This document shows positions 1 through 64,000 of a stretch of DNA of 64,000 nt, in pieces. The notes under the pieces are model-generated. The model had not been told where the DNA came from and did not search any database. It saw only the letters and a list, made by a program, of their open reading frames with translations. Source of the stretch: Candidatus Bathyarchaeia archaeon (lineage in GTDB: Archaea > Thermoproteota > Bathyarchaeia > 40CM-2-53-6); assembly GCA_049517415.1 (NCBI GenBank), contig JBEKSC010000003.1, positions 1-64,000 on the forward strand, written 5' to 3'. Made by a program: the position numbers and the translations under genes. How positions within the stretch are numbered: the stretch's first letter is position 1; each line of letters begins with the position of its first letter.

Positions 1-163
1 TGACGATTCTTCGAGGCTTCTCCAGAACTATCTTCTGCCCTTTTCTGATCAGAAGGAGTTCGTCGCCCTTCTTTATACCGACTTCTCGTTGGATTTCCAT
101 TGGCAGCGAAATCTGCCCCTTGTCCGAGACTTTCACCTTCTTGAAGGTAAGTTCGCTCGTCAT
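1..163 (-). CDS. AbrB/MazE/SpoVT-family DNA-binding protein (5' part; runs off window)
   Basis: Manual translation from ATG 163: MTSELTFKKVKVSDKGQISLPMEIQREVGIKKGDELLL matches the AbrB pattern (KV..KGQI.LP..IR...GI..GD). Confidence 0.85.
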   Translation of the reverse strand, partial: MTSELTFKKVKVSDKGQISLPMEIQREVGIKKGDELLLIRKGQKIVLEKPRRIV

Positions 164-549
164 GGTCTCCTATCTAGGTAAGGAAATCCTTACTTAAATA
201 AGTTCAGGGTTTTACGCTCGGTCAAAGCAACCCGGTGCCCAACATCGGGTCCGTCGGCTACTTCGGATACGGGCAGCCAGATCTCGTGTTTGACAGTGCT
301 TCATCGGCTGATGACTGGCCGACCTCGCAATTAAGGCGGACAGGTTAGTGAAAGCCATCTACCAAACGTGAAGGTAACAGAGCCGGCCGATCTTAGCTTA
401 ACTGGGCTCGAGGACGCATTGCCGCGTTGTTGTATATTGGGCGAAGGGCGCGTGCCTACGCTAGATGCCTTCGTACGGGGACCCGGAAAATGACTAAATG
501 CAGGGGCGCAAACAAGAACGCATTTACGGGCTATTCAGGCTGAGCAACC

Positions 550-2382
550 GTGCCAGAAAACAATGCCGAAGCCAAACAGAGCGTTCCTGCTAGGAGTAAT
601 GCTGCACGGTATGTCGCGTACGCAGTTTTGGCGGTAGCGGTCACGGCATTAGTCATGGGGTTTGTTGCCACGCCAGGCTTCTCACAAGCGTTAGCGGTTA
701 ATGATGTTACAACGACCGTGGTGCAAACAACCACGGTATCAACCACCGTGTCCACCGAAACGACGCCAGCCACTACCCGAGTTTATTCGTTTACTAAGCC
801 GGTAACAACGGCTACACAACAAGTAATCGTCACCGGCTCCGACACAACGTTGACTGGGACAGCATACTACACATTCTCTCAGCCCTTTACTGTTACCACC
901 GTGTTTTCTCTGCCTGTTACCGTGCAGACCGTCGTATTGCAACCTGTCACCCTGAGCACCGTAATAGTAGTAACGCCGGACACAACTACCATTACTACTA
1001 CGCCCACCGTTGTGACGACCACAACTACCACGACGACGCCTGTGACGACTACGACTTTGACTTCGACTGAATATTCGCCTACTGTGACTTCAACCAGCTA
1101 TTCGCCTACTGTGACTTTGATTTCGACCACCTATTCGCCTACTGTGACTTCGACTGAGTATTCGCCTACTACGACTTTGACTTCGACTGAATATTCGCCT
1201 ACTGTGACTTCAACCAGTTATTCGCCTACTGTGACTTTGATTTCGACCACCTATTCGCCTACTGTGACTTCGACTGAGTATTCGCCTACTACGACTTTGA
1301 CTTCGACCAGTTATTCGCCTACTGTGACTTTGATTTCGACTAGCTATTCGCCTACTGTGACTTCGACTGAGTATTCGCCTACTACGACTTTGACTTCGAC
1401 CAGTTATTCGCCTACTGTGACTTTGATTTCGACTAGCTATTCGCCTACTGTCACTTCGAGTATCACTGCGTACTACTGTTGTACTACTACTACTGAGTCT
1501 CAAACCGTGATTTTGATTTCGACCGAGTATTCGCCTACTGTGACTTCGACCAGTTATTCGCCTACTGTGATTTTGGTTTCGACTAGCTATTCGCCTACTG
1601 TGACTTCGACTGAGTATTCGCCTACTGTGACTTCAACCAGCTATTCGCCTACTACGATTGTGACGTTGATTTCGACTCAGTATTCGGCGACTACGACTTT
1701 GACTTCGACTTTGACTTCGACTGAGTATTCGCCTACTGTGACTTCGACTGAGTATTCGCCTACTGTGACTTCAACCACCTATTCGCCTACCGTGGTCACG
1801 ACCACGGTCGCAACTCAGTCTGTAACCAGTTTTACGACTGCACCTACGACTGTGACTAGTACTGTTACCGCTCATTCCACAACCTTGACATCGACGACTT
1901 CAACTGTGGACGTGACCGCTACGTCTACGACTTCAACTTCGCTCGTTACAGTGACCACTACAGTTGCAACTAGGGCCACAACCTCGTTCAGTACTGCGTC
2001 AGCGACTGTGACCACTACATCCACCACGGTTGTGCCGGCAACCGCTACGGGTACCTTTACTGCTGTAACCTTTACGACAACAACAGCCTCTTCAACTCGC
2101 ACCGTAGCTACCCTCATAGTCTCTACGTCGACAAATGTTGCAACCCGCACCGTTCAGTCCGTTCAGGTCACGACGGCCACATCAATAACCGGAACTCGCA
2201 CAGTCCAAACCGTGACCATCTCGACGGCTACAAATACTCTAACACAGACCGCAACGAGGGCGACCGTGTCATACACGACCGTCACAGTGACAGGGACTAA
2301 AACAAATGTGATTATCACCACATCTACAACTACTTCCGTCATCGTTAAAACTACTAAAACTACAACTACAACAACTACTTGA
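550..2382 (+). CDS. Secreted or membrane-anchored Thr-rich repeat protein (mucin/stalk-like surface glycoprotein)
   Basis: N-terminal hydrophobic segment (YVAYAVLAVAVTALVMGFVA), extreme Thr/Ser/Val content, 22 TVTSTxYSP-type repeats. Confidence 0.75.
   Translation: MPENNAEAKQSVPARSNAARYVAYAVLAVAVTALVMGFVATPGFSQALAVNDVTTTVVQTTTVSTTVSTETTPATTRVYSFTKPVTTATQQVIVTGSDTTLTGTAYYTFSQPFTVTTVFSLPVTVQTVVLQPVTLSTVIVVTPDTTTITTTPTVVTTTTTTTTPVTTTTLTSTEYSPTVTSTSYSPTVTLISTTYSPTVTSTEYSPTTTLTSTEYSPTVTSTSYSPTVTLISTTYSPTVTSTEYSPTTTLTSTSYSPTVTLISTSYSPTVTSTEYSPTTTLTSTSYSPTVTLISTSYSPTVTSSITAYYCCTTTTESQTVILISTEYSPTVTSTSYSPTVILVSTSYSPTVTSTEYSPTVTSTSYSPTTIVTLISTQYSATTTLTSTLTSTEYSPTVTSTEYSPTVTSTTYSPTVVTTTVATQSVTSFTTAPTTVTSTVTAHSTTLTSTTSTVDVTATSTTSTSLVTVTTTVATRATTSFSTASATVTTTSTTVVPATATGTFTAVTFTTTTASSTRTVATLIVSTSTNVATRTVQSVQVTTATSITGTRTVQTVTISTATNTLTQTATRATVSYTTVTVTGTKTNVIITTSTTTSVIVKTTKTTTTTTT
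1048..1788 (+). repeat. Coding tandem repeat, 27/33-bp units with core tattcgcctactgtgactt and a 120-bp higher-order period
   Basis: Lines 1081/1201 and 1141/1261 are near-identical; 21 YSP + 1 YSA units counted in the translation. Confidence 0.95.
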
Positions 2383-2533
2383 CTATCACTACAAGTATCT
2401 CTGTGAAAAATACGCTCCTCAACGTGTGAGGAAGTCTGCCTCCCACTGCGGATATAGGGGCGGATGTTGATTATGCCTGGTGCGAACTAGAACGAATCTA
2501 GCTCGTCGCTGTAGAGCCGCCCGGTTTTCAGAG

Positions 2534-2930
2534 TCACCAAATTCTTGATGAGAAGATTTGAGGCTGAGTCGGAGGAGTTGATAGCGATGAGCTTGCTGCT
2601 AACATGATCGACGGTAGGATCGTCATAGTGACCGAGAAGCCTTCGCATAGGCTGTTGACTGGTTTATTGCGGCTGTCTCCGCTGTAGCTCGTAGTGATGT
2701 TGAAGTTGCCTACCCCATTGAAGCCTAACTGCCTTGAAGTGGCTGGAACAAAGCCGTTGGTGACAGTTTCCGTGTCCGTTCCGCTCGCTGCCATGTTCCC
2801 CGAGCAGGCGCCCTTAGGTTACAGGTTGTAGGTGACTGTACCGCCCGCGTTTGAAGTCGCGCCTGTCAGTGTAGCTGAATCAGCAATGGTATGACCCGAG
2901 GTTATTGAACTGGATGAAAGTTGAGCTGAT
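2534..2930 (-). pseudogene. Orphan degenerate Ig-like repeat of the adjacent giant surface protein
   Basis: Translates SAQLSSSSITSGHTIADSATLTGATSNAGGTVTYNL*PKGACSG...YSGDSRNKPVNSLC: the same repeat unit, with TAA where other units have Tyr. Confidence 0.85.
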
Positions 2931-2971
2931 TTGGCGGAGTAGAATGGGGGTTGTATAGGGTCGGTTTGCGA

Positions 2972-5900
2972 TTAGGTGCTTGTTAGGATCGTGCAAGCTG
3001 AACTTGCGGCCATGTTGTTAGCGTCTCCGCCGTAGACTGCTTGTAAGCTGTACGTGCCCGCTGTGTTAGCGAAGAATGGGCTTGACATTGGGACGACCCC
3101 ATTAGTGACAGTTAACGCGTCCGGGGACCCTACAACGCTTCCGGAACATGTGCCCCCAATGTACATTGTGATTGTTACCGTTCCACCCGCATTACTTGTA
3201 GCGCCGATCAAGCCGCTTGAAATCGTGACTGAACCGCCGTGAAGGATGGTGTTGGAGGATAGAATGATGGATATCGTGGGGGAAGCGGGGTTCACGGTAA
3301 GGACTTCACAAGGGCTGGTTGCGCCATTATTGTTTGTGTCGCCACTGTAAACTGCCTGGAAACTGTTCAAGCCCACCGCACTCGTGCCGAACGCACTCGA
3401 AGTTGGGACAACTCCGTTTGTGACGGTTTCTGTGTCCGATCCAACAGAGCCGCCGGAACACGAGCCACCATTGTACATCGTGAAGGTGACCGTTCCGCCC
3501 GCATTCGAAGTAGCTCCCGTCAACGTCGCCTTGTCTGTCACGGAACCGAACACTGTAATGCTAGTAGTCGAAAGCTGTGTGGAAATCGTGGGAGAGGACT
3601 TCTGTGCGGTCGCAATTAGGATTTCGCAGGCAGAGGATGCACCATTGTTGCCGGTGTCGCCGCTGTAGACCGCCTGGAAACTGTAAGTTCCAGCAGAGTT
3701 CGCGGTGAAGACGCCTGACGTTGGAACAAACCCGTTGGTTAGCGTTTCAATATACTTGCCTAGAATGGTCCCGGAACATGAGCTTCCGGCGTACATGGTG
3801 TATGTTACAATATTTCCAGCGTTAGAAGTCGCGCCCATAAGCGTAGCTGTGTCTGTGACGGACCCGCCGGCTGTGATCGTTGTTGCTGAAAGTTGAGTGG
3901 AGATCGAGGGGGAAGCCTTTACGACTGAAAACGGTTCGCAAGTACTCGTTACACCTTTGTTGTTGGCGTCCCCGCTGTAGACTGCTTGGAAGCTGAAGGA
4001 GCCAGTCGCTGGACTGAGATTGGAGAGTTGGAAGACGCCTGAGTTCGGAACAACCCCGTTCGTAACGGTGAGAGCGGCCGAACTTCCTTGAACCGCACCT
4101 GAACATGTAGGCCCAGCATACAGGGTGTAAGTCACAGTGCCACCGGCATTGCTTGTAGCCCCGCTCAGCGTTGCGGAATCAGAAATACTGCCGGCCGTGG
4201 GAACTACCGTCGCTGAAAGCTGGGTGGTAAGTGAAAGAGGGCTCACTGTGAACGCTTCGCAGCTGCTCGTCTGGCCATTATTATTCGCGTCACCGTTGTA
4301 GACTGCTTCGACGCCGAAGGTTCCTCCACTATTGGGTGTTAACGGATTGGAGGTTAGAACGATTCCATTCGTGACAGTTTCAGTATCAGTCTGGACGATG
4401 GTTCCGGTGCAGGCGCCGTTTGAGTACAAGTTGTAGGTGACACTTCCGCCCGCGGTCGCGCCCGCATTGGCTAGAGTTGCCGAATCAGTAATCGTGCCGC
4501 CAAAACTAATGCTAGTAGCGCTAAGTTGCGTCGAGATCGTTGGTGAATGGAGCACAGCGGTGAAGACTTCGCAGGAGCTAGTCGCCGGAGAATTGTTGGC
4601 GTCCGGACTGTACGTTGCCTGAACGCTGAAGGTGCCAGAGTTATGTACATGGAATGGTGTCGAGGTAGGGACAACGTCGTTGACGACGTTTTCAGTATCT
4701 GTAGCAATTGATCCTAGGCAGACGCCGTTTGGATACAGACTGTACGTAACCGAACCGCCAGCGTTGGCGGTTACCCCGCTCAGAGTAGCCAAGTCCGTGA
4801 TTGACTCATCTGTGAAGATCGGAGAAGAAGCTGAGAGCTGAGTGGAGATCGATGAAGTCGCAGGTGTGACCGTAAAGGATTCGCATGTGGCACTGGCGGC
4901 GGTGTTGTAGGAGTCACCGCTGTAGCGTGCCTTGATGCTGTATGGGCCGGGGGTGTTGAAATCTGTTCCTGGAAAAGTAGTGCTTGGCACTACTCCATTC
5001 GCCACTGTAACGGGGCTTGTGTCTAGCGCAACATTGGAGCAGCTGCCGCCCGTATAGAGAGCGTAGGTCACGGTGCCTCCTGCGGGCCAATGGTTCTGAG
5101 AGGTCGCGCCGCTAAGCGTAGCAGAATCCGTTACCGGCTGAAGAGCCTCTATTGTACCCGCCGATAACACCGTGGAAAGGGTTGGGGTTTCCTGGACCGA
5201 CAGAAGTTCATTACAGGCACTTGTTGCGCCTGCATTGTTGGGGTCGCCACTGTAGACAGCACTAATGCTGTAGGGTCCTCCGCTACCTGCTTGGAAAGTG
5301 CGCGTCGTGAAGGAGTGTACTGGGACTCCGTTCGTAACTGGGATTCCAGACGAAGTGTAGATAACGGTACCTGAGCAAGTCGATCCTGCATAGAGCGAGA
5401 AAGTGACCGTCCCGCCAGCATTAGGCGCAAATCCTGTCAGTATAGCTGTATCGGTTGCGGTTGAACCGACGAGTATTGTTGTTGGTGTGAGCTTCGTGGA
5501 AATCTGAGTCGAAACTTGATTCACCGTAAGCACCTCACAGGAACTCGGCGCCGACGGATTGTTTCTAACACCATCGCCGTTGTAAACCGCTTGGACGCCG
5601 AAGGTTCCTCCACTATTGGGTGTCAACGGGGTATGGGTTGATGGAACGACTCCATTCGTGACAGTTTCAGTATCAGCCTGGACGATGGTTCCGGTGCAGG
5701 CGCCGTTTGAGTACAAGTTGTAGGTGACACTCCCGCCCGCGGGCGCGCCCGCATTGGCTAGAGTAGCCGAATCAGTAATCGTGCCACCAAAAACTATCGT
5801 CGTAGCTGAAAGCTGAGTGGATATTGATGGGGTGAACAACTGAACGGTGAAGGGCTCGCAGGTGCTAGTTGCCTGATTATTGTTGGTATCTCCCTGGAAA

Positions 5901-7561
5901 ACGGCTTGGAAACTGTATGAGCCAGCTGCATTAGTGATGAGAGTTACGCTGGGTACGCCCCCGCCATTAGTTATGAATACGGTGGTCGGTGCTCCGACTG
6001 GAGGTCCCATGCAGTTACCAGTACTATACATCGTGTAGATGACTTGGTCCCCCGCCGTATTGCCACTGGTCCCGGACAACATGGCGGAATCAGTAACTGA
6101 GCCGAAGGGAGCTACCGTAGTTGTTGAGAGCTGGGTCGAGATGGAAGGGGTGAGCTGCTTAACAATTGCGGTGCCCCCGGCTGAACAACCACTCGGACCG
6201 GAGGGCGCGTTACTGGCGTCGCCAGAATAGGTCGCCGTGACATGGTAACTCATGCTTGCGAGGGTGGTGATGAAGCTCGTGTTAGGAACATGGCCGAAAC
6301 TGACGGTCACGGTGTGCGCGGCAATGAAAGTCACACAACTATCACTGTATAGGTCGTATTGGACGGTGCCACCCGCGTTGAACGTAGCGCTCGACAGACT
6401 AGCTGAAACAGTTAACGATTGGCCAACAAAAATCGTCGTTGGAGATACAAACGAAGGAGTGATCGACGGAGTACTTTTACCCACGGTTAGCGTTGCTTCA
6501 CAGGAACTGCTTACGGGGCCGGCGTTGTTCTTGTCGCCACTGTAGACAGCTTTCAAACTGTATGAACCTCCAGAATTTATGATAAAACTCTTAGAATTCG
6601 GAACGATTCCGTTAGTGACCGTTACAGTACTGGTTTGAACTGGAGTTCCAGCGCAACCGGCATTACTGAACAGATTATAGGTAACTGTGCCGCCAGCGTT
6701 CGACGTGCCCCCCGTCAAGGAGGCAGTGTCGACAATGGAGCCGCCAAAAGTTATGCTCGCTGGAAGAAGAGGAATACTCGTGGTCGTTAACGTGGGAGAT
6801 TGTTTTGTTACTGTAACTCCTAGCTCACAGGGACTCGTAGAACCGAGGTCTAGCGAGTCACCGCTATAAGAGGCTCGTAGGCTGTATGTGCCCGGGTTGG
6901 GGATCGTGAACGTGTCTGAGTAGGGACCAACTCCACTAAAAGGTATCGTGTTCGACTGAAGAACGTTGCCTGAGCAAGAAGCACCCAAGTAGAGCCTGAA
7001 CTGGACCGTACCAGCAAAAATGTTCGTTCCTGACAGCGTAGCCGTATCGGTTACTGATCCGCCGGCCGTTATCGTTAGGGGCGGAGTGATTGATGTCGTA
7101 GTCGTTGTTGGCGTTTTGGTTACGGTGATTTGTTTGCAGAGGCTCGTCGAAGGACGGTTGTTGGCGTCACCGCTGTAGACGGCGTTGAAACTGAAGGTGC
7201 CAGCGGGCGAAGAAGAGGGAAGAGGAGGAGACATCATCGTGAATGATGTGGAGGGTGGAACGACGAGGCCAGGCTGGATAGTCTGGGGATCGGATTGGAC
7301 GATTGTTCCAGGGGAACAGGATGCGCTAGAGAAGAGCTGGTAGGTCACGGTGTCACCTAGTGCTGCAGCTGTTTCTCCGGATAGGTGGGCGGACACAGTA
7401 ACTGTGCCTGTAAGTACAGGGACCGTGGAGCTTGAAAGCGTGATCGTCAGAGACGTGAAATTTTGTCCGTAGACATTTACACTTACGGTGTTGAGGATGC
7501 CTGGGAGCAATACAAGGCTCAGAAGTAGTAGAGTACTGGCCGTAACCTTCCAGTTTGTCAT
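2972..7561 (-). CDS. Giant secreted surface protein with 14 tandem ~105-aa Ig-like repeats (YSGDxNN motif), each with a Cys pair
   Basis: Signal peptide MTNWKVTASTLLLLSLVLLPG from ATG 7561; 14 units ending AxYxGD.NN...S.C counted. Confidence 0.85.
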   Translation of the reverse strand: MTNWKVTASTLLLLSLVLLPGILNTVSVNVYGQNFTSLTITLSSSTVPVLTGTVTVSAHLSGETAAALGDTVTYQLFSSASCSPGTIVQSDPQTIQPGLVVPPSTSFTMMSPPLPSSSPAGTFSFNAVYSGDANNRPSTSLCKQITVTKTPTTTTTSITPPLTITAGGSVTDTATLSGTNIFAGTVQFRLYLGASCSGNVLQSNTIPFSGVGPYSDTFTIPNPGTYSLRASYSGDSLDLGSTSPCELGVTVTKQSPTLTTTSIPLLPASITFGGSIVDTASLTGGTSNAGGTVTYNLFSNAGCAGTPVQTSTVTVTNGIVPNSKSFIINSGGSYSLKAVYSGDKNNAGPVSSSCEATLTVGKSTPSITPSFVSPTTIFVGQSLTVSASLSSATFNAGGTVQYDLYSDSCVTFIAAHTVTVSFGHVPNTSFITTLASMSYHVTATYSGDASNAPSGPSGCSAGGTAIVKQLTPSISTQLSTTTVAPFGSVTDSAMLSGTSGNTAGDQVIYTMYSTGNCMGPPVGAPTTVFITNGGGVPSVTLITNAAGSYSFQAVFQGDTNNNQATSTCEPFTVQLFTPSISTQLSATTIVFGGTITDSATLANAGAPAGGSVTYNLYSNGACTGTIVQADTETVTNGVVPSTHTPLTPNSGGTFGVQAVYNGDGVRNNPSAPSSCEVLTVNQVSTQISTKLTPTTILVGSTATDTAILTGFAPNAGGTVTFSLYAGSTCSGTVIYTSSGIPVTNGVPVHSFTTRTFQAGSGGPYSISAVYSGDPNNAGATSACNELLSVQETPTLSTVLSAGTIEALQPVTDSATLSGATSQNHWPAGGTVTYALYTGGSCSNVALDTSPVTVANGVVPSTTFPGTDFNTPGPYSIKARYSGDSYNTAASATCESFTVTPATSSISTQLSASSPIFTDESITDLATLSGVTANAGGSVTYSLYPNGVCLGSIATDTENVVNDVVPTSTPFHVHNSGTFSVQATYSPDANNSPATSSCEVFTAVLHSPTISTQLSATSISFGGTITDSATLANAGATAGGSVTYNLYSNGACTGTIVQTDTETVTNGIVLTSNPLTPNSGGTFGVEAVYNGDANNNGQTSSCEAFTVSPLSLTTQLSATVVPTAGSISDSATLSGATSNAGGTVTYTLYAGPTCSGAVQGSSAALTVTNGVVPNSGVFQLSNLSPATGSFSFQAVYSGDANNKGVTSTCEPFSVVKASPSISTQLSATTITAGGSVTDTATLMGATSNAGNIVTYTMYAGSSCSGTILGKYIETLTNGFVPTSGVFTANSAGTYSFQAVYSGDTGNNGASSACEILIATAQKSSPTISTQLSTTSITVFGSVTDKATLTGATSNAGGTVTFTMYNGGSCSGGSVGSDTETVTNGVVPTSSAFGTSAVGLNSFQAVYSGDTNNNGATSPCEVLTVNPASPTISIILSSNTILHGGSVTISSGLIGATSNAGGTVTITMYIGGTCSGSVVGSPDALTVTNGVVPMSSPFFANTAGTYSLQAVYGGDANNMAASSACTILTST
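4291..4508. repeat. Near-identical DNA copy of 5575-5797 (Ig repeats 10 and 6)
   Basis: Long exact runs shared, e.g. ctggacgatggttccggtgcaggcgccgtttgagtacaagttgtaggtgacac. Confidence 0.9.
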
Positions 7562-8001
7562 TACAATTCCGGGATTTCTATGGGGAACTGGTATAAATTT
7601 GGTCCGAAGAGCGTTGCGTTCATCCTGCAAATGAACCGCACTCCTTCGCGAAGCTTTGGCTCTTCTATGTACACGATTGTTGACAAAATTGTATTGTAGT
7701 TGTGTTGCACAGAACAACAGTTAAATAGAAAACCCGACAAAACCTGAAGGCGAGGGAATGCGCAATCAGTTGTGGCGTCAAGAAATGAACGAATTGGGTC
7801 GATTATTCGTTAGCGGGGTGTTTTCACGTCAATTAGGCCGGTTAACTCTGTTCTTTCGCGCTCTTTTCATCAACATTGCACCCTTTGTGAGGGCGAACTA
7901 TACAGGGTGGTGTCAGCAAGGTAAACTAACACATTCATGTCTTGCCTGTGTTTGTTTGGGTACGTTACTTCATTGAGGTTTACTAGGGGATATTTGGATC
8001 C

Positions 8002-11000
8002 TTGACAAAGCGTAAAGCCAAAACCAATCGTGTATTCTTAGTGCTCCTTCTGGTCACAGCATTCGCGGTGGTTTTCTCATCAATTCAAATTCCGGTTTTT
8101 GCCAGGTCGATTTCATTATCGCCACCAAACGGTCCCATTGCAACCGTCGTTACTGTCACGGGCACTGGATTCGCGACTGGTGATAATGGCCTTTCCTGTG
8201 AGGTTACTAGCAGTAAGTCTGGATTGATTTCTCCTGGCTTTACATGTACAGTGACCGCGGGCGACGTGAGCGGCTCATTCACTGTAGGCCCGGGCATCGG
8301 ACCAGGTGGTTACACGGTCACTGTAACTGGCAGCACTGGGGACACTGCTTCCTCCTCGTTCACTGTGCTCCAGCCGACGATAACTCTGACACCTCCCTCG
8401 GGGCCGGTTAGCACCGTTGTAAACGTGAAGTCGGGCGGCGTCAGATTCAGCCAGGGAGAAACGGGCTGTACAATTTCAGGCGCGGCTGTTTCGCTGCAAG
8501 CGTGTTCGGTTTCAAATGGAGTTGTTACTGGCTCTTTCACGGTAGCCTCCGTCTCAGCGGGACCCTACGAGATCGACGTTACTGGAACATCAAGCTTGGC
8601 AGTTGCTTCGGCAATCTTCACAGTTACCGCGACGAGCACTGTAATCTCCGTCACACCAACTGACGGCCCATTCAAGACTAAGATTACTCTGCAAGGGAGC
8701 GGCTTCAGCACTTCGGACAGTTCATGTCAGATCACCGCGTCGCCGGACGTATCGACCATTGCAGCTAATCCCGCATTTAGTTGCAGTGTGGGCTCAGGGA
8801 AAGTATCAGGAACATTCTATGTGGGTTTGGCCGAAATTGTCAACACACCTGAGACTATCACTGTTACCGCGAGCCCCGGTGGAGACTCAGCTTCAGTGGC
8901 TTTCACTATCGATGGTTCCCCTACGCTAGGATTCAGCCCATCCTCCCCGCAACCTCCCGGAACGACAATAACCGTACTTCTCACAGGAGGGCAATTTAGT
9001 AGCGGCGACACGACTACTAGCTCTGTTTCCTGTTCGATAAGTACGTCCGGTCTGTCTAGCTCCTCTGCGTGCAGAATTGGGGGCGGCGGAACGGATTTGA
9101 CTGGTACATTTTTTGTGGTTGGTAACGTTGCCTCGGGTAATAGCTATACAGTTACAGTGACGGGGACTTTGGGTGATACTGCATCCGCCGTCTTTACGGT
9201 TGCTCCCCCAGTCGTGGGACCTGCAATTTTCCTCTCGCCTTCTGATGGGCCGGCAGGCACTACGATTACGGTTACTGGTACAGGCTTTCCCTCTCTAGAT
9301 TCAAGCTGCGTCCTATCGTCCGCACCCACCCCATTGATGTCGTCCACTCCTACACCGACTTGCAGTATCGGTTCCGGGAAAATTACTGCTTCCTTCAAGG
9401 TAGCTTCCGGCGCTGGTGCCGGTCTTTACACAGTTTTTGTCACTAGCAGCAGTGGCGCGAGTGCCTCAGAAATGTTCGTAGTTGACGGGACTCCAACCTT
9501 AGTGTTCACTCCCCCATCGCCACAACCGACCGGTACAACTATTCAGGTAAGTATTGGGGTTGGGGCGTTCAGCAGTGGCGATACATCTTCCTGCACGATT
9601 TCATCGACTCCTAGTGGTCTTTTCCAGTCCTCCGCATGCCACCTTTCACAGAGTCCGCAAAGCCTGGCGGGCACATTCTTTGTTGTTAGCAGCGCTGCAT
9701 CAGGAAGCACCTACACTGTAACGGTCAGAGGGTCGTTGGGTGACACTGCCTCTGAGACTTTCACAATTGCGCCTACTCCAATTGGCCCTCAATTGATTGC
9801 TGTGCCGCAAGATGGCCCAAGAGGCACGAAGATCGCTCTTCAAGGGAGAGCGTTCAGCGGTCTGGACACGAGTTGCGTAATTACTTCGACTCCCGCAAAC
9901 ATAATCGCGTCACCAGCTACTTGCACTGTATCAACTTCGGGCACATTTACTACTTCATTTACCGTTTCTAGTGCAGCGGACCCGACTCTGAATCCGTACA
10001 CAATCACGGCGACTGGCAGCAGCGGAGACACTGCCTTTACAACATTCAACGTTGACCCAACGCCTACTCTAACCTTCACTCCAGCCTCGCCGCAGGCTCC
10101 GGGAACTACTGTTGACGTATCAATTACGATCAGTATCCCACAGGGGCAGTTCAGTAGCGGAGACACATCATGCTCAATCTCTTCCTCACCGGGAGGCCTG
10201 CTTTCCACTTCGGCTTGCCGCATCGGAAGTGCAGGAACCGACTTAACGGGCACTTTCTTCGTCGTGGCTGCTGTTCCGAGTGGCAGTAGTTACACTGTTG
10301 TTGTTACGGGTAACTTGGGCGATACGGGCGTTGGAACATTCCAAGTGATTGTCGCAACACTCCTTACGCTCAGCCCAACCTACAATTCCCCGGGCCAGAC
10401 CATTTCTTTTGTCGCCAGGGGTTTGCTTACCACCGACACGTCATGTAGTATAACATCAAACACCGGAGTTAACGGTGCCACATTGATAGCATCTCCATCC
10501 TGCACCGTTAGCGGCGGCACGGGGACAGGAACGTTCACGGTCGGCCCAACGGCTACAGCGGACAGTTCGCCTTGGACCGTGACGGTGACGGGTAACCCGG
10601 GTGGTGACACGGTCGCTACGACATTCACAGTTGTTCCAGCAATTACCGTCACGCCTACAAATGGCGTCGCCAGCAGTGTCGCTTCGTTTACCGGATCCGG
10701 ATTTGGGTCGGCGGCAACATCTTGTACATTGACAAGCGCCCCAGCGGGACTCTTTACAACCAATGGCTGTAATCTCATTGTTCCTGGTCCAAACGGGAAC
10801 GGTCAGGTTAGCGGTACTTTCACAGTAGCGGTAGGTGCGCCTGCGGGTACGTATGTTATTACAGTAACCGACACCACTCCGTTTGCGGCGTCGACCGATT
10901 TCACCGTTGGTACGCCTAATGCTCAGGTCACGGTTTCACCTAACGTTGTCTTACCTGGTACTTCAGTTGGTGTAACCGGTTTCGGATTCAATGGTGACGA

Positions 11001-11556
11001 CACGGGTCCTTGCACGATAAGCGGATTGCCAGGAGCCCCGACCCTCTCTTGCAATATTTCGGGGGGAACCGTAGGTGGCTCAATTGGGCTTGATCCCACG
11101 ACTCCCTCAGGTACATACCTCATCACAGTCACTGGAAGTACGGGGGATTTTGCTTCGAACTATTTGGAGGTCATCCTTCTGACTGGAACTCTCACCTCCA
11201 TAACGACGACATCAACGACCAGCATTACCAGCACAACTTTCACGACGTTTACAACGTCCACTTCCCTATCGCAGTCATTCACAACCTTCACTTTCACAGG
11301 TATTACGACGGCGCTTAGTTACGCTCTGAGCACGATTACCTTTACTGGCCAGTCTGTGGCATCAAGCATTACGACTACCACTTCGTATACTTCTGTTCCA
11401 ACCACCGTGACGGCATCGGGAACTGCGACTGGGACGCTGGGTGCATCAGCTATTCGGCCTCTGTTTTCGTCTGACCAAACACCTTATGACGTCCTAGCTT
11501 TGTTTGCCGCCCTTATGTTGCTGGCTCCGATGGTTCTTAGGAGGCTTTTCTTTTGA
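8002..11556 (+). CDS. Surface protein with 11 IPT/TIG-like Cys-paired repeats, Thr-rich stalk and C-terminal membrane anchor
   Basis: Signal peptide; repeats I.L.P..GP.GT.(V/I)TVTG.GF...C...C...F.V...Y.VTVTG..GD.A...FTV; C-terminal hydrophobic helix followed by RR. Confidence 0.85.
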   Translation: MTKRKAKTNRVFLVLLLVTAFAVVFSSIQIPVFARSISLSPPNGPIATVVTVTGTGFATGDNGLSCEVTSSKSGLISPGFTCTVTAGDVSGSFTVGPGIGPGGYTVTVTGSTGDTASSSFTVLQPTITLTPPSGPVSTVVNVKSGGVRFSQGETGCTISGAAVSLQACSVSNGVVTGSFTVASVSAGPYEIDVTGTSSLAVASAIFTVTATSTVISVTPTDGPFKTKITLQGSGFSTSDSSCQITASPDVSTIAANPAFSCSVGSGKVSGTFYVGLAEIVNTPETITVTASPGGDSASVAFTIDGSPTLGFSPSSPQPPGTTITVLLTGGQFSSGDTTTSSVSCSISTSGLSSSSACRIGGGGTDLTGTFFVVGNVASGNSYTVTVTGTLGDTASAVFTVAPPVVGPAIFLSPSDGPAGTTITVTGTGFPSLDSSCVLSSAPTPLMSSTPTPTCSIGSGKITASFKVASGAGAGLYTVFVTSSSGASASEMFVVDGTPTLVFTPPSPQPTGTTIQVSIGVGAFSSGDTSSCTISSTPSGLFQSSACHLSQSPQSLAGTFFVVSSAASGSTYTVTVRGSLGDTASETFTIAPTPIGPQLIAVPQDGPRGTKIALQGRAFSGLDTSCVITSTPANIIASPATCTVSTSGTFTTSFTVSSAADPTLNPYTITATGSSGDTAFTTFNVDPTPTLTFTPASPQAPGTTVDVSITISIPQGQFSSGDTSCSISSSPGGLLSTSACRIGSAGTDLTGTFFVVAAVPSGSSYTVVVTGNLGDTGVGTFQVIVATLLTLSPTYNSPGQTISFVARGLLTTDTSCSITSNTGVNGATLIASPSCTVSGGTGTGTFTVGPTATADSSPWTVTVTGNPGGDTVATTFTVVPAITVTPTNGVASSVASFTGSGFGSAATSCTLTSAPAGLFTTNGCNLIVPGPNGNGQVSGTFTVAVGAPAGTYVITVTDTTPFAASTDFTVGTPNAQVTVSPNVVLPGTSVGVTGFGFNGDDTGPCTISGLPGAPTLSCNISGGTVGGSIGLDPTTPSGTYLITVTGSTGDFASNYLEVILLTGTLTSITTTSTTSITSTTFTTFTTSTSLSQSFTTFTFTGITTALSYALSTITFTGQSVASSITTTTSYTSVPTTVTASGTATGTLGASAIRPLFSSDQTPYDVLALFAALMLLAPMVLRRLFF

Positions 11557-12620
11557 GTAAGCGGAAGCAAAGAAGGCATCTGCGTTCCGCAGCTCTTCAA
11601 CTTACAATAATGATTGTTTCCGTTTTGGCGCTTTCAAGTTGGGTCACCCTGCCCGCGACTGGAACCCTTGGGGTGTTCAGTCTCATTACGCCACCCCTAA
11701 CCACAACCTTCTCATCCAGTACTACCACGACTAGTACGTTCTTCACAACGACCACGTCAACACCCGCGACGTCTACCTCCGTCACGTCGATAACGTCCAC
11801 TAGCACATCCGTCTCATCTAGCTCTTCCTTCACTTCGACGGAAACATTGACCAGTACAAGTCTCATTTCGTCGACCGTGTACACGGGTACAGCGACTAGT
11901 CTCACAACGACAACCGAAACGGGTACTACGCCATACACGACGACGTTCACCGCATTCAGCACGACCACTGTTCTACCCTCCCTGGGTTGCCCAGTGGCAT
12001 TCGCTACTTCTGGCACGCCCCTGGAGCCTTACGCGAACTTCCTTCGGGCATTCCGTAACAATCAGATCCAGAACACAACAGCGGGGCGCATGTTCATGCA
12101 AACCTTCAACGCCTGGTACTACAGCTGGGCGCCTTCACTCACCTACACCGCCTCTCGGAACGGCTTGTTCCTTGACACGTTGCGAGTGGGCGTTTACCCA
12201 CTCATCGGAATCCTATACGCAGCCTACTTCTCCTACGCCCTCATATCACCCATGAGTGCCGAAGCGGGTGCCTTAGCGGCGGGCGTGATGGCCGCGTCGC
12301 TCATTGGCTTAGTATACGTTGCTCCGGTTGCGTACGTGAGTCTGCGGTTGGTTCGGCGCCGAACAAAATTCCTAGCCTCTGTAAAAGCGCACTTATTCCC
12401 AGCCTACGGGTGGGTCGCCGGTAGCGCGCTGATGATTGGTGCCGCCTACCTGTCGGGGTCAGCCTTGCTGATGGGTCTAGGTACGGCTAGCCTGACGCTA
12501 TCAATGCTCAGCGTTGTAAGTATTCTCGGCGCTCTAGCTTTGACTTCAGTTCAACTACCACTCGCCAACCAACATGCCAAGGTCTTCGCAGCCAGGCGTA
12601 TGGCTCGACCGCTCCGCTGA
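11553..12620 (+). CDS. Thr-rich protein with CFI-box-CTERM-like membrane domain
   Basis: GCPVAFATSGTPLEPYANFLRAFRNNQIQNTTAGRMFMQTFNAWYYSWAP fits the CFI-box pattern (C.IA.A.YG......LR.FRD......G..F...YY..SP); followed by TM helices; 4-nt overlap with upstream gene. Confidence 0.8.
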   Translation: MSKRKQRRHLRSAALQLTIMIVSVLALSSWVTLPATGTLGVFSLITPPLTTTFSSSTTTTSTFFTTTTSTPATSTSVTSITSTSTSVSSSSSFTSTETLTSTSLISSTVYTGTATSLTTTTETGTTPYTTTFTAFSTTTVLPSLGCPVAFATSGTPLEPYANFLRAFRNNQIQNTTAGRMFMQTFNAWYYSWAPSLTYTASRNGLFLDTLRVGVYPLIGILYAAYFSYALISPMSAEAGALAAGVMAASLIGLVYVAPVAYVSLRLVRRRTKFLASVKAHLFPAYGWVAGSALMIGAAYLSGSALLMGLGTASLTLSMLSVVSILGALALTSVQLPLANQHAKVFAARRMARPLR

Positions 12621-12685
12621 ACGATCAGGCGGAACCATCCATCTTCTTTACTCGCTTCATCAACCGCTCTCGAGCCAGCTGGATA
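12562..12685 (+). repeat. Direct repeat, left copy (~124 bp), flanking vapBC
   Basis: Aligns to 13498-13620 with about 10 substitutions and 1 indel by manual count. Confidence 0.95.
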
Positions 12686-12693
12686 GAACCTGA

Positions 12694-13119
12694 TCAAGAT
12701 GTTTCGTAGTTGGCTATGAGCACGACGGGTACGGAAACCTTCGAAAGGCGTTTTCCCAAGTCTCCGTCGGCAGTTATCAGTGGTTGCTTCATTTCTTGGG
12801 CCATTGTAGCGTATGATGAATCGTAGACCGTTATGTCCCAGAGTCTGGCGTTCGATACTGCTTTTCGGTAAGTTTGAGGGCTAGGTGAGACTACGAGGTT
12901 GCTGAGGTATTTTGAAGCAGCTTCTGCTAGTTTGGCAGCTGTTTCGCGTGGTATGTCTCTTCTCTTCCGGATACTGTTGCAGACCTCGTAGAGTATAAGA
13001 GACGGCGCTCGGAGCTCAACCTTTCCTTCCTCGTAATCCTGGCGCAGCGTGTGGCTTTCAGTTTCGTATTCTTCTCCTTTTAGAAACCATTTGGCAGCTA
13101 CAGAGGCATCGAGAATCAT
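12694..13119 (-). CDS. vapC: VapC PIN-domain toxin
   Basis: ILDASVAAKW...E...YEVCN...YDSSY...LITAD acidic PIN motif. Confidence 0.92.
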   Translation of the reverse strand: MILDASVAAKWFLKGEEYETESHTLRQDYEEGKVELRAPSLILYEVCNSIRKRRDIPRETAAKLAEAASKYLSNLVVSPSPQTYRKAVSNARLWDITVYDSSYATMAQEMKQPLITADGDLGKRLSKVSVPVVLIANYETS

Positions 13120-13343
13120 CTGCCCCGATCCTGCCTAATGCTCTTAGTTGAGAAGTCAGGGTCGGGCGATGGGGGAATCTTGGCTCTGAGCTCTTCAACA
13201 TCCTTCCACATTGTCTTGAGTGTTTCTCGTTTCAACCGTTCCTCAATCGCTGACTTGAGCAATGCTGACCAGTCCACGTCCTTCAGTCTTTCCATCTCCC
13301 TTCGGAGTCTCTCGGGCACTCTGACGCTAACCACCGTTGACAT
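13116..13343 (-). CDS. vapB: Ribbon-helix-helix antitoxin (VapB-type)
   Basis: MSTVVSVRVPERLRREMERLKDVDWS; small, upstream of and overlapping the PIN gene by 4 nt. Confidence 0.85.
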   Translation of the reverse strand: MSTVVSVRVPERLRREMERLKDVDWSALLKSAIEERLKRETLKTMWKDVEELRAKIPPSPDPDFSTKSIRQDRGR

Positions 13344-13497
13344 ATATGTCTGCGAGATGTTTACAAATTGTCTACAGATAAAGATTGCGATTCAAATCCT
13401 CGCAGAAATGCACATCTTCGCCTTTGCGGCTGCGGTCTAACTAGCTCCTCTAACAGTTTCCAGCAGTTACCTCGATATTGCGATAGATAACTGCCGG

Positions 13498-13620
13498 TCG
13501 CCAACAACATGCCAAGGTCTTCGCAGCTAGGCGTATGGCTCGACCGCTGCACTGAACGGTCACGCGGAACTATTCATCTTCTTTACTTGCTTCATCAACC
13601 GCTCTCGGGCCAGTTGGATA
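13498..13620 (+). repeat. Direct repeat, right copy, flanking vapBC
   Basis: Matches 12562-12685. Confidence 0.95.
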
Positions 13621-13733
13621 CGCACGTACTCTTCCTGCAGCCCTTTGTCGAGGGGTTGGAGTTGGTCTAGGTTCCAGATTGCTTCTGTAAGTTTTTGGAT
13701 TGCAGTTCGGACTCGTTCGTTTCTATCGGTCAT
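13560..13733 (-). CDS. Small helical hypothetical protein (57 aa), not in the ORF track
   Basis: MTDRNERVRTAIQKLTEAIWNLDQLQPLDKGLQEEYVRIQLARERLMKQVKKMNSSA; ATGA overlap with the Lrp/AsnC gene stop. Confidence 0.65.
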   Translation of the reverse strand: MTDRNERVRTAIQKLTEAIWNLDQLQPLDKGLQEEYVRIQLARERLMKQVKKMNSSA

Positions 13734-14275
13734 TTGATCATTGATTCCAACGGAACGTACGTTTCCGTGTCATGGACGGCTGGCATTTTGGCGATTCGGC
13801 TTTCTACGATCCTTGCTATATGTTGGGGGGGCGGGTTGACGATGCTCTTTTCGACTTCGAGTTCGGCGAGTACGTCCGCCTTCCCAAAGAGCAAGTAGAC
13901 ACCCCGGACTTCCGGGACTTCGAGTAGTTTGCGCATGAGTTCTTGGGCTTTACCTGCGTCGCTGGAAATGAAGACGAAGCCTTTGGCGGTGGGGCGTTCG
14001 ATGGCCTTCGTTGGGGGGAGTTCTGCTTCGATTGGTATAATTGTCCTCGTGTCGATAACATCCCCTGCCTTCCTGATCTTTTCGGTAACGAGTTCCACAA
14101 CTTTTCGGCGGGGGTCCAGTCCGGTTTCCGGGGATTCCAAGGCAACGAGGAGGTCGAATTTGCCTGTGATGAGGTGGGTCTCCAGGACTTCGGGCAAGTC
14201 CTTGAAGCGATTCCAGACTTCTTTCTCCTTGCCCGGTTTCGCTTTTATCAGGAGGAAACTTCTCAAACCAATCAC
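13730..14275 (-). CDS. Tandem Lrp/AsnC ligand-binding (RAM) domain protein without HTH
   Basis: Two copies of F(L/V).I....GK..E....L...PEV.....(I/L).GK.D(L/V)L...E. Confidence 0.85.
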   Translation of the reverse strand: MIGLRSFLLIKAKPGKEKEVWNRFKDLPEVLETHLITGKFDLLVALESPETGLDPRRKVVELVTEKIRKAGDVIDTRTIIPIEAELPPTKAIERPTAKGFVFISSDAGKAQELMRKLLEVPEVRGVYLLFGKADVLAELEVEKSIVNPPPQHIARIVESRIAKMPAVHDTETYVPLESMIK

Positions 14276-14454
14276 AAACTAGACTTTTTCACAGCGCTCT
14301 TGAGCGCCGTGGCGTCATATAAAATAGTTCATACAAGATGAGCTACGTCATCTCATGTCGCTTCGACTTTGCTTCTTCGGTTTCATGGTTGGAGAACAGG
14401 CCCACTGCTTAAAGCCGGTTGAGTTTCAATTTCTTCGCGGTTTGGGGTTCATGG

Positions 14455-15015
14455 TTGAGAGTTGTTCTCGGGGTTACTGGCGCGTCGGGTGTTGTTTATG
14501 GCGTAAGTCTCGCATCAGAACTAGCTAAGGCTGGAACTGAGTTAACGATCATCGTGTCGGACGCCGCGAAACGGGTTCTAGCAGCGGAGATACCGGACGG
14601 CTTGAAACGGCTGAAAAAGTTGGCAGGCCAAGGTAGGCTGCTAACGGAACACGACCTCGACGCCGATATCTCCTCAGGTTCAGCGAAGACGGATGCGGTC
14701 GTCGTCTGCCCCTGCTCCATGAAGACACTTGCCGCCATCGCTAACGGGTACGCGTACAACTTGATTTGCCGAACAGCGGACGTAGCGATTAAGGAACAGC
14801 GTAGGTTGGTTCTTGTTGTGCGGGAGATGCCGCTCAGTGCGATTCACTTAGAGAATATGCTCAAGCTTGCAAGGCTGGGCGCAGTGATTCTGCCCGCCAG
14901 CCCAGGGTTCTACCATGAACCCAAAACTGTGAACGACCTGGTGAATCATGTGGTAGGGAAAGTGTTAGACGTACTTGGCGTCAAGTCGGACATATACAAG
15001 AGATGGGCCGGTTGA
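14455..15015 (+). CDS. ubiX: Flavin prenyltransferase
   Basis: GVTGASG, PCSMKTLAAIANG, RTAD, VVREMPL, HLENML, SPGFY motifs; TTG 14455 is the likely start. Confidence 0.93.
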   Translation: MRVVLGVTGASGVVYGVSLASELAKAGTELTIIVSDAAKRVLAAEIPDGLKRLKKLAGQGRLLTEHDLDADISSGSAKTDAVVVCPCSMKTLAAIANGYAYNLICRTADVAIKEQRRLVLVVREMPLSAIHLENMLKLARLGAVILPASPGFYHEPKTVNDLVNHVVGKVLDVLGVKSDIYKRWAG

Positions 15016-15030
15016 GCTTCAGAAAATGGG

Positions 15031-15165
15031 TTGAAAATCTCCAGGGCCAACGGGAAACTGACCGAAGCAAAGGTTGGTTTCGATGCGACGAAACTGCTTG
15101 AAGTGAAGGGCAAGAATTATGAGAAAGCCAAGTTTCCTGATGTTGATTGGAGAAGGTTCACCTAG
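15031..15165 (+). pseudogene. ubiD: C-terminal remnant of a UbiD-family decarboxylase
   Basis: KLTEAKVGFDATKLLEVKGKNYEKAKFP resembles the UbiD C-terminal K.G.DATK motif; lies between ubiX and acnX. Confidence 0.7.
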
Positions 15166-15180
15166 CGAGCTGACAACACG

Positions 15181-16371
15181 ATGCACCTAACTAGCCAAGA
15201 GGAAAAGATGCTTGCAGGAGAAGAAGGGTACGCGGTGCAGAAAAGCATGCAAATCCTTACGGCGTTGGGCGAAATATTTGGCGCCGACAAATTGATTCCG
15301 GTTTCCTCGGTGCAAGTGGCTGGCGTGTCATACTACAACCTCGGCGACGCAGGCCTGGAATATTTGGAAAATCTAGCTGGCAAAGGCGCGAAGGCTAGGG
15401 TGAAGACGACGCTGAACCCTGCTGGTATGGATTTGGAGAATTGGCGTGAGCTCGGAATCGACGAAGAGTTCGCGCGAAAGCAAGAGCAGGTGATTCGTGC
15501 TTTTGTGGAAATGGGTGTAACACCTTCTTGCACTTGCACCCCATACCTCGTTGGTAACGAGCCTGGCCGCGGGGACCATATTGCGTGGAGCGAGTCTTCC
15601 GCAGTCACCTACGCCAACTCAATCCTCGGCGCAATGACAAACCGCGAAGGGGGACCTAGTGCGCTCGCTGCTGCGATTACTGGGCGGACGCCTTGCTACG
15701 GCATGCACCTTGAGGAAAATCGTAAGCCCCAAGTCAGCGTGAAGGTCGACGCCAAGTTGGCCGCCGTCCCAGATTTCGGGGCCCTCGGCTACGCCGTCGG
15801 GAAGAAGATTGGACCGAAGATTCCACTGTTCGAAGGAATCGAAGGCGCACACATTGAGCAACTCAAGAGTTTGTGCGCCTCTATAGCGACCTACGGTGGG
15901 ACAGCCCTCTTCCACACGAACGACGCAACCTACCGCCAAAAGGAAGCGCCCAAGGAAACCATCATAATCACTCAGGCCGACATTGAAGGAGCGCTTCGTG
16001 CACTGAATGACGAAACAGCGGAGGTTGATTTCGTAGCGCTCGGATGCCCCCACTGCACATTAGATGAGATCAAAACAATCGCAGGCCTCCTAGAGGGTAG
16101 GAAGGTGACAAGGGAGTTTTGGATTTGCACAGCCAGGCAGACCATGAAGGAAGCGGAGAAGGTTGGTTATGCGCAGCAGATTCGTGCGTCCGGAGCGAAA
16201 TTTGCATGCGACACATGCATGGCCGTAGCACCGCTGAAAGGGCGTTTCAGTGTTCTAGCCACCGACTCTGCGAAGGCCTGTTACTATGGGCGTGGTACGA
16301 ACGACTTCAAAACTCGCATCGGAAGCGTCGAGGAGTGTGTTAATGCGGCGGTGACGGGAAAATGGAGTTAG
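15181..16371 (+). CDS. Aconitase X catalytic subunit (phosphomevalonate dehydratase large subunit)
   Basis: SCTCTPY, WSESSA, TNREGG, GCPHC, DTCMAV motifs; context with ubiX. Confidence 0.9.
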   Translation: MHLTSQEEKMLAGEEGYAVQKSMQILTALGEIFGADKLIPVSSVQVAGVSYYNLGDAGLEYLENLAGKGAKARVKTTLNPAGMDLENWRELGIDEEFARKQEQVIRAFVEMGVTPSCTCTPYLVGNEPGRGDHIAWSESSAVTYANSILGAMTNREGGPSALAAAITGRTPCYGMHLEENRKPQVSVKVDAKLAAVPDFGALGYAVGKKIGPKIPLFEGIEGAHIEQLKSLCASIATYGGTALFHTNDATYRQKEAPKETIIITQADIEGALRALNDETAEVDFVALGCPHCTLDEIKTIAGLLEGRKVTREFWICTARQTMKEAEKVGYAQQIRASGAKFACDTCMAVAPLKGRFSVLATDSAKACYYGRGTNDFKTRIGSVEECVNAAVTGKWS

Positions 16372-16766
16372 TGCGTGGTAGAAAAATATCAGGCGGAACG
16401 GCGGAAGGCCTAGCGCTCGTCTCGCATGAACCCATTTCGTTCTTTGGAGGAGTCAACCCGGACACGGGGGTAGTTACGGAGAAAGGGCATGAACTTGAAG
16501 GAACAACGGTGAAGGACAGAGTGCTCATCTTCCCCAACGGAAAAGGGTCCACGGTTGGATCCTACACCTTGTACAGGATGAAGAGAAATGGTGTCGCCCC
16601 GCTGGCCATCATAAATGTGGAGTGCGAACCTATCGTCGCAGTTGGAGCAATCATATCCGACATTCCCGCTGTCGACAGGCTGGAGAGAAACCCATTGACT
16701 CTTTTTCAGAGCGGGAAGAGGCTTAGGGTTGACGCTGACAGGTCGCTTGTAGAAGCCTCGGATTGA
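16362..16766 (+). CDS. Aconitase X swiveling subunit (DUF126; phosphomevalonate dehydratase small subunit)
   Basis: ISFFGGVNPDTG...GKGSTVGSY motif. Confidence 0.9.
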   Translation: MELVRGRKISGGTAEGLALVSHEPISFFGGVNPDTGVVTEKGHELEGTTVKDRVLIFPNGKGSTVGSYTLYRMKRNGVAPLAIINVECEPIVAVGAIISDIPAVDRLERNPLTLFQSGKRLRVDADRSLVEASD

Positions 16767-16964
16767 AAGTGCGAGCAATAGAAATCTCAGGAGCACTAGT
16801 TGCCGATTCATTGCCGGCGGACATTGACTAATGCGAAATAACTTATGTCATGATCACGAGACGAGAGATGCTTGATCGAACGTCGTCTCAAGTAAGCATT
16901 CAAATCCGTTCTGCCGGACGTCTTATAAGCTGAACATATCGAACTCAACGTCGCGTGAGTCGTC

Positions 16965-18005
16965 TTGAGGTATTATGTGGAACTAGGCAAAGCTGCAGAT
17001 ACTTTGGTAAATTATGTAATGAAGGTGAAGAAGGGAGAAGACGTTCTCGTATGCGGGGATAGCGCAAATGACGAAGCTGTGTTAAAGGCAACAGCTGCCG
17101 CTGCGTATGCTGCTGGAGCTACTCCGACCATTGTTGTCACTGAGACTCGGGAGCGAGCATTTGCTGAGCCTCCTAAACCATTGGCAGCAGCGATGATGGA
17201 TGCTGATGTCCTGATTGAATTTACGACCAAAGCTATCTTGTACACAAAGGCTCAAGTAAACGCCTTGAAACGAAACCGAGCTTACATCTGCTTAACATCT
17301 CTGGACAGCGAGGCGATGGTGAGGACTCTCGGTTGGGTGAACTACCCGAAAATGGTGGAATTGGGAGAAAGATTAGCAGAACTGACAACGAAGGCAAAAG
17401 AGTTCAGGGTAACTAGCCCGTCAGGAACAGATTTCACCGGCAAGATTGGGGGAAGAAAGTGGGAGAACTACGGCGGGACCGCAGAGAAGAGACAAATCAT
17501 AATGCTGGGAGGACAAACGGGCGGAACATGCCTTGAAGAAACCGAAAATGGCGTGCTGGCTTTCGACGGCAATATTTGGCCTCCGGATGAAATAAAGAGC
17601 AACATACGAACTCCAATCAAGTTCAAAGTTGAGAAAGGCGTCATCAAAGAGATTACGGGTGGCACAGAGGCGGAGATGCTTAAGAAATATCTGGCAGGCT
17701 TCAACGATCCCAACATGTATAGGCTCGCTCATTTCTGCTACGGTTACCACCCTAATGCGCGGCAGACAGCTGACATATCGGAAGTGGAACGAGTTTGGGG
17801 GTGCTTCCAAGTCGGTTTTGGAAGGCAAGGCCCGCTGCTCCGACCGGATCTTGGAGGGGGATTTGGATGGGATGCAGCTTCCCACGACGACGGCATCATA
17901 CTGAAAGCTTCAATTTACCTTGACGGTGAACCTGTACAACAGAACGGAAAATTTGTTCACCCAGAGTTGGTGAAGATCCTCAAAGAGTGGGGAATAGAGC
18001 AATAG
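16965..18005 (+). CDS. M29-fold metalloenzyme, NicX-like (His...His-x-Asp) subtype
   Basis: GQ...LAHFCYGYHP...EVER...ASHDDG; overall aminopeptidase T/NicX architecture. Confidence 0.75.
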   Translation: MRYYVELGKAADTLVNYVMKVKKGEDVLVCGDSANDEAVLKATAAAAYAAGATPTIVVTETRERAFAEPPKPLAAAMMDADVLIEFTTKAILYTKAQVNALKRNRAYICLTSLDSEAMVRTLGWVNYPKMVELGERLAELTTKAKEFRVTSPSGTDFTGKIGGRKWENYGGTAEKRQIIMLGGQTGGTCLEETENGVLAFDGNIWPPDEIKSNIRTPIKFKVEKGVIKEITGGTEAEMLKKYLAGFNDPNMYRLAHFCYGYHPNARQTADISEVERVWGCFQVGFGRQGPLLRPDLGGGFGWDAASHDDGIILKASIYLDGEPVQQNGKFVHPELVKILKEWGIEQ

Positions 18006-18365
18006 CTCCCTTCGGAATTTGTTGCCCTTTTTTTCCCTCTCTACCGTTTTTCCTTTCATGAACCTCCATAATCTTGATGATACCCGCTTTTCGCGTAGGA
18101 ATCGCGTGAACAAAACGACGGTCAAGTAGAGTCCTAAGAAGTTAAGTTAGTATTCTGCCATCATGGATCTGCCAAGGTCGTTCCCGTTAGGATCTGGCAA
18201 TCCATCACTTAGACAGAGCTAAGATGCCCGTATATACTGATTCCGCACGATTAATCAATCTTCTTGTAGCCGCGGCTAAGTCAGAAGCCATTGAAGCCAT
18301 GAGTCCTCAAGCTTCACCAGGTCTTCGGCTATTTTCAATGCGACTGAAATTGGATCGATTACAGC
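17999..18365 (+). repeat. ~360-bp direct repeat, copy 1 (copy 2 at 21936-22292)
   Basis: Long identical runs, e.g. ccatcacttagacagagctaagatgcccgtatatactgattccgcacgattaatc. Confidence 0.95.
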
Positions 18366-18475
18366 TACATCGAGTTTCTCTTGGAGTGTCTCAGCTGAGT
18401 TTAGCGAAGCTCCGCATCCAAGAACTAGAACATCAGTTCGTCCTTCTTCGATGACTTGTCCACCTTCCAATATTG
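18276..18475 (-). pseudogene. C-terminal fragment of an Asp/Glu/hydantoin racemase
   Basis: DVLVLGCGA...EKLDVAVIDP...ALKIAEDLVKL; N-terminal two-thirds absent. Confidence 0.8.
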
Positions 18476-18506
18476 TGCTCTCACCAGCTAGTCGAAGTCT
18501 CTCCTT

Positions 18507-18705
18507 ATTTCGACGGTGGCCTTTACAGGGATCGGGTCATGAGTTTTGCCCGTTCTATGCCCCAGTCGATGTACTCCATCACAGCGTTCAGTCCATACTT
18601 ATCACACATCTCAAGAATTCGTCTTGCGCCTACTCTTAGAGATGCGGCTTGGGCTTCCATGTCGCCCATCGTCATGTCGGGAGTTCTGACGTTTGATCTG
18701 ATGAG
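18507..18705 (-). pseudogene. Internal, deleted fragment of hydantoinase B (copy of 23259-23535)
   Basis: Near-identical DNA to 23259-23289 joined to 23368-23535, with ~80 bp missing. Confidence 0.9.
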
Positions 18706-18708
18706 AGT

Positions 18709-19755
18709 CTACGCCTTTCCGAGCTTCTTCGCTAGTTCAATGAGATCTTTGTGTATGACCTTTCCCTTATCCGTAATTTGTACGCCGTCAAGCCAGACCG
18801 ACGTGTTCAGGCAGATTCCGTCGGAGTGAGAGGCTGCTGAAATACCGTCCGGAGGCGCTAGCATCGGTCCCACGTAGCCGATTCCCCATTCCGTGCAACA
18901 CCATACCCGCTCGTCCTCAAGGATATTTCCGGTCAACTTAGCGCCTGGATTGAACCCATAGCAGGCATGGGCCATGCTGAACATATTCGGGTCGTTGAAG
19001 CTCCTCAGCCAAGCCTCATAGTCGAGAGCATCTTTGCCTCCTTCAACCTTGACGATCTTGCCCTTCTCCACATGCAGCTTGACAGGCTCTTTCACAAGCC
19101 CAATCGGGGGCACAATCGACCCGTCAAACGCGATGATTCCGTTTATCGTCTCAAACCTCGGCGACCACCCTATCTGACCCGCTAGCATGTGAGAACCCGG
19201 CGTGTCAGCGTACCCAACTTCGCTTATCATCGGTCTCTTGGGGTCATTGTCGAATTCCACGTTCGTGCCCGCTGGGGTCGTCAACTTCATGTGTTTGGCT
19301 CTCTTGGTCATGTCCGTGATTTTGTCTTGGAACGTCTTCAGGGTTGGATAGTCGATCCTTCCAAGACATCTCGTCATCATGTCGGTGCTCATGCCGACGA
19401 GACAAAGGTATCTGAGGTTCTTGTTTTCTTTTGTCGCTATCTCATATGGGGTTGAGTACAAAAGCCATTGATTGTTGAACTCAACCCACGCATCGGACTC
19501 CTTCAAAGCTGCGGTCAACGCTTTCACAGGCAACATGGGGTCGGCGGCTTTTCCCACGCCTAGCGGAGAAGCGACCCGCATTACGAGAGGCTTGGCTCCG
19601 ACAGCAAACGCAACTCTGGCCACGGCCTCGACGACTCGCATATCGGATTCGGTGTCTGCCGTTATGGCGAATGTTTCTCCTGGTTTCAGCTTGAATAGTT
19701 CTCTACAAAGAATATCGGCGGATTTTCCGATTTCGTACTCATAAAGTGTGGACAT
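18709..19755 (-). CDS. M29-fold metalloenzyme, NicX-like subtype (paralog of 44379-45425)
   Basis: HMLAGQ, MAHACYGFNP, LEDER, ASHSDG. Confidence 0.8.
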   Translation of the reverse strand: MSTLYEYEIGKSADILCRELFKLKPGETFAITADTESDMRVVEAVARVAFAVGAKPLVMRVASPLGVGKAADPMLPVKALTAALKESDAWVEFNNQWLLYSTPYEIATKENKNLRYLCLVGMSTDMMTRCLGRIDYPTLKTFQDKITDMTKRAKHMKLTTPAGTNVEFDNDPKRPMISEVGYADTPGSHMLAGQIGWSPRFETINGIIAFDGSIVPPIGLVKEPVKLHVEKGKIVKVEGGKDALDYEAWLRSFNDPNMFSMAHACYGFNPGAKLTGNILEDERVWCCTEWGIGYVGPMLAPPDGISAASHSDGICLNTSVWLDGVQITDKGKVIHKDLIELAKKLGKA

Positions 19756-20100
19756 TTCCCATCGAAGTTATAGCGAGCCCAACTGCTTATTTAAGAGTTC
19801 CCGGGTTGCCTGACGGTTGCGCTCTAACCGCTCAGCTCCGCGCCTTAACCTGGAGCAACTAAACAACGCAATGGTTCACTGAGGGAGGTCGCTCGCTTGT
19901 GGTTCCAGTAGGTCACAAGCCCCTCGTGAGCGGGACAGATCGAGTCCTCGCAGACCTACGCCTCGTGGATCGCGTCGACCTTGCCCCAGGTGGAGAGACC
20001 CCTGCCGTCTTCGAGAATGTGATGAGATCCGTTTCTGCCGCAGAAGAATGGAACTGTGCCCCGCTAGATAGGCCGCGGACCCGGGCATGCGATGACAGTC

Positions 20101-20568
20101 TGTTATCTGACACACATATTTATGACGAGAAAACAGCGTGTGCCGACATGGAGACGACAAGAGACGTTCTCAAGCTGAGACGGTCGTGCATCAGAAAACA
20201 TGGGGAGGAGGCGTCGGTTAGTGAAATCTGTACCGCCACCCAGATCTCGCGAAGAACCTTCTACAACTAGTGGAAACGCTACGAGAGCGGAGGCTACGCG
20301 AACCTCACAGACAAACCCAGAAAAACCAACACAACCCACAGCACCCCGCCCGAAGTCGCCGAACCCATAACACAACTACGGCGGGAGACCGACGACGCAG
20401 GGGAACGTTGAGCGATGGTTCCGAACCTACGACCTTGAACATGACAGGTTCCCCCCTCCACCGGAAATTCATCCACTACTACAATTACGAACGGCCACAC
20501 ATGACGTTAAATTATTCAACGCCAGCGGAAGTCTACTTTGGCAATGTGCTAAATCTCCTGTGATAACA
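20101..20568 (+). mobile_element. Internally deleted IS481-family element (non-autonomous remnant)
   Basis: Termini TGTTATC...GATAACA; HTH-like SVSEICTATQISRRTFYN*WKRY; C-terminal FIHYYNYERPHMTLNYSTPAEVY; DDE core missing. Confidence 0.8.
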
Positions 20569-20636
20569 CTGGCGTGCGATCACGTAGAAAGCTTAATTTC
20601 TCTATGCTTCGCGATATGAGTCTTGGAGGAGATGAT

Positions 20637-21677
20637 TTGATCGATAAGAGAAAAATAGAGAAAGGCACCGTGAATATGCTCAAAATCAATCTGGGACTCA
20701 AAGCCCGAGAAAAACTTCTAGTGGTTACGGACGCGCCGACGATTGAGGAATGGAAAAGCCATAGTAGCGAGAAACTTGCGGACGCCGTGCGTCGGTCGGT
20801 CCTTGCAAGAGAGGTAAGTGAGATAGCTGCCCAAGCGTTCCCACAATCTAGTGTTGAGTTCTTCGCGTACCCGTCAATAGGCAAACATGGAACTTACCCA
20901 GGGAACGAGGTCGAGGAAAGAATGAAAGCCGCGGACGTGGTGGTAGCAATGACAACGTACTCGCTTACTCACACGGACGCACGGGAGCATGCGACGCAAG
21001 CCGGAGCACGACTTGCCAGTATGCCAATGTTCCTAGCGGAGATGTTCTACCCTGGGGGTGCGATGGCCGCAGATTACAGGAAGATCGCAGGTGAAACGAA
21101 GAGGATCGCCGATCTAATCACGCAGGCGAATGAAGCCACTATCAAGTCGAGGGCCGGAACAGACTTTACCTTCAGCGTTGAGGGAAGAAAAGGGATGTCA
21201 GACTCGGGAATATTCACCGAGAAGGGAGCATGGGGCAACCTACCGTCGGGCGAAGCGTACTGTGCTCCATTGGAGGGAACTGGAAACGGCAAGGTTGTGG
21301 TACAGAAGGGCTGGTACCCAGACCTGAAGGAGAATATGATCATAAGCTTCAAGGACGGAAAAGTGACTAGCATTGAGGGCGGCGGCCAAGTAGGAGACAG
21401 GTTTAGAGAGCTCCTAGCCTTTGGCAAGGAAGAGGAACCCTATCTCTCGCGCAGAAATCACGCCGAGCTTGGTGTGGGCACTAACCCTAACGCCAAGCGA
21501 CCAGATAACGTCTTGGAAGCAGAGAAGATTAGAGGAACAGTTCACGTCGCGATAGGAGACAACTCTCACATGGGTGGATCCGTCAAAGCAGACCTGCACC
21601 AAGACTTCATAATACCCCTGCCGACGTTCTCGCTCGACAACCAAGTAGTCATGAGAAACGGAAGGTTGGTCATCTAA
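20637..21677 (+). CDS. M29-family aminopeptidase-like protein, canonical-ligand subtype (paralog of 43122-44162)
   Basis: NLPSGEAY, AELGVGTN, EAEKIRGTVHVAIG, HQD; GGAGGAG just upstream of TTG 20637. Confidence 0.85.
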   Translation: MIDKRKIEKGTVNMLKINLGLKAREKLLVVTDAPTIEEWKSHSSEKLADAVRRSVLAREVSEIAAQAFPQSSVEFFAYPSIGKHGTYPGNEVEERMKAADVVVAMTTYSLTHTDAREHATQAGARLASMPMFLAEMFYPGGAMAADYRKIAGETKRIADLITQANEATIKSRAGTDFTFSVEGRKGMSDSGIFTEKGAWGNLPSGEAYCAPLEGTGNGKVVVQKGWYPDLKENMIISFKDGKVTSIEGGGQVGDRFRELLAFGKEEEPYLSRRNHAELGVGTNPNAKRPDNVLEAEKIRGTVHVAIGDNSHMGGSVKADLHQDFIIPLPTFSLDNQVVMRNGRLVI

Positions 21678-21759
21678 GGTCCTCTGTCCACGAGTGCGTA
21701 GGAGAGTGCGTACGGGACGATGAAAAGTCTCGAGACAGCTTGAGGCGGAGGCGATGTTG

Positions 21760-22060
21760 TATGAAACTGTTTAGGAATCAGCCTAACCCGATGCTGCCCT
21801 GTCTTACCGTTAACAATCAACACTGAGCAGTTGTTGTCGAATTTGTTCCTTATCTTAAGGCTGAGGATCTCGCCGATTCTGCATCCGCTCTCGTAGAGGA
21901 CGCTGATCAGAGCCTTGTCTCTGGGATTCTCAGCTGCAATAGCTCCTTCGGGATTTGTTGCCTCCTTTCCCCTCTCTACCGTTTTTCCTTTCATGAACCT
22001 CCATAATCTTGATGATCCCCGCTTTTCGCGTAGGAATCGCGTGAACACATCAACCGTCAA
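21760..22060 (-). pseudogene. Tyrosine recombinase/integrase (XerA-like) fragment
   Basis: PRDKALISVLYESGCRIGEILSLKI (box I Arg) and NGKTG; no HxxR or Tyr box. Confidence 0.85.
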
Positions 22061-22292
22061 GTAGAGTCATAAGAAGTTAGTACTCTGCAATCCTAGATCT
22101 GCCAAGGTCGTTTCCGTTAGGGTCTGGCAACCCATCACTTAGACAGAGCTAAGATGCCCGTATATACTGATTCCGCACGATTAATCGATCTTCTTGTAGC
22201 CGCCGCTAAATCAGAAGCCATTGAAGCCATTCTTCAAGCTTCACCAAGTCTTCGGCTATTTTCAATGCGACTGAAATTGGATCGATTACAGC
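21936..22292 (+). repeat. ~360-bp direct repeat, copy 2
   Basis: Matches 17999-18365. Confidence 0.95.
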
Positions 22293-24040
22293 GTGTTCTT
22301 GCGCTCGGCTTTCAGCCGTTTTCTAAGGTTAGACGTGGCCGCTATGTCTGGTTCCAGCGAACCCTGCTCGAACACAAATCCGTATATCTTCTCGGCATCT
22401 TGCCGTGAGATGTACTCGTTTCTCACGTCCCATGCCACTCTCTTGACGTCCCTGTCGAGGGGATCGCCGTATCCTCCCCCACCGCCCGTCTTGAGTCTGA
22501 TCAGCTCTCCTTTTTTCATCGATGCAGCGGCCACCTTTCTCATCCTTTGCGGCTCCTTTCCGCTTCTCATTAGAACGAAGTAGTTAGGTGTGCCTTTCAT
22601 ACCGCCTTCCATTCCCCATGCCGGATAGACGGATCTGCCGAAGGAAGCTGTGAATGACGCTTCGGAATTGTTTATTCTGTAATCCTTCACTAGACCGAAG
22701 CCACCCCTGAACATTCCATGGCCGCAGCCGTCTTCTACGTTTAGCGAGTATTGTTCAACCCTTATGGGTTGTCTAACCTCAAGAACTTCGTTCGACATTA
22801 TGAAGGTCTCGCCGTCTCCGCCACATACCAATCCACTCTCGCCATCTTTGTTCACGCCTCCTCCCCACCCGCCTGCCTGGGGCTCCACGACGGCGAAAGG
22901 CTGTTTCGTTTTGTCGTCGACGCCTCCCACGATTGTCGCGCACACGCTGAGAAAGTGTCCCGCTGGTAGCTTGTCTGGCATATGCGGTGCTAGAGCTTGC
23001 CAGACAATGTCTGTGACGAACATCATAGCCTCCCAATATGTGGAGGTTGGGGCTGGATATCGTGGATTGAATATGCTTCCCTCCGGAGCGACCAAACGAA
23101 GCGCGTCGAATTCGCCGTCATTTGCGGGAGATTGGGGACCCGTCACAGCCTTCATTATGAGTCTAGCAGCCGACACGGTCGCAGGGTATGGAGAGTTGAC
23201 CGAACCTCGAACTTGGGCTCCGGAGCCCGTTAGATCTATGGCGAACTTGTCGTCTGAGATTTCGACGGTGGCCTTTACAGGGATCGGGGTGTCTGTTATC
23301 CCATCATCATCGATCGTGTCTTCGACCGTGAACTTCCCGTGCGGAAGCTCTTTCAGTTTCTTCTGGATCATGAGCTTCGCCCGCTCTATGCCCCAGTCAA
23401 TGTACTCCATCACAGCGTTCAGTCCATACTTATCACACAACTCAAGAATTCGTCTTGCGCCTACTCTCAGAGATGCGGCCTGGGCTTCCATGTCACCCAT
23501 CGTCATGTCGGGAGTTCTGACGTTTGATCTGATAAGATCAAACAGATCCTCGTTTGGCTTGCCCTTGCGGAAGAGCTTGACTATTGGAAACTGCAGTCCC
23601 TCCTGATAGATCTCTGTGGCGTCGGATGTCCAACTCCCGAAGTGCATTCCACCTACCTCAGACCAGTGGCCCTTGTTGGTTGAGAACGCCAGAAGCTTAC
23701 CTCTGTAGAAAACTGGCATGACCAGCGTGACATCGTTCAGGTGTGTCCCGTGGTAGTGTGGAATGTTCATTGCGATTATGTCGCCTTCATCAAACCCATC
23801 TGCTCCGAATTTTTTCAGCGCGTCCTTCACTGCGATGTCTAAAACGCCAAGAAAACCGGGCGCTCCATTCGCTTGGGCAATCATCCTTCCCCTGTAATCC
23901 ATGATTCCACAGGCGTAGTCTAAGACTTCGTAGATGACTGGGCTCTTGCTGGTTCTGCCGAAGGCTGCGAAAGTTTCTTCCGCAGCCGAGACTAGGCTGC
24001 TGCCAATTATTTCGAGCGTGAACTTGTCGGTCTTCGTCAT
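22286..24040 (-). CDS. Hydantoinase B/5-oxoprolinase subunit
   Basis: SPVIYEVLDYACG, GTHLND, KGHWSEVGG, EIYQEG, TGGGGGYGDP. Confidence 0.92.
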   Translation of the reverse strand: MTKTDKFTLEIIGSSLVSAAEETFAAFGRTSKSPVIYEVLDYACGIMDYRGRMIAQANGAPGFLGVLDIAVKDALKKFGADGFDEGDIIAMNIPHYHGTHLNDVTLVMPVFYRGKLLAFSTNKGHWSEVGGMHFGSWTSDATEIYQEGLQFPIVKLFRKGKPNEDLFDLIRSNVRTPDMTMGDMEAQAASLRVGARRILELCDKYGLNAVMEYIDWGIERAKLMIQKKLKELPHGKFTVEDTIDDDGITDTPIPVKATVEISDDKFAIDLTGSGAQVRGSVNSPYPATVSAARLIMKAVTGPQSPANDGEFDALRLVAPEGSIFNPRYPAPTSTYWEAMMFVTDIVWQALAPHMPDKLPAGHFLSVCATIVGGVDDKTKQPFAVVEPQAGGWGGGVNKDGESGLVCGGDGETFIMSNEVLEVRQPIRVEQYSLNVEDGCGHGMFRGGFGLVKDYRINNSEASFTASFGRSVYPAWGMEGGMKGTPNYFVLMRSGKEPQRMRKVAAASMKKGELIRLKTGGGGGYGDPLDRDVKRVAWDVRNEYISRQDAEKIYGFVFEQGSLEPDIAATSNLRKRLKAERKNTL

Positions 24041-26104
24041 TTACAATGCGCCTTTCCTGACATTGATAACCAGATGCCCGTACTTATTCACGGTAAGCAG
24101 ATCTCCCGGCCCCACCAGAGTGGTCGAAGTTTTCTCCTCAATGATCACGGGCCCTCGTATCTTCGCGCCGACCGGTAGGAGCGCTCTTTCGAATACTTTT
24201 GCGTCAAACTTTCCGCTCAGGAGGACAACTTTCCTCTTTCCCTTCGTGGCGTTCGCCAATGATGATTTCACATTCTTCATGGGCTTGATGACTGGTTTCT
24301 TGACGCGTCCATATGCCGTCAGGCGGATGTTCACCGCTTCGACTGGATCTTGTAGACTGAATGTGAACTGCTTGTGATGTAACTGGTCGAATTTCTGCTT
24401 CACTTTCTCGATGTCTTTAGCCTTTAACGGGATACTGCTGACCGGTGTATTCAGCGTATGCTCTTGCCCATAATATCTTAGATCCAGAGACGGCGTGAAG
24501 TACCTCATTCCTTCCTCCACGTGTTCTCTCATGAAGATGTCCGCCGCATTCTCTCTTAACTGATCAAATGTCGAATTTATCTCGCCAAGGTTGCTTTCGT
24601 TGAAGGCTCTTACCTTCGTTTGCACAAGGTCGTGTCTTAGATCTGTTAGCAGCATGCCCCATGCTGAGAAGACTCCTGGAACCAGTGGGACCATCACTGT
24701 TCCTATCCCCAGGTCGCGGGCGAGGTCGACTGCGAACATTGGTCCTGCACCTCCAAATGCGATGATCGCAAAGTCCCTCGGATCGTACCCTCTTCTGACG
24801 GATACCAGTTTGATCATGTTGATCATGTTGGAGTCGGCAATTCTGATTGCACCTAGCGCCAGCTTCTGAACCGGTAAACCCAACTGTCTCGACAGAGGCA
24901 TGAAGGCGTTCTCGGATAGATCCTTGCGAAGGTGTATTTCGCCGCCCAGGAAGTACTCGGGGTCGATGACTCCGCTCACAACGAAAGCGTCTGTTAGTGT
25001 GGGTCTCTCTCCACCTTTATCGTAGCAGGCTGGGCCGGGATCGGCGCCAGCACTTATCGGTCCAACTTGAAGCGATCCAACCTCATCTGCCCAGACGATG
25101 CTACCTCCGCCAGCACCTATCTCGACTATATCGACTATGGGAACCTTGAGCGGGTAGCCAGCAAAGAAGGGCGTTTTCTCAAGGTTGTATTCAGGACTTA
25201 TTCTGACTTGGCCATCATCGATGAGCGAAGTCTTTGCCGTTGTGCCGCCTACATCCAGGCTTATCACGTTGCGGATTCCAGCTGCGGTTCCAACAGCGGC
25301 TGAGCCAATGACTCCTCCTGCTGGACCAGATTCGACCTGATATATCGGTGTGACAATCGCTTGTTCGAAGGATGATATCCCACCATTCGACTGCATTACG
25401 AAGAGGTTGGCTTGAACTCCCAGACCTTCAAGGCCTATCTTGAGGTTCGTCAAATAGTGGTCAACTATCGGTTGAACATACGCATTCATGACGGTCGTGT
25501 TCGTCCGCTCATACTCTCGCCATTCAGAACCAAGCGACATTGAGGTTGACAAGTAGGTGCCAGGTAACAGCTTCTGGATCTTTGCAGCGCATCTTTCCTC
25601 GTTGGAATGATTCGCATATGAATTGTAGAGGCAAATCGCAACGGAGAGAACTCCTTCCTTCTTGAACAGGGAGCCTATTTCTTCCAGCTCTTCTTCGTGC
25701 AGTTCTTCTACGATAGTTCCGTCAGCATCGACCCTTTCTCTCACTTCTCTTCTTAGGTAGCGAGGGACGAGGGGCTCTGGCTTCTTGTACATGAAGTTAT
25801 ACATGTCAGTCCTGTTTGATCGTTGGATCTCCAGGACATCCCTGAAACCCTTCGTTGTTATGAGACCGGTCTTCACACCCTTTCTCTCGGTAATCGCGTT
25901 GATTACCATAGTTGAACCCGTTGCAACGAAGCCGCTAATCTTCGATCCGTCTACTCCACTCTTCTTAATCGTATTCAACACGCCAATAGAGAAGTCCTTC
26001 GGGGTGGTGGAATCCTTGACAAAAATCAATTCCCCGGTTGCTTCGTCTAGAGCGCAGACATCGGTGAAAGTGCCGCCTACGTCGACTGCAGCTCTTACTG
26101 TCAT
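24041..26104 (-). CDS. Hydantoinase A/5-oxoprolinase ATP-binding subunit
   Basis: DVGGTFTD, REYER, MQSNGG, SGPAGG, DVGGTT, IGAGGGS; ATG 26104 is the likely start. Confidence 0.92.
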   Translation of the reverse strand: MTVRAAVDVGGTFTDVCALDEATGELIFVKDSTTPKDFSIGVLNTIKKSGVDGSKISGFVATGSTMVINAITERKGVKTGLITTKGFRDVLEIQRSNRTDMYNFMYKKPEPLVPRYLRREVRERVDADGTIVEELHEEELEEIGSLFKKEGVLSVAICLYNSYANHSNEERCAAKIQKLLPGTYLSTSMSLGSEWREYERTNTTVMNAYVQPIVDHYLTNLKIGLEGLGVQANLFVMQSNGGISSFEQAIVTPIYQVESGPAGGVIGSAAVGTAAGIRNVISLDVGGTTAKTSLIDDGQVRISPEYNLEKTPFFAGYPLKVPIVDIVEIGAGGGSIVWADEVGSLQVGPISAGADPGPACYDKGGERPTLTDAFVVSGVIDPEYFLGGEIHLRKDLSENAFMPLSRQLGLPVQKLALGAIRIADSNMINMIKLVSVRRGYDPRDFAIIAFGGAGPMFAVDLARDLGIGTVMVPLVPGVFSAWGMLLTDLRHDLVQTKVRAFNESNLGEINSTFDQLRENAADIFMREHVEEGMRYFTPSLDLRYYGQEHTLNTPVSSIPLKAKDIEKVKQKFDQLHHKQFTFSLQDPVEAVNIRLTAYGRVKKPVIKPMKNVKSSLANATKGKRKVVLLSGKFDAKVFERALLPVGAKIRGPVIIEEKTSTTLVGPGDLLTVNKYGHLVINVRKGAL

Positions 26105-26212
26105 GTTTCCTCGAGTGGCAAGTCTGCGTGCCAAATACTATATTAAAGTAAGTATCGGTCAGACCGTTTCATTCTTACAAGTATTCCCACGAGTGGAATC
26201 GTGAATTAAGAA

Positions 26213-26536
26213 ATGAAACTCACGCAATTCAAAAGCGCAAATAGCTCGAAAGAGCTCCTAGAGTATCTAGTGAAGGAAGGTGAACTCCCGCGAGTTCAAA
26301 TCGGAACAGCCACCATTCTGAAGGGCCAGAGGCTCCCCGCTGAGTCCCATAGCCTGCACGAGCGGCATGACGAGGTCAGTTACGTCATAAAAGGCAGTTG
26401 CGAGTTGCATGCGGACAACAAGGTTCTGTTTTTGGAGGAAGGTGACGTCATTTACAACCCCCGAGGTACCAAGCATTTCGTAGAGAATCCCAAAAGCGAA
26501 TCTTGTGTCATCTTCTTTGTGCTCGTTGAGGAATGA
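26213..26536 (+). CDS. Cupin-domain protein
   Basis: HxH....E..YV.KG ... GD....P.G.KH cupin motif. Confidence 0.85.
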   Translation: MKLTQFKSANSSKELLEYLVKEGELPRVQIGTATILKGQRLPAESHSLHERHDEVSYVIKGSCELHADNKVLFLEEGDVIYNPRGTKHFVENPKSESCVIFFVLVEE

Positions 26537-26544
26537 CCTGCCTC

Positions 26545-27065
26545 TTACACCCAGTCCTCCTCTTTCGGCGGGCTCTCATATCCGTACGCTTTGTGTGATA
26601 CTCCTAGTGACGAGTACGTGTCCGCCTGCATCTCGGCGAACTTCCAAGATGTAATGACAGGATCCAGTATCGGGAGATTTATTGCTCTGCTGATTCCATG
26701 CGAAAAACCTGATTTAACCGTGCAGCCTAACACGATTACCCCAGCGTAATCCTGCTCGACAGTTTTCTCGGCCTCCCTTCGAACTGACTCCTTCAGCCTT
26801 CTCTGGCTTCTCTTAGGCTAGGGTCGTACAAGCATCCTATTATGGCAACGTGGAATCCTTTGGTTTCCGTCTTTCGTATTTCTTTGAGCATGTCATCCAT
26901 CACCAGATGCTCATAGTAATGATACTCTAAGTGCTCCGGACCTTTGAGTAGGTGGGTGACCGTAGGCTCAACACGCATTTCTGCGGACTCGGTTTATGAT
27001 GAACAGGGTGTGCCGGTCGAAGTAGTCCTTTCCCACGGGGTTTATGAATAATATTCGGTGCGCAT
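26545..27065 (-). pseudogene. Asp/Glu/hydantoin racemase pseudogene (frameshifted, internally deleted)
   Basis: RILFINPVG / IIGCLYDPSLREARE / VIVLGCT...PILDP fragments lie in different frames; middle segment absent. Confidence 0.85.
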
Positions 27066-27107
27066 GCTTTGAGTTCCAACTCTCAGCTTTCCATAACGAT
27101 TATTGTG

Positions 27108-28082
27108 CTAGGCATTTGCGGAGGAGGGGTACAGGTGACAGGCTACATGATGGCCCGTCGCGTATTCAACTAGTGGTGGGATGGTCTTACTGCACACGTC
27201 CATTGCGAAAGGACATCGCGGGTGAAAACTACAGCCTGGCGGGATGTGTAGAGCCCCTGTAATCTCTCCTGTGCTGGTAACCTTCTCGGGTTTGAGCGCT
27301 TCTTCCTCTGGAGTGATTACGGGGACAGCTGAGATGAGCATCTTTGTGTACGGGTGCAGTGGGTTGCTGAAGAATTCGGAAGTATCCGTAAGCTCCCCAA
27401 TCTTCCCAAGGTACATGATTCCTACTCTTTGCGCCACGTTTCTCATTAGGCTCAGGTTGTGAGTGATGAAGAGATATGATAGGTTGAATTCCTTCTGGAA
27501 TCTTATGAGCATGTTTATGATCTTGGCCTGGATTGAAACGTCCAGAGCAGATGTTGGCTCGTCTAGGACCACGAAAGACGGGTTAGTAGCCAAGGCTCTC
27601 CCGATGGCTACGGCTTGTTTCTCGCCTCCTCCAAGTTCGCCTGGATAGCGTTCCGCGAATTCTCGCGGCAGCTCGATAAGATCCATCATTTCCTGGACTT
27701 TATTATCATAGTCACCGTCTTCTGCGAGACGATGCACCCTCAAGGGCAATTCCAAGATCTGTTTGACCGTCCTCCTAGGGTTCAGGGAAGAGGCGGGATT
27801 CTGGAAGACGATCTGCAGTTGCTTCTTAAGCTCCTTCGGACGCTTACCGACACCCATCGATATGTCTTTTCCGAGGAATGTAATGTCTCCCGCGGTGGGA
27901 TTATAGATTCCCATGATAACGTGCCCAACTGTGCTCTTTCCTGATCCGGATTCACCCACCAAGCCGAAAGTTTCGTTCTTCTTCACGGAAAATGACACGT
28001 CGTCAACGGCCTTGACCATTCCGCGTGAGGTCTTGAAGTATTTCTTGAGACTCTTGACTGTGAGGATTTCCTCCGTAGACAT
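27108..28082 (-). CDS. dppF: Dipeptide/oligopeptide ABC ATPase
   Basis: GESGSGKS, LDEPTSALD, C-terminal GCSFHPRC. Confidence 0.9.
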   Translation of the reverse strand: MSTEEILTVKSLKKYFKTSRGMVKAVDDVSFSVKKNETFGLVGESGSGKSTVGHVIMGIYNPTAGDITFLGKDISMGVGKRPKELKKQLQIVFQNPASSLNPRRTVKQILELPLRVHRLAEDGDYDNKVQEMMDLIELPREFAERYPGELGGGEKQAVAIGRALATNPSFVVLDEPTSALDVSIQAKIINMLIRFQKEFNLSYLFITHNLSLMRNVAQRVGIMYLGKIGELTDTSEFFSNPLHPYTKMLISAVPVITPEEEALKPEKVTSTGEITGALHIPPGCSFHPRCPFAMDVCSKTIPPLVEYATGHHVACHLYPSSANA

Positions 28083-29059
28083 CAGCTGTCACCGTAAAGG
28101 TAACACGATACTCTATGGTGTTTGCCCAAGTCGATGAGATGAGGCGACTTGACACGGCATTCTTCCATGGCGAATCGGCATCTAGAAACAAATCTGCAGC
28201 CTGCAGGCGGCGTCAGGTAGCTTGGGATTCTGCCCAAGATCCCCTCTGGGATGCCGCCTCCTGTGAGTTTCGGCACGGCCTTCAAAAGATCCTGCGTGTA
28301 AGGGTGTTTCGGATTCGAGAATAGTTCTTCTGTCGGAGCCACTTCAACCATCGTCCCAGCGTACATGACGTAGACTTTGGTAACGAAATTCTTGACGGCT
28401 CCGATTGAATGGCTGATCAGGATGACCGACAGATCTCTCTCTTCCACAATCTGTTTCAATAGTCTCATAATCTGATCCTCTATTGTGACATCTAGAGATG
28501 TTCCTGGCTCATCGGCGATCAAGAGATCTCTTGCAGAAGCCAACGCCATGGCTATGCAGACTCTTTGCCTCATCCCACCGCTCAGTTGGAACGCGTAGCT
28601 GTCCAGGATTCTCTCAGGTTCTGGAAGTGCCGCGCTCTTCAGAAGTTCCACTGCTCTAGCCTTCACCTCTCGATCTGTTGGCTCTTGTGTAGGCGTGGAG
28701 CTGCGCACTATGTCCTCAAGTTGGGTTCCTATTTTGAAAACTGGATTGAGGGCGGCCGTGGGATCTTGAAAGATCATGGACATGCTTGTTCTTCTCAACG
28801 TTGAGAGCTCGCGGTTTCCAAGGTCGAGGAGGTCACCGTGTTTGTATGTTATTTTTCCCCCTGCAAGAACAGCGTTGGGTGCCAGGATCCTCATTATGGC
28901 CTTCATCGTAGTGGTTTTTCCACACCCGGATTCACCAATTATCGCTACTTTCTCCTTTATCTCTACTGTAAGGTCGATTCCATCCAGTACCTTCAGCAAA
29001 CCTTCGTATACTTTGTAGTGCACTTGAAGGTCGGTGACTTCCAGTAACTCTTGGCTCAT
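28082..29059 (-). CDS. dppD: Dipeptide/oligopeptide ABC ATPase
   Basis: GESGCGKT, LSGGMRQR, GCRFVSRC. Confidence 0.9.
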   Translation of the reverse strand: MSQELLEVTDLQVHYKVYEGLLKVLDGIDLTVEIKEKVAIIGESGCGKTTTMKAIMRILAPNAVLAGGKITYKHGDLLDLGNRELSTLRRTSMSMIFQDPTAALNPVFKIGTQLEDIVRSSTPTQEPTDREVKARAVELLKSAALPEPERILDSYAFQLSGGMRQRVCIAMALASARDLLIADEPGTSLDVTIEDQIMRLLKQIVEERDLSVILISHSIGAVKNFVTKVYVMYAGTMVEVAPTEELFSNPKHPYTQDLLKAVPKLTGGGIPEGILGRIPSYLTPPAGCRFVSRCRFAMEECRVKSPHLIDLGKHHRVSCYLYGDS

Positions 29060-29931
29060 CAGACTGCCTCAGCAGCAAACATGTCCCTGATTCCGTCACC
29101 GAGGAGGTTGAAACAGAGTATGACGACGACTATGGCTAGCGCTGGAAACATGGAAGGCCACCAATTGTTGGGAAGAAACTGTGCGCCATCCGACACCATG
29201 CTGCCCAAGTCAGGAGTCGGTGGCTGCGCACCTAGACCGACGAAACTAAGGGTAGCACCAAGCAGGATCACCCAACCGGCGTCGAGAGATATCTTGGTCA
29301 GTATGGGACCGACGCAGCTGGGGAGGATTTCTCTGAACATTGTGTGGAAAGGACTTGCCCCCGCTATTTCCGCGGCTTGTACAAATGGTTCGTTTCTAAG
29401 TGAGGAGGAGATGCCGTAGACCAGTCTAGTGTACCAGGGCCACCACATGAGGGAGACTGCCATCATGGCGTTGAACACGCTGGGTGTCAGAACAGAGCAT
29501 ATTGAAAGGGCCAATACGAGAGGAGGAACAGCAAGGAAGACGTCCGCAGTCCTCATCACTATCGCATCCACTTTACCCCCCTTATAGAAACCAGCAATTA
29601 ACCCAAGTACCACGCCAGGAAGGACAACCAGGGAAAGCACCACCACCGCCATCATGAGCGAATATCTGAACCCGAACATAACTCTAGTCAATATGTCTCT
29701 TCCAAATTGGTCCGTCCCGAACAGGTGAATCCAACTGGGCGATAACAGCGAATCTGAGTACTTAGTGTAAAACCCTGCAGCGTCTGGGTACGGGGAGATA
29801 ACAGACGCGAATACTGCCACTAAAGCAATTAACAGAACAATTATCAGCGCAACAACGGAGAGCGTGTTCCTAGAAAACTTGTACCACTTCTTCTTGTAAT
29901 CGAAGATTGGCCTAGACGCGGTATCTTTCAT
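29059..29931 (-). CDS. dppC: Dipeptide/oligopeptide ABC permease
   Basis: HLFGTDQFGRD, EAA-like motif, LSFVGLG. Confidence 0.9.
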   Translation of the reverse strand: MKDTASRPIFDYKKKWYKFSRNTLSVVALIIVLLIALVAVFASVISPYPDAAGFYTKYSDSLLSPSWIHLFGTDQFGRDILTRVMFGFRYSLMMAVVVLSLVVLPGVVLGLIAGFYKGGKVDAIVMRTADVFLAVPPLVLALSICSVLTPSVFNAMMAVSLMWWPWYTRLVYGISSSLRNEPFVQAAEIAGASPFHTMFREILPSCVGPILTKISLDAGWVILLGATLSFVGLGAQPPTPDLGSMVSDGAQFLPNNWWPSMFPALAIVVVILCFNLLGDGIRDMFAAEAV

Positions 29932-29942
29932 GGTCGTTTCGC

Positions 29943-30968
29943 CTAAGTGCCCGTCTCCCCCATCGCTACCCTAGGATCAAGGTAAGCATTGATCACGTCG
30001 ACTAGAATGCTTGCGACAGCGAAGATAATGCCTATGATCATTACTACGGCCACGATGGCGTTAAGATCCTTACTCAACATCGCACCTACGCCATATCGGG
30101 ATAGACCAGGCCAGTTGAAGATCAACTCAACGAGGAAAGCATTCCCTAGCATCGACGATATGTCTAATCCCATAACCGAAATTGTGGGAATCAGCGACGG
30201 CTTGAGAAGGTACTTGAATGTCAGCAATCGCTCCGGAACTCCGTGCGAAACACTGGCCAGTATGTAGTCTTTGTTCAGGTTCTCAACGACGCTTGACCGT
30301 GTAATCCTTATCTCCTGCGCTATAGGCCCCAAGGCCAACGCGAGAGCAGGAAGAATCAAGTGCCATATTGCGTCCACAAAGGCCACTATGTTTCCAGAAA
30401 GCAACGCGTCAACTGTAATGAACCCCGTTACTGTAGGAGGCGCTACGATGTTTGGGCTAATTCTGCCTATGCTGGGAGCTATGTTCAGAATATACCCAAA
30501 CACAAGCAGAAAAATTATGGCAACGACGAACGCAGGGACTGCAACACCGACATACGACAGCACCCTCACGACGTTATCGAATGGCGAATTAGCTCTCCGT
30601 CCGGCAAACATCCCGATGGGTATAGATATGATTATGTCCAGTAGAGCCGCGAAAATTATCAGTTCCAATGAGGCAGGTAGGAAGTCCTTCACATCAACAA
30701 TCACATCTCTCCTTGTAACAAGAGATTCACCCAAACTACCACGGAGAGCATCTCTCACCCAGTAGAAATACTGCATCCATATCGGATCGTTGAGGTGCAT
30801 CTGCTCCCTCAAGTTTTGAACAGCCCAAGCGGGAGCATGTGGACCCAACGCTAGTCTCGCCGGGTCACCCGGCAGCACTCTCGCAATGACGAAAATTAGG
30901 AGGGATAGACCGATCAAGACGAATATCGTGTAACCGATCCTCTTGAGTATGAAAACGCTCATTCTCAA
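29943..30968 (-). CDS. dppB: Dipeptide/oligopeptide ABC permease
   Basis: PGDPA, HLILPAL, ELIFNWPGL, LDPR. Confidence 0.9.
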   Translation of the reverse strand: MRMSVFILKRIGYTIFVLIGLSLLIFVIARVLPGDPARLALGPHAPAWAVQNLREQMHLNDPIWMQYFYWVRDALRGSLGESLVTRRDVIVDVKDFLPASLELIIFAALLDIIISIPIGMFAGRRANSPFDNVVRVLSYVGVAVPAFVVAIIFLLVFGYILNIAPSIGRISPNIVAPPTVTGFITVDALLSGNIVAFVDAIWHLILPALALALGPIAQEIRITRSSVVENLNKDYILASVSHGVPERLLTFKYLLKPSLIPTISVMGLDISSMLGNAFLVELIFNWPGLSRYGVGAMLSKDLNAIVAVVMIIGIIFAVASILVDVINAYLDPRVAMGETGT

Positions 30969-31051
30969 CTCGGATTACCTCGACGGGGAACTATTTGCAG
31001 AGTCGAAAAGAAAAAGGGACGGAGGGCAGATCCTAGGATGTGCCCCCGTTT

Positions 31052-32701
31052 TCAAGAGCTTCCAAACAACGCGGCCTTCTTGCTGGCGTCGAGTCCAATC
31101 AGACGGAAGTTGAAGTCGTATCCCAAGACAGGCACATATGCATGAGCAGCGTACCAGTCCACGTACCCGGCGTAGTATGCTCTCCTTTCTACTTGGTTGC
31201 AGACGAAGATACTTGGGTACATGCTCATCAGCACTTCTTGTATCTGTGCGTACTTCTGGAATCGCTGTGTCTGGTCGGTTGTGGCGAGGGCGTTAGCTAT
31301 CATCGAATCGATGGTTGAGTTTTGCAGCCATTCGCCTTGTTCCCACGTGCCTACAGATTGGGAGGAGTATCTCTGTTGGAGGATTGAACCGGCCTCAGTG
31401 TAGGATGCTTCAACGAATATGGAGACTACATTGGGCGTCGAAGATTCGTTACCCATCTCAGCAACTACGCTTATCCATGGAATCTTTACGACGTTTACTG
31501 GGAGGCCTATGGCCTTCATGTTGTCAGCGAACAGAAGAGCTACTTTCTCTTCGTCTGGCACATCGGCAATCCAATGGTAGACGACAGGGTACTTGTCGAA
31601 TTGTCCGTAGTACCTAGATTGCTTGAGAAGGGCTTGAGCCTTTGCTATATCCTGAGTGTACGGCATGGCGTTTGGATCGTGGCCTGGGAGCACGGTAGGA
31701 ACGGGGCCTGCGGCTACAGGGCTACCCGGAAACACGGCTGCACCTGTCTGATAATCGAAAGCATACGTCATGGCTTCTCGGACGTATATGTCATCGGTTG
31801 GTGGTTTCTTCGTGTTAATCATCAGGTACAATTCTGCCGAGGTTGGTATGTTGACTATAGTAACATTGTTCATCTTTGAAAAGTCGTTGATTGCTTCACT
31901 TGATTGCCAGCGGTCTGTTATGTCGATTTGTCCTTTGCTTAGCATTGTCTTCACTGTAGCTGGTTCAGTCGTACCGTAGAGCTTGACTTCGTCAGGCGCG
32001 TTCGTAACAAATTGTCCCCAATAGTTGCTGTACTTCTCCATCAATACGTATTCATTCACACTGACTTCCTTGACCATGTATGCTCCGGAACCGGCATCGT
32101 GGGTAAGAAGCCAATCACTGCCGTAGTCGCCATTGGCACCGTAGGGGCCTGGCGTTTTAACGTGCGACATTACTAGTTGCTTGTTGAGAATGTAGATCCT
32201 TACGAGGCTGTTGACGAACGGTCCGAATGGTCGCTTCAGCGTGATCACAACCGTGTAATTATCTGGGGCAGTTACGGTGCTTACGTATGGAGTGAAGAGG
32301 TAGGAGTAGCCTTGACCTATTGTTAGCATTCTATTCAGCGAGAAGACGACATCGTTAGCTGTCAGCGGTGTTCCATCATGGAATGTGGTTCCGGTTCTAA
32401 GCGTGAAAGTCCACGTTAGACTATCAGGAGTACCGGACCACTGAGTTGCAATGTCGGGGGTTACGCCACCTGTAGCAGTGGGATAGACCAAGGTGTCGTA
32501 GAGGTTGACGAATTCAACAGAACTAGTTTCGTCTGAGCCGACAGCAGGGTCCAGTTGACCTGTACCCGATTCCGTCATGCTTAGGAGGGTTGGTTGTTTC
32601 GTTGTTGGTGCCTGACGCGGTGTCAGAGCATACCATACTGAGCCGCCGACAACAATAATGATGACCAGCGCCGCAATTGCTATTTGAATGCGTTTTTGCA
32701 T
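31052..32701 (-). CDS. dppA: Family 5 substrate-binding protein
   Basis: LDPA, LYDTL, WTFTLR...FHDGTPLTANDV; N-terminal TM anchor. Confidence 0.9.
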   Translation of the reverse strand: MQKRIQIAIAALVIIIVVGGSVWYALTPRQAPTTKQPTLLSMTESGTGQLDPAVGSDETSSVEFVNLYDTLVYPTATGGVTPDIATQWSGTPDSLTWTFTLRTGTTFHDGTPLTANDVVFSLNRMLTIGQGYSYLFTPYVSTVTAPDNYTVVITLKRPFGPFVNSLVRIYILNKQLVMSHVKTPGPYGANGDYGSDWLLTHDAGSGAYMVKEVSVNEYVLMEKYSNYWGQFVTNAPDEVKLYGTTEPATVKTMLSKGQIDITDRWQSSEAINDFSKMNNVTIVNIPTSAELYLMINTKKPPTDDIYVREAMTYAFDYQTGAAVFPGSPVAAGPVPTVLPGHDPNAMPYTQDIAKAQALLKQSRYYGQFDKYPVVYHWIADVPDEEKVALLFADNMKAIGLPVNVVKIPWISVVAEMGNESSTPNVVSIFVEASYTEAGSILQQRYSSQSVGTWEQGEWLQNSTIDSMIANALATTDQTQRFQKYAQIQEVLMSMYPSIFVCNQVERRAYYAGYVDWYAAHAYVPVLGYDFNFRLIGLDASKKAALFGSS

Positions 32702-32855
32702 TTTCTAATTTGCACCTCAAATGCAAATTAGGTTCGGGGCTGGCGGTGAGCTATACGTCTATTCTATGTAGAGTTCGTACTCGTAATGTGAACGCACGGT
32801 AAATCAGGAATGGTATAGGCTACTCTGAGCTGTGTGAAAACGTTCTTATCTGCAC

Positions 32856-34097
32856 ATGTCGGCCAAATCCGTTCGATTTTTGGCCACTGAACCAAAGCAC
32901 ACTTCTCGTCAGTCATCTTCGGTCTTGGCAAAGCATTTAACTCAACACTCGATTGCTGGGTTTAAACCTGGAAAAAACGTGGAGGATTGTGGGGCCACGC
33001 AGCGAGTACTTGAAGAGAGGGTCGCGCGGCTGAAGCACGAAGGAAAGAAACACGGTCTTTCTGGATTCATCATATCCACTACGCCTAACATGAAATATTT
33101 CACAGGTCTATCCTTGCTGGCAATCGAAAGGTTCGCAGCGGTCATAATCCCAATTGACTCTGACCCGGCTATTGTGGTGCCTGAGCTTGAAGAAGAGAAA
33201 GTGAAGTCGCTGTCTGCCATCAAGAACATACAGAAATTCACCGACGCTGAGGGGCCGGAGCGTGTCGTAAAGTCAACGTTGAAGGGACTTCACCTCACGC
33301 GCGGAAAACTGGGCGTAGAGGGTTTCCTGCCTTACAAGTTTTCCATTATGATCAGCCAAGCTGCGCCGAAGGCAGATCTGGCCGAAGCGTCAAAAATCTT
33401 CGCAGAGCTGAGGATTATCAAGACGTCTTATGAGCTCGAAATGATGCGGAAAGCAGCAGAGATCACTGCCCGCGGAATTGAGGCTGGCGTCAAGGCAATA
33501 CGAGTTGGAGCCACAGAGCTTGACGTAGGCTTCGAGATAGAACGGACCATAAGGCAATCGGGGGGCGAGTCAGTTCCCTTCTGCCTCGTTCTCAGAGGCC
33601 CGAACGCTGCACTTCCTCACGGTGCTACTTCAAAGGCTAAAATCCAAAACGGCGACTCCGTGATAATGGATGTCGGCGCCACGGTCGACGGATACTTCGG
33701 TGACCTGACAAGGACAGTATTTGTGGGCAGCGCCTCAGCCAAGCAACGCGAAATTTACGACATAGTGCTTCGAGCGCAGGAGAAAGCGATTGCGGTGGCG
33801 AAGCCTGGGATACCCGCGAGTAATGTCGACAAGACCGCTCGAGGCGTTATCAAGGAGGCAGGGTATGGGGAACGCTTCACACACAGGGTCGGTCATGGGC
33901 TGGGTCTTGAGGTGCACGAAGAGCCGAGCGTAACCGCGACATGCAAAACAGTCCTAAAGCCGGGAATGGCGTTCACCGTTGAACCAGGAATTTACCTGCC
34001 ACAGGAATTCGGCGTCCGAATAGAGGACAATATCGCGATCACCGAAGAGGGCAGGATGACGATCGGTGCGTGCGAAAAGACTCTGACGATAATTTGA
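32856..34097 (+). CDS. Xaa-Pro peptidase (M24B); true start probably downstream
   Basis: LPHG, MDVG, GDLTRT, GHGLGLEVHE, EPGIY, RIED. Confidence 0.9.
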   Translation: MSAKSVRFLATEPKHTSRQSSSVLAKHLTQHSIAGFKPGKNVEDCGATQRVLEERVARLKHEGKKHGLSGFIISTTPNMKYFTGLSLLAIERFAAVIIPIDSDPAIVVPELEEEKVKSLSAIKNIQKFTDAEGPERVVKSTLKGLHLTRGKLGVEGFLPYKFSIMISQAAPKADLAEASKIFAELRIIKTSYELEMMRKAAEITARGIEAGVKAIRVGATELDVGFEIERTIRQSGGESVPFCLVLRGPNAALPHGATSKAKIQNGDSVIMDVGATVDGYFGDLTRTVFVGSASAKQREIYDIVLRAQEKAIAVAKPGIPASNVDKTARGVIKEAGYGERFTHRVGHGLGLEVHEEPSVTATCKTVLKPGMAFTVEPGIYLPQEFGVRIEDNIAITEEGRMTIGACEKTLTII

Positions 34098-34111
34098 AGG
34101 GGCGTAAATGG

Positions 34112-35830
34112 ATGGAAGACAGAGCAATTGTTTTTGAAAACGTGAGCTGGCGATACGAAGGGAACCAGGAAGACACTTTGCGAGATGTCAACCTAGAGAT
34201 CAGAGCTGGAGAAACGGTTGTAATTACAGGGGCAAGCGGAGCAGGAAAGACAACGCTCTGCAGGTGCATCAACGGTCTGATTCCCCACTTCTATGAAGGA
34301 GCGCTGAAAGGTGACGTCTTGGTATGGGGTGACAACATTAGGACGAGCACAACGGTCGATCTGGCTCGTAGGGTCGGCATGTGCTTCGACAACCCTTCCA
34401 ACCAGCTCTTCTGCGCCACGGTGCTAGAAGAAATCGCGTTTGGTCCACAGAACCTCTGCAAGACAAGGGATGAAGTAATGCAGAGAGTTTCCGAAGCAAT
34501 GAAGTTCTGCAGGCTCGAGAAGTACAGAGATAAGAGCCCATTTGCGCTTTCAGGCGGGGAAAAACAAGCTGTCGCCATCGCTGCGTTAATCGCGATGGTG
34601 CCGGATGCCATGATTCTAGATGAACCCACATCTAACATTGACGCGGTCGGGACTAGCCTCGTCTTTGAGCGAATGGCGCAGCTGATAAAGGAACGGAAGA
34701 GAACAACCGTGATAGTTGAACACAAGCTACAGTACGCGCTGCCGATGGCGGATCGGCTAATAGTGATTTCTGACGGCGCAATAGTTGCCGACGGCACGCC
34801 TAGGAAGGTTCTCTCTGACGCTGAGTTCCTCGACAAATCACAAATTCAGGTCCCACACGTAACAACTCTGGCACATCGGTTAGTCGACGGCCTCGGTGAA
34901 GAGAACGTTCCGATTACCCTCGAAGAAGGTGTAGCGCTGCTTTCTCGTCTTATCAAAGAGAACAAAGTGCGAGTGAAACCAGCTAGAATACCAGCACCCG
35001 CGCGGAGCAGTCAGAAACCCATAATCTCCTGCCAAGACGTGTGGTTCGAATATCCGGACGGGACGCCAGCGGTCAAAGGCGTGAGTTTTGACATCTTGGA
35101 GGGCGAATTTGTGGGGTTGGTCGGCCGAAACGGCTCAGGGAAGACCACGCTCGCAAAGCTGTTCAATGGACTTTATCGGCCGACAAAAGGCAAGATCCTT
35201 GTGGACGGTATCGATGTCAGAAACGCATCAATCGCGGAGTTGGTCAGCAGGGTTGGGTATAGCTTCCAAAATCCAGATGACCAGATTTTCGCGAAAACGG
35301 TCAGAGATGAGTTGGCGTTCGGGCCGAAGAACCTTAAGCTATCGTACAACGAAATAAGCCGTCGCGTCGAGAGCGCTGCGAGTGAGGTTGAGATAACCGC
35401 ATACTTGGATGAAAATCCTTTCAACCTGAGTCAGGGCTTGAGACAACGAGTGGCTGTGGCTTCCGTACTTACGCTTAACCCGAAGGTGCTCATAGTCGAT
35501 GAGCCTACGACAGGACAGGATTTCACTCGATCCAAGATCGTGATGAATCTAGCCAAGACTCTGTGTGAAAGAGGGCGGACGATTATCATAATTAGCCACA
35601 ACATGGATCTCATAGCGGAATATTGTGAAAGGCTAGTTGTAATGCTTAATGGGCAGATGCTGTTGGCAGGACCCACGAGAGAGGTATTCAGCCAAACTCA
35701 ACGGATACGAGAAAGCTCATTGGAGCCACCTCAGGTTACACAGATTGGACAGGCCCTAGTGAGCCTTGGTCTTCCCTCTGATGTTCTCACGTTAGGCGAA
35801 ATGTTGCAGATCGTTTCAGCGGTGAAGTAA
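34112..35830 (+). CDS. ECF transporter fused double ATPase (A-A')
   Basis: Two Walker A motifs (GASGAGKT, GRNGSGKT), ELAFGP.NL, LSGGEKQ and LSQGLRQ. Confidence 0.9.
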   Translation: MEDRAIVFENVSWRYEGNQEDTLRDVNLEIRAGETVVITGASGAGKTTLCRCINGLIPHFYEGALKGDVLVWGDNIRTSTTVDLARRVGMCFDNPSNQLFCATVLEEIAFGPQNLCKTRDEVMQRVSEAMKFCRLEKYRDKSPFALSGGEKQAVAIAALIAMVPDAMILDEPTSNIDAVGTSLVFERMAQLIKERKRTTVIVEHKLQYALPMADRLIVISDGAIVADGTPRKVLSDAEFLDKSQIQVPHVTTLAHRLVDGLGEENVPITLEEGVALLSRLIKENKVRVKPARIPAPARSSQKPIISCQDVWFEYPDGTPAVKGVSFDILEGEFVGLVGRNGSGKTTLAKLFNGLYRPTKGKILVDGIDVRNASIAELVSRVGYSFQNPDDQIFAKTVRDELAFGPKNLKLSYNEISRRVESAASEVEITAYLDENPFNLSQGLRQRVAVASVLTLNPKVLIVDEPTTGQDFTRSKIVMNLAKTLCERGRTIIIISHNMDLIAEYCERLVVMLNGQMLLAGPTREVFSQTQRIRESSLEPPQVTQIGQALVSLGLPSDVLTLGEMLQIVSAVK

Positions 35831-36724
35831 ATGTCAACAAGCTTCTCAAGTCTCTTCAGGTACACTGCGAGAAACACACCTCTGCACAATCTAGATCCAA
35901 GGGTGAAGATGCTGTGGTTCTTTGCTATGATAATTCCCGCGGTGGCATGGTCTGATCCAATTTTCATGCTGGGGATGATTGTGCTTGTAATGATCTGCGG
36001 CAAGATTGCGGGCGACAGTTTGTCGGCGATGATGAAGGCAATAGTGATTCCATTTCCAGCGTATATCATGGTTGCCCTGTTCAATCTATTTGCGTTTGAC
36101 TTCACAGTCAGGAGCATGGTATCATGGAATCTACTATACTTGTTTTGGCTGATACCGCGGATCGGCTCTATCGGGCCTTTTGGACACGTGAGCGTTGAAT
36201 CGCTCGTGTTTATTGTCGGCATTTGTATGCGAGTTGCAGTATTCATCCTAGCGAGCAGGCTTTTCCTACTCTTCACCTCGCCGTCAGACATCGTCACCGC
36301 ATTTAGCAAGTTCAAAGTACCTATGGAAATCACGACCGCCATTAGTGTGGCTTTCGGCTATCTTCCTGAAATTTCACAACAAGTTACAACCATTATGGAA
36401 GCGCAGCGTTCGAGGGGATTGAAAACTGGTTCGAAAAACCCGTTCACAGCCGTCAGAAGCTTCGTTCCGGTCGTCATACCTCTAATATTGCGTTCCATGG
36501 TAACGGCTGAGTTCTTGGCGACCGCGATAACCTCGAGAGGATTCGGAGCCACGACTCATCCAATTTCTCTGCGAGAGACGAAGATCTCTGTAGCTGACAT
36601 AGTGGCCACTTCATTCTTCCTAGTTCTGCTCGTGGTCGCTATCCTGACGGGAACTTGGGTGTACAATCTAGCGAGCTTCAAAGTGACGACGTTTCTCATA
36701 CGCAACGCCTTCTTTAGACATTAA
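35831..36724 (+). CDS. ecfT: ECF transporter T component
   Basis: LDPRVK; AQRSRG and AITSRG Arg motifs. Confidence 0.9.
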   Translation: MSTSFSSLFRYTARNTPLHNLDPRVKMLWFFAMIIPAVAWSDPIFMLGMIVLVMICGKIAGDSLSAMMKAIVIPFPAYIMVALFNLFAFDFTVRSMVSWNLLYLFWLIPRIGSIGPFGHVSVESLVFIVGICMRVAVFILASRLFLLFTSPSDIVTAFSKFKVPMEITTAISVAFGYLPEISQQVTTIMEAQRSRGLKTGSKNPFTAVRSFVPVVIPLILRSMVTAEFLATAITSRGFGATTHPISLRETKISVADIVATSFFLVLLVVAILTGTWVYNLASFKVTTFLIRNAFFRH

Positions 36725-36921
36725 TCCCAAGCTTCTATTGATCTGCCCAACTCAGATACGTTGACCCTTCTGTCCTAGGTCAGTCTCTCGGACCAAATCG
36801 TAAACTCCAGCAAACAAAACGAAATCGTTTGATGTACGCAAGATTGGCCGCGGCAAAATGTTCCGAGAATATGGAAAGTCTTAATAGCGCTGCACATTTT
36901 TGCGCTCATTCGGCGTTTACA

Positions 36922-38997
36922 TTGGGTTGGCGCGTTGGCGTCGACATAGGCGGAGCCTTTACTGATCTCTTGGCCTTGAACGAGGAAACGGGGGAGTTGA
37001 AATGGGTGAAAATCGAATCAACCCCCAAAGATTACTCTCAAGCCGTGCGTGAAACCCTTTCACGAAGCAAACTGGACTTGAGTAAGACTCGGCATCTAGT
37101 TCACGGACAGACCGTCGTCATAAACACGATCATAACGCGTTCCGGATCGAAGGTCGGTCTAGTCACCACTGACGGTTTCGATATTCTAGAGATTGGTCGC
37201 GCCAACAGACGGGACCTCTTCAACCTCAAATACAGTAAGCCAGAACCATTCGTTCCTCGATACCTTACTGCAGGAGTCAAGGAAAGAATAGGGGCGGACG
37301 GTAATATCATAACCCCACTCGACGGAGACGAAGTCAAACGTGCTGTGAAAGAACTGAGTGGGAAAGGTTGTAATGCGATTGCTGTAAGTCTCATAAACAG
37401 CTATGCGAATCCCATCCACGAACAGAAGGCCGGGGAAATAGCGGTAAGCACACTTGAGCAGGCTAGCTTGAGACCGTTCGTGACTTTGGGCCACGAGCTA
37501 TCAAGAGAATGGCGCGAGTATGAGAGAACGAGCACCGCAGTGCTGAATGCCTACGTGCAACCTGAACTTGACGCCTATGTGACCGTAATAGAAAACACAT
37601 TATCGAGAATGAATTTCAAGGGCACATTCTTCGTGATGCTTGCAGCTGCAGGGATGGCTACTTCAACCTTCGCCAAGAAATATCCGATATTCACAGTCGA
37701 AGGAGGCCCTGTGGCGGGCATCGTCGGAGGAACAGTGCTAGCTGAAATCCTAGGCTACCGTGACCTGATCGTCCTAGACGGTGGGAGCACCACTACTAAG
37801 GCGGGCCTTGTGAAAGGTCTTCTGCCGCGCATTACGACTGAATACTACGTGGACAGAGACAGATTCAGACCGGGCTATCCGCTCAAAGTTCCCGTTGTGG
37901 AGGTTATAGAGGTAGGAAATGGCGGTACAAGCATAGCGTGGGTGGACGATGTCGGCGCTCTTAAGGTAGGGCCCAAGGCGACTGGAGCAGATCCAGGGCC
38001 AGTGTGCTACGGCAAGGGCGGCCTGGAACCGACGCTGACCGACGCTTACGTCATAGCCGGTTACTTGAACTCCAAATACTTGCTGGGTGGCGAATTGGAG
38101 ATCCACCGCGACATGGCGGAGAAGGCGTTGATGAAGCTTGCGAGCAAGTTCAGTGTTTCCGCTGAGGAGATGGCGGATGCGATCATTCGGGTTTCAAATG
38201 ACCAAGCTGCACATGTCATTCGCCTGGTGTCAGTTCAGAAGGGATTCGATCCAAGAGAGTTCACATTGATCGCCCACGGCGGTTCAGGTCCGATGTTTGC
38301 GCCCTTCATAGCAACGGAGCTCCAGATACCGAGAATTGTCGTTCCTGCCATCCCTGCCGGTGTCTTCAATGCATGGGGCATGCTGGTTGCGGATATTCGT
38401 CATGATATTGTGCACACAGATGTCATGAAGATCGGCGACAAGCAGACTGCTGCAGCTCACATAGACGATATCTTCAACGGTTTGGAGAAGAGGCTGCAAG
38501 ATACATTCAAGTCAGAACGGATCGATATTTCTACCGTCAGCACAATTAGGTACGGTGATATGAGGTACTACGGTCAGGAGCACACAATAAAAGTGCCACT
38601 CATGTCGGGTAAGATAACCTCTAAGGAAATTGGTGAGATAGAAGAGAGATTCATCGAGGCGCACAGACGCGAATACGGATTCATTCTTGAGAATGATCCC
38701 GTAGAGATGGTAAACTTCCACGTCGCTGGACTCTCAAAAGTGAAGAGGCCTTCGCTACAGAAGCTTTCCGAAAAAGGGAGAAGTATGGCGAAGGCTTTGA
38801 AAGAGGAAAGAGAGGTCTATTTAGGACGGGACAAGAGAACTAGAAAACTGCCGATATATCAGAAAGACCGCTTACCTCTCAACAAACCTTTGAAGGGCCC
38901 TGCGATCGTTGAGGAAATAACCTCGACCATTGTCATAACCGAAGGATTCAAGGCGATCGTCGACAAATATGGCAACGTCATACTCACAAGAAAATGA
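36922..38997 (+). CDS. Hydantoinase A/oxoprolinase-like subunit, divergent ATP motifs
   Basis: DIGGAFTD, REYERT, EGGPVAG, DGGSTTT, VGNGGTS; TTG 36922 is the likely start. Confidence 0.88.
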   Translation: MGWRVGVDIGGAFTDLLALNEETGELKWVKIESTPKDYSQAVRETLSRSKLDLSKTRHLVHGQTVVINTIITRSGSKVGLVTTDGFDILEIGRANRRDLFNLKYSKPEPFVPRYLTAGVKERIGADGNIITPLDGDEVKRAVKELSGKGCNAIAVSLINSYANPIHEQKAGEIAVSTLEQASLRPFVTLGHELSREWREYERTSTAVLNAYVQPELDAYVTVIENTLSRMNFKGTFFVMLAAAGMATSTFAKKYPIFTVEGGPVAGIVGGTVLAEILGYRDLIVLDGGSTTTKAGLVKGLLPRITTEYYVDRDRFRPGYPLKVPVVEVIEVGNGGTSIAWVDDVGALKVGPKATGADPGPVCYGKGGLEPTLTDAYVIAGYLNSKYLLGGELEIHRDMAEKALMKLASKFSVSAEEMADAIIRVSNDQAAHVIRLVSVQKGFDPREFTLIAHGGSGPMFAPFIATELQIPRIVVPAIPAGVFNAWGMLVADIRHDIVHTDVMKIGDKQTAAAHIDDIFNGLEKRLQDTFKSERIDISTVSTIRYGDMRYYGQEHTIKVPLMSGKITSKEIGEIEERFIEAHRREYGFILENDPVEMVNFHVAGLSKVKRPSLQKLSEKGRSMAKALKEEREVYLGRDKRTRKLPIYQKDRLPLNKPLKGPAIVEEITSTIVITEGFKAIVDKYGNVILTRK

Positions 38998-39035
38998 GAC
39001 CCACGAGCAAGGACACAATTCCAACTAGCGTATCA

Positions 39036-39050
39036 TAAAAGAAAAAAGGA
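39036..39050 (-). terminator. Oligo-T archaeal terminator candidate
   Basis: T-rich tract on the minus strand just after the 31-aa ORF, between convergent genes. Confidence 0.4.
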
Positions 39051-39074
39051 AGGGAGACCCAGCGCTGTGGATGG

Positions 39075-39170
39075 CTACTTCTTCTTTCTATCACGGAACT
39101 CAAAGTAGGCTGCGATGACGAACACTACGACGATCACTACGATCGCGCCAGCAATCTGCCAAGTTTCCAT
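39075..39170 (-). CDS. 31-aa single-TM microprotein
   Basis: METWQIAGAIVVIVVVFVIAAYFEFRDRKKK*; starts 3 nt after the S-component stop. Confidence 0.7.
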   Translation of the reverse strand: METWQIAGAIVVIVVVFVIAAYFEFRDRKKK

Positions 39171-39173
39171 TTC

Positions 39174-39782
39174 TTACCACCAGATAACCGCCAAGGCCAC
39201 CGAAATCACGGCGAGAACTATAGCGATGTATTTGGTTGCTGGGAACTTCCAGTCGGGCCTGACGAACCTTGGAGTGGTCATAAGGACAATCCAGGGTATG
39301 AGGCCCCAGATCAGTAGATAGACCACATATGGTCCTGCGAACATGTTGTAGTAGAACATTGCTTGGACGGTCATTAGGTGGAAGACTGCAGCATATAGCC
39401 ACCACCAAGCGAAGTACTGCACGAAAAGTGCAACTGCCGTCGCTGCCCACCAGGCCACTGTTTTCGTGACTCTGCTCTTCATCGACCAGATTGCAGGATA
39501 GAGCGCAGCTATTAGAAAGATGTGTGGCCAGTAGCACCAAGCACCGACGAGACCGACTGCAGATGTCAGCGATTGCAGAATACTTGCTATCACGCCGCCG
39601 AGTGGGCCGGCGGCCATGGTTACAATTGTCATGAAGGTTCCGTTGAGCTCGAAGTTGACCATTGGAAGGTAACCTGGTAATGCCAAGCCTAAGCCGTTAC
39701 AGATCATACCGAGCGCAGCGAATATTGCTGTCACAGCGATTTGTCGCGGGGTCATTAGTAATTTTCTAGTCGTTTGGGTCAT
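39174..39782 (-). CDS. Probable ECF transporter S component
   Basis: ~200 aa with ~6 TM helices, IAVTAIFAAL (AxxxA) and GPLGG motifs; near the ECF A/T genes. Confidence 0.7.
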   Translation of the reverse strand: MTQTTRKLLMTPRQIAVTAIFAALGMICNGLGLALPGYLPMVNFELNGTFMTIVTMAAGPLGGVIASILQSLTSAVGLVGAWCYWPHIFLIAALYPAIWSMKSRVTKTVAWWAATAVALFVQYFAWWWLYAAVFHLMTVQAMFYYNMFAGPYVVYLLIWGLIPWIVLMTTPRFVRPDWKFPATKYIAIVLAVISVALAVIWW

Positions 39783-39984
39783 TAAGATCCCAAAATCGAG
39801 TTCGAAGTTCTACATATTTATGCTATGCGTATTTACCGTCCGTGTAGTACCTATTTCCGCTTGCAGATCCCTAAACCATGCTTCTACCTGTACCTGATCT
39901 TACTTTGAAAGAGGCAACCAAGGGTTGAGAAGCAAGCGTGCTAGTTTAGCGCCTCGGCTATATGTGAGCTTGCGCAGGCGACCC

Positions 39985-41211
39985 TTACCTGGCTGCTTCC
40001 AACGCTGTGACAAAGCCATCAATATCTTCAGCGCTGTTGAAGTAGTGTACGCATACCCTTGCCCACTTGTCTCTGTGGAAGGTCTTGAGAACGAGGGGAG
40101 AGGCGAAATTGCCAGCCTCGATGACTATCCCTTCTTTTGCCAGTTGACTTGAAATATTCTCTGATGCAACTTTGCTTTTATCGAAGGCTACGATTCCACC
40201 TCGAGTCGCGGATTCGGGGTCGCCGTACACCTCGATGCCATTTGCTTCCCGCAGTCTTTCAAGTAGGTAACTTGTAAGGTGCAGTATTCTGCTACGTATA
40301 TTGTCTATCCCACCGATTTCTTCAACGTAATCAAGAGCTCTATTCAGGGCAGCAACTGTCCCGAAGTTCAGTTCACCGGCCTCAAATCTCTCAGCAGTAC
40401 CGATATGCTTGTAACGACTGCGCGAAATCCATTTGGTTGTTGTCCAAGCGATATGTGAGGGCTCCATGCTACCCAGTAGCTCCTTTCTACAATAGAGGAT
40501 GCCCAGTCCCTGCGGCCCTCGAAGCCATTTCCTACATGGCGCCACCAAAAAGTCACAACCAAGATCTTTGACATCAACTCTAATCTGACCGATGGATTGG
40601 GATGCGTTGACGAGATAGAGCGCGTGGGTCTCTCGGATGAGTTTCCTAGCTTCTCTTAATGGCTGGAGGGTACCGAGCGAGTTTGAAATGTGCATCATAA
40701 CAACTAGTCGAGTCTTCTTGCTCAACGCGCGTTCTAGCGCCTGCAGGTTCACGTGACCGCTTCTACTTATGCCAATTACACGTACTCTGACGCCGAAATC
40801 TCGCTCAAGCCTTAGGAGGGGAACGAAGCCTGAAACGATTTCGAGAATGGACGTCACGACCTCGTCGCCCTTCTTCCACTTTATTCCGTTGATGACCTGC
40901 CCGATTGATTCTGAGCCGCCCTTAGTCAGTGCGACCTCGTTCGCCTGATCTGCGTTGATGAACTCGGCGACTTTTCTCTTCGTATCCTTGGTCGTCTCCG
41001 CTCCCTTCTCATAGAAGGCGGGGTTGACGAAACCGAGTTTGCCTACTTCATCCAGGTAATCTCTCGTTGCCTGTAGAACTGGAATGGGAGGCACTGAGCC
41101 TGCGGCGTGGTCGAGATAGATTACGCCGTTTGAGAAGGTGGCCGTATCCTTACGTGCTTTCGAGACATTGACGCTCACACCAAGCCCACCTGGCTCATTC
41201 TTCGTGGACAT
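39985..41211 (-). CDS. Class V PLP-dependent enzyme (desulfurase-like fold, no catalytic Cys)
   Basis: YLDHAA, HISNSLG, NASQSIGQ, CRKWLRGPQG, RVCVHYFN. Confidence 0.85.
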   Translation of the reverse strand: MSTKNEPGGLGVSVNVSKARKDTATFSNGVIYLDHAAGSVPPIPVLQATRDYLDEVGKLGFVNPAFYEKGAETTKDTKRKVAEFINADQANEVALTKGGSESIGQVINGIKWKKGDEVVTSILEIVSGFVPLLRLERDFGVRVRVIGISRSGHVNLQALERALSKKTRLVVMMHISNSLGTLQPLREARKLIRETHALYLVNASQSIGQIRVDVKDLGCDFLVAPCRKWLRGPQGLGILYCRKELLGSMEPSHIAWTTTKWISRSRYKHIGTAERFEAGELNFGTVAALNRALDYVEEIGGIDNIRSRILHLTSYLLERLREANGIEVYGDPESATRGGIVAFDKSKVASENISSQLAKEGIVIEAGNFASPLVLKTFHRDKWARVCVHYFNSAEDIDGFVTALEAAR

Positions 41212-41235
41212 CAGGTATGATGCTAGTTGCCTATC

Positions 41236-42906
41236 CTAACTGACTCCGTAGACCTTCTGAGCTTGCTCGGCGGTAATATACCCATTCAGTATGTCACGTT
41301 TCACCAGGGCATGGTCTCTGTCCCGGGGGTTACCCCAACCTCCCCCACCGCCGCTCCGAATACTTACTATGTCATTCTCCTTGAGCAGGAAGTTGGTGAT
41401 CCGGTTAACTCTCATCAACTCCTTCCCGTCCCGCAGTATCACTACGTAGTTTACTGTACCATCTCCTCCACCCATGGCTCCCCAAGGAGGAATTTTTCCC
41501 CTGTTGATCGAAGTCGTGAAGCTTGCATTATCGCATTGCATTCGGTAGTCCTTGATCATGCCGAACCCTCCTCGAAACTTTCCGTGTCCGCTACCATCTT
41601 CCACATTCAGCTTGAACCTGTCGACTACGAGCGGGTATCGTTTTTCTAGTACCTCGACTGGATTCGCAAACGTCTCGCCGTCCGCAAAAGAGACTAAGCA
41701 GCTTTCGCCGTCCTTGTCAGGGGCTGCACCCCATCCGCCAGGATTGGGTTCGACTAGTACGAAGTATTCTTTCGTTCTGGGGTCGATTCCAGCAATGATT
41801 TCTGCGCAGACTGAGAGAAAATGTCCGGCGGACAACTTATCCCCGATATGAGGCGCGAGAGCCTTCCAGACGAGATCAGCAGCCTGAGTCATCGTTTCCC
41901 AGTAGACTGATACGGGGGCTGGTCGCTTGGCGTTGAAGATCGTGTTCTCTGGAACAATTACCCTTAGTGGTTTCAGCAGCCCTTGATTGAAAGGCATGTG
42001 AGGATCGGTTATGGCCATATAGACGACCGCCACGGCTGCTAGGGTTGATGGATAGGTCGTGTTCAATGAAACCGGGAAGGCCTTGGGTGCGCCTGTAAAA
42101 TCTACTATGAATTCATTGTCCGTGATCGTGGTTGTCGCAAAGATTTTTAGTGGTTCCTTGCTCTCATAGCCTTCGTCCAAGTAGTCCTCGGCATAGAATT
42201 TGCCTTTCGGAAGCTCGGCTAGTCGGGCCATCGCCCTCTTTTCACCTTCAGCGAGAATGTTGCTCATCGCATCTCTGACTGATTCAACACCGTATTTGTG
42301 AATTAGTTCAGTTATCCTTCTCGTCCCAAGCCTAAGCGCTCCGGCAAGCGCTTCCAAATCTCCGTGAACAAAATCAGGGATTCTTGTATTCCCCAGAATC
42401 ATTCGGATTACGTCTCGGTTTGGTTTCCCCTTCTCGTAGTATTTCACAGGCGGTATGAAGAGGCCTTCTTGTAGGATTTCCTTATTGTCCGGGCCCCAGC
42501 TGCCCGGGTTCATCCCCCCTACATCATTCACGTGCCCCTTTGCGGTAGTGATCGCAATTATTTCTCCACGGTGGAAAATCGGTGAAGCCATTCCGATATC
42601 ATTCAGGTGCGTGCCTGTTATGTAGGGGTCATTGCAGACAATTATGTCGTCTGCGTAGAGTTTGTCATGTTTCTTGATTTCATCAACTGAATTCCTAGCG
42701 ATGGATTTCATGACACCTATCCAAAGAGGAAGGCCGATTGAAATTGCTAGAATGTCCCCCTCCTGATTCGTAATGGCAGTGGAGAAATCGAATGTTTCAT
42801 AGAAAATGGGGCTCTTTGACGTTCTAATCGCGAGCCAGAACATTTCATTTGCGATGCTATCGAAACCACTTTTTATGATCTCGATTGAGAAGGGATCCTT
42901 TCTCAC
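41236..42906 (-). CDS. Hydantoinase B/5-oxoprolinase subunit (second paralog)
   Basis: SPIFYETFDFS, GTHLND, KGHVNDVGG, SGGGGGWGNP. Confidence 0.92.
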   Translation of the reverse strand: MRKDPFSIEIIKSGFDSIANEMFWLAIRTSKSPIFYETFDFSTAITNQEGDILAISIGLPLWIGVMKSIARNSVDEIKKHDKLYADDIIVCNDPYITGTHLNDIGMASPIFHRGEIIAITTAKGHVNDVGGMNPGSWGPDNKEILQEGLFIPPVKYYEKGKPNRDVIRMILGNTRIPDFVHGDLEALAGALRLGTRRITELIHKYGVESVRDAMSNILAEGEKRAMARLAELPKGKFYAEDYLDEGYESKEPLKIFATTTITDNEFIVDFTGAPKAFPVSLNTTYPSTLAAVAVVYMAITDPHMPFNQGLLKPLRVIVPENTIFNAKRPAPVSVYWETMTQAADLVWKALAPHIGDKLSAGHFLSVCAEIIAGIDPRTKEYFVLVEPNPGGWGAAPDKDGESCLVSFADGETFANPVEVLEKRYPLVVDRFKLNVEDGSGHGKFRGGFGMIKDYRMQCDNASFTTSINRGKIPPWGAMGGGDGTVNYVVILRDGKELMRVNRITNFLLKENDIVSIRSGGGGGWGNPRDRDHALVKRDILNGYITAEQAQKVYGVS

Positions 42907-43121
42907 GGATCTGTTTCCCTCGTCTTTGTAAGAAGAGCGGTCGCCATTTATGCCTTTTCTAGATGTCGCGAATGTTTGCTCATTGAAAATCTCGCGGCGG
43001 ACGGGTCACACTTTACCTCCTCGTTCACAAGCGCCTAGACGGTTCGTCATGATTGCATGCAGCCAATGGCGCTCAGGAAGATTCGCTCAGCTCATTGCAG
43101 AGACAAGAGTGGAAAGCGGGA

Positions 43122-44162
43122 TTAGATCAGCAACCTGCCTCTTCTCATTATTGTCTTATCGTCTAGCGATAGCGTGGCAAGCGGCATTATGAAGTCTTGG
43201 TGCAGGTCTGTTTTGACGGATCCACCCATGTGAGAGTTGTCTCCTATCGCGACGTGAACTGTCCCTCGGATCTTTTCGGCTTCTAGAGTGTTGTCTGGCC
43301 GTTTCGCGTTCGGGTTAGTGCCGACCCCAAGCTCTGCATGATTTCTGCGTGAGAGATAGGGTTCCTCTTGCTTGCCGAATGACAATAGTTCTCTGTACCT
43401 GTCGCCCACTTGACCTCCACCGTCAACGCTGACGGCTTTCCCGTTCTTGAAGGTGAGTATCATGTTCTCCTTGAGATTAGGGAACCAATCCTTCTGAACG
43501 ACAACTCTACCGTTTGTTGTTCCTTCTACGGGAACACTGTATGCTTCGCCGGAGGGTAGGTTGCCCCATGCTCCCTTTTCGGTGAATATTCCCGTGTCTG
43601 ACATTCCCTTTCTATCCTTGAGACTGAAGGTAAGGTCTGTCCCCGCTTTGGTCTTGATTGTGGCCTCCTCAGCCTGTGTGATCAAGTCAGCTATCTTTTC
43701 CGTTTCTCGCGCGATCTTTCCATAATCTGCAGCCATCGGGCCTCCAGGGTAGAACATCTCAACCAGAAAATTCGGCATACTCGCTACCCGGGCTCCCGCA
43801 AGGTTTGCATGTTCCCGTGCGTCCGTGTGAGTAAGGGAGTAGGTAGTTATTGCTATCACCACATCAGCCGCTTTCATCTTCTCCTCGACCTCGGCCCCCG
43901 GGTAGGTGCCGGGTTTCCCAACTGATGGATACGCGAAAAATTCCACGCTTGATTTCGGGAAGGCCTGAGCACCTATCTCACTCACCATCTTAGCAAGGAT
44001 TGATCGGCGCACCGCTTCTGTAAGTTGCTCGCTGCCCTGGGTTCTCCATTCGTCTATGGTTCGAGCGTCCGTGACCACAAGAACTCGTTCTCCAGCTTTG
44101 AGTCCCATGTTCACTTTGAACATGTTCACAACGCCTTTCTCTATTTTCCTTCTCTCAATCAT
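43122..44162 (-). CDS. M29-family aminopeptidase-like protein, canonical-ligand subtype
   Basis: Highly similar to 20637-21677; same E/E/E/H/H/D-type motifs. Confidence 0.85.
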   Translation of the reverse strand: MIERRKIEKGVVNMFKVNMGLKAGERVLVVTDARTIDEWRTQGSEQLTEAVRRSILAKMVSEIGAQAFPKSSVEFFAYPSVGKPGTYPGAEVEEKMKAADVVIAITTYSLTHTDAREHANLAGARVASMPNFLVEMFYPGGPMAADYGKIARETEKIADLITQAEEATIKTKAGTDLTFSLKDRKGMSDTGIFTEKGAWGNLPSGEAYSVPVEGTTNGRVVVQKDWFPNLKENMILTFKNGKAVSVDGGGQVGDRYRELLSFGKQEEPYLSRRNHAELGVGTNPNAKRPDNTLEAEKIRGTVHVAIGDNSHMGGSVKTDLHQDFIMPLATLSLDDKTIMRRGRLLI

Positions 44163-44378
44163 ACCAGTCTTCCTCGGCACGGCGATACTACACCAGATAG
44201 GGAATAGGCTTTCTACATACACTGAATCTCAGACGCTTAAGTGCAAGCCTGCCCACTACGGCGACAAACCACGCTACCCACGAGCCCTTCGGCTATATAC
44301 TCGACAGTTCTAAATCGGGTTTCGTAAGTGTGCTAATTGTTAAATAGATAATTGAAGTCGCTATCACTGCGATAGATA

Positions 44379-45425
44379 ATGTCAGGATTCTATGAGTACG
44401 AGATCGGACGCTCAGCCGATATTTTATGTAGAGAGCTATTCAGGTTGAAACCAGGGGAAACACTTGCGATAACGGCAGACACCGAATCCGATATGCGGGT
44501 CGTCGAAGGAGTGGCCAGGGCGGCGTTTGCTGTTGGAGCCAAGCCTCTCGTGATGCGGGTCGCTTCTCCCTTGGGCGTGGGAAGAGCGGGTGATCCTATG
44601 CTACCTGTAAATGCTCTAGGAGCAGCCCTAAAGGAATCTGATGCATGGGTTGAATTCAACAACCAATGGCTTCTATACTCAACCCCCTACGAGATTGCAA
44701 TGAAGGGAAACAAGAATCTCAGACACCTTTGTCTTGTCGGCATGAGCCCCGACATGATGACTAGATGTCTCGGGAGAATTGACTACCCAACCCTGAAGGC
44801 GTACCAAGAGAAATTTGTAGACATGAACAAGAAGGGCAAGCACATCAAGCTCACAACGGAGGCCGGGACAAACGTTGAATTCGACATTGACCCCTCAAAG
44901 CCGTTCAGATGCCAGGTTGGCTACGCTGACACCCCGGGGTCCCATATGATGGCGGGTCAAATAGGATGGGCGCTAAGCTTTGAATCAATAAATGGAATCA
45001 TCGCATTCGATGGATCTATTGTCCCTCCGATTGGACTTGCAAGGGAACCCGTCAAACTACACGTGGAGAAAGGCAGGATCACGAGGATTGAAGGTGGCAA
45101 AGAAGCCCTTGAATATGAAAATTGGTTGAGAAGCTTCAATGACCCGAACATGTTCAGAATGGCCCACGTTTGTTACGGGTGCAATCCAGGTGCGAAGCTG
45201 ACAGGAAATATCCTCGAAGACGAACGAGTCTGGGGTTGCACTGAATGGGGAATCGGCTACGTAGGACCGCTGATAGCCCCTCCAGACGGTATTCCAGCCG
45301 CGTCTCACTCCGACGGCATCTGCCAAAACACTTCCATCTGGCTTGACGGCGTACAAGTCGCCGACAAAGGAAAGGTCGTGCACAAAGAGCTCATTGAACT
45401 AGCAAAGAAGCTCGGAAAGGCCTGA
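44379..45425 (+). CDS. M29-fold metalloenzyme, NicX-like subtype
   Basis: Highly similar to 18709-19755 (same 348-aa length). Confidence 0.8.
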   Translation: MSGFYEYEIGRSADILCRELFRLKPGETLAITADTESDMRVVEGVARAAFAVGAKPLVMRVASPLGVGRAGDPMLPVNALGAALKESDAWVEFNNQWLLYSTPYEIAMKGNKNLRHLCLVGMSPDMMTRCLGRIDYPTLKAYQEKFVDMNKKGKHIKLTTEAGTNVEFDIDPSKPFRCQVGYADTPGSHMMAGQIGWALSFESINGIIAFDGSIVPPIGLAREPVKLHVEKGRITRIEGGKEALEYENWLRSFNDPNMFRMAHVCYGCNPGAKLTGNILEDERVWGCTEWGIGYVGPLIAPPDGIPAASHSDGICQNTSIWLDGVQVADKGKVVHKELIELAKKLGKA

Positions 45426-45712
45426 ATCTTCATCGGGCAATCCTAGCCCTTTTTTCTCCCACGTTTTTCCTGTGCCGAACTACGATCGGTTCTTGGCTCG
45501 TTCTCGGCCGCCATGAGCTCACAAGGAATAAGATACACCTTCGACTTTAGGAGGACCAAACCGAGCACTGATTAAGTGCCCTTCGCGCTAAGAAATCAGG
45601 TCAGCTGCCAAGAAGAAAACTAAGTCAATGACAGTGGGGAAGTTACCGACGCCCCGTGCGTAGGGCAGAAGAGTACATATTCTACTGAAGCTACAGGAAA
45701 CGATGATCAAGT

Positions 45713-46459
45713 ATGCTTGTTGATGTTCACGCGCACCTTCATGGTGTCGAAGACATGGAAAGGACCCTGAGCGAAGCGTATCAGACTGGAGTCCGGAAGA
45801 TCATGGCTGTAAGCATGGACATGGAGTCGTACGAGAAGACCTGTGCGATCCAATCGGACCGAGTTAAGATCTATCCCGCGCTAGGTATTCACCCGTGGAG
45901 TGCGCCTTCACATCTGAATGAGCTTGAACAAGCATTACGTGAACTGAAGAACGTGCGGTACGTGGGTGAAATCGGCCTCGACCACGCATACTACAAGGAT
46001 CCTAAGGACCATGATGCCCAACTCAAAGTTTTCACGGCCTTCCTTGAAGCATGCAAGGGCACAGACAAGGTAGTCAACATTCATTCCGCAAGCGCAGAGG
46101 AGCAGATTCTCGAATTGCTCCAGACGTATGATGCGAAACACGTGAACATACACTGGTATGATGCTGCCGAACAAGGAACACCGCTAAAGCTCATTCCCAA
46201 AATGATCGACCTCGGATATTATGTTTCCATTACGCCTCTAGTGGCGACTTCCAAGACGGTGCAAGAACTTGCAAAAATGGTTCCGCTGGAGAACATACTC
46301 ACCGAAACGGACACTCACCCACTCGTGAAATATGACGGAGTCCAGTCAGCACCGAAGATGGTAAAGACATCTCTGGAAGGAATAGCCCGCGTAAAGAATT
46401 GCCCCATAAATGAAGTGGAGAACGCGGTGGCCCAGAACTTTGCACGCTTAGTGGGCTGA
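45713..46459 (+). CDS. TatD-family metal-dependent hydrolase
   Basis: DVHAH, GIHP, GEIGLD, ETD. Confidence 0.9.
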   Translation: MLVDVHAHLHGVEDMERTLSEAYQTGVRKIMAVSMDMESYEKTCAIQSDRVKIYPALGIHPWSAPSHLNELEQALRELKNVRYVGEIGLDHAYYKDPKDHDAQLKVFTAFLEACKGTDKVVNIHSASAEEQILELLQTYDAKHVNIHWYDAAEQGTPLKLIPKMIDLGYYVSITPLVATSKTVQELAKMVPLENILTETDTHPLVKYDGVQSAPKMVKTSLEGIARVKNCPINEVENAVAQNFARLVG

Positions 46460-46579
46460 CTTGCAAATAACACCTCGTTTGACGAGCCCTCTCTTCCATT
46501 GAGCTTCGAACGCGTGTCATGTTCTTTCGGCGAAATTGGAAATTGGACTCTACGAACTTGCTGAGGGGATAGCTCACTG

Positions 46580-47380
46580 CTACTGAGCGGTGTACCCTCC
46601 GTCCACCATTAGCACTGCTCCAGTAGTGAATGAAGCGTCGTCGGAGGCTAGGAACAAGACTGCCTTGGCAACTTCGTCCGGCTTGCCCAAACGATTCATT
46701 GGGTGCTTCTCAAGAAGCTGTTTCTTCAGGATCTTCGGATCGCCATAAGGCGTCATTAGGTGGTCATACCTGTCTGATGACACCCAGCTCGGCGGCGTGT
46801 CTATGGCTCCTGGTGCCACACAGTTCACTCGAATCTTATCCTTCACGTGATCGATCGCCAAGCATCGTGTGAGTTGAAGTGTCCCACCTCGGGAAGTGGC
46901 GTACGCTATGCAGGGAGGAAAGCCCGCGGCGAAACTATCAATAGAGCCTATGTTTACGATGGCGCCGCCCCCTGCTTTTTTCATTTCGGGGATAGCGTAC
47001 TTGGAGCAGAGGAAGGGCCCCCTTAAGTTGACGGCCATATGTCGGTCCCAATCCTCCTCGGTAACTTTGAGGACATTGCCAACAGATCCGATACCTGCGT
47101 TATTGAATAGTATGTCCAGTCTCCCAAATTTCTTAATTGTTTCCTGAACCATCCTCTGAACGTCTGCAGCAATTGATACATCGCCATGAACGTTTAATGC
47201 TTCGCCCCCAGCTTGCTCGATCAATCGAACGGTTTCTTCTCCGCTCTCCTTAACCACATCAAATACGACGACCTTGGCGCCCTCCTTGGAAAATAGTAGG
47301 GCAGTAGCTCGACCAATCCCGGATCCCGCTCCGGTGACTATGGCCACTTTTCCTTCGAGTTTCATAAGAATCAACGCCAC
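46580..47380 (-). CDS. Short-chain dehydrogenase/reductase
   Basis: TGAGSGIG, NNAG, YATSR (YxxxK with K>R), VDGG. Confidence 0.92.
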   Translation of the reverse strand: MALILMKLEGKVAIVTGAGSGIGRATALLFSKEGAKVVVFDVVKESGEETVRLIEQAGGEALNVHGDVSIAADVQRMVQETIKKFGRLDILFNNAGIGSVGNVLKVTEEDWDRHMAVNLRGPFLCSKYAIPEMKKAGGGAIVNIGSIDSFAAGFPPCIAYATSRGGTLQLTRCLAIDHVKDKIRVNCVAPGAIDTPPSWVSSDRYDHLMTPYGDPKILKKQLLEKHPMNRLGKPDEVAKAVLFLASDDASFTTGAVLMVDGGYTAQ

Positions 47381-47733
47381 CTAGTCGTCGTTGAAGACTA
47401 ATATAATTTGTCAGACTGGATTCAGCGTGAATTAGCTGTCCACATGTTTCAGTGATAAAGAAAGTCGGGCGACATGTTCAGGCCGAAGTCGCTATATTCA
47501 GTAATGTTTCGTAGGTAATCTATAAAACCACATGTTTTAGTTTCCAAAGCATGAACTCCCCGTGGTTTAGATGGACCTGCAAGAACGTGAATGTTCAGGA
47601 GAACGCTGCCCAAAGTGCGAAGTATGCGGAGCTTTGCCTTACCAGGCCTGTGCCCATTGCTCTCTCGAAATGATGAATACCTGTTTAAGCAATAGTTAGT
47701 TCATTAGCCTGTGCAATATTCTGAGGCTGTGTT

Positions 47734-49644
47734 TTGTCGAAGGCTGAGAGGTCTAGGCTTGTATACCCACCCGAATTGAAGCGGATGCTCACTCGAGCTC
47801 TAAACGACCCAGAAGGTTTCTGGGGGGAAGTTGCTTCCGAGCTTCACTGGTTCCAACGGTGGGACAAAGCCTTCAAGTGGGATTATCCGAATTTTTCATG
47901 GTTCAACGGCGGAGTCACAAACCTGGCCTACAACTGCCTAGAAAGAAACATTGAGCTGGGCAGAGGGAACAAACTTGCGATAATCTGGGAGAACGGGGAA
48001 GGCTTTCCAAGACGAACGTTCACGTACAGTGAACTTCTGACCGAAGTGAAGAAGTTTGCAGCAGCCCTGAAATCACTCGACGTCAAGCACGGCGACCGAG
48101 TCACAATCTACATGCCCATGGTCCCAGAGGCGGCAATAGCAATGCTTGCCTGCACCCGAATCGGGGCGATTCACTCCGTCGTTTTCGGGGGATTTGGATT
48201 TGGAGCGTTAGCGGACAGGATCGAGGACGCGGAATCAAGGCTCGTTGTTACTGCGGATGTGAGCTACAGGAGGGGGAGCGTTGTCAAACTCAAGGAAATT
48301 GTAGATGAAGCTCTCAAGTCACGCCAAAACAAAGTCGGAAAAATCGTCGTGTTGAAGCGTGGCGAAAAATCCCCACCGATGACGCCTGGAAGAGACCTGT
48401 TCTGGGACGAAGCGCTAGTGAAAGGCCGAGATGCTAGCGCTGAGGTTGAAAAGATGCGGACGGATGAACCCGCATTTATACTTCACACATCGGGAACCAT
48501 GGCCAAACCCAAGGGCACCGTTCAACCGCATGGTAGCTACCAAGTCTACGTTTACGCCATGGGCAAATGGGTCTATGATATGCGGGAGAACGATGTCTGG
48601 TGGTCGACGTCGGACATAGGTTGGATTGTGGGCCACAGCTACGTGGTCTACGGCCCTCTCCTCTTCGGCTGCACTACGATAATGTACGAAGGGCTTCCCG
48701 ACCATCCTACCCCTGACGTATGGTGGCAGCTCCTCGAGAGGAATAAAGTGAGTAAGCTTTGGATTTCCCCCACCGGGGTACGTGCCCTAATGAAATACGG
48801 CGACGAGTACCCCAAGAAGCACGACCTGAACTCGCTAAGGCTAGTGTTCTGTGCAGGTGAAGTTTTGAACCCACCCGCGTGGGAATGGCTCCAAAAGAAA
48901 GTTTTCCATGACAGGATTCCCGTCGTCGACCATATGTGGCAAACCGAAACAAGCGGCCCCATAGTCGGTAACCCGATCGGAATCTCACCTCTGCCAATAA
49001 AGCCAGGTTCAGCAACAATTCCTCTTCCTGGAATCGACGCGGACATCGTAGATGAAGAAGGAAAACCTGTGGCAGTGGGAGTTGAAGGAACCTTTGTCAT
49101 CAAGAGGCCATTTCCGGGTTTGACACCGACACTCTGGCGCGATCATGAGCGGTACGTTGAGAACTATTGGAACAGGTTCCCAGGCGTCTATACAAGCGGA
49201 GACGCAGCGTTGAAGGACGAGGACGGATACATCTGGTTCCTCGGTAGGGTAGACGAAGTAATCAAGATCTCAGCCCACAGAATTGGGACCATCGAGATTG
49301 AGAGCGCTTTACTACAACATCCAACCGTCGCGGAAGCAGCAGTTGTCGGCCGACCAGACGAACTGCGGGGAGAAACTGCTTGCGCATTTGTCGTTTTGAA
49401 AGGTGGAGTGGAACCGACCGACGACTTGAAGCAGGCGTTGAGAGAATCCGTGAGAAAGACAATGGGCCCAATCGTAATCATAAGCGACATACACTTTGTG
49501 AGCAAACTACCCAAAACGAGAAGTGGCAAAATAATGCGCAGGCTCATCAGGTCGATTCTAATGGACAAGCCACTCGGTGACTTTTCGACCATAGAGGATG
49601 ACAGTGCAATAGAAGAGCTAACTAGAACCGTACATAAACCGTGA
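47734..49644 (+). CDS. acs: Acetate/propionate-CoA ligase (AMP-forming)
   Basis: HSVVFGGF, TSGT..KPKG, DIGWIVGH, WQTET, PKTRSGKIMRR. Confidence 0.9.
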   Translation: MSKAERSRLVYPPELKRMLTRALNDPEGFWGEVASELHWFQRWDKAFKWDYPNFSWFNGGVTNLAYNCLERNIELGRGNKLAIIWENGEGFPRRTFTYSELLTEVKKFAAALKSLDVKHGDRVTIYMPMVPEAAIAMLACTRIGAIHSVVFGGFGFGALADRIEDAESRLVVTADVSYRRGSVVKLKEIVDEALKSRQNKVGKIVVLKRGEKSPPMTPGRDLFWDEALVKGRDASAEVEKMRTDEPAFILHTSGTMAKPKGTVQPHGSYQVYVYAMGKWVYDMRENDVWWSTSDIGWIVGHSYVVYGPLLFGCTTIMYEGLPDHPTPDVWWQLLERNKVSKLWISPTGVRALMKYGDEYPKKHDLNSLRLVFCAGEVLNPPAWEWLQKKVFHDRIPVVDHMWQTETSGPIVGNPIGISPLPIKPGSATIPLPGIDADIVDEEGKPVAVGVEGTFVIKRPFPGLTPTLWRDHERYVENYWNRFPGVYTSGDAALKDEDGYIWFLGRVDEVIKISAHRIGTIEIESALLQHPTVAEAAVVGRPDELRGETACAFVVLKGGVEPTDDLKQALRESVRKTMGPIVIISDIHFVSKLPKTRSGKIMRRLIRSILMDKPLGDFSTIEDDSAIEELTRTVHKP

Positions 49645-49672
49645 CGATTTCCTGACGATTAGTTCGAAGTAA

Positions 49673-50776
49673 TCAAGGGATTGTTGCTGTCGATACGGAG
49701 TAGATCGGCGGCAACCATTATGCCATCAACCGCCAAGCCTTGCCCTCATCGGTGCTGTGGAACAAGTGTCCCATGCGAGTGCCAACATACACACCTGCCG
49801 GGTCCAGCTGATCAGTGGCCATGCCCTCTCGATAGCAACCTACGTACGCGTTATGATTCGGCAGACCCTTAATCCGTTTCTTCCATGATCTTCCGGCGTT
49901 CCCAGTTTCGTATACTGCGAATTCCTTGTTAGCAACAACGCGGAAGAAATCTCCCTGTTCTGGGACAACATAGAACCTTTCTGAATCGTTCGGGTGAACA
50001 GCCATCGGGAAACCGAACCCGCTTGGTAACCCCTCTGAGATTTCAACCCAGTTTTCAGCAGCGTCCTCCGATTTGTAGACGCCGCAATGGTTCTGCTGGT
50101 AGAGATTGTTGTGCTTGTTTGGGTCCATGACGAGCTTATGCACGCACTGGCCGAACTCTGGGTACTTTTCGGGGTGAAAATCCGCTCGCACATTCCTATT
50201 CTTTACATCCCAAGTTTGGCCTGTGTCTTCTGATTTGAAGACGCCAACCGATGAAATACCAACGTACATTCGTTTCTTATGGAACGGGTCGGTGATGGAA
50301 AGACAATCTACGCCGCAGTCAACAGCGGCCACTTCGGCCCGACAGTACAGAGGAGCAGGAACATGGGGAAGACATGGGAGAATGCAACGACGCCCCCTAG
50401 GTTCGCTGAAGGCTCTGAGATGAAAGTTGAAAACGTTTGGCATGTAGAGCCTGGCCTAGCTGACGAACCTAACGTAGTATACGCGGGCACTGCACCCGCC
50501 GCTTTATTCCGGAGCGATGACGGAGGCAATAATTGGAAACTCAACGAGAACCTAAACAGCCATCCTACTCGCCCGAAATGGCAACCTGGAGCAGGTGGCC
50601 TTTGCCTGCACTCAATCATCACGTTTGTCGAAGGCCATGTGGAAGACTGGTGAATTCTCAAAGAACGGCCCCTTCATCTTCCATGCCCGTCTGCGTGAAT
50701 CAGACTGAAGAATGAACCCTCCTTTTCTAATTCCGAGTAGAACATGTACAGTTGCTCTACTCATCTTGTGTGCCAT
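49673..50776 (-). pseudogene. BNR/Asp-box beta-propeller gene disrupted by an internal inversion (50292-50622) and a TAA at 49718
   Basis: N- and C-terminal parts read on minus, middle part on plus; SxDxGxxW repeats; the three pieces join in frame. Confidence 0.9.
50292..50622. other. Inverted intragenic segment bounded by a GTGATG/CATCAC inverted repeat
   Basis: Flipping it restores ...HMAFDKR-DGKTIYAA... and ...LCLHSII-TDPFHKK... Confidence 0.9.
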
Positions 50777-50785
50777 TGTAATCCA

Positions 50786-51061
50786 TCAACCCCCAGCTAC
50801 GGCTGGTATGATGCGGATTCGGTCTCCATCTTTGAGCTTTGTCGGCAAACCTTCGCCTGAGCGAATATCCTGCTCATTTACGAATATGTTCACGTACCTT
50901 CTCACATCCTTTCCCTCGTCGACAATGAAAGCCCTCAGGCCTGGAAAGAGGCTGTCGAGCTTCAGAAGTAGTTCATCAACGGCGGAAGCATCCAACCCCA
51001 CCTCTGACTTATCTTGGGTATACTGGCGCAGGGCGTATGGAATGCTTATTGTGACCTGCAA
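50786..51061 (-). CDS. Ubiquitin-like MoaD/ThiS/SAMP protein
   Basis: 91 aa, VNIFVN..DI...L.DGD.I.IIPAVAGG with C-terminal GG. Confidence 0.92.
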   Translation of the reverse strand: MQVTISIPYALRQYTQDKSEVGLDASAVDELLLKLDSLFPGLRAFIVDEGKDVRRYVNIFVNEQDIRSGEGLPTKLKDGDRIRIIPAVAGG

Positions 51062-51135
51062 CTGGGTCCACTACAACCTCAGGTAGTTCATAGTACTTAA
51101 ATTTCAACTGCGTTCGAAATAGTAACTGAAACATA

Positions 51136-52116
51136 CTAGGCTTTTCGGAGAGCTTCGGGATTGACGGGGTTTGGCGGCATTTCGCCATTCAACCCAGCGA
51201 TTAGGTTGTCCACTGCCATCAACGCCATCTTAGTTCTAGTCGATACTGAGGCACTTGCGATGTGAGGCGTAACAATCACGTTGTCCAATGTCAGTAGAGG
51301 GTGGCTCGTTGGGAGAGGTTCAGGGTCGGTGACATCGAGGGCCGCAAAAGCAATCTTGTTGTTGCGGAGTGCTTCATACAATGCCATGCTATCGACCAAC
51401 TGCCCCCTGGCCGTATTGATCAGAACACAAGTCCGCTTCATCTTTCCCAGTTGTTCTTTGGCTATGAAGTGGTAGGTTTCGGAAGTTAGGTTTGCATGAA
51501 GAGATATGAAGTCAGCTTCAGCGAGGATCCGGTCGAGTTCCGCATATTCGATTCCTTGAGTGCTCTCGATTTCATTCCTGCGTGTTAGGTCATAGTACAA
51601 AACCTTCATGTCGAAACCTTTGGCGCGCCGTGCTACTGCAATTCCAATTCTGCCTAGACCGATAATTCCGAGCGTGGCGTTATGTATATCCTGCCCGAGA
51701 AGAGTCATAGGGTCCCAGGTTTTCCATCTGCCTGTTCTGACCTGTTTGTCTCCTTCCACTATGCGTCTCGCCGCGGTGGTCATGAGGGCGATGGTGAAGT
51801 CGGCGACAGTTTCTGTGAGGACGCCTGGCGTATTGCCGATAACTATGCCGCGTTGAGTGGCGGCGGCAACATCTATGTTGTCATAGCCAACCGCATAGTT
51901 ACTGATCACTCGCAACCTCAACGCCCGACCCAACAGGTTCGCGTCGATTTTGTCAGTGAGAAGGCAAAGCAACCCCTCAATGTTTCGAGTGTTCTCAATT
52001 AAGACCTCTCTTGGAGGGGGGAGTTTCTCCATCCAAACCTTCGCGTCGCAAGATACGTTGATTCGGTCCATAGCCTCCTTAGGGAGGACTCTTGTTACGA
52101 AAATCTTAGGCTTCAT
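51136..52116 (-). CDS. gyaR: D-2-hydroxyacid dehydrogenase (glyoxylate reductase/D-glycerate dehydrogenase)
   Basis: AVGYDNID, GLGRIG, NTARG, LDVTDPEP, PHIASA. Confidence 0.88.
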   Translation of the reverse strand: MKPKIFVTRVLPKEAMDRINVSCDAKVWMEKLPPPREVLIENTRNIEGLLCLLTDKIDANLLGRALRLRVISNYAVGYDNIDVAAATQRGIVIGNTPGVLTETVADFTIALMTTAARRIVEGDKQVRTGRWKTWDPMTLLGQDIHNATLGIIGLGRIGIAVARRAKGFDMKVLYYDLTRRNEIESTQGIEYAELDRILAEADFISLHANLTSETYHFIAKEQLGKMKRTCVLINTARGQLVDSMALYEALRNNKIAFAALDVTDPEPLPTSHPLLTLDNVIVTPHIASASVSTRTKMALMAVDNLIAGLNGEMPPNPVNPEALRKA

Positions 52117-52382
52117 TTGACGGCTAGACCTTCGAGTATTTCCTTGGAGATGTTGGCGAATGACGTACTAGTATGCGAGTCCGTGGGGCGAGCCATAGAC
52201 CGAAGTACAAGGGGGTCCACGTTTGTAGGCCCGAGACTCATCAGTAGGTCCCATTCGTTCATTCTACGAAACTCTCGGGGGCGAGGGCGAGCATAGCGTG
52301 ATTAAGCTTTTCCGATTCTCTTTAGGGGCCGTGCTCCTAGAAGTTATCTTGGACGCTTTAGAGACTATAAGCCGGCGTTGCC

Positions 52383-52925
52383 ATGCTGCTTTGGAACCTA
52401 GTTTTGAGTGGGTATCCGGGTTCTGGAAAGACGGTGCTAGCGCGGCGGCTGATCTCCGAACACCCTAACTTCGTACGACTAAGCGTTGACGATTTGCGGA
52501 ACATGTTCTTCGGCCCAATGGAACCCTCGAATGAAGAGGAGTTCGTTTACAACGTTTTTGGCGCATTGCGCGACTTAGCGCTGAAAAATGGGCGGAGCGT
52601 GATCTTGGATTCCACAGCGCCAAAGAACAGCACGCGGGATTTTCTTCTGAACACGAGAGTTGAAGGAGTCGTAAGGCTCGTAGTTCTCATGCTTGTAGAA
52701 AAGAACGAGCTAGCAGGCAGAAATCAAGCACGCGGCATGAAGGGTGTACTTGACGCTTGGGACAAGGTTTGGGAAAACCCTTCGCTATCAATGCCTGTTA
52801 TGAAGTTCAGGAACAATTCTATTGGTGAATTCGAAACAAGCTACTATGTCCTGCAAGACCTTCTCAAGAGCAAAGTCAACCCATATAGACGCAGGTTTCT
52901 AGGGCACATCTATCCAAGAATCTAA
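52383..52925 (+). CDS. P-loop kinase (AAA_33/nucleotide-kinase-like)
   Basis: GYPGSGKT, SVDDLR, VILDST. Confidence 0.8.
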   Translation: MLLWNLVLSGYPGSGKTVLARRLISEHPNFVRLSVDDLRNMFFGPMEPSNEEEFVYNVFGALRDLALKNGRSVILDSTAPKNSTRDFLLNTRVEGVVRLVVLMLVEKNELAGRNQARGMKGVLDAWDKVWENPSLSMPVMKFRNNSIGEFETSYYVLQDLLKSKVNPYRRRFLGHIYPRI

Positions 52926-53067
52926 TCGTTCGGTACACGCCTGAACTCCGAAGAGTGTTAATAGTCAAATTCCTTCTGAAGACCTAACACACCATCCGAG
53001 ACTAATACGGGCAATCCGAAAATCGATCTTAGGCTTAATACGTTCTTCAACATCGGATTACGCGGGC

Positions 53068-53206
53068 GCCGGGGTAGCCTAGCTAGGTAAGGCGACAGAG
53101 CCCCCGAATAACCGGGACGTTGAACCTCGAGATCTGCAATTAGAATGGGCCAGGATAGCTGTTGGTCCTCTGGGCCTCGTGGGTTCAAATCCCACCCCCG
53201 GCGCCA
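53068..53206 (+). tRNA. tRNA-Ser(CGA) with two introns (53099-53124 at 30/31; 53132-53156 at 37/38) and encoded CCA
   Basis: Acceptor stem GCCGGGG/CCCCGGC, G73, T arm GTGGG-TTCAAAT-CCCAC, long variable arm; splicing gives ACAGC-CT-CGA-GA-GCTGT. Confidence 0.88.
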
Positions 53207-53385
53207 ACTCTCTCGGGTTGGCAAAATAGGATTCCGTTTTGGAATATGTTCCTATGATGAGTATTGTGGAAGATACGACTTCCCTAATCCGGTATTTTGT
53301 ATTTAGAACTTTACGGATTATGAAAAGGTCCGAACTTACGAAAGACATATACGTGCACCTTCCATACTTTTTTGCGTGATTTCAG

Positions 53386-54657
53386 GTGGCAAGCAGTAAA
53401 TCTCAGAGTTCAACAAGGGTTGTCGTCTTTCTCATAATCGGCCTTATTGTCGGAGCTGCACTCGGATATTCGGGAGCGGCGTTTTCGCAGAAACCTTCAG
53501 TACCGACTAAGACAATGACCTATACGATAGGCATCGTGACAGACCTGTCTGGTGGTGGAGAGTCCTTTGGGAAGGAGACGCTTACTGCTGCTCAGATAGC
53601 ATTGGGAGAGATAAATTCGAACTTGGCTCAATCTGGAAGTAATGTAAGGTTCGCGTTGTCGTCTCCACAAGACAGCTTGACAACGACAGACGGGGCAGTT
53701 AGCGCAGTTCAGACGCTAGCTAGCGCGGGGGATACGATAATACTCTGCCATTGCTGGAGCGGTCAGCTATCGGCGATTGAAAGCTACGCGAACTCAAACG
53801 ACATTGTAGTCGTTAGTGTGTCTTCGACATCGAACCTACTGGCTGTGCCAAAGGGATATCTCTTCAGACTGATCGCGCCAGATTCTTTTCAAGGAAAGGC
53901 TCTTTCAACACTGCTCTGGCACGATGGAGTACGAAAGGTAGCAGTGATATACAGAGATGATCCTTACGGTCAAGGAATTTCAGCGGTTCTTAAGACAGAT
54001 TTCACAGGCCTCGGGGGTACCGTTTCGCTTGAAGCATACGAACCGAGCCTCGCTGATTACGCTTCCGAAGTTGTAACGCTCTCCACGAATGTTAAGAGCC
54101 TAGGGGTGGGTCCTCAGACTGCTGTATTGTTCGTCGGCTTTGCCGCCGAGGCCGTAAACATATTCACGCATGCAAGTGTGGACAGCACGCTCACGCAAGT
54201 GCGATGGTTCTCAAGCGAGGGCCCGAAAGGACCAGATATCCTACCACCAAAAGTGCCAGATGCTATAGGCTCATTTGAGGTGCAAACTAGTCTGACGGGC
54301 ACGTTCCCGCAGAGCATAACACCTAATTCCATTGAAGACAGCTTTCTAACGGCGTTTCAATCTGCTAGTGGAAGTGCTCCCATGGCGTACGGAGAACAGG
54401 CCTATGATGGGATATACCTCCTGGCAAACACGATACTCAACGTTGGAAGTTACAATTCCACGGCAGTCAAGAACATGCTCCCCATCATTGCGCAGCATAT
54501 GTTCGGTGCCTCTGGACCAATGCAATTGGACTCGAACGGCGACAGAGCAACTCAGGACTATGTAGTTTGGACCGTAGCGCGCAGTCAGACAGCTTACAAC
54601 TTCGTCAACATAGGCGGCTGGTCTGGTTCAACTGGTGTACTTACAATGGGTTCATAA
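53386..54657 (+). CDS. livK: Branched-chain amino acid-type ABC substrate-binding protein
   Basis: N-terminal TM, IGIV.DLSG, FRL.APDS.QG, DDPYG, AYDG, GASG..LD.NGDR. Confidence 0.85.
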   Translation: MASSKSQSSTRVVVFLIIGLIVGAALGYSGAAFSQKPSVPTKTMTYTIGIVTDLSGGGESFGKETLTAAQIALGEINSNLAQSGSNVRFALSSPQDSLTTTDGAVSAVQTLASAGDTIILCHCWSGQLSAIESYANSNDIVVVSVSSTSNLLAVPKGYLFRLIAPDSFQGKALSTLLWHDGVRKVAVIYRDDPYGQGISAVLKTDFTGLGGTVSLEAYEPSLADYASEVVTLSTNVKSLGVGPQTAVLFVGFAAEAVNIFTHASVDSTLTQVRWFSSEGPKGPDILPPKVPDAIGSFEVQTSLTGTFPQSITPNSIEDSFLTAFQSASGSAPMAYGEQAYDGIYLLANTILNVGSYNSTAVKNMLPIIAQHMFGASGPMQLDSNGDRATQDYVVWTVARSQTAYNFVNIGGWSGSTGVLTMGS

Positions 54658-54684
54658 GCGGCAACCCTCTCGTTTTTCTTCGCC

Positions 54685-55593
54685 ATGATCCCGCTCGCAG
54701 ACCTACTTTCAACAGTCATCAACAGCTTCCTAGTGGGTAGCCTCTACGCATTGCTCGGTTTAGGTCTGACACTGAGCATCAACGCAACGAAAATGTACAA
54801 CTGGGCTTACGCGGAATTGGTAACCATCGGTGCCTACGCGGCCGCTGTTCTGACTACCTACCAACACTTGAACATAATCTCCAGCCTCATCGTAGCCATA
54901 GTGCTCTCAGCATGCGCCGCACTCGCTATGGACGAAATTGTCTTCAAACCACTCGTCAAAAGACGTTCAGGTACCATTCAACTGATGCTTGGATCCATTG
55001 CAGCAGGAATATTCATCCGCTACGGAATTTTCATTTACGCCGCCTCGGCGTTTCTACTAACGCTCAAAGCAAACGTGGTTGTTCTGACTATTGCCACCAT
55101 TGCAGGAGCTCAACTAACGTCGCTCCTTCTGTGGATACTGCCAACTACTCTTGGAGTAGTGATTTTGTTGCGGTTGTTATTGTCGAAAACGATATTTGGA
55201 AAACAAATCCGAGCCATGTCGGACAACCCCGCCTTAGCGCGTTCAAGCGCGATTGATGTGGTTATGATGAGAAGGTATGTTTGGCTGATTGTCGGCGGAA
55301 TCGCAGGTTTGGTAGGGTCCTTTTGGGCGATGTATTCATTCATCACTCCCGAAATTGGATGGATACTTCTCCTGGCGGCCTTCGCTGCAGCAATAGTGGG
55401 GGGGCTCACATATTTCGGCACTGTATTAGCCGGCTATCTGCTCGGCTTCGCAGAGAACCTAGGAGCCTATCTATTGAATCAGGCGTTCGGCGTTCCCACC
55501 GAATACAAACTACTCATTACATTCTCAATAATGATTTTTGTTCTCATCGTTCGGCCATCTGGAATCAGTTCAGGCATGTTCAGGGAAGTCTAG
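54685..55593 (+). CDS. livH: Branched-chain amino acid ABC permease
   Basis: YAL.GLGLTL, FGKQIRAMSDNP.LA. Confidence 0.85.
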   Translation: MIPLADLLSTVINSFLVGSLYALLGLGLTLSINATKMYNWAYAELVTIGAYAAAVLTTYQHLNIISSLIVAIVLSACAALAMDEIVFKPLVKRRSGTIQLMLGSIAAGIFIRYGIFIYAASAFLLTLKANVVVLTIATIAGAQLTSLLLWILPTTLGVVILLRLLLSKTIFGKQIRAMSDNPALARSSAIDVVMMRRYVWLIVGGIAGLVGSFWAMYSFITPEIGWILLLAAFAAAIVGGLTYFGTVLAGYLLGFAENLGAYLLNQAFGVPTEYKLLITFSIMIFVLIVRPSGISSGMFREV

Positions 55594-55638
55594 GAGGAGA
55601 GGTCGTTCGCACTAGACATACTCAATTTTGTTGGCACA

Positions 55639-56625
55639 ATGTCGATCTTCTATGGGGTCTATTTGATCTTGGCCCTGAGCCTAAATCTAGAGTATGGCTT
55701 CGCTGGACAACCTGACTTCGGCAAGGTGTTTTTCTTTTCTATAGGGGCATACACAAGTGGTGCCCTAGTTGTCACTTTCCTTTCGTACCTCGGAGAACTT
55801 CCCGGAAGCATATTTTCGCCAGCGGGGGTCGGCCTCAGAAACGATTATGCTTTCTCAAATCCTTCGGCGGCGATTACGGTCTTCATTGTGTCGATAGTAG
55901 TTTCCATGCTTGTGGGAGGCATTTTCGGATACTTAGCCTCTTATCCCGCACTTAGATTGCGTGCCGATTACCTAGCAATTACCCTGCTATTGACCGGCGA
56001 GATTAGTAGGAACTTTGTTTCATCTTATCCCAGCATAGCGGGAGGCGCGAACGGGCTGGGGGGAATTCCCAATCCGTTCATATGGTTGGGGAATGGACAT
56101 TCAATAACGCTTGCCTATGCTGCATTGGTTCTGAGCTTCGCCGTTTTGCTGTTCGGGGTCACGGACAGAACCGTCAACTCTCCTTTTGGCCGTTTGCTCA
56201 AGGCCATCAGAGACGATGAGTTGGTTGCCAAGTCTTTTGGCAAGGTGGTCCCGACGCGAAAGGCCCAGGTGCTAATTGTCGCGTCAGCTATGTCCGCATT
56301 AGCTGGCGCTCTCTACACATTTTTCATCGGCTACGAAAACGCAGCCAGTTTTACAACTGTATGGACGATAAATGCGTGGATTATGGTAATTCTCGGCGGC
56401 ATGGCGAATAATAGAGGTGCGCTTCTGGGAGCGTTTCTACTCACGGCTATGGATTCAACATCGAGTCTAGTGGTTGCGTTAGTCGGCGTTTACCCCGGTT
56501 TCGAGATAAGCTATCTTCGGAACATGGTTGTGGCTGCATTGGTTATACTTGTCATGGTGTTTCGCCCGAAGGGACTGTTTCCCGAAAAGCCCCTAAGGAT
56601 TCCGTTCAGGACGAGTTCGGAATAG
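55639..56625 (+). CDS. livM: Branched-chain amino acid ABC permease
   Basis: LRLRADYLAI, SPFGRLLKAIRDDE, RPKGL. Confidence 0.85.
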   Translation: MSIFYGVYLILALSLNLEYGFAGQPDFGKVFFFSIGAYTSGALVVTFLSYLGELPGSIFSPAGVGLRNDYAFSNPSAAITVFIVSIVVSMLVGGIFGYLASYPALRLRADYLAITLLLTGEISRNFVSSYPSIAGGANGLGGIPNPFIWLGNGHSITLAYAALVLSFAVLLFGVTDRTVNSPFGRLLKAIRDDELVAKSFGKVVPTRKAQVLIVASAMSALAGALYTFFIGYENAASFTTVWTINAWIMVILGGMANNRGALLGAFLLTAMDSTSSLVVALVGVYPGFEISYLRNMVVAALVILVMVFRPKGLFPEKPLRIPFRTSSE

Positions 56626-56627
56626 AA

Positions 56628-57359
56628 ATGCTCGGTAAACAGATTCTTGAGACTCAACGAGTGAGTTGCGGCTACGGCAAGATGCGGGTAGTCAATGAAG
56701 TATCGCTGAAGCTGCACGAGGGAGAGATAACGCTCGTAATGGGGCCGAATGGAAGCGGAAAGAGCACGCTCGTAAAATCTGTCGTCGGATTAGTGGATAT
56801 CTTCGACGGTCACATCATGTTTGACGGAACGGATATAACACGAAGTCGGACCGAAAAAGTGATTCGCATGGGAATCTCATACGTACCTCAAGTCAGCAAC
56901 ATCTTTGTGAGCCTTTCTGTTCACGAAAACTTAGAGATAGGATCAATTCTCCTCCAACCTAGTTTGCGGGAGGAGGCGATAAACAAGGTCTATGAACTTT
57001 TCCCAGAACTTCATCCCAAGGGAAAGGAACTCGCGAACACGCTCAGCGGCGGAGAAAGACAAATTTTGGCCATTGCAAAGGGACTGATAGGCAAACCGCG
57101 GATTCTGATCCTAGACGAACCTACAGCTGGATTGGCCCCTAAAATCGCCAAGAATGTGATATCGAGAATAAGTGAAATTCGCGACAAGGGAGTAAGCGTA
57201 CTACTCGTTGAGCAAAATGCGAGGGCTGCTCTAGAAATAGCAGACACGGGCCATGTCTTAGTTGCGGGAAGCAAAATTGCTGAAGGCACCAAAGATCAGA
57301 TTGCAAGAAACGAAGAAGTCGTTCGCCTCTTTTTAGGCGGCAAACGCGAGAATTCTTAG
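56628..57359 (+). CDS. livF: Branched-chain amino acid ABC ATPase
   Basis: GPNGSGKS, LSGGERQ, LVEQNA. Confidence 0.88.
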   Translation: MLGKQILETQRVSCGYGKMRVVNEVSLKLHEGEITLVMGPNGSGKSTLVKSVVGLVDIFDGHIMFDGTDITRSRTEKVIRMGISYVPQVSNIFVSLSVHENLEIGSILLQPSLREEAINKVYELFPELHPKGKELANTLSGGERQILAIAKGLIGKPRILILDEPTAGLAPKIAKNVISRISEIRDKGVSVLLVEQNARAALEIADTGHVLVAGSKIAEGTKDQIARNEEVVRLFLGGKRENS

Positions 57360-57433
57360 ACGGAAGCCCACAATGACCTGTTAGCAGATCCTGCGATTCA
57401 TTTCACTTATAACAATAATTCCGCAACAACAGT

Positions 57434-58186
57434 TCAGTATCCAAAATATGCTTCCACAACTTTGGGGTCTTTTGAGACTTCGGAGGGAGATCCGGAATAG
57501 ATTATTTTGCCTTTATCCATCACGAAGGCATGCTGAACATAATTAAAGAGTATCTCAAGCTTGTGTTCAATGATTAGGATTGTTAGGTTGTAACGCTTTC
57601 TGAGACTTGCAATATTTTCGAAGATCTCCGTGGCGAGGTTAGGGGTCACCCCTGCTGTCGGCTCATCTAACAGGAGCATGGAGGGTTCACCCATCATGGC
57701 TCGTCCTATTTCGACCAGCTTGCTTTGTCCCCCAGAAAGGTCCGTGGCGATCGCGCCGAAGAGATGATTCATCTGAAGAAACGTGAGCAGGTCAAGAGAT
57801 TTTTTTGTTAGCTGGGTCTCCTGGTCGATCCAAGAGGTCGGGAAGGGGGCCCTCAAAATTCTTTCACCAATCTGACTTCGCGGGGGGACAAGAGTATTTT
57901 CACGCACTGTCATCCCGTAGAATAGGTGGGGGATCTGATAGCTTCTGACTATCCCTCGGGCAAAGGCCTCATACGGTTCCAATCCGTCTATCCTTTCTTG
58001 CTTGAAGTAGATCTTGCCGGAAGTGGGTTTGATAGCGCCTGAAATGAGGTTGAAGAGTGTGGTCTTACCACTACCGTTGGGACCAATTATTCCAATGAGC
58101 GCTCCTTCATCAACCTCAATCGAAACATGATCGACTGCGTTGAGCCCTCCGAAGGTCTTAACCAAATCCTGCGTGCGAAGGAGCAT
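57434..58186 (-). CDS. livG: Branched-chain amino acid ABC ATPase (opposite strand to the rest of the operon)
   Basis: KTFGGL.AV, GPNGSGKTT, IEH, VVEAYFG; ATG 58186 is the likely start. Confidence 0.88.
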   Translation of the reverse strand: MLLRTQDLVKTFGGLNAVDHVSIEVDEGALIGIIGPNGSGKTTLFNLISGAIKPTSGKIYFKQERIDGLEPYEAFARGIVRSYQIPHLFYGMTVRENTLVPPRSQIGERILRAPFPTSWIDQETQLTKKSLDLLTFLQMNHLFGAIATDLSGGQSKLVEIGRAMMGEPSMLLLDEPTAGVTPNLATEIFENIASLRKRYNLTILIIEHKLEILFNYVQHAFVMDKGKIIYSGSPSEVSKDPKVVEAYFGY

Positions 58187-58401
58187 GAAGATCAGGACCG
58201 TCAGGTATTCTGTTTGACATAAGCCTTTACGAAGGAGCAAGTTCGTCGGCATGCCCACGGTAGGCACTGAAAATCCACGTTACGGGATCGCAACTACGAC
58301 TAACTGGTTTACAACGAAAACGCATATGCGCCAAGGTATTCCAAGCAAATGTGGTAAGTAACACTTTTCTCTGACGAACTCAGACCTTGTCCAAGATGTA
58401 A

Positions 58402-59814
58402 TTGCACGTTCCCTCGCGTGATCTACTCAGAGACGGCCTCTCAATTCAAAATGGTGGTCTGTTCTTTGATAACGTAGAGCTGTCCAATATTGCTCGTAAG
58501 CATGGGACACCCGTTTTTGTGTTTTCGAGGCGCCGCCTCACCAAAAATGTCGACCAGGTGCGCAAAGCCTTTGGTCATCATTTGAAGAATACGGAACTGT
58601 ACTACGCCGCAAAGGCGAACTCGAACCTAGATGTACTCCGCACCCTTCGGAGAGCAGGTGTCAAACCGGAAATATCATCGGAAGGAGAGATGTTTCTTAT
58701 TGCAGTCGCTGGATTCAAGCCTACGGACGTTATCTTTAACGGTCCAGCGAAAACGAGACGTGAACTCGAACTCGCCGTGCGACTGGGAATAAGAAGCATT
58801 AACCTTGATTCGATAGACGAATTGGAACGTCTGGTGGGAGTGTGCCGATCATTAAGAAAGAGAGCGAATATCTCGTTCCGCGTCCTTCCTTATGTTCATG
58901 CAGGGGCTTCGATAATTCAAACAGGCATTCATGAGAGCAAGTTTGGGATTAATTACGAAGAAATAGTGCGAGCTTACCGAAGGGCGTTAGAGTATCAAGA
59001 TTTTGTGAAGCCAGTCGGTATTCACGGACACATCGGTTCACAGAACACAGATGTGCAGAGTTGGCAAGAGTTTGCTTTGAAGCTTGGCCAAAAGTTTGTG
59101 GAAGTCGAACGCGAGCTTAGTCTTAAGCTAGAACACATTGACCTTGGGGGAGGCCTACCCGTGCGATACGCACGCAACGAAACACAGCAACCAATGGCAG
59201 AGTATCTTGCGTCTAAGACATCTGACGAAGAGATCGCTAGTTCCATAGCGAAGGGTCTAGAGGCGTCGCGCTGTAGGCCCATCACCGTGATAATGGAACC
59301 TGGCAGACGTTTGGTCGCAAACAGTGCTGTCTTATTATCGCGAGTAGTTGGCACTAAGCAGAGAGTCTCTGAAAAATGGCTCTACCTCGATATGGGTTTC
59401 AACGTCACACCTAGCAGCAGAGTTCTGCGCTGGTACTATGAGACATCGGCGGCTGAAAAAATGAGCAAGTCACATTACGTACCTTACCGGTTGGCCGGCC
59501 CACTTTGCGATTCGGCGGATGTGTACCATGATTGGGAAGGTGAACTGTTGGGGACCCCACAACTTCCGAAGAGCCATCTGTTTCCCGACAATATGGCCAA
59601 CGGTGACCTGGTTGCAATGCTGGATGTAGGTGCTTACAATATTGATTTGATGAACCATTTCAACGGTCGCCTCCTGCCTGGCGCGGTAATGATCGATGCG
59701 GGAGGTCGTATCAAGCTCATTCGAAAGCCCGAAAATTATTCCGATCTGATAGCTATGGAACCCCACTCTAAGGTCAAGGTGGAACAAGTTCTCCGAAGAA
59801 TGAAAGGCCGATGA
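58402..59814 (+). CDS. Diaminopimelate decarboxylase-like PLP enzyme (group IV)
   Basis: YAAKANS, SKFG, HGHIGSQ, DLGGG, EPGR, GPLCDSAD, GAY. Confidence 0.85.
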   Translation: MHVPSRDLLRDGLSIQNGGLFFDNVELSNIARKHGTPVFVFSRRRLTKNVDQVRKAFGHHLKNTELYYAAKANSNLDVLRTLRRAGVKPEISSEGEMFLIAVAGFKPTDVIFNGPAKTRRELELAVRLGIRSINLDSIDELERLVGVCRSLRKRANISFRVLPYVHAGASIIQTGIHESKFGINYEEIVRAYRRALEYQDFVKPVGIHGHIGSQNTDVQSWQEFALKLGQKFVEVERELSLKLEHIDLGGGLPVRYARNETQQPMAEYLASKTSDEEIASSIAKGLEASRCRPITVIMEPGRRLVANSAVLLSRVVGTKQRVSEKWLYLDMGFNVTPSSRVLRWYYETSAAEKMSKSHYVPYRLAGPLCDSADVYHDWEGELLGTPQLPKSHLFPDNMANGDLVAMLDVGAYNIDLMNHFNGRLLPGAVMIDAGGRIKLIRKPENYSDLIAMEPHSKVKVEQVLRRMKGR

Positions 59815-59820
59815 ATTGGT

Positions 59821-60567
59821 TTGTCGAAGCGAATTCTTCTTTTGAATCCCATAATCTCTAACGTGTTTGACAATTTCGATGAGCAATACCTTCGGGCGAG
59901 AGCCTCGCAGGGCTTTGATGTCACTGTGGAGAGCTTGAAGTACGGAACAGAGTCGATTGAGAGTTACTACGACGACGCCCTTGTCTCGCCATTCGTCATA
60001 GAGCGCGTATTGGATGCTGAACGACGTGGTTTCGCCGCGGTCATCGTAAGTTGCTTCATGGATCCGGGAGTACACGCTGCGAGGGAAGTTGCCCATATCC
60101 CTGTAATCGGCCCAGGGGAAGCTTCAATGTTAACGGCCTTAATGTTGGGAGATAGCTTCAGCATACTCGACGTAGGAGAGCAACGGTTCAAGCGATACAG
60201 CGCTCCCAGAAATGTCCGCGAACTGGGACTAGACGTCCGCTTCAGGTCGACTTGGGGCACCGGTGTGGCTGTTACGGATATTCCTTCTAACGACGATGCA
60301 GTGGCCAACAAACTCATCCAAATCGCAAAACAACTTCGCGATGAGGATGAACCTGACGTAATCATAATGGGTTGTACCGGACTTTCAGTGATTGCCGAGC
60401 GCATGAGTCAGGCACTCGATATTCCCGTGATTGATGCTTCAATCGCTGCACTACGGTGGGCTGAGATGCTGCTGTCAAGTGGGTGGCTTCACAGCCCAAA
60501 ATCCTACCCGAAACCTCCGAAGAAAGAACGGCGACTACCCGGCGACTACTGTCTATTCCAAAGGTAG
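59821..60567 (+). CDS. Asp/Glu/hydantoin racemase family protein
   Basis: ILLLNP, SCFMDPG..AARE, MGCTG (two catalytic Cys). Confidence 0.88.
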   Translation: MSKRILLLNPIISNVFDNFDEQYLRARASQGFDVTVESLKYGTESIESYYDDALVSPFVIERVLDAERRGFAAVIVSCFMDPGVHAAREVAHIPVIGPGEASMLTALMLGDSFSILDVGEQRFKRYSAPRNVRELGLDVRFRSTWGTGVAVTDIPSNDDAVANKLIQIAKQLRDEDEPDVIIMGCTGLSVIAERMSQALDIPVIDASIAALRWAEMLLSSGWLHSPKSYPKPPKKERRLPGDYCLFQR

Positions 60568-60799
60568 ATGGCCTACCTCCATCGGATTTAGCGCACGAGC
60601 GTCTCCACAGGAGTGTAATCGTATTCCAAACCGAAATGCCGAAGAGACTCTCCTCTATAGGGAACCGACACACTTCAGCTTAGCCAGAAGTTTTGTCTTC
60701 GCAGGTCTGTATAAAGTAGCGTCGATGTCAAGACTGGTAGAGCCTTTCTTCTAACGCTGAGAAAATACCCAAGTTCGCGGGGTTACTTCGATTCACACC

Positions 60800-60828
60800 C
60801 GCGGGTTCAACTCCCATCCCTGGCGCCA
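60800..60828 (+). repeat. Degenerate tRNA 3'-end copy (attR-like)
   Basis: cgcgggttcaactcccatccctggcgcca vs cgtgggttcaaatcccacccccggcgcca (53178-53206): 25/29 identical. Confidence 0.75.
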
Positions 60829-60936
60829 GAACAGTTACTAGTTGAATAGAAGAGCTAGTGAGGTACAGAGGTGAGTTGATTCGCAGGTTTCTCCATAGCA
60901 AGAAACAATGCAGGCCCATCGTGCGCTAGACTGATT

Positions 60937-61632
60937 CTACTCTTTCCTCTTCGCCAATGTAACGGCCATGACACGAGCTTGGTCGCACGCATCTTCGCAA
61001 CGATCCGCAGTATTCTCAATCGCTTCCAAGAATTGGCTGAGCAGAATAATCGAACCCACATGTATCCCATCCGTTTCGATATCTTTGAGGATACCCCGTG
61101 CTTTCTGGTGTAGGCCGTCAACTTTCTCCTCCAACCTTTCGACTTGGTCGGCCGCTTTTAGGGATGCGTCAAGACTACCATCCATAAGCTTCTGCACAGT
61201 GTCTGTAACGTGTAATGTGGCTTCGGTCGTTGTGGAGCACATTTCCACCAAAACGTCTTGAATTTGCTTGGGCATTTTGGAGAGGTCGAACATGATGAGT
61301 ATGCGGCTTCCTTCGTGTGCCCAGTCGGTTATCCAATCAAGCTGCCTGCCCAGACGCATCAGGTTGACACGGTCATCCGAAGGCAACTCCCCACGTGCAA
61401 GTTCCTCTATGATTCGCCTCCGCAAGACATCTGCTTCATGTTCCCTCTGCTCAAGTAAAGTGAAGTTCTTCTCCAAATCATCCTTCCCACCTTTGATGGC
61501 ATCTTGGATACATTTTCCTAGTATCTCAACGGTGACTGTAGTCATTCTCGAATGCTCAAGGACTAAGCCCATTGCCTTCACGGTTCGACGTGCCAACAGC
61601 CAACTCTCTAGCGACATCTCATCACACCTCAA
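60937..61632 (-). CDS. DUF47/PhoU-like phosphate transport regulator
   Basis: E.EAD..RR and LEEKVD repeats, ENTADRCEDA.D. Confidence 0.85.
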   Translation of the reverse strand: MRCDEMSLESWLLARRTVKAMGLVLEHSRMTTVTVEILGKCIQDAIKGGKDDLEKNFTLLEQREHEADVLRRRIIEELARGELPSDDRVNLMRLGRQLDWITDWAHEGSRILIMFDLSKMPKQIQDVLVEMCSTTTEATLHVTDTVQKLMDGSLDASLKAADQVERLEEKVDGLHQKARGILKDIETDGIHVGSIILLSQFLEAIENTADRCEDACDQARVMAVTLAKRKE

Positions 61633-61650
61633 TCATCATGATGCAATGAA

Positions 61651-62745
61651 CTACTCCAGGCTGGTCTCTTTCTCCAATCCTTCTGCGGGATAGTCAAATA
61701 AGAGCATGCGCCCATCGTCAAAAGATGCCCTAACGCTCTCGCCCACTCTGAAACCAGTACTGTATTCCGCAGTGGACACTTCAGCAATGATTTCAATTCC
61801 GCCTTCAACCTCGACAACGTAACGGTTCAAGTTACCCAAGAAAGTGACCTGCTTGATTAGCCCTTTCCATCCCACTTCAGTTGGCGTTGTCAATGGGACG
61901 AATTCAGGGCGAATCGATACGATCACCCTCTGGCCAACTTTTTTCCCAAATCCCGAAACTCTGATTCTGTGGCCATTAATGTCCACTGTGCACTGCGAGC
62001 CATCCGTTCCCAATACTTTTCCCTCTAGAAGATTAGTTTCGCCAACGAAATTCTCTGTAAACAGTTTCCTTGGTGAAAGGTAAATTTCGGATGGTTTACC
62101 GACTTCGACAATTCGGCCACTTTTCATTACAACCACACGGTCCGCAATAGACAATGCTTCCTCTTGGTCGTGAGTTACGTGGATTACAGTCAGGCCGAGG
62201 TCCGAGGCTAGCTTCCGCAGCTCATATCGTAATTCCGCCCTAACGATAGCGTCCAAAGCTCCCAGTGGTTCATCTAGGAGGAAAAGGTGAGATCCAGTTG
62301 CAATGGCTCGGCCTACTGCTACCTTCTGTTGCGCACCGCCGCTCAGCTCCTTTGGATAGGCCTTGGAGCGGTCTCGGATGTTAATGAGGTCTAACATTTC
62401 GTTTGTAACGGTTGTTATTTCAGTCGATTCTGCATGTCTAACCGCGAGCCCGTATGATATGTTATCCCTAACTGACATGTGTGGAAAGAGGGCGATATCC
62501 TGGAACACGTAGCCAATTCGCCTATCTTCGATTGGGGTTTGCTCAACGGATTTACCGTCGATGAGAATTTGGCCATTGTCTGGTTTGTTAATGCCTGCGA
62601 TGCACCGGATCAGTGTACTTTTGCCGCAACCGCTAGGGCCGAGTATGCATACGTACTCTTTGTCTTCAACGTGGAGTGAGATGTCGGCTAACGCTTGGAT
62701 GTTTCCGTAGATTTTCGACACTCCAAGCAAGTCCAGCTTTGGCAT
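61651..62745 (-). CDS. ABC ATPase with TOBE domain (PotA/FbpC type)
   Basis: GPSGCGKS, ALFPHM, LSGG, VTHDQEEA. Confidence 0.9.
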   Translation of the reverse strand: MPKLDLLGVSKIYGNIQALADISLHVEDKEYVCILGPSGCGKSTLIRCIAGINKPDNGQILIDGKSVEQTPIEDRRIGYVFQDIALFPHMSVRDNISYGLAVRHAESTEITTVTNEMLDLINIRDRSKAYPKELSGGAQQKVAVGRAIATGSHLFLLDEPLGALDAIVRAELRYELRKLASDLGLTVIHVTHDQEEALSIADRVVVMKSGRIVEVGKPSEIYLSPRKLFTENFVGETNLLEGKVLGTDGSQCTVDINGHRIRVSGFGKKVGQRVIVSIRPEFVPLTTPTEVGWKGLIKQVTFLGNLNRYVVEVEGGIEIIAEVSTAEYSTGFRVGESVRASFDDGRMLLFDYPAEGLEKETSLE

Positions 62746-62746
62746 G

Positions 62747-63853
62747 TTATGCCACCTCCAACTCCTTCCTCAAGCCCTCCGCTGGATACTCGAAGACTAG
62801 GGCATCGCTCTCAAGGAAACCTACTAACACTTCCTCGCCTACCTTGAACGCGTTGTCCTCACTTTCTGCGAACTGGCGTGAGGCAATGATGTCACCGTTC
62901 GGAATGCGAATTAAGTACTCCTTGGAATTTCCAAGGAATCTGACGCCGCGAATTTCGCCTTTGAAGACGTTTTCCATTTCAAGCCGGTCGCGAGATATTC
63001 GGATACGTTCCTTTCTCAGAGCTAGGATAACTGGCGCGGTGAGTGTCAGGGTTTTTGAAGGTGCTTGGATTGTGAGACCGCCCCTTATGTTAATCAACGC
63101 GGTCTCTCCCACAGTGGTGTCTACTATGCCTTCAAGGAAGCTTGCCCCTCCGATCATGTTGGTCACGAAGATGCTCGCAGGTCTCCTGTAGACTCTGCGT
63201 TGTGGCCCATAATCTTGGATTCTTCCGTTTCGTAGAACCATGATTTCGTCACCAACACTCATGGCCTCATCTTGGTCATGGGTCACGTGTATAGCTGTGA
63301 AACCTGACTGTTTCACGAGGTCTCGAAGCTTGTGGCGAAGGTCTAGTCTTAGTCGCGCGTCCAGTGCACCGAGAGGCTCGTCGAGGAGCAGTAAACCTGC
63401 CCCTGACGCTAATCCTCGTGCCAACGCGACCCGTTGCTGCATACCACCGCTAAGTTCGTTCGGTAACGCTTGTGCTCGCCACGACAGTCTTACCAAATCC
63501 AATGCCTTAGAAGCAGTCTCTAGTGCGATAGAAGCAGATTTGCCTCTAGCTAATGGACCGAAGGCTACATTCTGTAGCACGGTCAGATGGGGAAAGAGAG
63601 CGTATTGTTGTGGAACGTAGACCGCGTTTCGATCCTGCGCATCTAAATGATTGACAGGTTTTCCATCAAAGTAGATCATGCCTTCATCAGGTTTTAAGAG
63701 ACCGGCCAAAAGCTTGAGCAGTGTTGTTTTGCCGCTTCCCGTCGGCCCGAGAACACACAGGTATTGGCCGTCACTGACGTCAAATGAAACCTCGTCCAAG
63801 GCCACAACTTTGCCGAAATTCTTCGTGACGTTGGCAAAACTCACTCTGGGCAT
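62747..63853 (-). CDS. ABC ATPase with TOBE domain (PotA/FbpC type)
   Basis: GPTGSGKT, LSGGMQQR, VTHDQDEA. Confidence 0.9.
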   Translation of the reverse strand: MPRVSFANVTKNFGKVVALDEVSFDVSDGQYLCVLGPTGSGKTTLLKLLAGLLKPDEGMIYFDGKPVNHLDAQDRNAVYVPQQYALFPHLTVLQNVAFGPLARGKSASIALETASKALDLVRLSWRAQALPNELSGGMQQRVALARGLASGAGLLLLDEPLGALDARLRLDLRHKLRDLVKQSGFTAIHVTHDQDEAMSVGDEIMVLRNGRIQDYGPQRRVYRRPASIFVTNMIGGASFLEGIVDTTVGETALINIRGGLTIQAPSKTLTLTAPVILALRKERIRISRDRLEMENVFKGEIRGVRFLGNSKEYLIRIPNGDIIASRQFAESEDNAFKVGEEVLVGFLESDALVFEYPAEGLRKELEVA

Positions 63854-63856
63854 GCT

Positions 63857-64000
63857 CTATGCAACTTTCCTGGCTGGAATGCGGATGGTGATCAGCCGAA
63901 GCACGACCAATGCGAGGAATGAAGTTGCTACGAGAAAACCGACTCCTAGCGCGCGTTCCGCCGGAGTCACTGTCACTGTTCCCCTAATCCAGCTAACTAG
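63857..64000 (-). CDS. C-terminal end of a probable ABC permease (partial)
   Basis: LVSWIRG...ALGVGFLVATSFLALVVLRLITIR* hydrophobic helix just upstream of the ATPases. Confidence 0.6.
   Translation of the reverse strand, partial: LVSWIRGTVTVTPAERALGVGFLVATSFLALVVLRLITIRIPARKVA

Follow-up and report, generated by a model that had tools for sequence, protein, structure and literature searches.

The segment 16965..47380 of the window (the whole 64,000-nucleotide stretch of a Bathyarchaeia contig that was analysed) is a rearranged mosaic, an accessory island assembled from two modules, each of which is conserved on its own in other genomes. In Module I a NicX/M29-fold enzyme pair is combined with a PF01177 racemase and a Dpp-type ABC importer; in Module II an ATP-dependent HyuA/HyuB is combined with a prolidase and an importer, which is either of the same DppA subfamily or an ECF system that brings its own S component. 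Both are of a widespread, uncharacterised import-and-cut type, and in the present genome they have been joined, duplicated, and partly decayed. We tentatively suggest, with somewhat less than an even chance of being right, that this two-module island imports and degrades cyclic dipeptides (diketopiperazines) containing Pro or Hyp, or similarly peptidase-resistant dipeptides.

The genes within 16965..47380 lie with several relics and repeats as follows.

16965..18005, plus strand: NicX/M29-fold paralogue A, 346 aa, of the B type and 38% identical to B
17999..18365, no strand: direct repeat copy 1, 367 nt, 91% identical to copy 2 (self-BLAST)
18306..18467, minus strand: PF01177 racemase relic, C-terminal end (blastx, 57-61% identity to racemases of related loci)
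18534..18706, minus strand: partial HyuB1 copy, residues 169-226 (173 nt; 94% nucleotide identity to 23365-23537)
18709..19755, minus strand: NicX-type paralogue B, 348 aa, 83% identical to E
19899..20563, plus strand: probable decayed transposase, an HTH piece and an rve C-terminal piece (weak signal)
20574..21677, plus strand: M29-type paralogue C, 367 aa, 78% identical to D
21674..22060, minus strand: tyrosine-recombinase fragment, 128 aa, matching profile positions 19-69 of 172
21936..22292, no strand: direct repeat copy 2 (self-BLAST)
22286..24040, minus strand: HyuB1, B subunit of an ATP-dependent cyclic-amide hydrolase (Pfam, 562 bits)
24041..26134, minus strand: HyuA1, ATPase subunit, with zero gap to HyuB1 (Pfam/NCBIfam)
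26213..26536, plus strand: small cupin, 107 aa (Pfam)
26548..27057, minus strand: PF01177 racemase pseudogene, frameshifted and internally deleted, directly downstream of dppF
27108..32701, minus strand: dppF, dppD, dppC, dppB and dppA, a peptide-type ABC importer with a family-5 binding protein (Pfam/NCBIfam)
32856..34097, plus strand: M24B prolidase-type Xaa-Pro dipeptidase (Pfam, 230.7 bits)
34070..35830, plus strand: fused double ECF ATPase, A-A' (NCBIfam ECF_ATPase_2, 475.8 bits against a cut-off of 330)
35831..36724, plus strand: ECF T component (Pfam CbiQ, 87.9 bits)
36829..38997, plus strand: HyuA2, 42% identical to HyuA1 (Pfam/NCBIfam)
39174..39782, minus strand: candidate ECF S component, a 202-aa polytopic membrane protein (hydropathy and position of homologues)
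39985..41211, minus strand: class-V PLP enzyme of the SufS lineage, without the desulfurase cysteine (Pfam/NCBIfam)
41236..42906, minus strand: HyuB2, 46% identical to HyuB1 (Pfam, 534 bits)
43122..44222, minus strand: M29-type paralogue D, 366 aa (Pfam M29, above cut-off)
44379..45425, plus strand: NicX-type paralogue E, 348 aa, which aligns with the other four paralogues
45713..46459, plus strand: TatD-family hydrolase (Pfam)
46580..47380, minus strand: SDR oxidoreductase (Pfam)

The inventory given by the initial annotation is real: the five M29-fold proteins, two HyuA and two HyuB subunits, M24 peptidase, dppABCDF, ECF transporter, cupin, TatD, and SDR are all recovered by Pfam and NCBIfam. 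Its atypical PLP enzyme is the Cys-less class-V protein, and the racemase remnants that it reported number two. The partial HyuB1 copy, the tyrosine-recombinase fragment, the weak transposase relics and the direct repeats are additional to that inventory.

Paralogues A to E can all be aligned with one another. The Pfam M29 cut-off of 27 bits is reached only by C (28.5) and D (36.8); A falls below it at 25.4 bits, and B and E have no Pfam match. NicX (PDB 7cn3) is the sole solved relative found by sequence for A and C (E 3e-12 and 2e-10). Structure models of B (pLDDT 95.1) and D (pLDDT 89.9) match NicX first (TM 0.70-0.77; 0.76 for B) and M29 peptidases next. The His/His/Asp iron triad of NicX is matched in the alignment by residues kept in A, B and E, H265, H318 and D320 of NicX pairing with H263, H310 and D312 of B. 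The C/D type keeps a Glu/Glu/His/His/Asp set that aligns with the M29 catalytic motif, GEAY and HxD aligning with EEVF and HVD of PepS. The Module I pair is made up of one protein with a NicX-type His/His/Asp site and one with an M29-type Glu/Glu/His/His/Asp site. There are 13 NicX/M29-fold matches in the 2.65-Mb genome, and the naive Poisson probability of finding five within 30.4 kb, about 5e-7, overstates the case because locally duplicated paralogues cannot be counted as independent. Other contigs, in a bin with 6.86% estimated contamination, encode a cytochrome bd oxidase and a haem-copper oxidase subunit I (495 bits); given these terminal oxidases, the NicX-type proteins may perform O2-dependent chemistry in the present organism.

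Relatives of gene B (57-76% identity) were collected in 79 loci from Bathyarchaeia, Terraquivivens, Atribacterota, Thermotogae, Clostridia, Thermoplasmata, and others. Gene calls in the related loci follow a crude longest-ORF rule, and gene names come from BLAST comparison with proteins of the window; contig ends truncate many loci, and the loci are not independent. At least four of the five dpp genes occur in 42 of the 79, a PF01177 racemase in 28, and a C/D-type paralogue in 29, where it directly adjoins the B-type gene in 22. A Nitroreductase and DUF6092 pair (PF00881 and PF19585), homologous to cyclodipeptide oxidase, accompanies the relatives of gene B in 23 loci. The same pair is present in two sister clusters of the present genome (contigs C16 and C14), and the 30 kb of the region hold no PF00881 or PF19585 gene. 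Less frequent companions are DUF917 (15/79), M20 peptidases (11/79), HypD with its activase (10/79; HypD is hydroxyproline dehydratase, identified at equivalog level), and PucR regulators (8/79); an NCS1-type permease also occurs in related loci.

Three full HyuB genes are found in the genome, two of them in the region. The HyuB common in the genus and phylum is a shorter type, to which the window proteins are only 30-36% identical, and none of the 22 other genomes of the genus searched encodes a HyuB more than 36% identical to HyuB1. The closest solved relative of HyuB2 is the N-methylhydantoinase 7hk5 (E 5e-86); the match to the caprolactamase structure 6yra, deposited as "Hydantoinase", has an E value of 2.5e-65. 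The NCBIfam caprolactamase equivalog is not reached, with scores of 523 and 272 bits (the latter for HyuB1) against a cut-off of 1000. HyuA2 is 62% identical to a copy on contig C21.

HyuB2 relatives (47-54% identity) were found at 20 loci from 10 genera, seven of the loci coming from a single genus. A full dpp set is present in 13 of the 20, a racemase in 12, and M24 in 12; the ECF transporter with its S component occurs in two and HypD in one. At L151, hyuA-hyuB is followed directly by dppBCDF, with overlapping stop and start codons. At L142, dppABCDF-racemase-hyuA-hyuB-HypD-activase lie on one strand, HypD scoring 1108 bits against a cut-off of 1100. L140 reproduces the gene set of the right half of the region: ecfT, ecfAA, S, HyuB2, HyuA2, cupin, HyuB1, HyuA1, and M24, the cupin homologue (37% identical) lying between two HyuAB pairs. 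In the window HyuA2 and HyuB2 are convergent, with the S component and the PLP gene between them, and the last 28 nt of the M24 gene are shared with the start of the ECF ATPase gene. The ECF-HyuAB-cupin-M24 block has here been split by inversion and interleaved with the NicX-like pairs and the Dpp operon.

The importers provide a further connection. In a tree from a quick search, with a midpoint root and several long branches, the window DppA falls in a 17-row clade (SH-aLRT 97) that contains 11 HyuAB-linked and 5 NicX-like-linked DppAs; on this tree one DppA subfamily is common to Modules I and II. As a base rate for the dpp counts, the SBP_bac_5 family of binding proteins has six genes in the 2.65-Mb genome. 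The 202-aa membrane protein has no Pfam match and is read as a candidate ECF S component. In L140 and L159 its homologues (51-52% identity) are flanked by HyuB2 on one side and the ECF ATPase on the other, and its look-alikes in the Atlas, which are leads only, are ECF S components with scores of 0.87-0.89. ECF importers usually carry vitamin-sized molecules, and a small lactam fits this one at least as well as a dipeptide.

Modules I and II rarely meet elsewhere. HyuA/B occurs in 3 of the 79 gene-B loci, ECF in two, M24 in one, and the cupin in none, and NicX-like genes are absent from all 20 HyuB2 loci. The initial annotation had proposed a single 30-kb catabolic pathway, but the whole set is not kept together in either collection of loci; what is strongly co-conserved across genomes is each of the two sub-modules. 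Joint action of Modules I and II in one pathway is at most a possibility. The PLP gene, found in 3 of 79 gene-B loci and 0 of 20 HyuB2 loci and thus co-conserved with neither module, is a passenger. TatD and the SDR, absent from all 79 and all 20, are probably passengers as well; an SDR does lie in the C21 sister cluster.

Relics and repeats show recent shuffling of the region. The two direct repeats flank the B-C cassette. The partial HyuB1 copy (95% amino acid identity) gives a Pfam Hydantoinase_B match interrupted by stop codons, and the two pieces of the presumptive transposase score below Pfam cut-offs (rve_3, E 8e-5; HTH_29, E 6e-4). Both racemase copies are dead: the relic at 18306..18467 is below the Pfam cut-off (E 2e-4), and the pseudogene at 26548..27057 is spread over three frames with about 60 codons missing. 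Here the route may therefore be in decay or lack parts; outside the region, at 59821-60567, there is an intact racemase. The assembly of the region is sound. Contigs from four public peat and wetland runs, which may include the source sample, contain no differing letters over 16900-27200 except at one paralogue-derived site, and the racemase pseudogene is identical in contigs of all four; one 19.7-kb contig from public runs spans 23504 to ~43241. The DNA of the region comes up in peat and wetland metagenomes, as opposed to hot habitats, so that an origin of diketopiperazines by heating is no argument for the present organism.

The initial annotation had proposed cyclic, blocked or racemised peptides as substrates, and this idea draws partial support from three indirect links: the prolidase, HypD, and the cyclodipeptide-oxidase homologues. 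Because of these proteins, the last in sister clusters, cyclic or blocked dipeptides containing Pro or Hyp seem the most probable substrates. The window M24 protein aligns with the Pyrococcus prolidases 1wy2 and 1pv9 (E 5e-70 and 3e-69) through the metal-ligand motifs, with all ligands kept. According to a 2013 account, diketopiperazines are not cleaved by peptidases, and the enzymes that degrade them were then unknown (PMC3852281); HyuAB homologues have been proposed as possible cyclic dipeptide hydrolases (PMC6061476). In such a route the substrate would enter via Dpp or ECF, and the racemase would set its stereocentre. HyuAB would then spend ATP to open the ring, and the resulting linear Xaa-Pro or Xaa-Hyp dipeptide would be split by the prolidase or the M29-type enzyme. 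The NicX-type partner would be a metal-dependent hydrolase or isomerase, not a dioxygenase.

It is possible, though unlikely, that the genes serve ordinary peptide fermentation, with Dpp importing normal dipeptides, the M24 and M29-fold enzymes acting as plain dipeptidases and aminopeptidases, HyuAB clearing pyroglutamate as a 5-oxoprolinase, and the clustering reflecting only a shared amino-acid-scavenging regulon. Every family has generic members, and as the genome's only HyuB genes are the three in such clusters, one may have to serve as 5-oxoprolinase. Two-gene archaeal HyuAB homologues have been proposed to be 5-oxoprolinases in Sulfolobaceae (PMC6507225). However, the window HyuB are far from the shorter type common in the genus and phylum, and the predicted co-transcription of HyuAB with dpp permease genes at L151 is unexpected for a housekeeping 5-oxoprolinase. 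The racemases and the cyclodipeptide-oxidase homologues of sister clusters also argue for unusual substrates, and a report on NicX and Hpo records no Leu-p-nitroanilide activity (PMC3831237). Use of hydantoins or ureides is likewise rather improbable: 5-substituted hydantoins, allantoin-like rings or N-carbamoyl amino acids would be imported, racemised by a hydantoin-type racemase, and opened by an ATP-dependent HyuAB hydantoinase, and the product decarbamoylated by M29-fold, M20 or AstE-like enzymes. A full-ligand prolidase and HypD have no task in the degradation of hydantoins, the importer belongs to a peptide-binding family, and the racemases and M20 protein tested reach no NCBIfam hydantoin racemase or carbamoylase model. 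This scheme would nevertheless suit the kinship of HyuB2 with N-methylhydantoinase, the inclusion of hydantoin and allantoin racemases in PF01177, and the DUF917, PucR (8/79) and NCS1-type permease genes of related loci; a 2024 paper on such clusters favours hydantoin- or allantoin-like substrates (PMC11055893).

The initial annotation's other suggestion, a pyridine-like heterocycle, is not supported and is very improbable. The NicX-like proteins would be ring-cleaving Fe(II) dioxygenases and the PF01177 protein a counterpart of maleate isomerase, on the model of aerobic nicotinate degradation. Maleate isomerase is a member of the Asp/Glu racemase superfamily, NicX is the closest solved relative in sequence and fold, A, B and E keep the iron triad, and the genome has terminal oxidases. 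Yet Pfam and NCBIfam find no other nicotinate-pathway family in the window, and what constantly accompanies the NicX-like genes is a peptide-type importer together with a second paralogue whose site is of the peptidase type. The NicX-like family is moreover common (60-76% identity) in Atribacterota, Thermotogae, Clostridia, Desulfotomaculum, and Bathyarchaeia, lineages known as anaerobes. It is hardly credible that the cluster makes, rather than degrades, a modified peptide, its M29-fold proteins binding or tailoring the peptide like CgnB and CgnE of crocagin. These two are third-best fold matches (TM 0.47-0.59), and the characterised cyclodipeptide oxidases are biosynthetic (PMC11055893). Against this, Pfam detects no CDPS, NRPS or RiPP precursor system in the window, the constant companion is a binding-protein-dependent importer, and a catabolic prolidase and HypD stand alongside.

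Modules of this sort were partly in print in 2024, when Andreas and Giessen (Nat Commun; PMC11055893) described, in the sections relevant here, cyclodipeptide-oxidase-like PF00881 and PF19585 clusters of the non-CDPS kind in which dipeptide ABC transporters, peptidases, PF01177 and DUF917 are over-represented. These partner genes are of the same kind as Module I, and the clusters occur in archaea and bacteria, including anaerobes. The window's 30 kb differ in lacking a PF00881/PF19585 gene, and the NicX/M29-fold pair and HyuAB are not singled out in those sections. NicX/Hpo 2,5-dihydroxypyridine 5,6-dioxygenase (7cn3) is the best match in sequence and fold, and its His265, His318 and Asp320 are invariant in A, B and E. 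Identity, however, is only 18-20%, the partners in the window are a peptide importer and a peptidase-type paralogue, and the C/D type has Glu at the position of His265 and keeps the M29 ligand set. The M29 aminopeptidases AmpS, AmpT and PepS, whose reported motif is EEHYHD (PMC7023490), share the fold of the window proteins (TM 0.55-0.70). The window proteins are about 50 residues shorter, the motif Tyr is not identified in them, and the B/E/A type lacks both Glu and one His. CapAB (6yra), N-methylhydantoinase (7hk5) and 5-oxoprolinase have a two-subunit architecture like that of the window HyuAB, which gives full-length Pfam matches to both families. No characterised HyuA/HyuB enzyme is known to travel with a racemase, prolidase and peptide importer, whereas the HyuAB of Module II is linked to all three.

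The gene inventory of the initial annotation, which read positions 16965–47380 as a 30-kb catabolic region possibly dedicated to cyclic, blocked or racemized peptides or for N-heterocycles, is borne out by an open reading frame (ORF) listing and by Pfam and NCBIfam scans. Cupin, TatD and SDR genes also lie within the region, along with the following features.

Principal features of the region (window coordinates, strand, description)
16965–18005, + strand: A, M29 fold
18709–19755, − strand: B, M29 fold
20574–21677, + strand: C, M29 fold
22286–24040, − strand: HyuB1
24041–26134, − strand: HyuA1
27108–32701, − strand: dppFDCBA
32856–34097, + strand: M24 peptidase
34070–36724, + strand: fused ECF ATPase, then T component
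36829–38997, + strand: HyuA2
39174–39782, − strand: 202-aa membrane protein (candidate S component)
39985–41211, − strand: class-V PLP enzyme
41236–42906, − strand: HyuB2
43122–44222, − strand: D, M29 fold
44379–45425, + strand: E, M29 fold

Comparison with other genomes separates two modules: Module I, a NicX/M29-fold pair with a Dpp importer and a PF01177 racemase, and Module II, a HyuAB pair with a prolidase and a Dpp or ECF importer. For Module I, one genome per species was scanned, and 79 loci with relatives of B at 57–76% identity were retrieved. ORFs were called simply as the longest open frames and were identified by BLAST searches against proteins of the window, with Pfam and NCBIfam applied to recurrent unknowns. 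The loci are 1,968 to 21,056 bases long and many stop at contig ends, so that the neighbor counts are lower bounds.

Neighbors within 10 kb of B relatives (loci with the feature)
At least four of the five dpp genes: 42/79
C/D-type paralogue: 29/79
PF01177 racemase: 28/79
Nitroreductase and DUF6092: 23/79
DUF917 (S-Me-THD-like): 15/79
PepT-like M20 peptidase: 11/79
HypD glycyl-radical enzyme with activase: 10/79
PucR regulator: 8/79
HyuA or HyuB: 3/79
PLP enzyme: 3/79
ECF: 2/79
M24: 1/79
TatD, SDR and cupin: 0/79 each

As a base rate for the importer, the 2.65-Mb genome itself holds six family-5 binding-protein genes. Of the 29 loci possessing both, 22 have the C/D-type and B-type genes immediately side by side, and HypD near B relatives scores 1110 bits, over the equivalog cut-off of 1100. 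Hosts of B relatives include Bathyarchaeia, Candidatus Terraquivivens, Desulfurococcales, Thermoplasmata, Heimdallarchaeota, Atribacterota, Thermotogae, Aerophobetes, Coprothermobacterota, Clostridia, Desulfotomaculum and others; because identity is so high across both domains, horizontal transfer is indicated. Seven bacterial loci (L042, L044, L064, L070, L074, L086 and L088), from Aerophobetes, Coprothermobacterota, Thermotogae, Caldisericota and Bipolaricaulota bins, display a very regular operon: B-type gene (often twice), PepT-like M20 peptidase, nitroreductase, DUF6092, dppABCDF, racemase.

Two families are unusually expanded for the size of the genome under study, which has 13 NicX/M29-fold matches and, among PF01177 racemases, nine intact genes and two relics. 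The PF01177 racemases scanned reach no NCBIfam model at 1e-10, and by that scan hydantoin racemase, Asp/Glu racemase and maleate isomerase are indistinguishable. Sister clusters on contigs C21, C16 and C14 contain Dpp genes, racemases, AstE/AspA-like deacylases and nitroreductase–DUF6092 fusions; the PF00881 plus PF19585 (DUF6092) pair is found in those on C16 and C14, and Pfam detects none in 16965–47380. A third HyuAB pair lies in the C21 cluster. An Orn/DAP/Arg-type PLP decarboxylase adjoins an intact PF01177 racemase at window positions 58402–60567, and members of the same family lie beside M29-fold clusters on C14 (L027:15382–16752) and C13 (L029:13348–14652), which suggests a possible connection with D-amino acids or diamines.

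The five NicX/M29-fold proteins fall into two types (B/E 83%, C/D 78% and A/B 38% identical in protein alignments). By sequence, only one solved structure is related to them, that of the iron dioxygenase NicX (7cn3). Confident AlphaFold models of B (pLDDT 95.1, 44-row alignment) and D (pLDDT 89.9, 27-row alignment) match, in order, NicX (TM 0.70–0.77), the M29 enzymes PepS, AmpT and AmpS, and the crocagin proteins CgnB and CgnE. Against the Pfam M29 family (PF02073, gathering cut-off 27 bits), C and D score 28.5 and 36.8, A falls below at 25.4, and B and E give no match. The Fe(II) triad of NicX, His265, His318 and Asp320, aligns with H263, H310 and D312 of the B type, invariant in 44 of 44 sequences; the C/D type, in contrast, has Glu at the first triad position. 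In the C/D type E226, E297, H323, H341 and D343 are invariant, and GEAY and HxD of this type correspond in alignment to EEVF and HVD of PepS. The C/D-type partner thus looks like a two-metal peptidase and the B-type partner like a one-metal NicX-type site. A search of 1.84 billion cluster representatives with B returned 117 proteins at E ≤ 1e-30, rising to 778 at E ≤ 1e-10; the B-type proteins are a small family. A B–D complex predicted from alignments A3 and A4 reached 0.01, where the mark is 0.32, and supports no claim on binding either way.

Module II was followed through HyuB2: of 300 genomes sampled across the phylum, about 20 have relatives of it at 47–54% identity. A search of 22 other genomes of the genus found no HyuB more than 36% identical to HyuB1. 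Because relatives of HyuB1 and HyuB2 are so sparse in genus and phylum, the HyuAB subfamily looks acquired. Twenty HyuB2-relative neighborhoods were fetched from 10 genera, seven of the 20 from one genus. All the dpp genes occur in 13, M24 in 12, a PF01177 racemase (in most cases located between dppA and dppB) in 12, and an ECF ATPase and T component with a homologue of the 202-aa protein in two; NicX-like genes, TatD, SDR and the PLP enzyme occur in none of the 20. In L151 hyuA–hyuB continue into dppBCDF with overlapping stop and start codons. L142 has dppABCDF–racemase–hyuA–hyuB–HypD–activase on a single strand (HypD, 1108 bits), and L140, with ecfT, ecfAA, S, HyuB2, HyuA2, cupin, HyuB1, HyuA1 and M24 in that order, is a tidier version of the window's own set.

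The window's HyuA and HyuB match Hydantoinase_A (N and C domains; 320 and 267 bits) and Hydantoinase_B (562 and 534 bits) in Pfam over their full length. Solved relatives are N-methylhydantoinase and caprolactamase, and both pairs miss the CapA/CapB caprolactamase equivalogs of NCBIfam (cut-off 1000 bits; alpha 523.5 and 495.7, beta 272 and 277). The M24 protein (Pfam M24 domain 230.7 bits, Creatinase_N 59.7 bits) aligns with Pyrococcus prolidases at E 5e-70, its DvGa..gDltRt, GHglG, EPGiY and RiED segments with 1wy2; the five metal ligands of prolidase, D, D, H, E and E, are all aligned. It misses the archaeal PepQ equivalog cut-off (262.9 against 630 bits). The ECF ATPase exceeds its cut-off (475.8 against 330 bits), and the T component passes Pfam CbiQ (87.9 bits) and falls under the TIGR02454 cut-off. 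The 202-aa protein has no Pfam match even at E 0.05; it is polytopic by hydropathy, resembles ECF S components at lead level only (Atlas scores <0.9), and has homologues adjoining ECF genes in L140 and L159. A peptidase-plus-ECF unit that parallels M24–ecfAA–ecfT of the window lies on contig C13 (L029:8901–13107), where a further M29-fold gene precedes another fused ECF ATPase, a T component and a 190-aa protein without a Pfam match.

The TatD, SDR and PLP genes, which the initial annotation listed in the region, are probably passengers, co-conserved with neither module. Its description of the PLP enzyme as atypical is fair. The lysine is kept (CRK aligned with SHK of SufS), and Ala/Ser stands where we presume the catalytic cysteine of SufS to lie, the aligned PDB chain, which may be a mutant, also having Ala there; the SufS-type cysteine desulfurase cut-off is missed (254 against 475 bits).

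A connection between the modules is provided by the binding protein. In a maximum-likelihood tree of 60 DppA sequences (a quick search with midpoint root and long branches), the window's DppA (31052–32701) falls in a clade of 17 (SH-aLRT 97) that includes 11 HyuAB-linked and five NicX-like-linked proteins; the DppAs of sister clusters C21 and C16 are distant, at about 31% identity. The shared clade is the best evidence that both enzyme sets may act on the same class of imported compound, and even if the substrate differs from the one proposed here, a single binding-protein subfamily serves two unrelated enzyme sets. Solved relatives of DppA are generic peptide, nickel, heme and murein binders at E 2e-31 or weaker and give no clue to the ligand.

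In this genome both modules have been fused, duplicated and partly degraded. The older paralogues are HyuA1/A2 (42% identity) and HyuB1/B2 (46%); B/E and C/D are younger, at about 80% and 78% identity in DNA. An 82-nt tract shared at 97.6% identity by the 3′ ends of C (21532–21613) and D (43186–43267) suggests local gene conversion. B(−)/C(+) and D(−)/E(+) form the same kind of head-to-head unit in opposite orientation, whereas in other genomes the pair is usually co-directional. The B–C unit is flanked by 367-nt direct repeats (17999–18365 and 21936–22292, 91% identity). Within this bracket are relics of a racemase and, weakly, of a transposase, a fragment of a recombinase, and 173 nt copied from HyuB1. 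The racemase gene after dppF is a whole gene now spread over three frames and short of about 60 codons. HyuA2 and HyuB2, adjacent in L140 and L159, are convergent in the window with the S and PLP genes between them, a split that an inversion would explain. Overlaps or zero gaps still join M24–ecfAA–ecfT, hyuA1–hyuB1 and dppBCDF.

The bin (2.65 Mb in 59 contigs), of which the window is contig C3, positions 1–64000, is 100% complete with an estimated contamination of 6.86%. It is taken to be archaeal, since contig C21 carries a thermosome gene, and the window an XerA-like recombinase fragment, AcnX and UbiX. Positions 36829–45425 are complete in 20 peat or wetland metagenome runs, with no RNA run among those listed for this stretch; contigs from four of the 20 match 16900–27200 letter for letter save at one paralogue-derived site, and a single metagenome contig covers 23504 to about 43241. 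Because contigs from these runs agree, the odd gene order is no assembly artifact, with the caveat that the runs may include the source sample. No tRNA gene that might mark an integration site is found in the window. Elsewhere in it, a 1581-aa protein with five Big_3_5 Ig-like repeats (2972–7717) and an adjacent 1184-aa ORF with no Pfam match (8002–11556) are probably surface proteins.

HyuAB enzymes use ATP to open stable cyclic amides, prolidase acts specifically on Xaa-Pro and Xaa-Hyp dipeptides, and PF01177 enzymes invert stereocenters beside carbonyls. HypD and a proline racemase (598 bits, where 556 is the cut-off) would consume free Hyp and Pro. A cyclic dipeptide of Pro or Hyp is proposed because it is the simplest substrate that would need HyuAB, prolidase, HypD and proline racemase, an oxidase homologue and PF01177. 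From the families observed, their linkage and the DppA clade we infer that the modules may degrade Pro- or Hyp-containing cyclic dipeptides, to which we give slightly less than an even chance. PF00881 plus PF19585 pairs are homologues of a cyclodipeptide oxidase that acts on diketopiperazines (PMC11055893). Ordinary peptidases do not cleave diketopiperazines, and the degrading enzymes were unknown in 2013 (PMC3852281). Otzen et al. (2018) raised the possibility that certain “oxoprolinase” genes encode hydrolases of cyclic dipeptides (PMC6061476). Several observations count against the cyclic-dipeptide reading: the modules seldom meet elsewhere, no oxidase homologue lies in the window, neither racemase within the region is intact, the organism lives in peat and not in a hot spring, COX1 and cytochrome bd genes are present in the genome, and an ECF importer would suit a small lactam equally well.

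That ordinary peptides are degraded alongside a 5-oxoprolinase is unlikely. Hydantoins or ureides, which would suit the N-methylhydantoinase relative and a possible hydantoin racemase, are slightly less probable again; prolidase and HypD play no part in breaking down hydantoins. A pyridine pathway, suggested by the likeness to NicX, is very improbable, since the gene neighbors of NicX-like genes do not fit a dioxygenase role: nicotinate/pyridine pathway families are absent from the window and not recurrent near B relatives in the 79 loci. Biosynthesis is the most improbable reading of all. The argument that all hosts are anaerobes and hence have no dioxygenase was dropped for this organism, where COX1 and cytochrome bd genes occur, and is good for the family at large; relatives of the bin are presumably anaerobes. 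The genes in question are a heme-copper oxidase subunit I (495 bits, C7:61968–63281) and cytochrome bd oxidase genes (C5:71435–73682), and the bin's contamination bears on their ownership. Also set aside, and left out of the region, was a hydroxyproline link through the AcnX large and small subunits (15181–16766). With a UbiX prenyltransferase adjoining, these subunits are more probably part of the mevalonate route of archaea. The UbiX-family flavin prenyltransferase and AcnX genes (14419–16766), just upstream of gene A, are probably mevalonate (phosphomevalonate dehydratase) genes; the only NCBIfam match is cis-3-hydroxy-L-proline dehydratase (312.7 against a cut-off of 700 bits), and AcnX also stands beside B relatives in L061 and L097.

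Cyclic dipeptides are abundant as microbial signals, antibiotics and products of protein decay. Were the cyclic-dipeptide reading true, a function could be assigned to hundreds of loci now labeled “hydantoinase/oxoprolinase,” “aminopeptidase” or “2,5-dihydroxypyridine dioxygenase,” and the occurrence of cyclodipeptide-oxidase homologues in anaerobes would make sense. The two HyuAB pairs, both kinds of M29-fold enzyme, the binding protein and the S component would then be concrete candidates for enzymologists. It is conceivable, if rather doubtful, that the HyuAB subfamily comprises the first ATP-driven diketopiperazine hydrolases and the NicX/M29-fold pair their ATP-independent counterpart, both fed by one DppA subfamily, or by an ECF S component of their own, specialized on cyclic Xaa-Pro and Xaa-Hyp dipeptides. 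Together they would make up a widespread, horizontally traded pathway through which archaea and bacteria consume cyclic dipeptides. In the literature searched, no gene for cyclic dipeptide hydrolysis was found named, bar the “oxoprolinase” remark of 2018 (PMC6061476), and nothing further was found on DUF6092 or on named diketopiperazine hydrolases. NicX-like annotations at B-relative loci are likely misleading, as the neighbors are unlike a pyridine dioxygenase context.

New here are the repeated linkage of both modules to prolidase and HypD, the single DppA clade that the modules appear to share, the predicted composition of the M29-fold pair, one NicX-type and one M29-type site, and the fusion, duplication and partial decay of the modules in this genome. 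A supplementary neighborhood figure of the 2024 paper on non-CDPS cyclodipeptide-oxidase-like clusters may already show M29-fold genes (PMC11055893). NicX and its relative Hpo showed no leucine-aminopeptidase activity (PMC3831237), and the catalytic motif of M29 aminopeptidases is given as E-E-H-Y-H-D (PMC7023490). The C/D type has the Glu, Glu, His, His and Asp of this motif, with no Tyr identified. For the first three motif residues the B/E/A type appears from the alignments to have Gln, His and Glu instead, and so departs from the motif.
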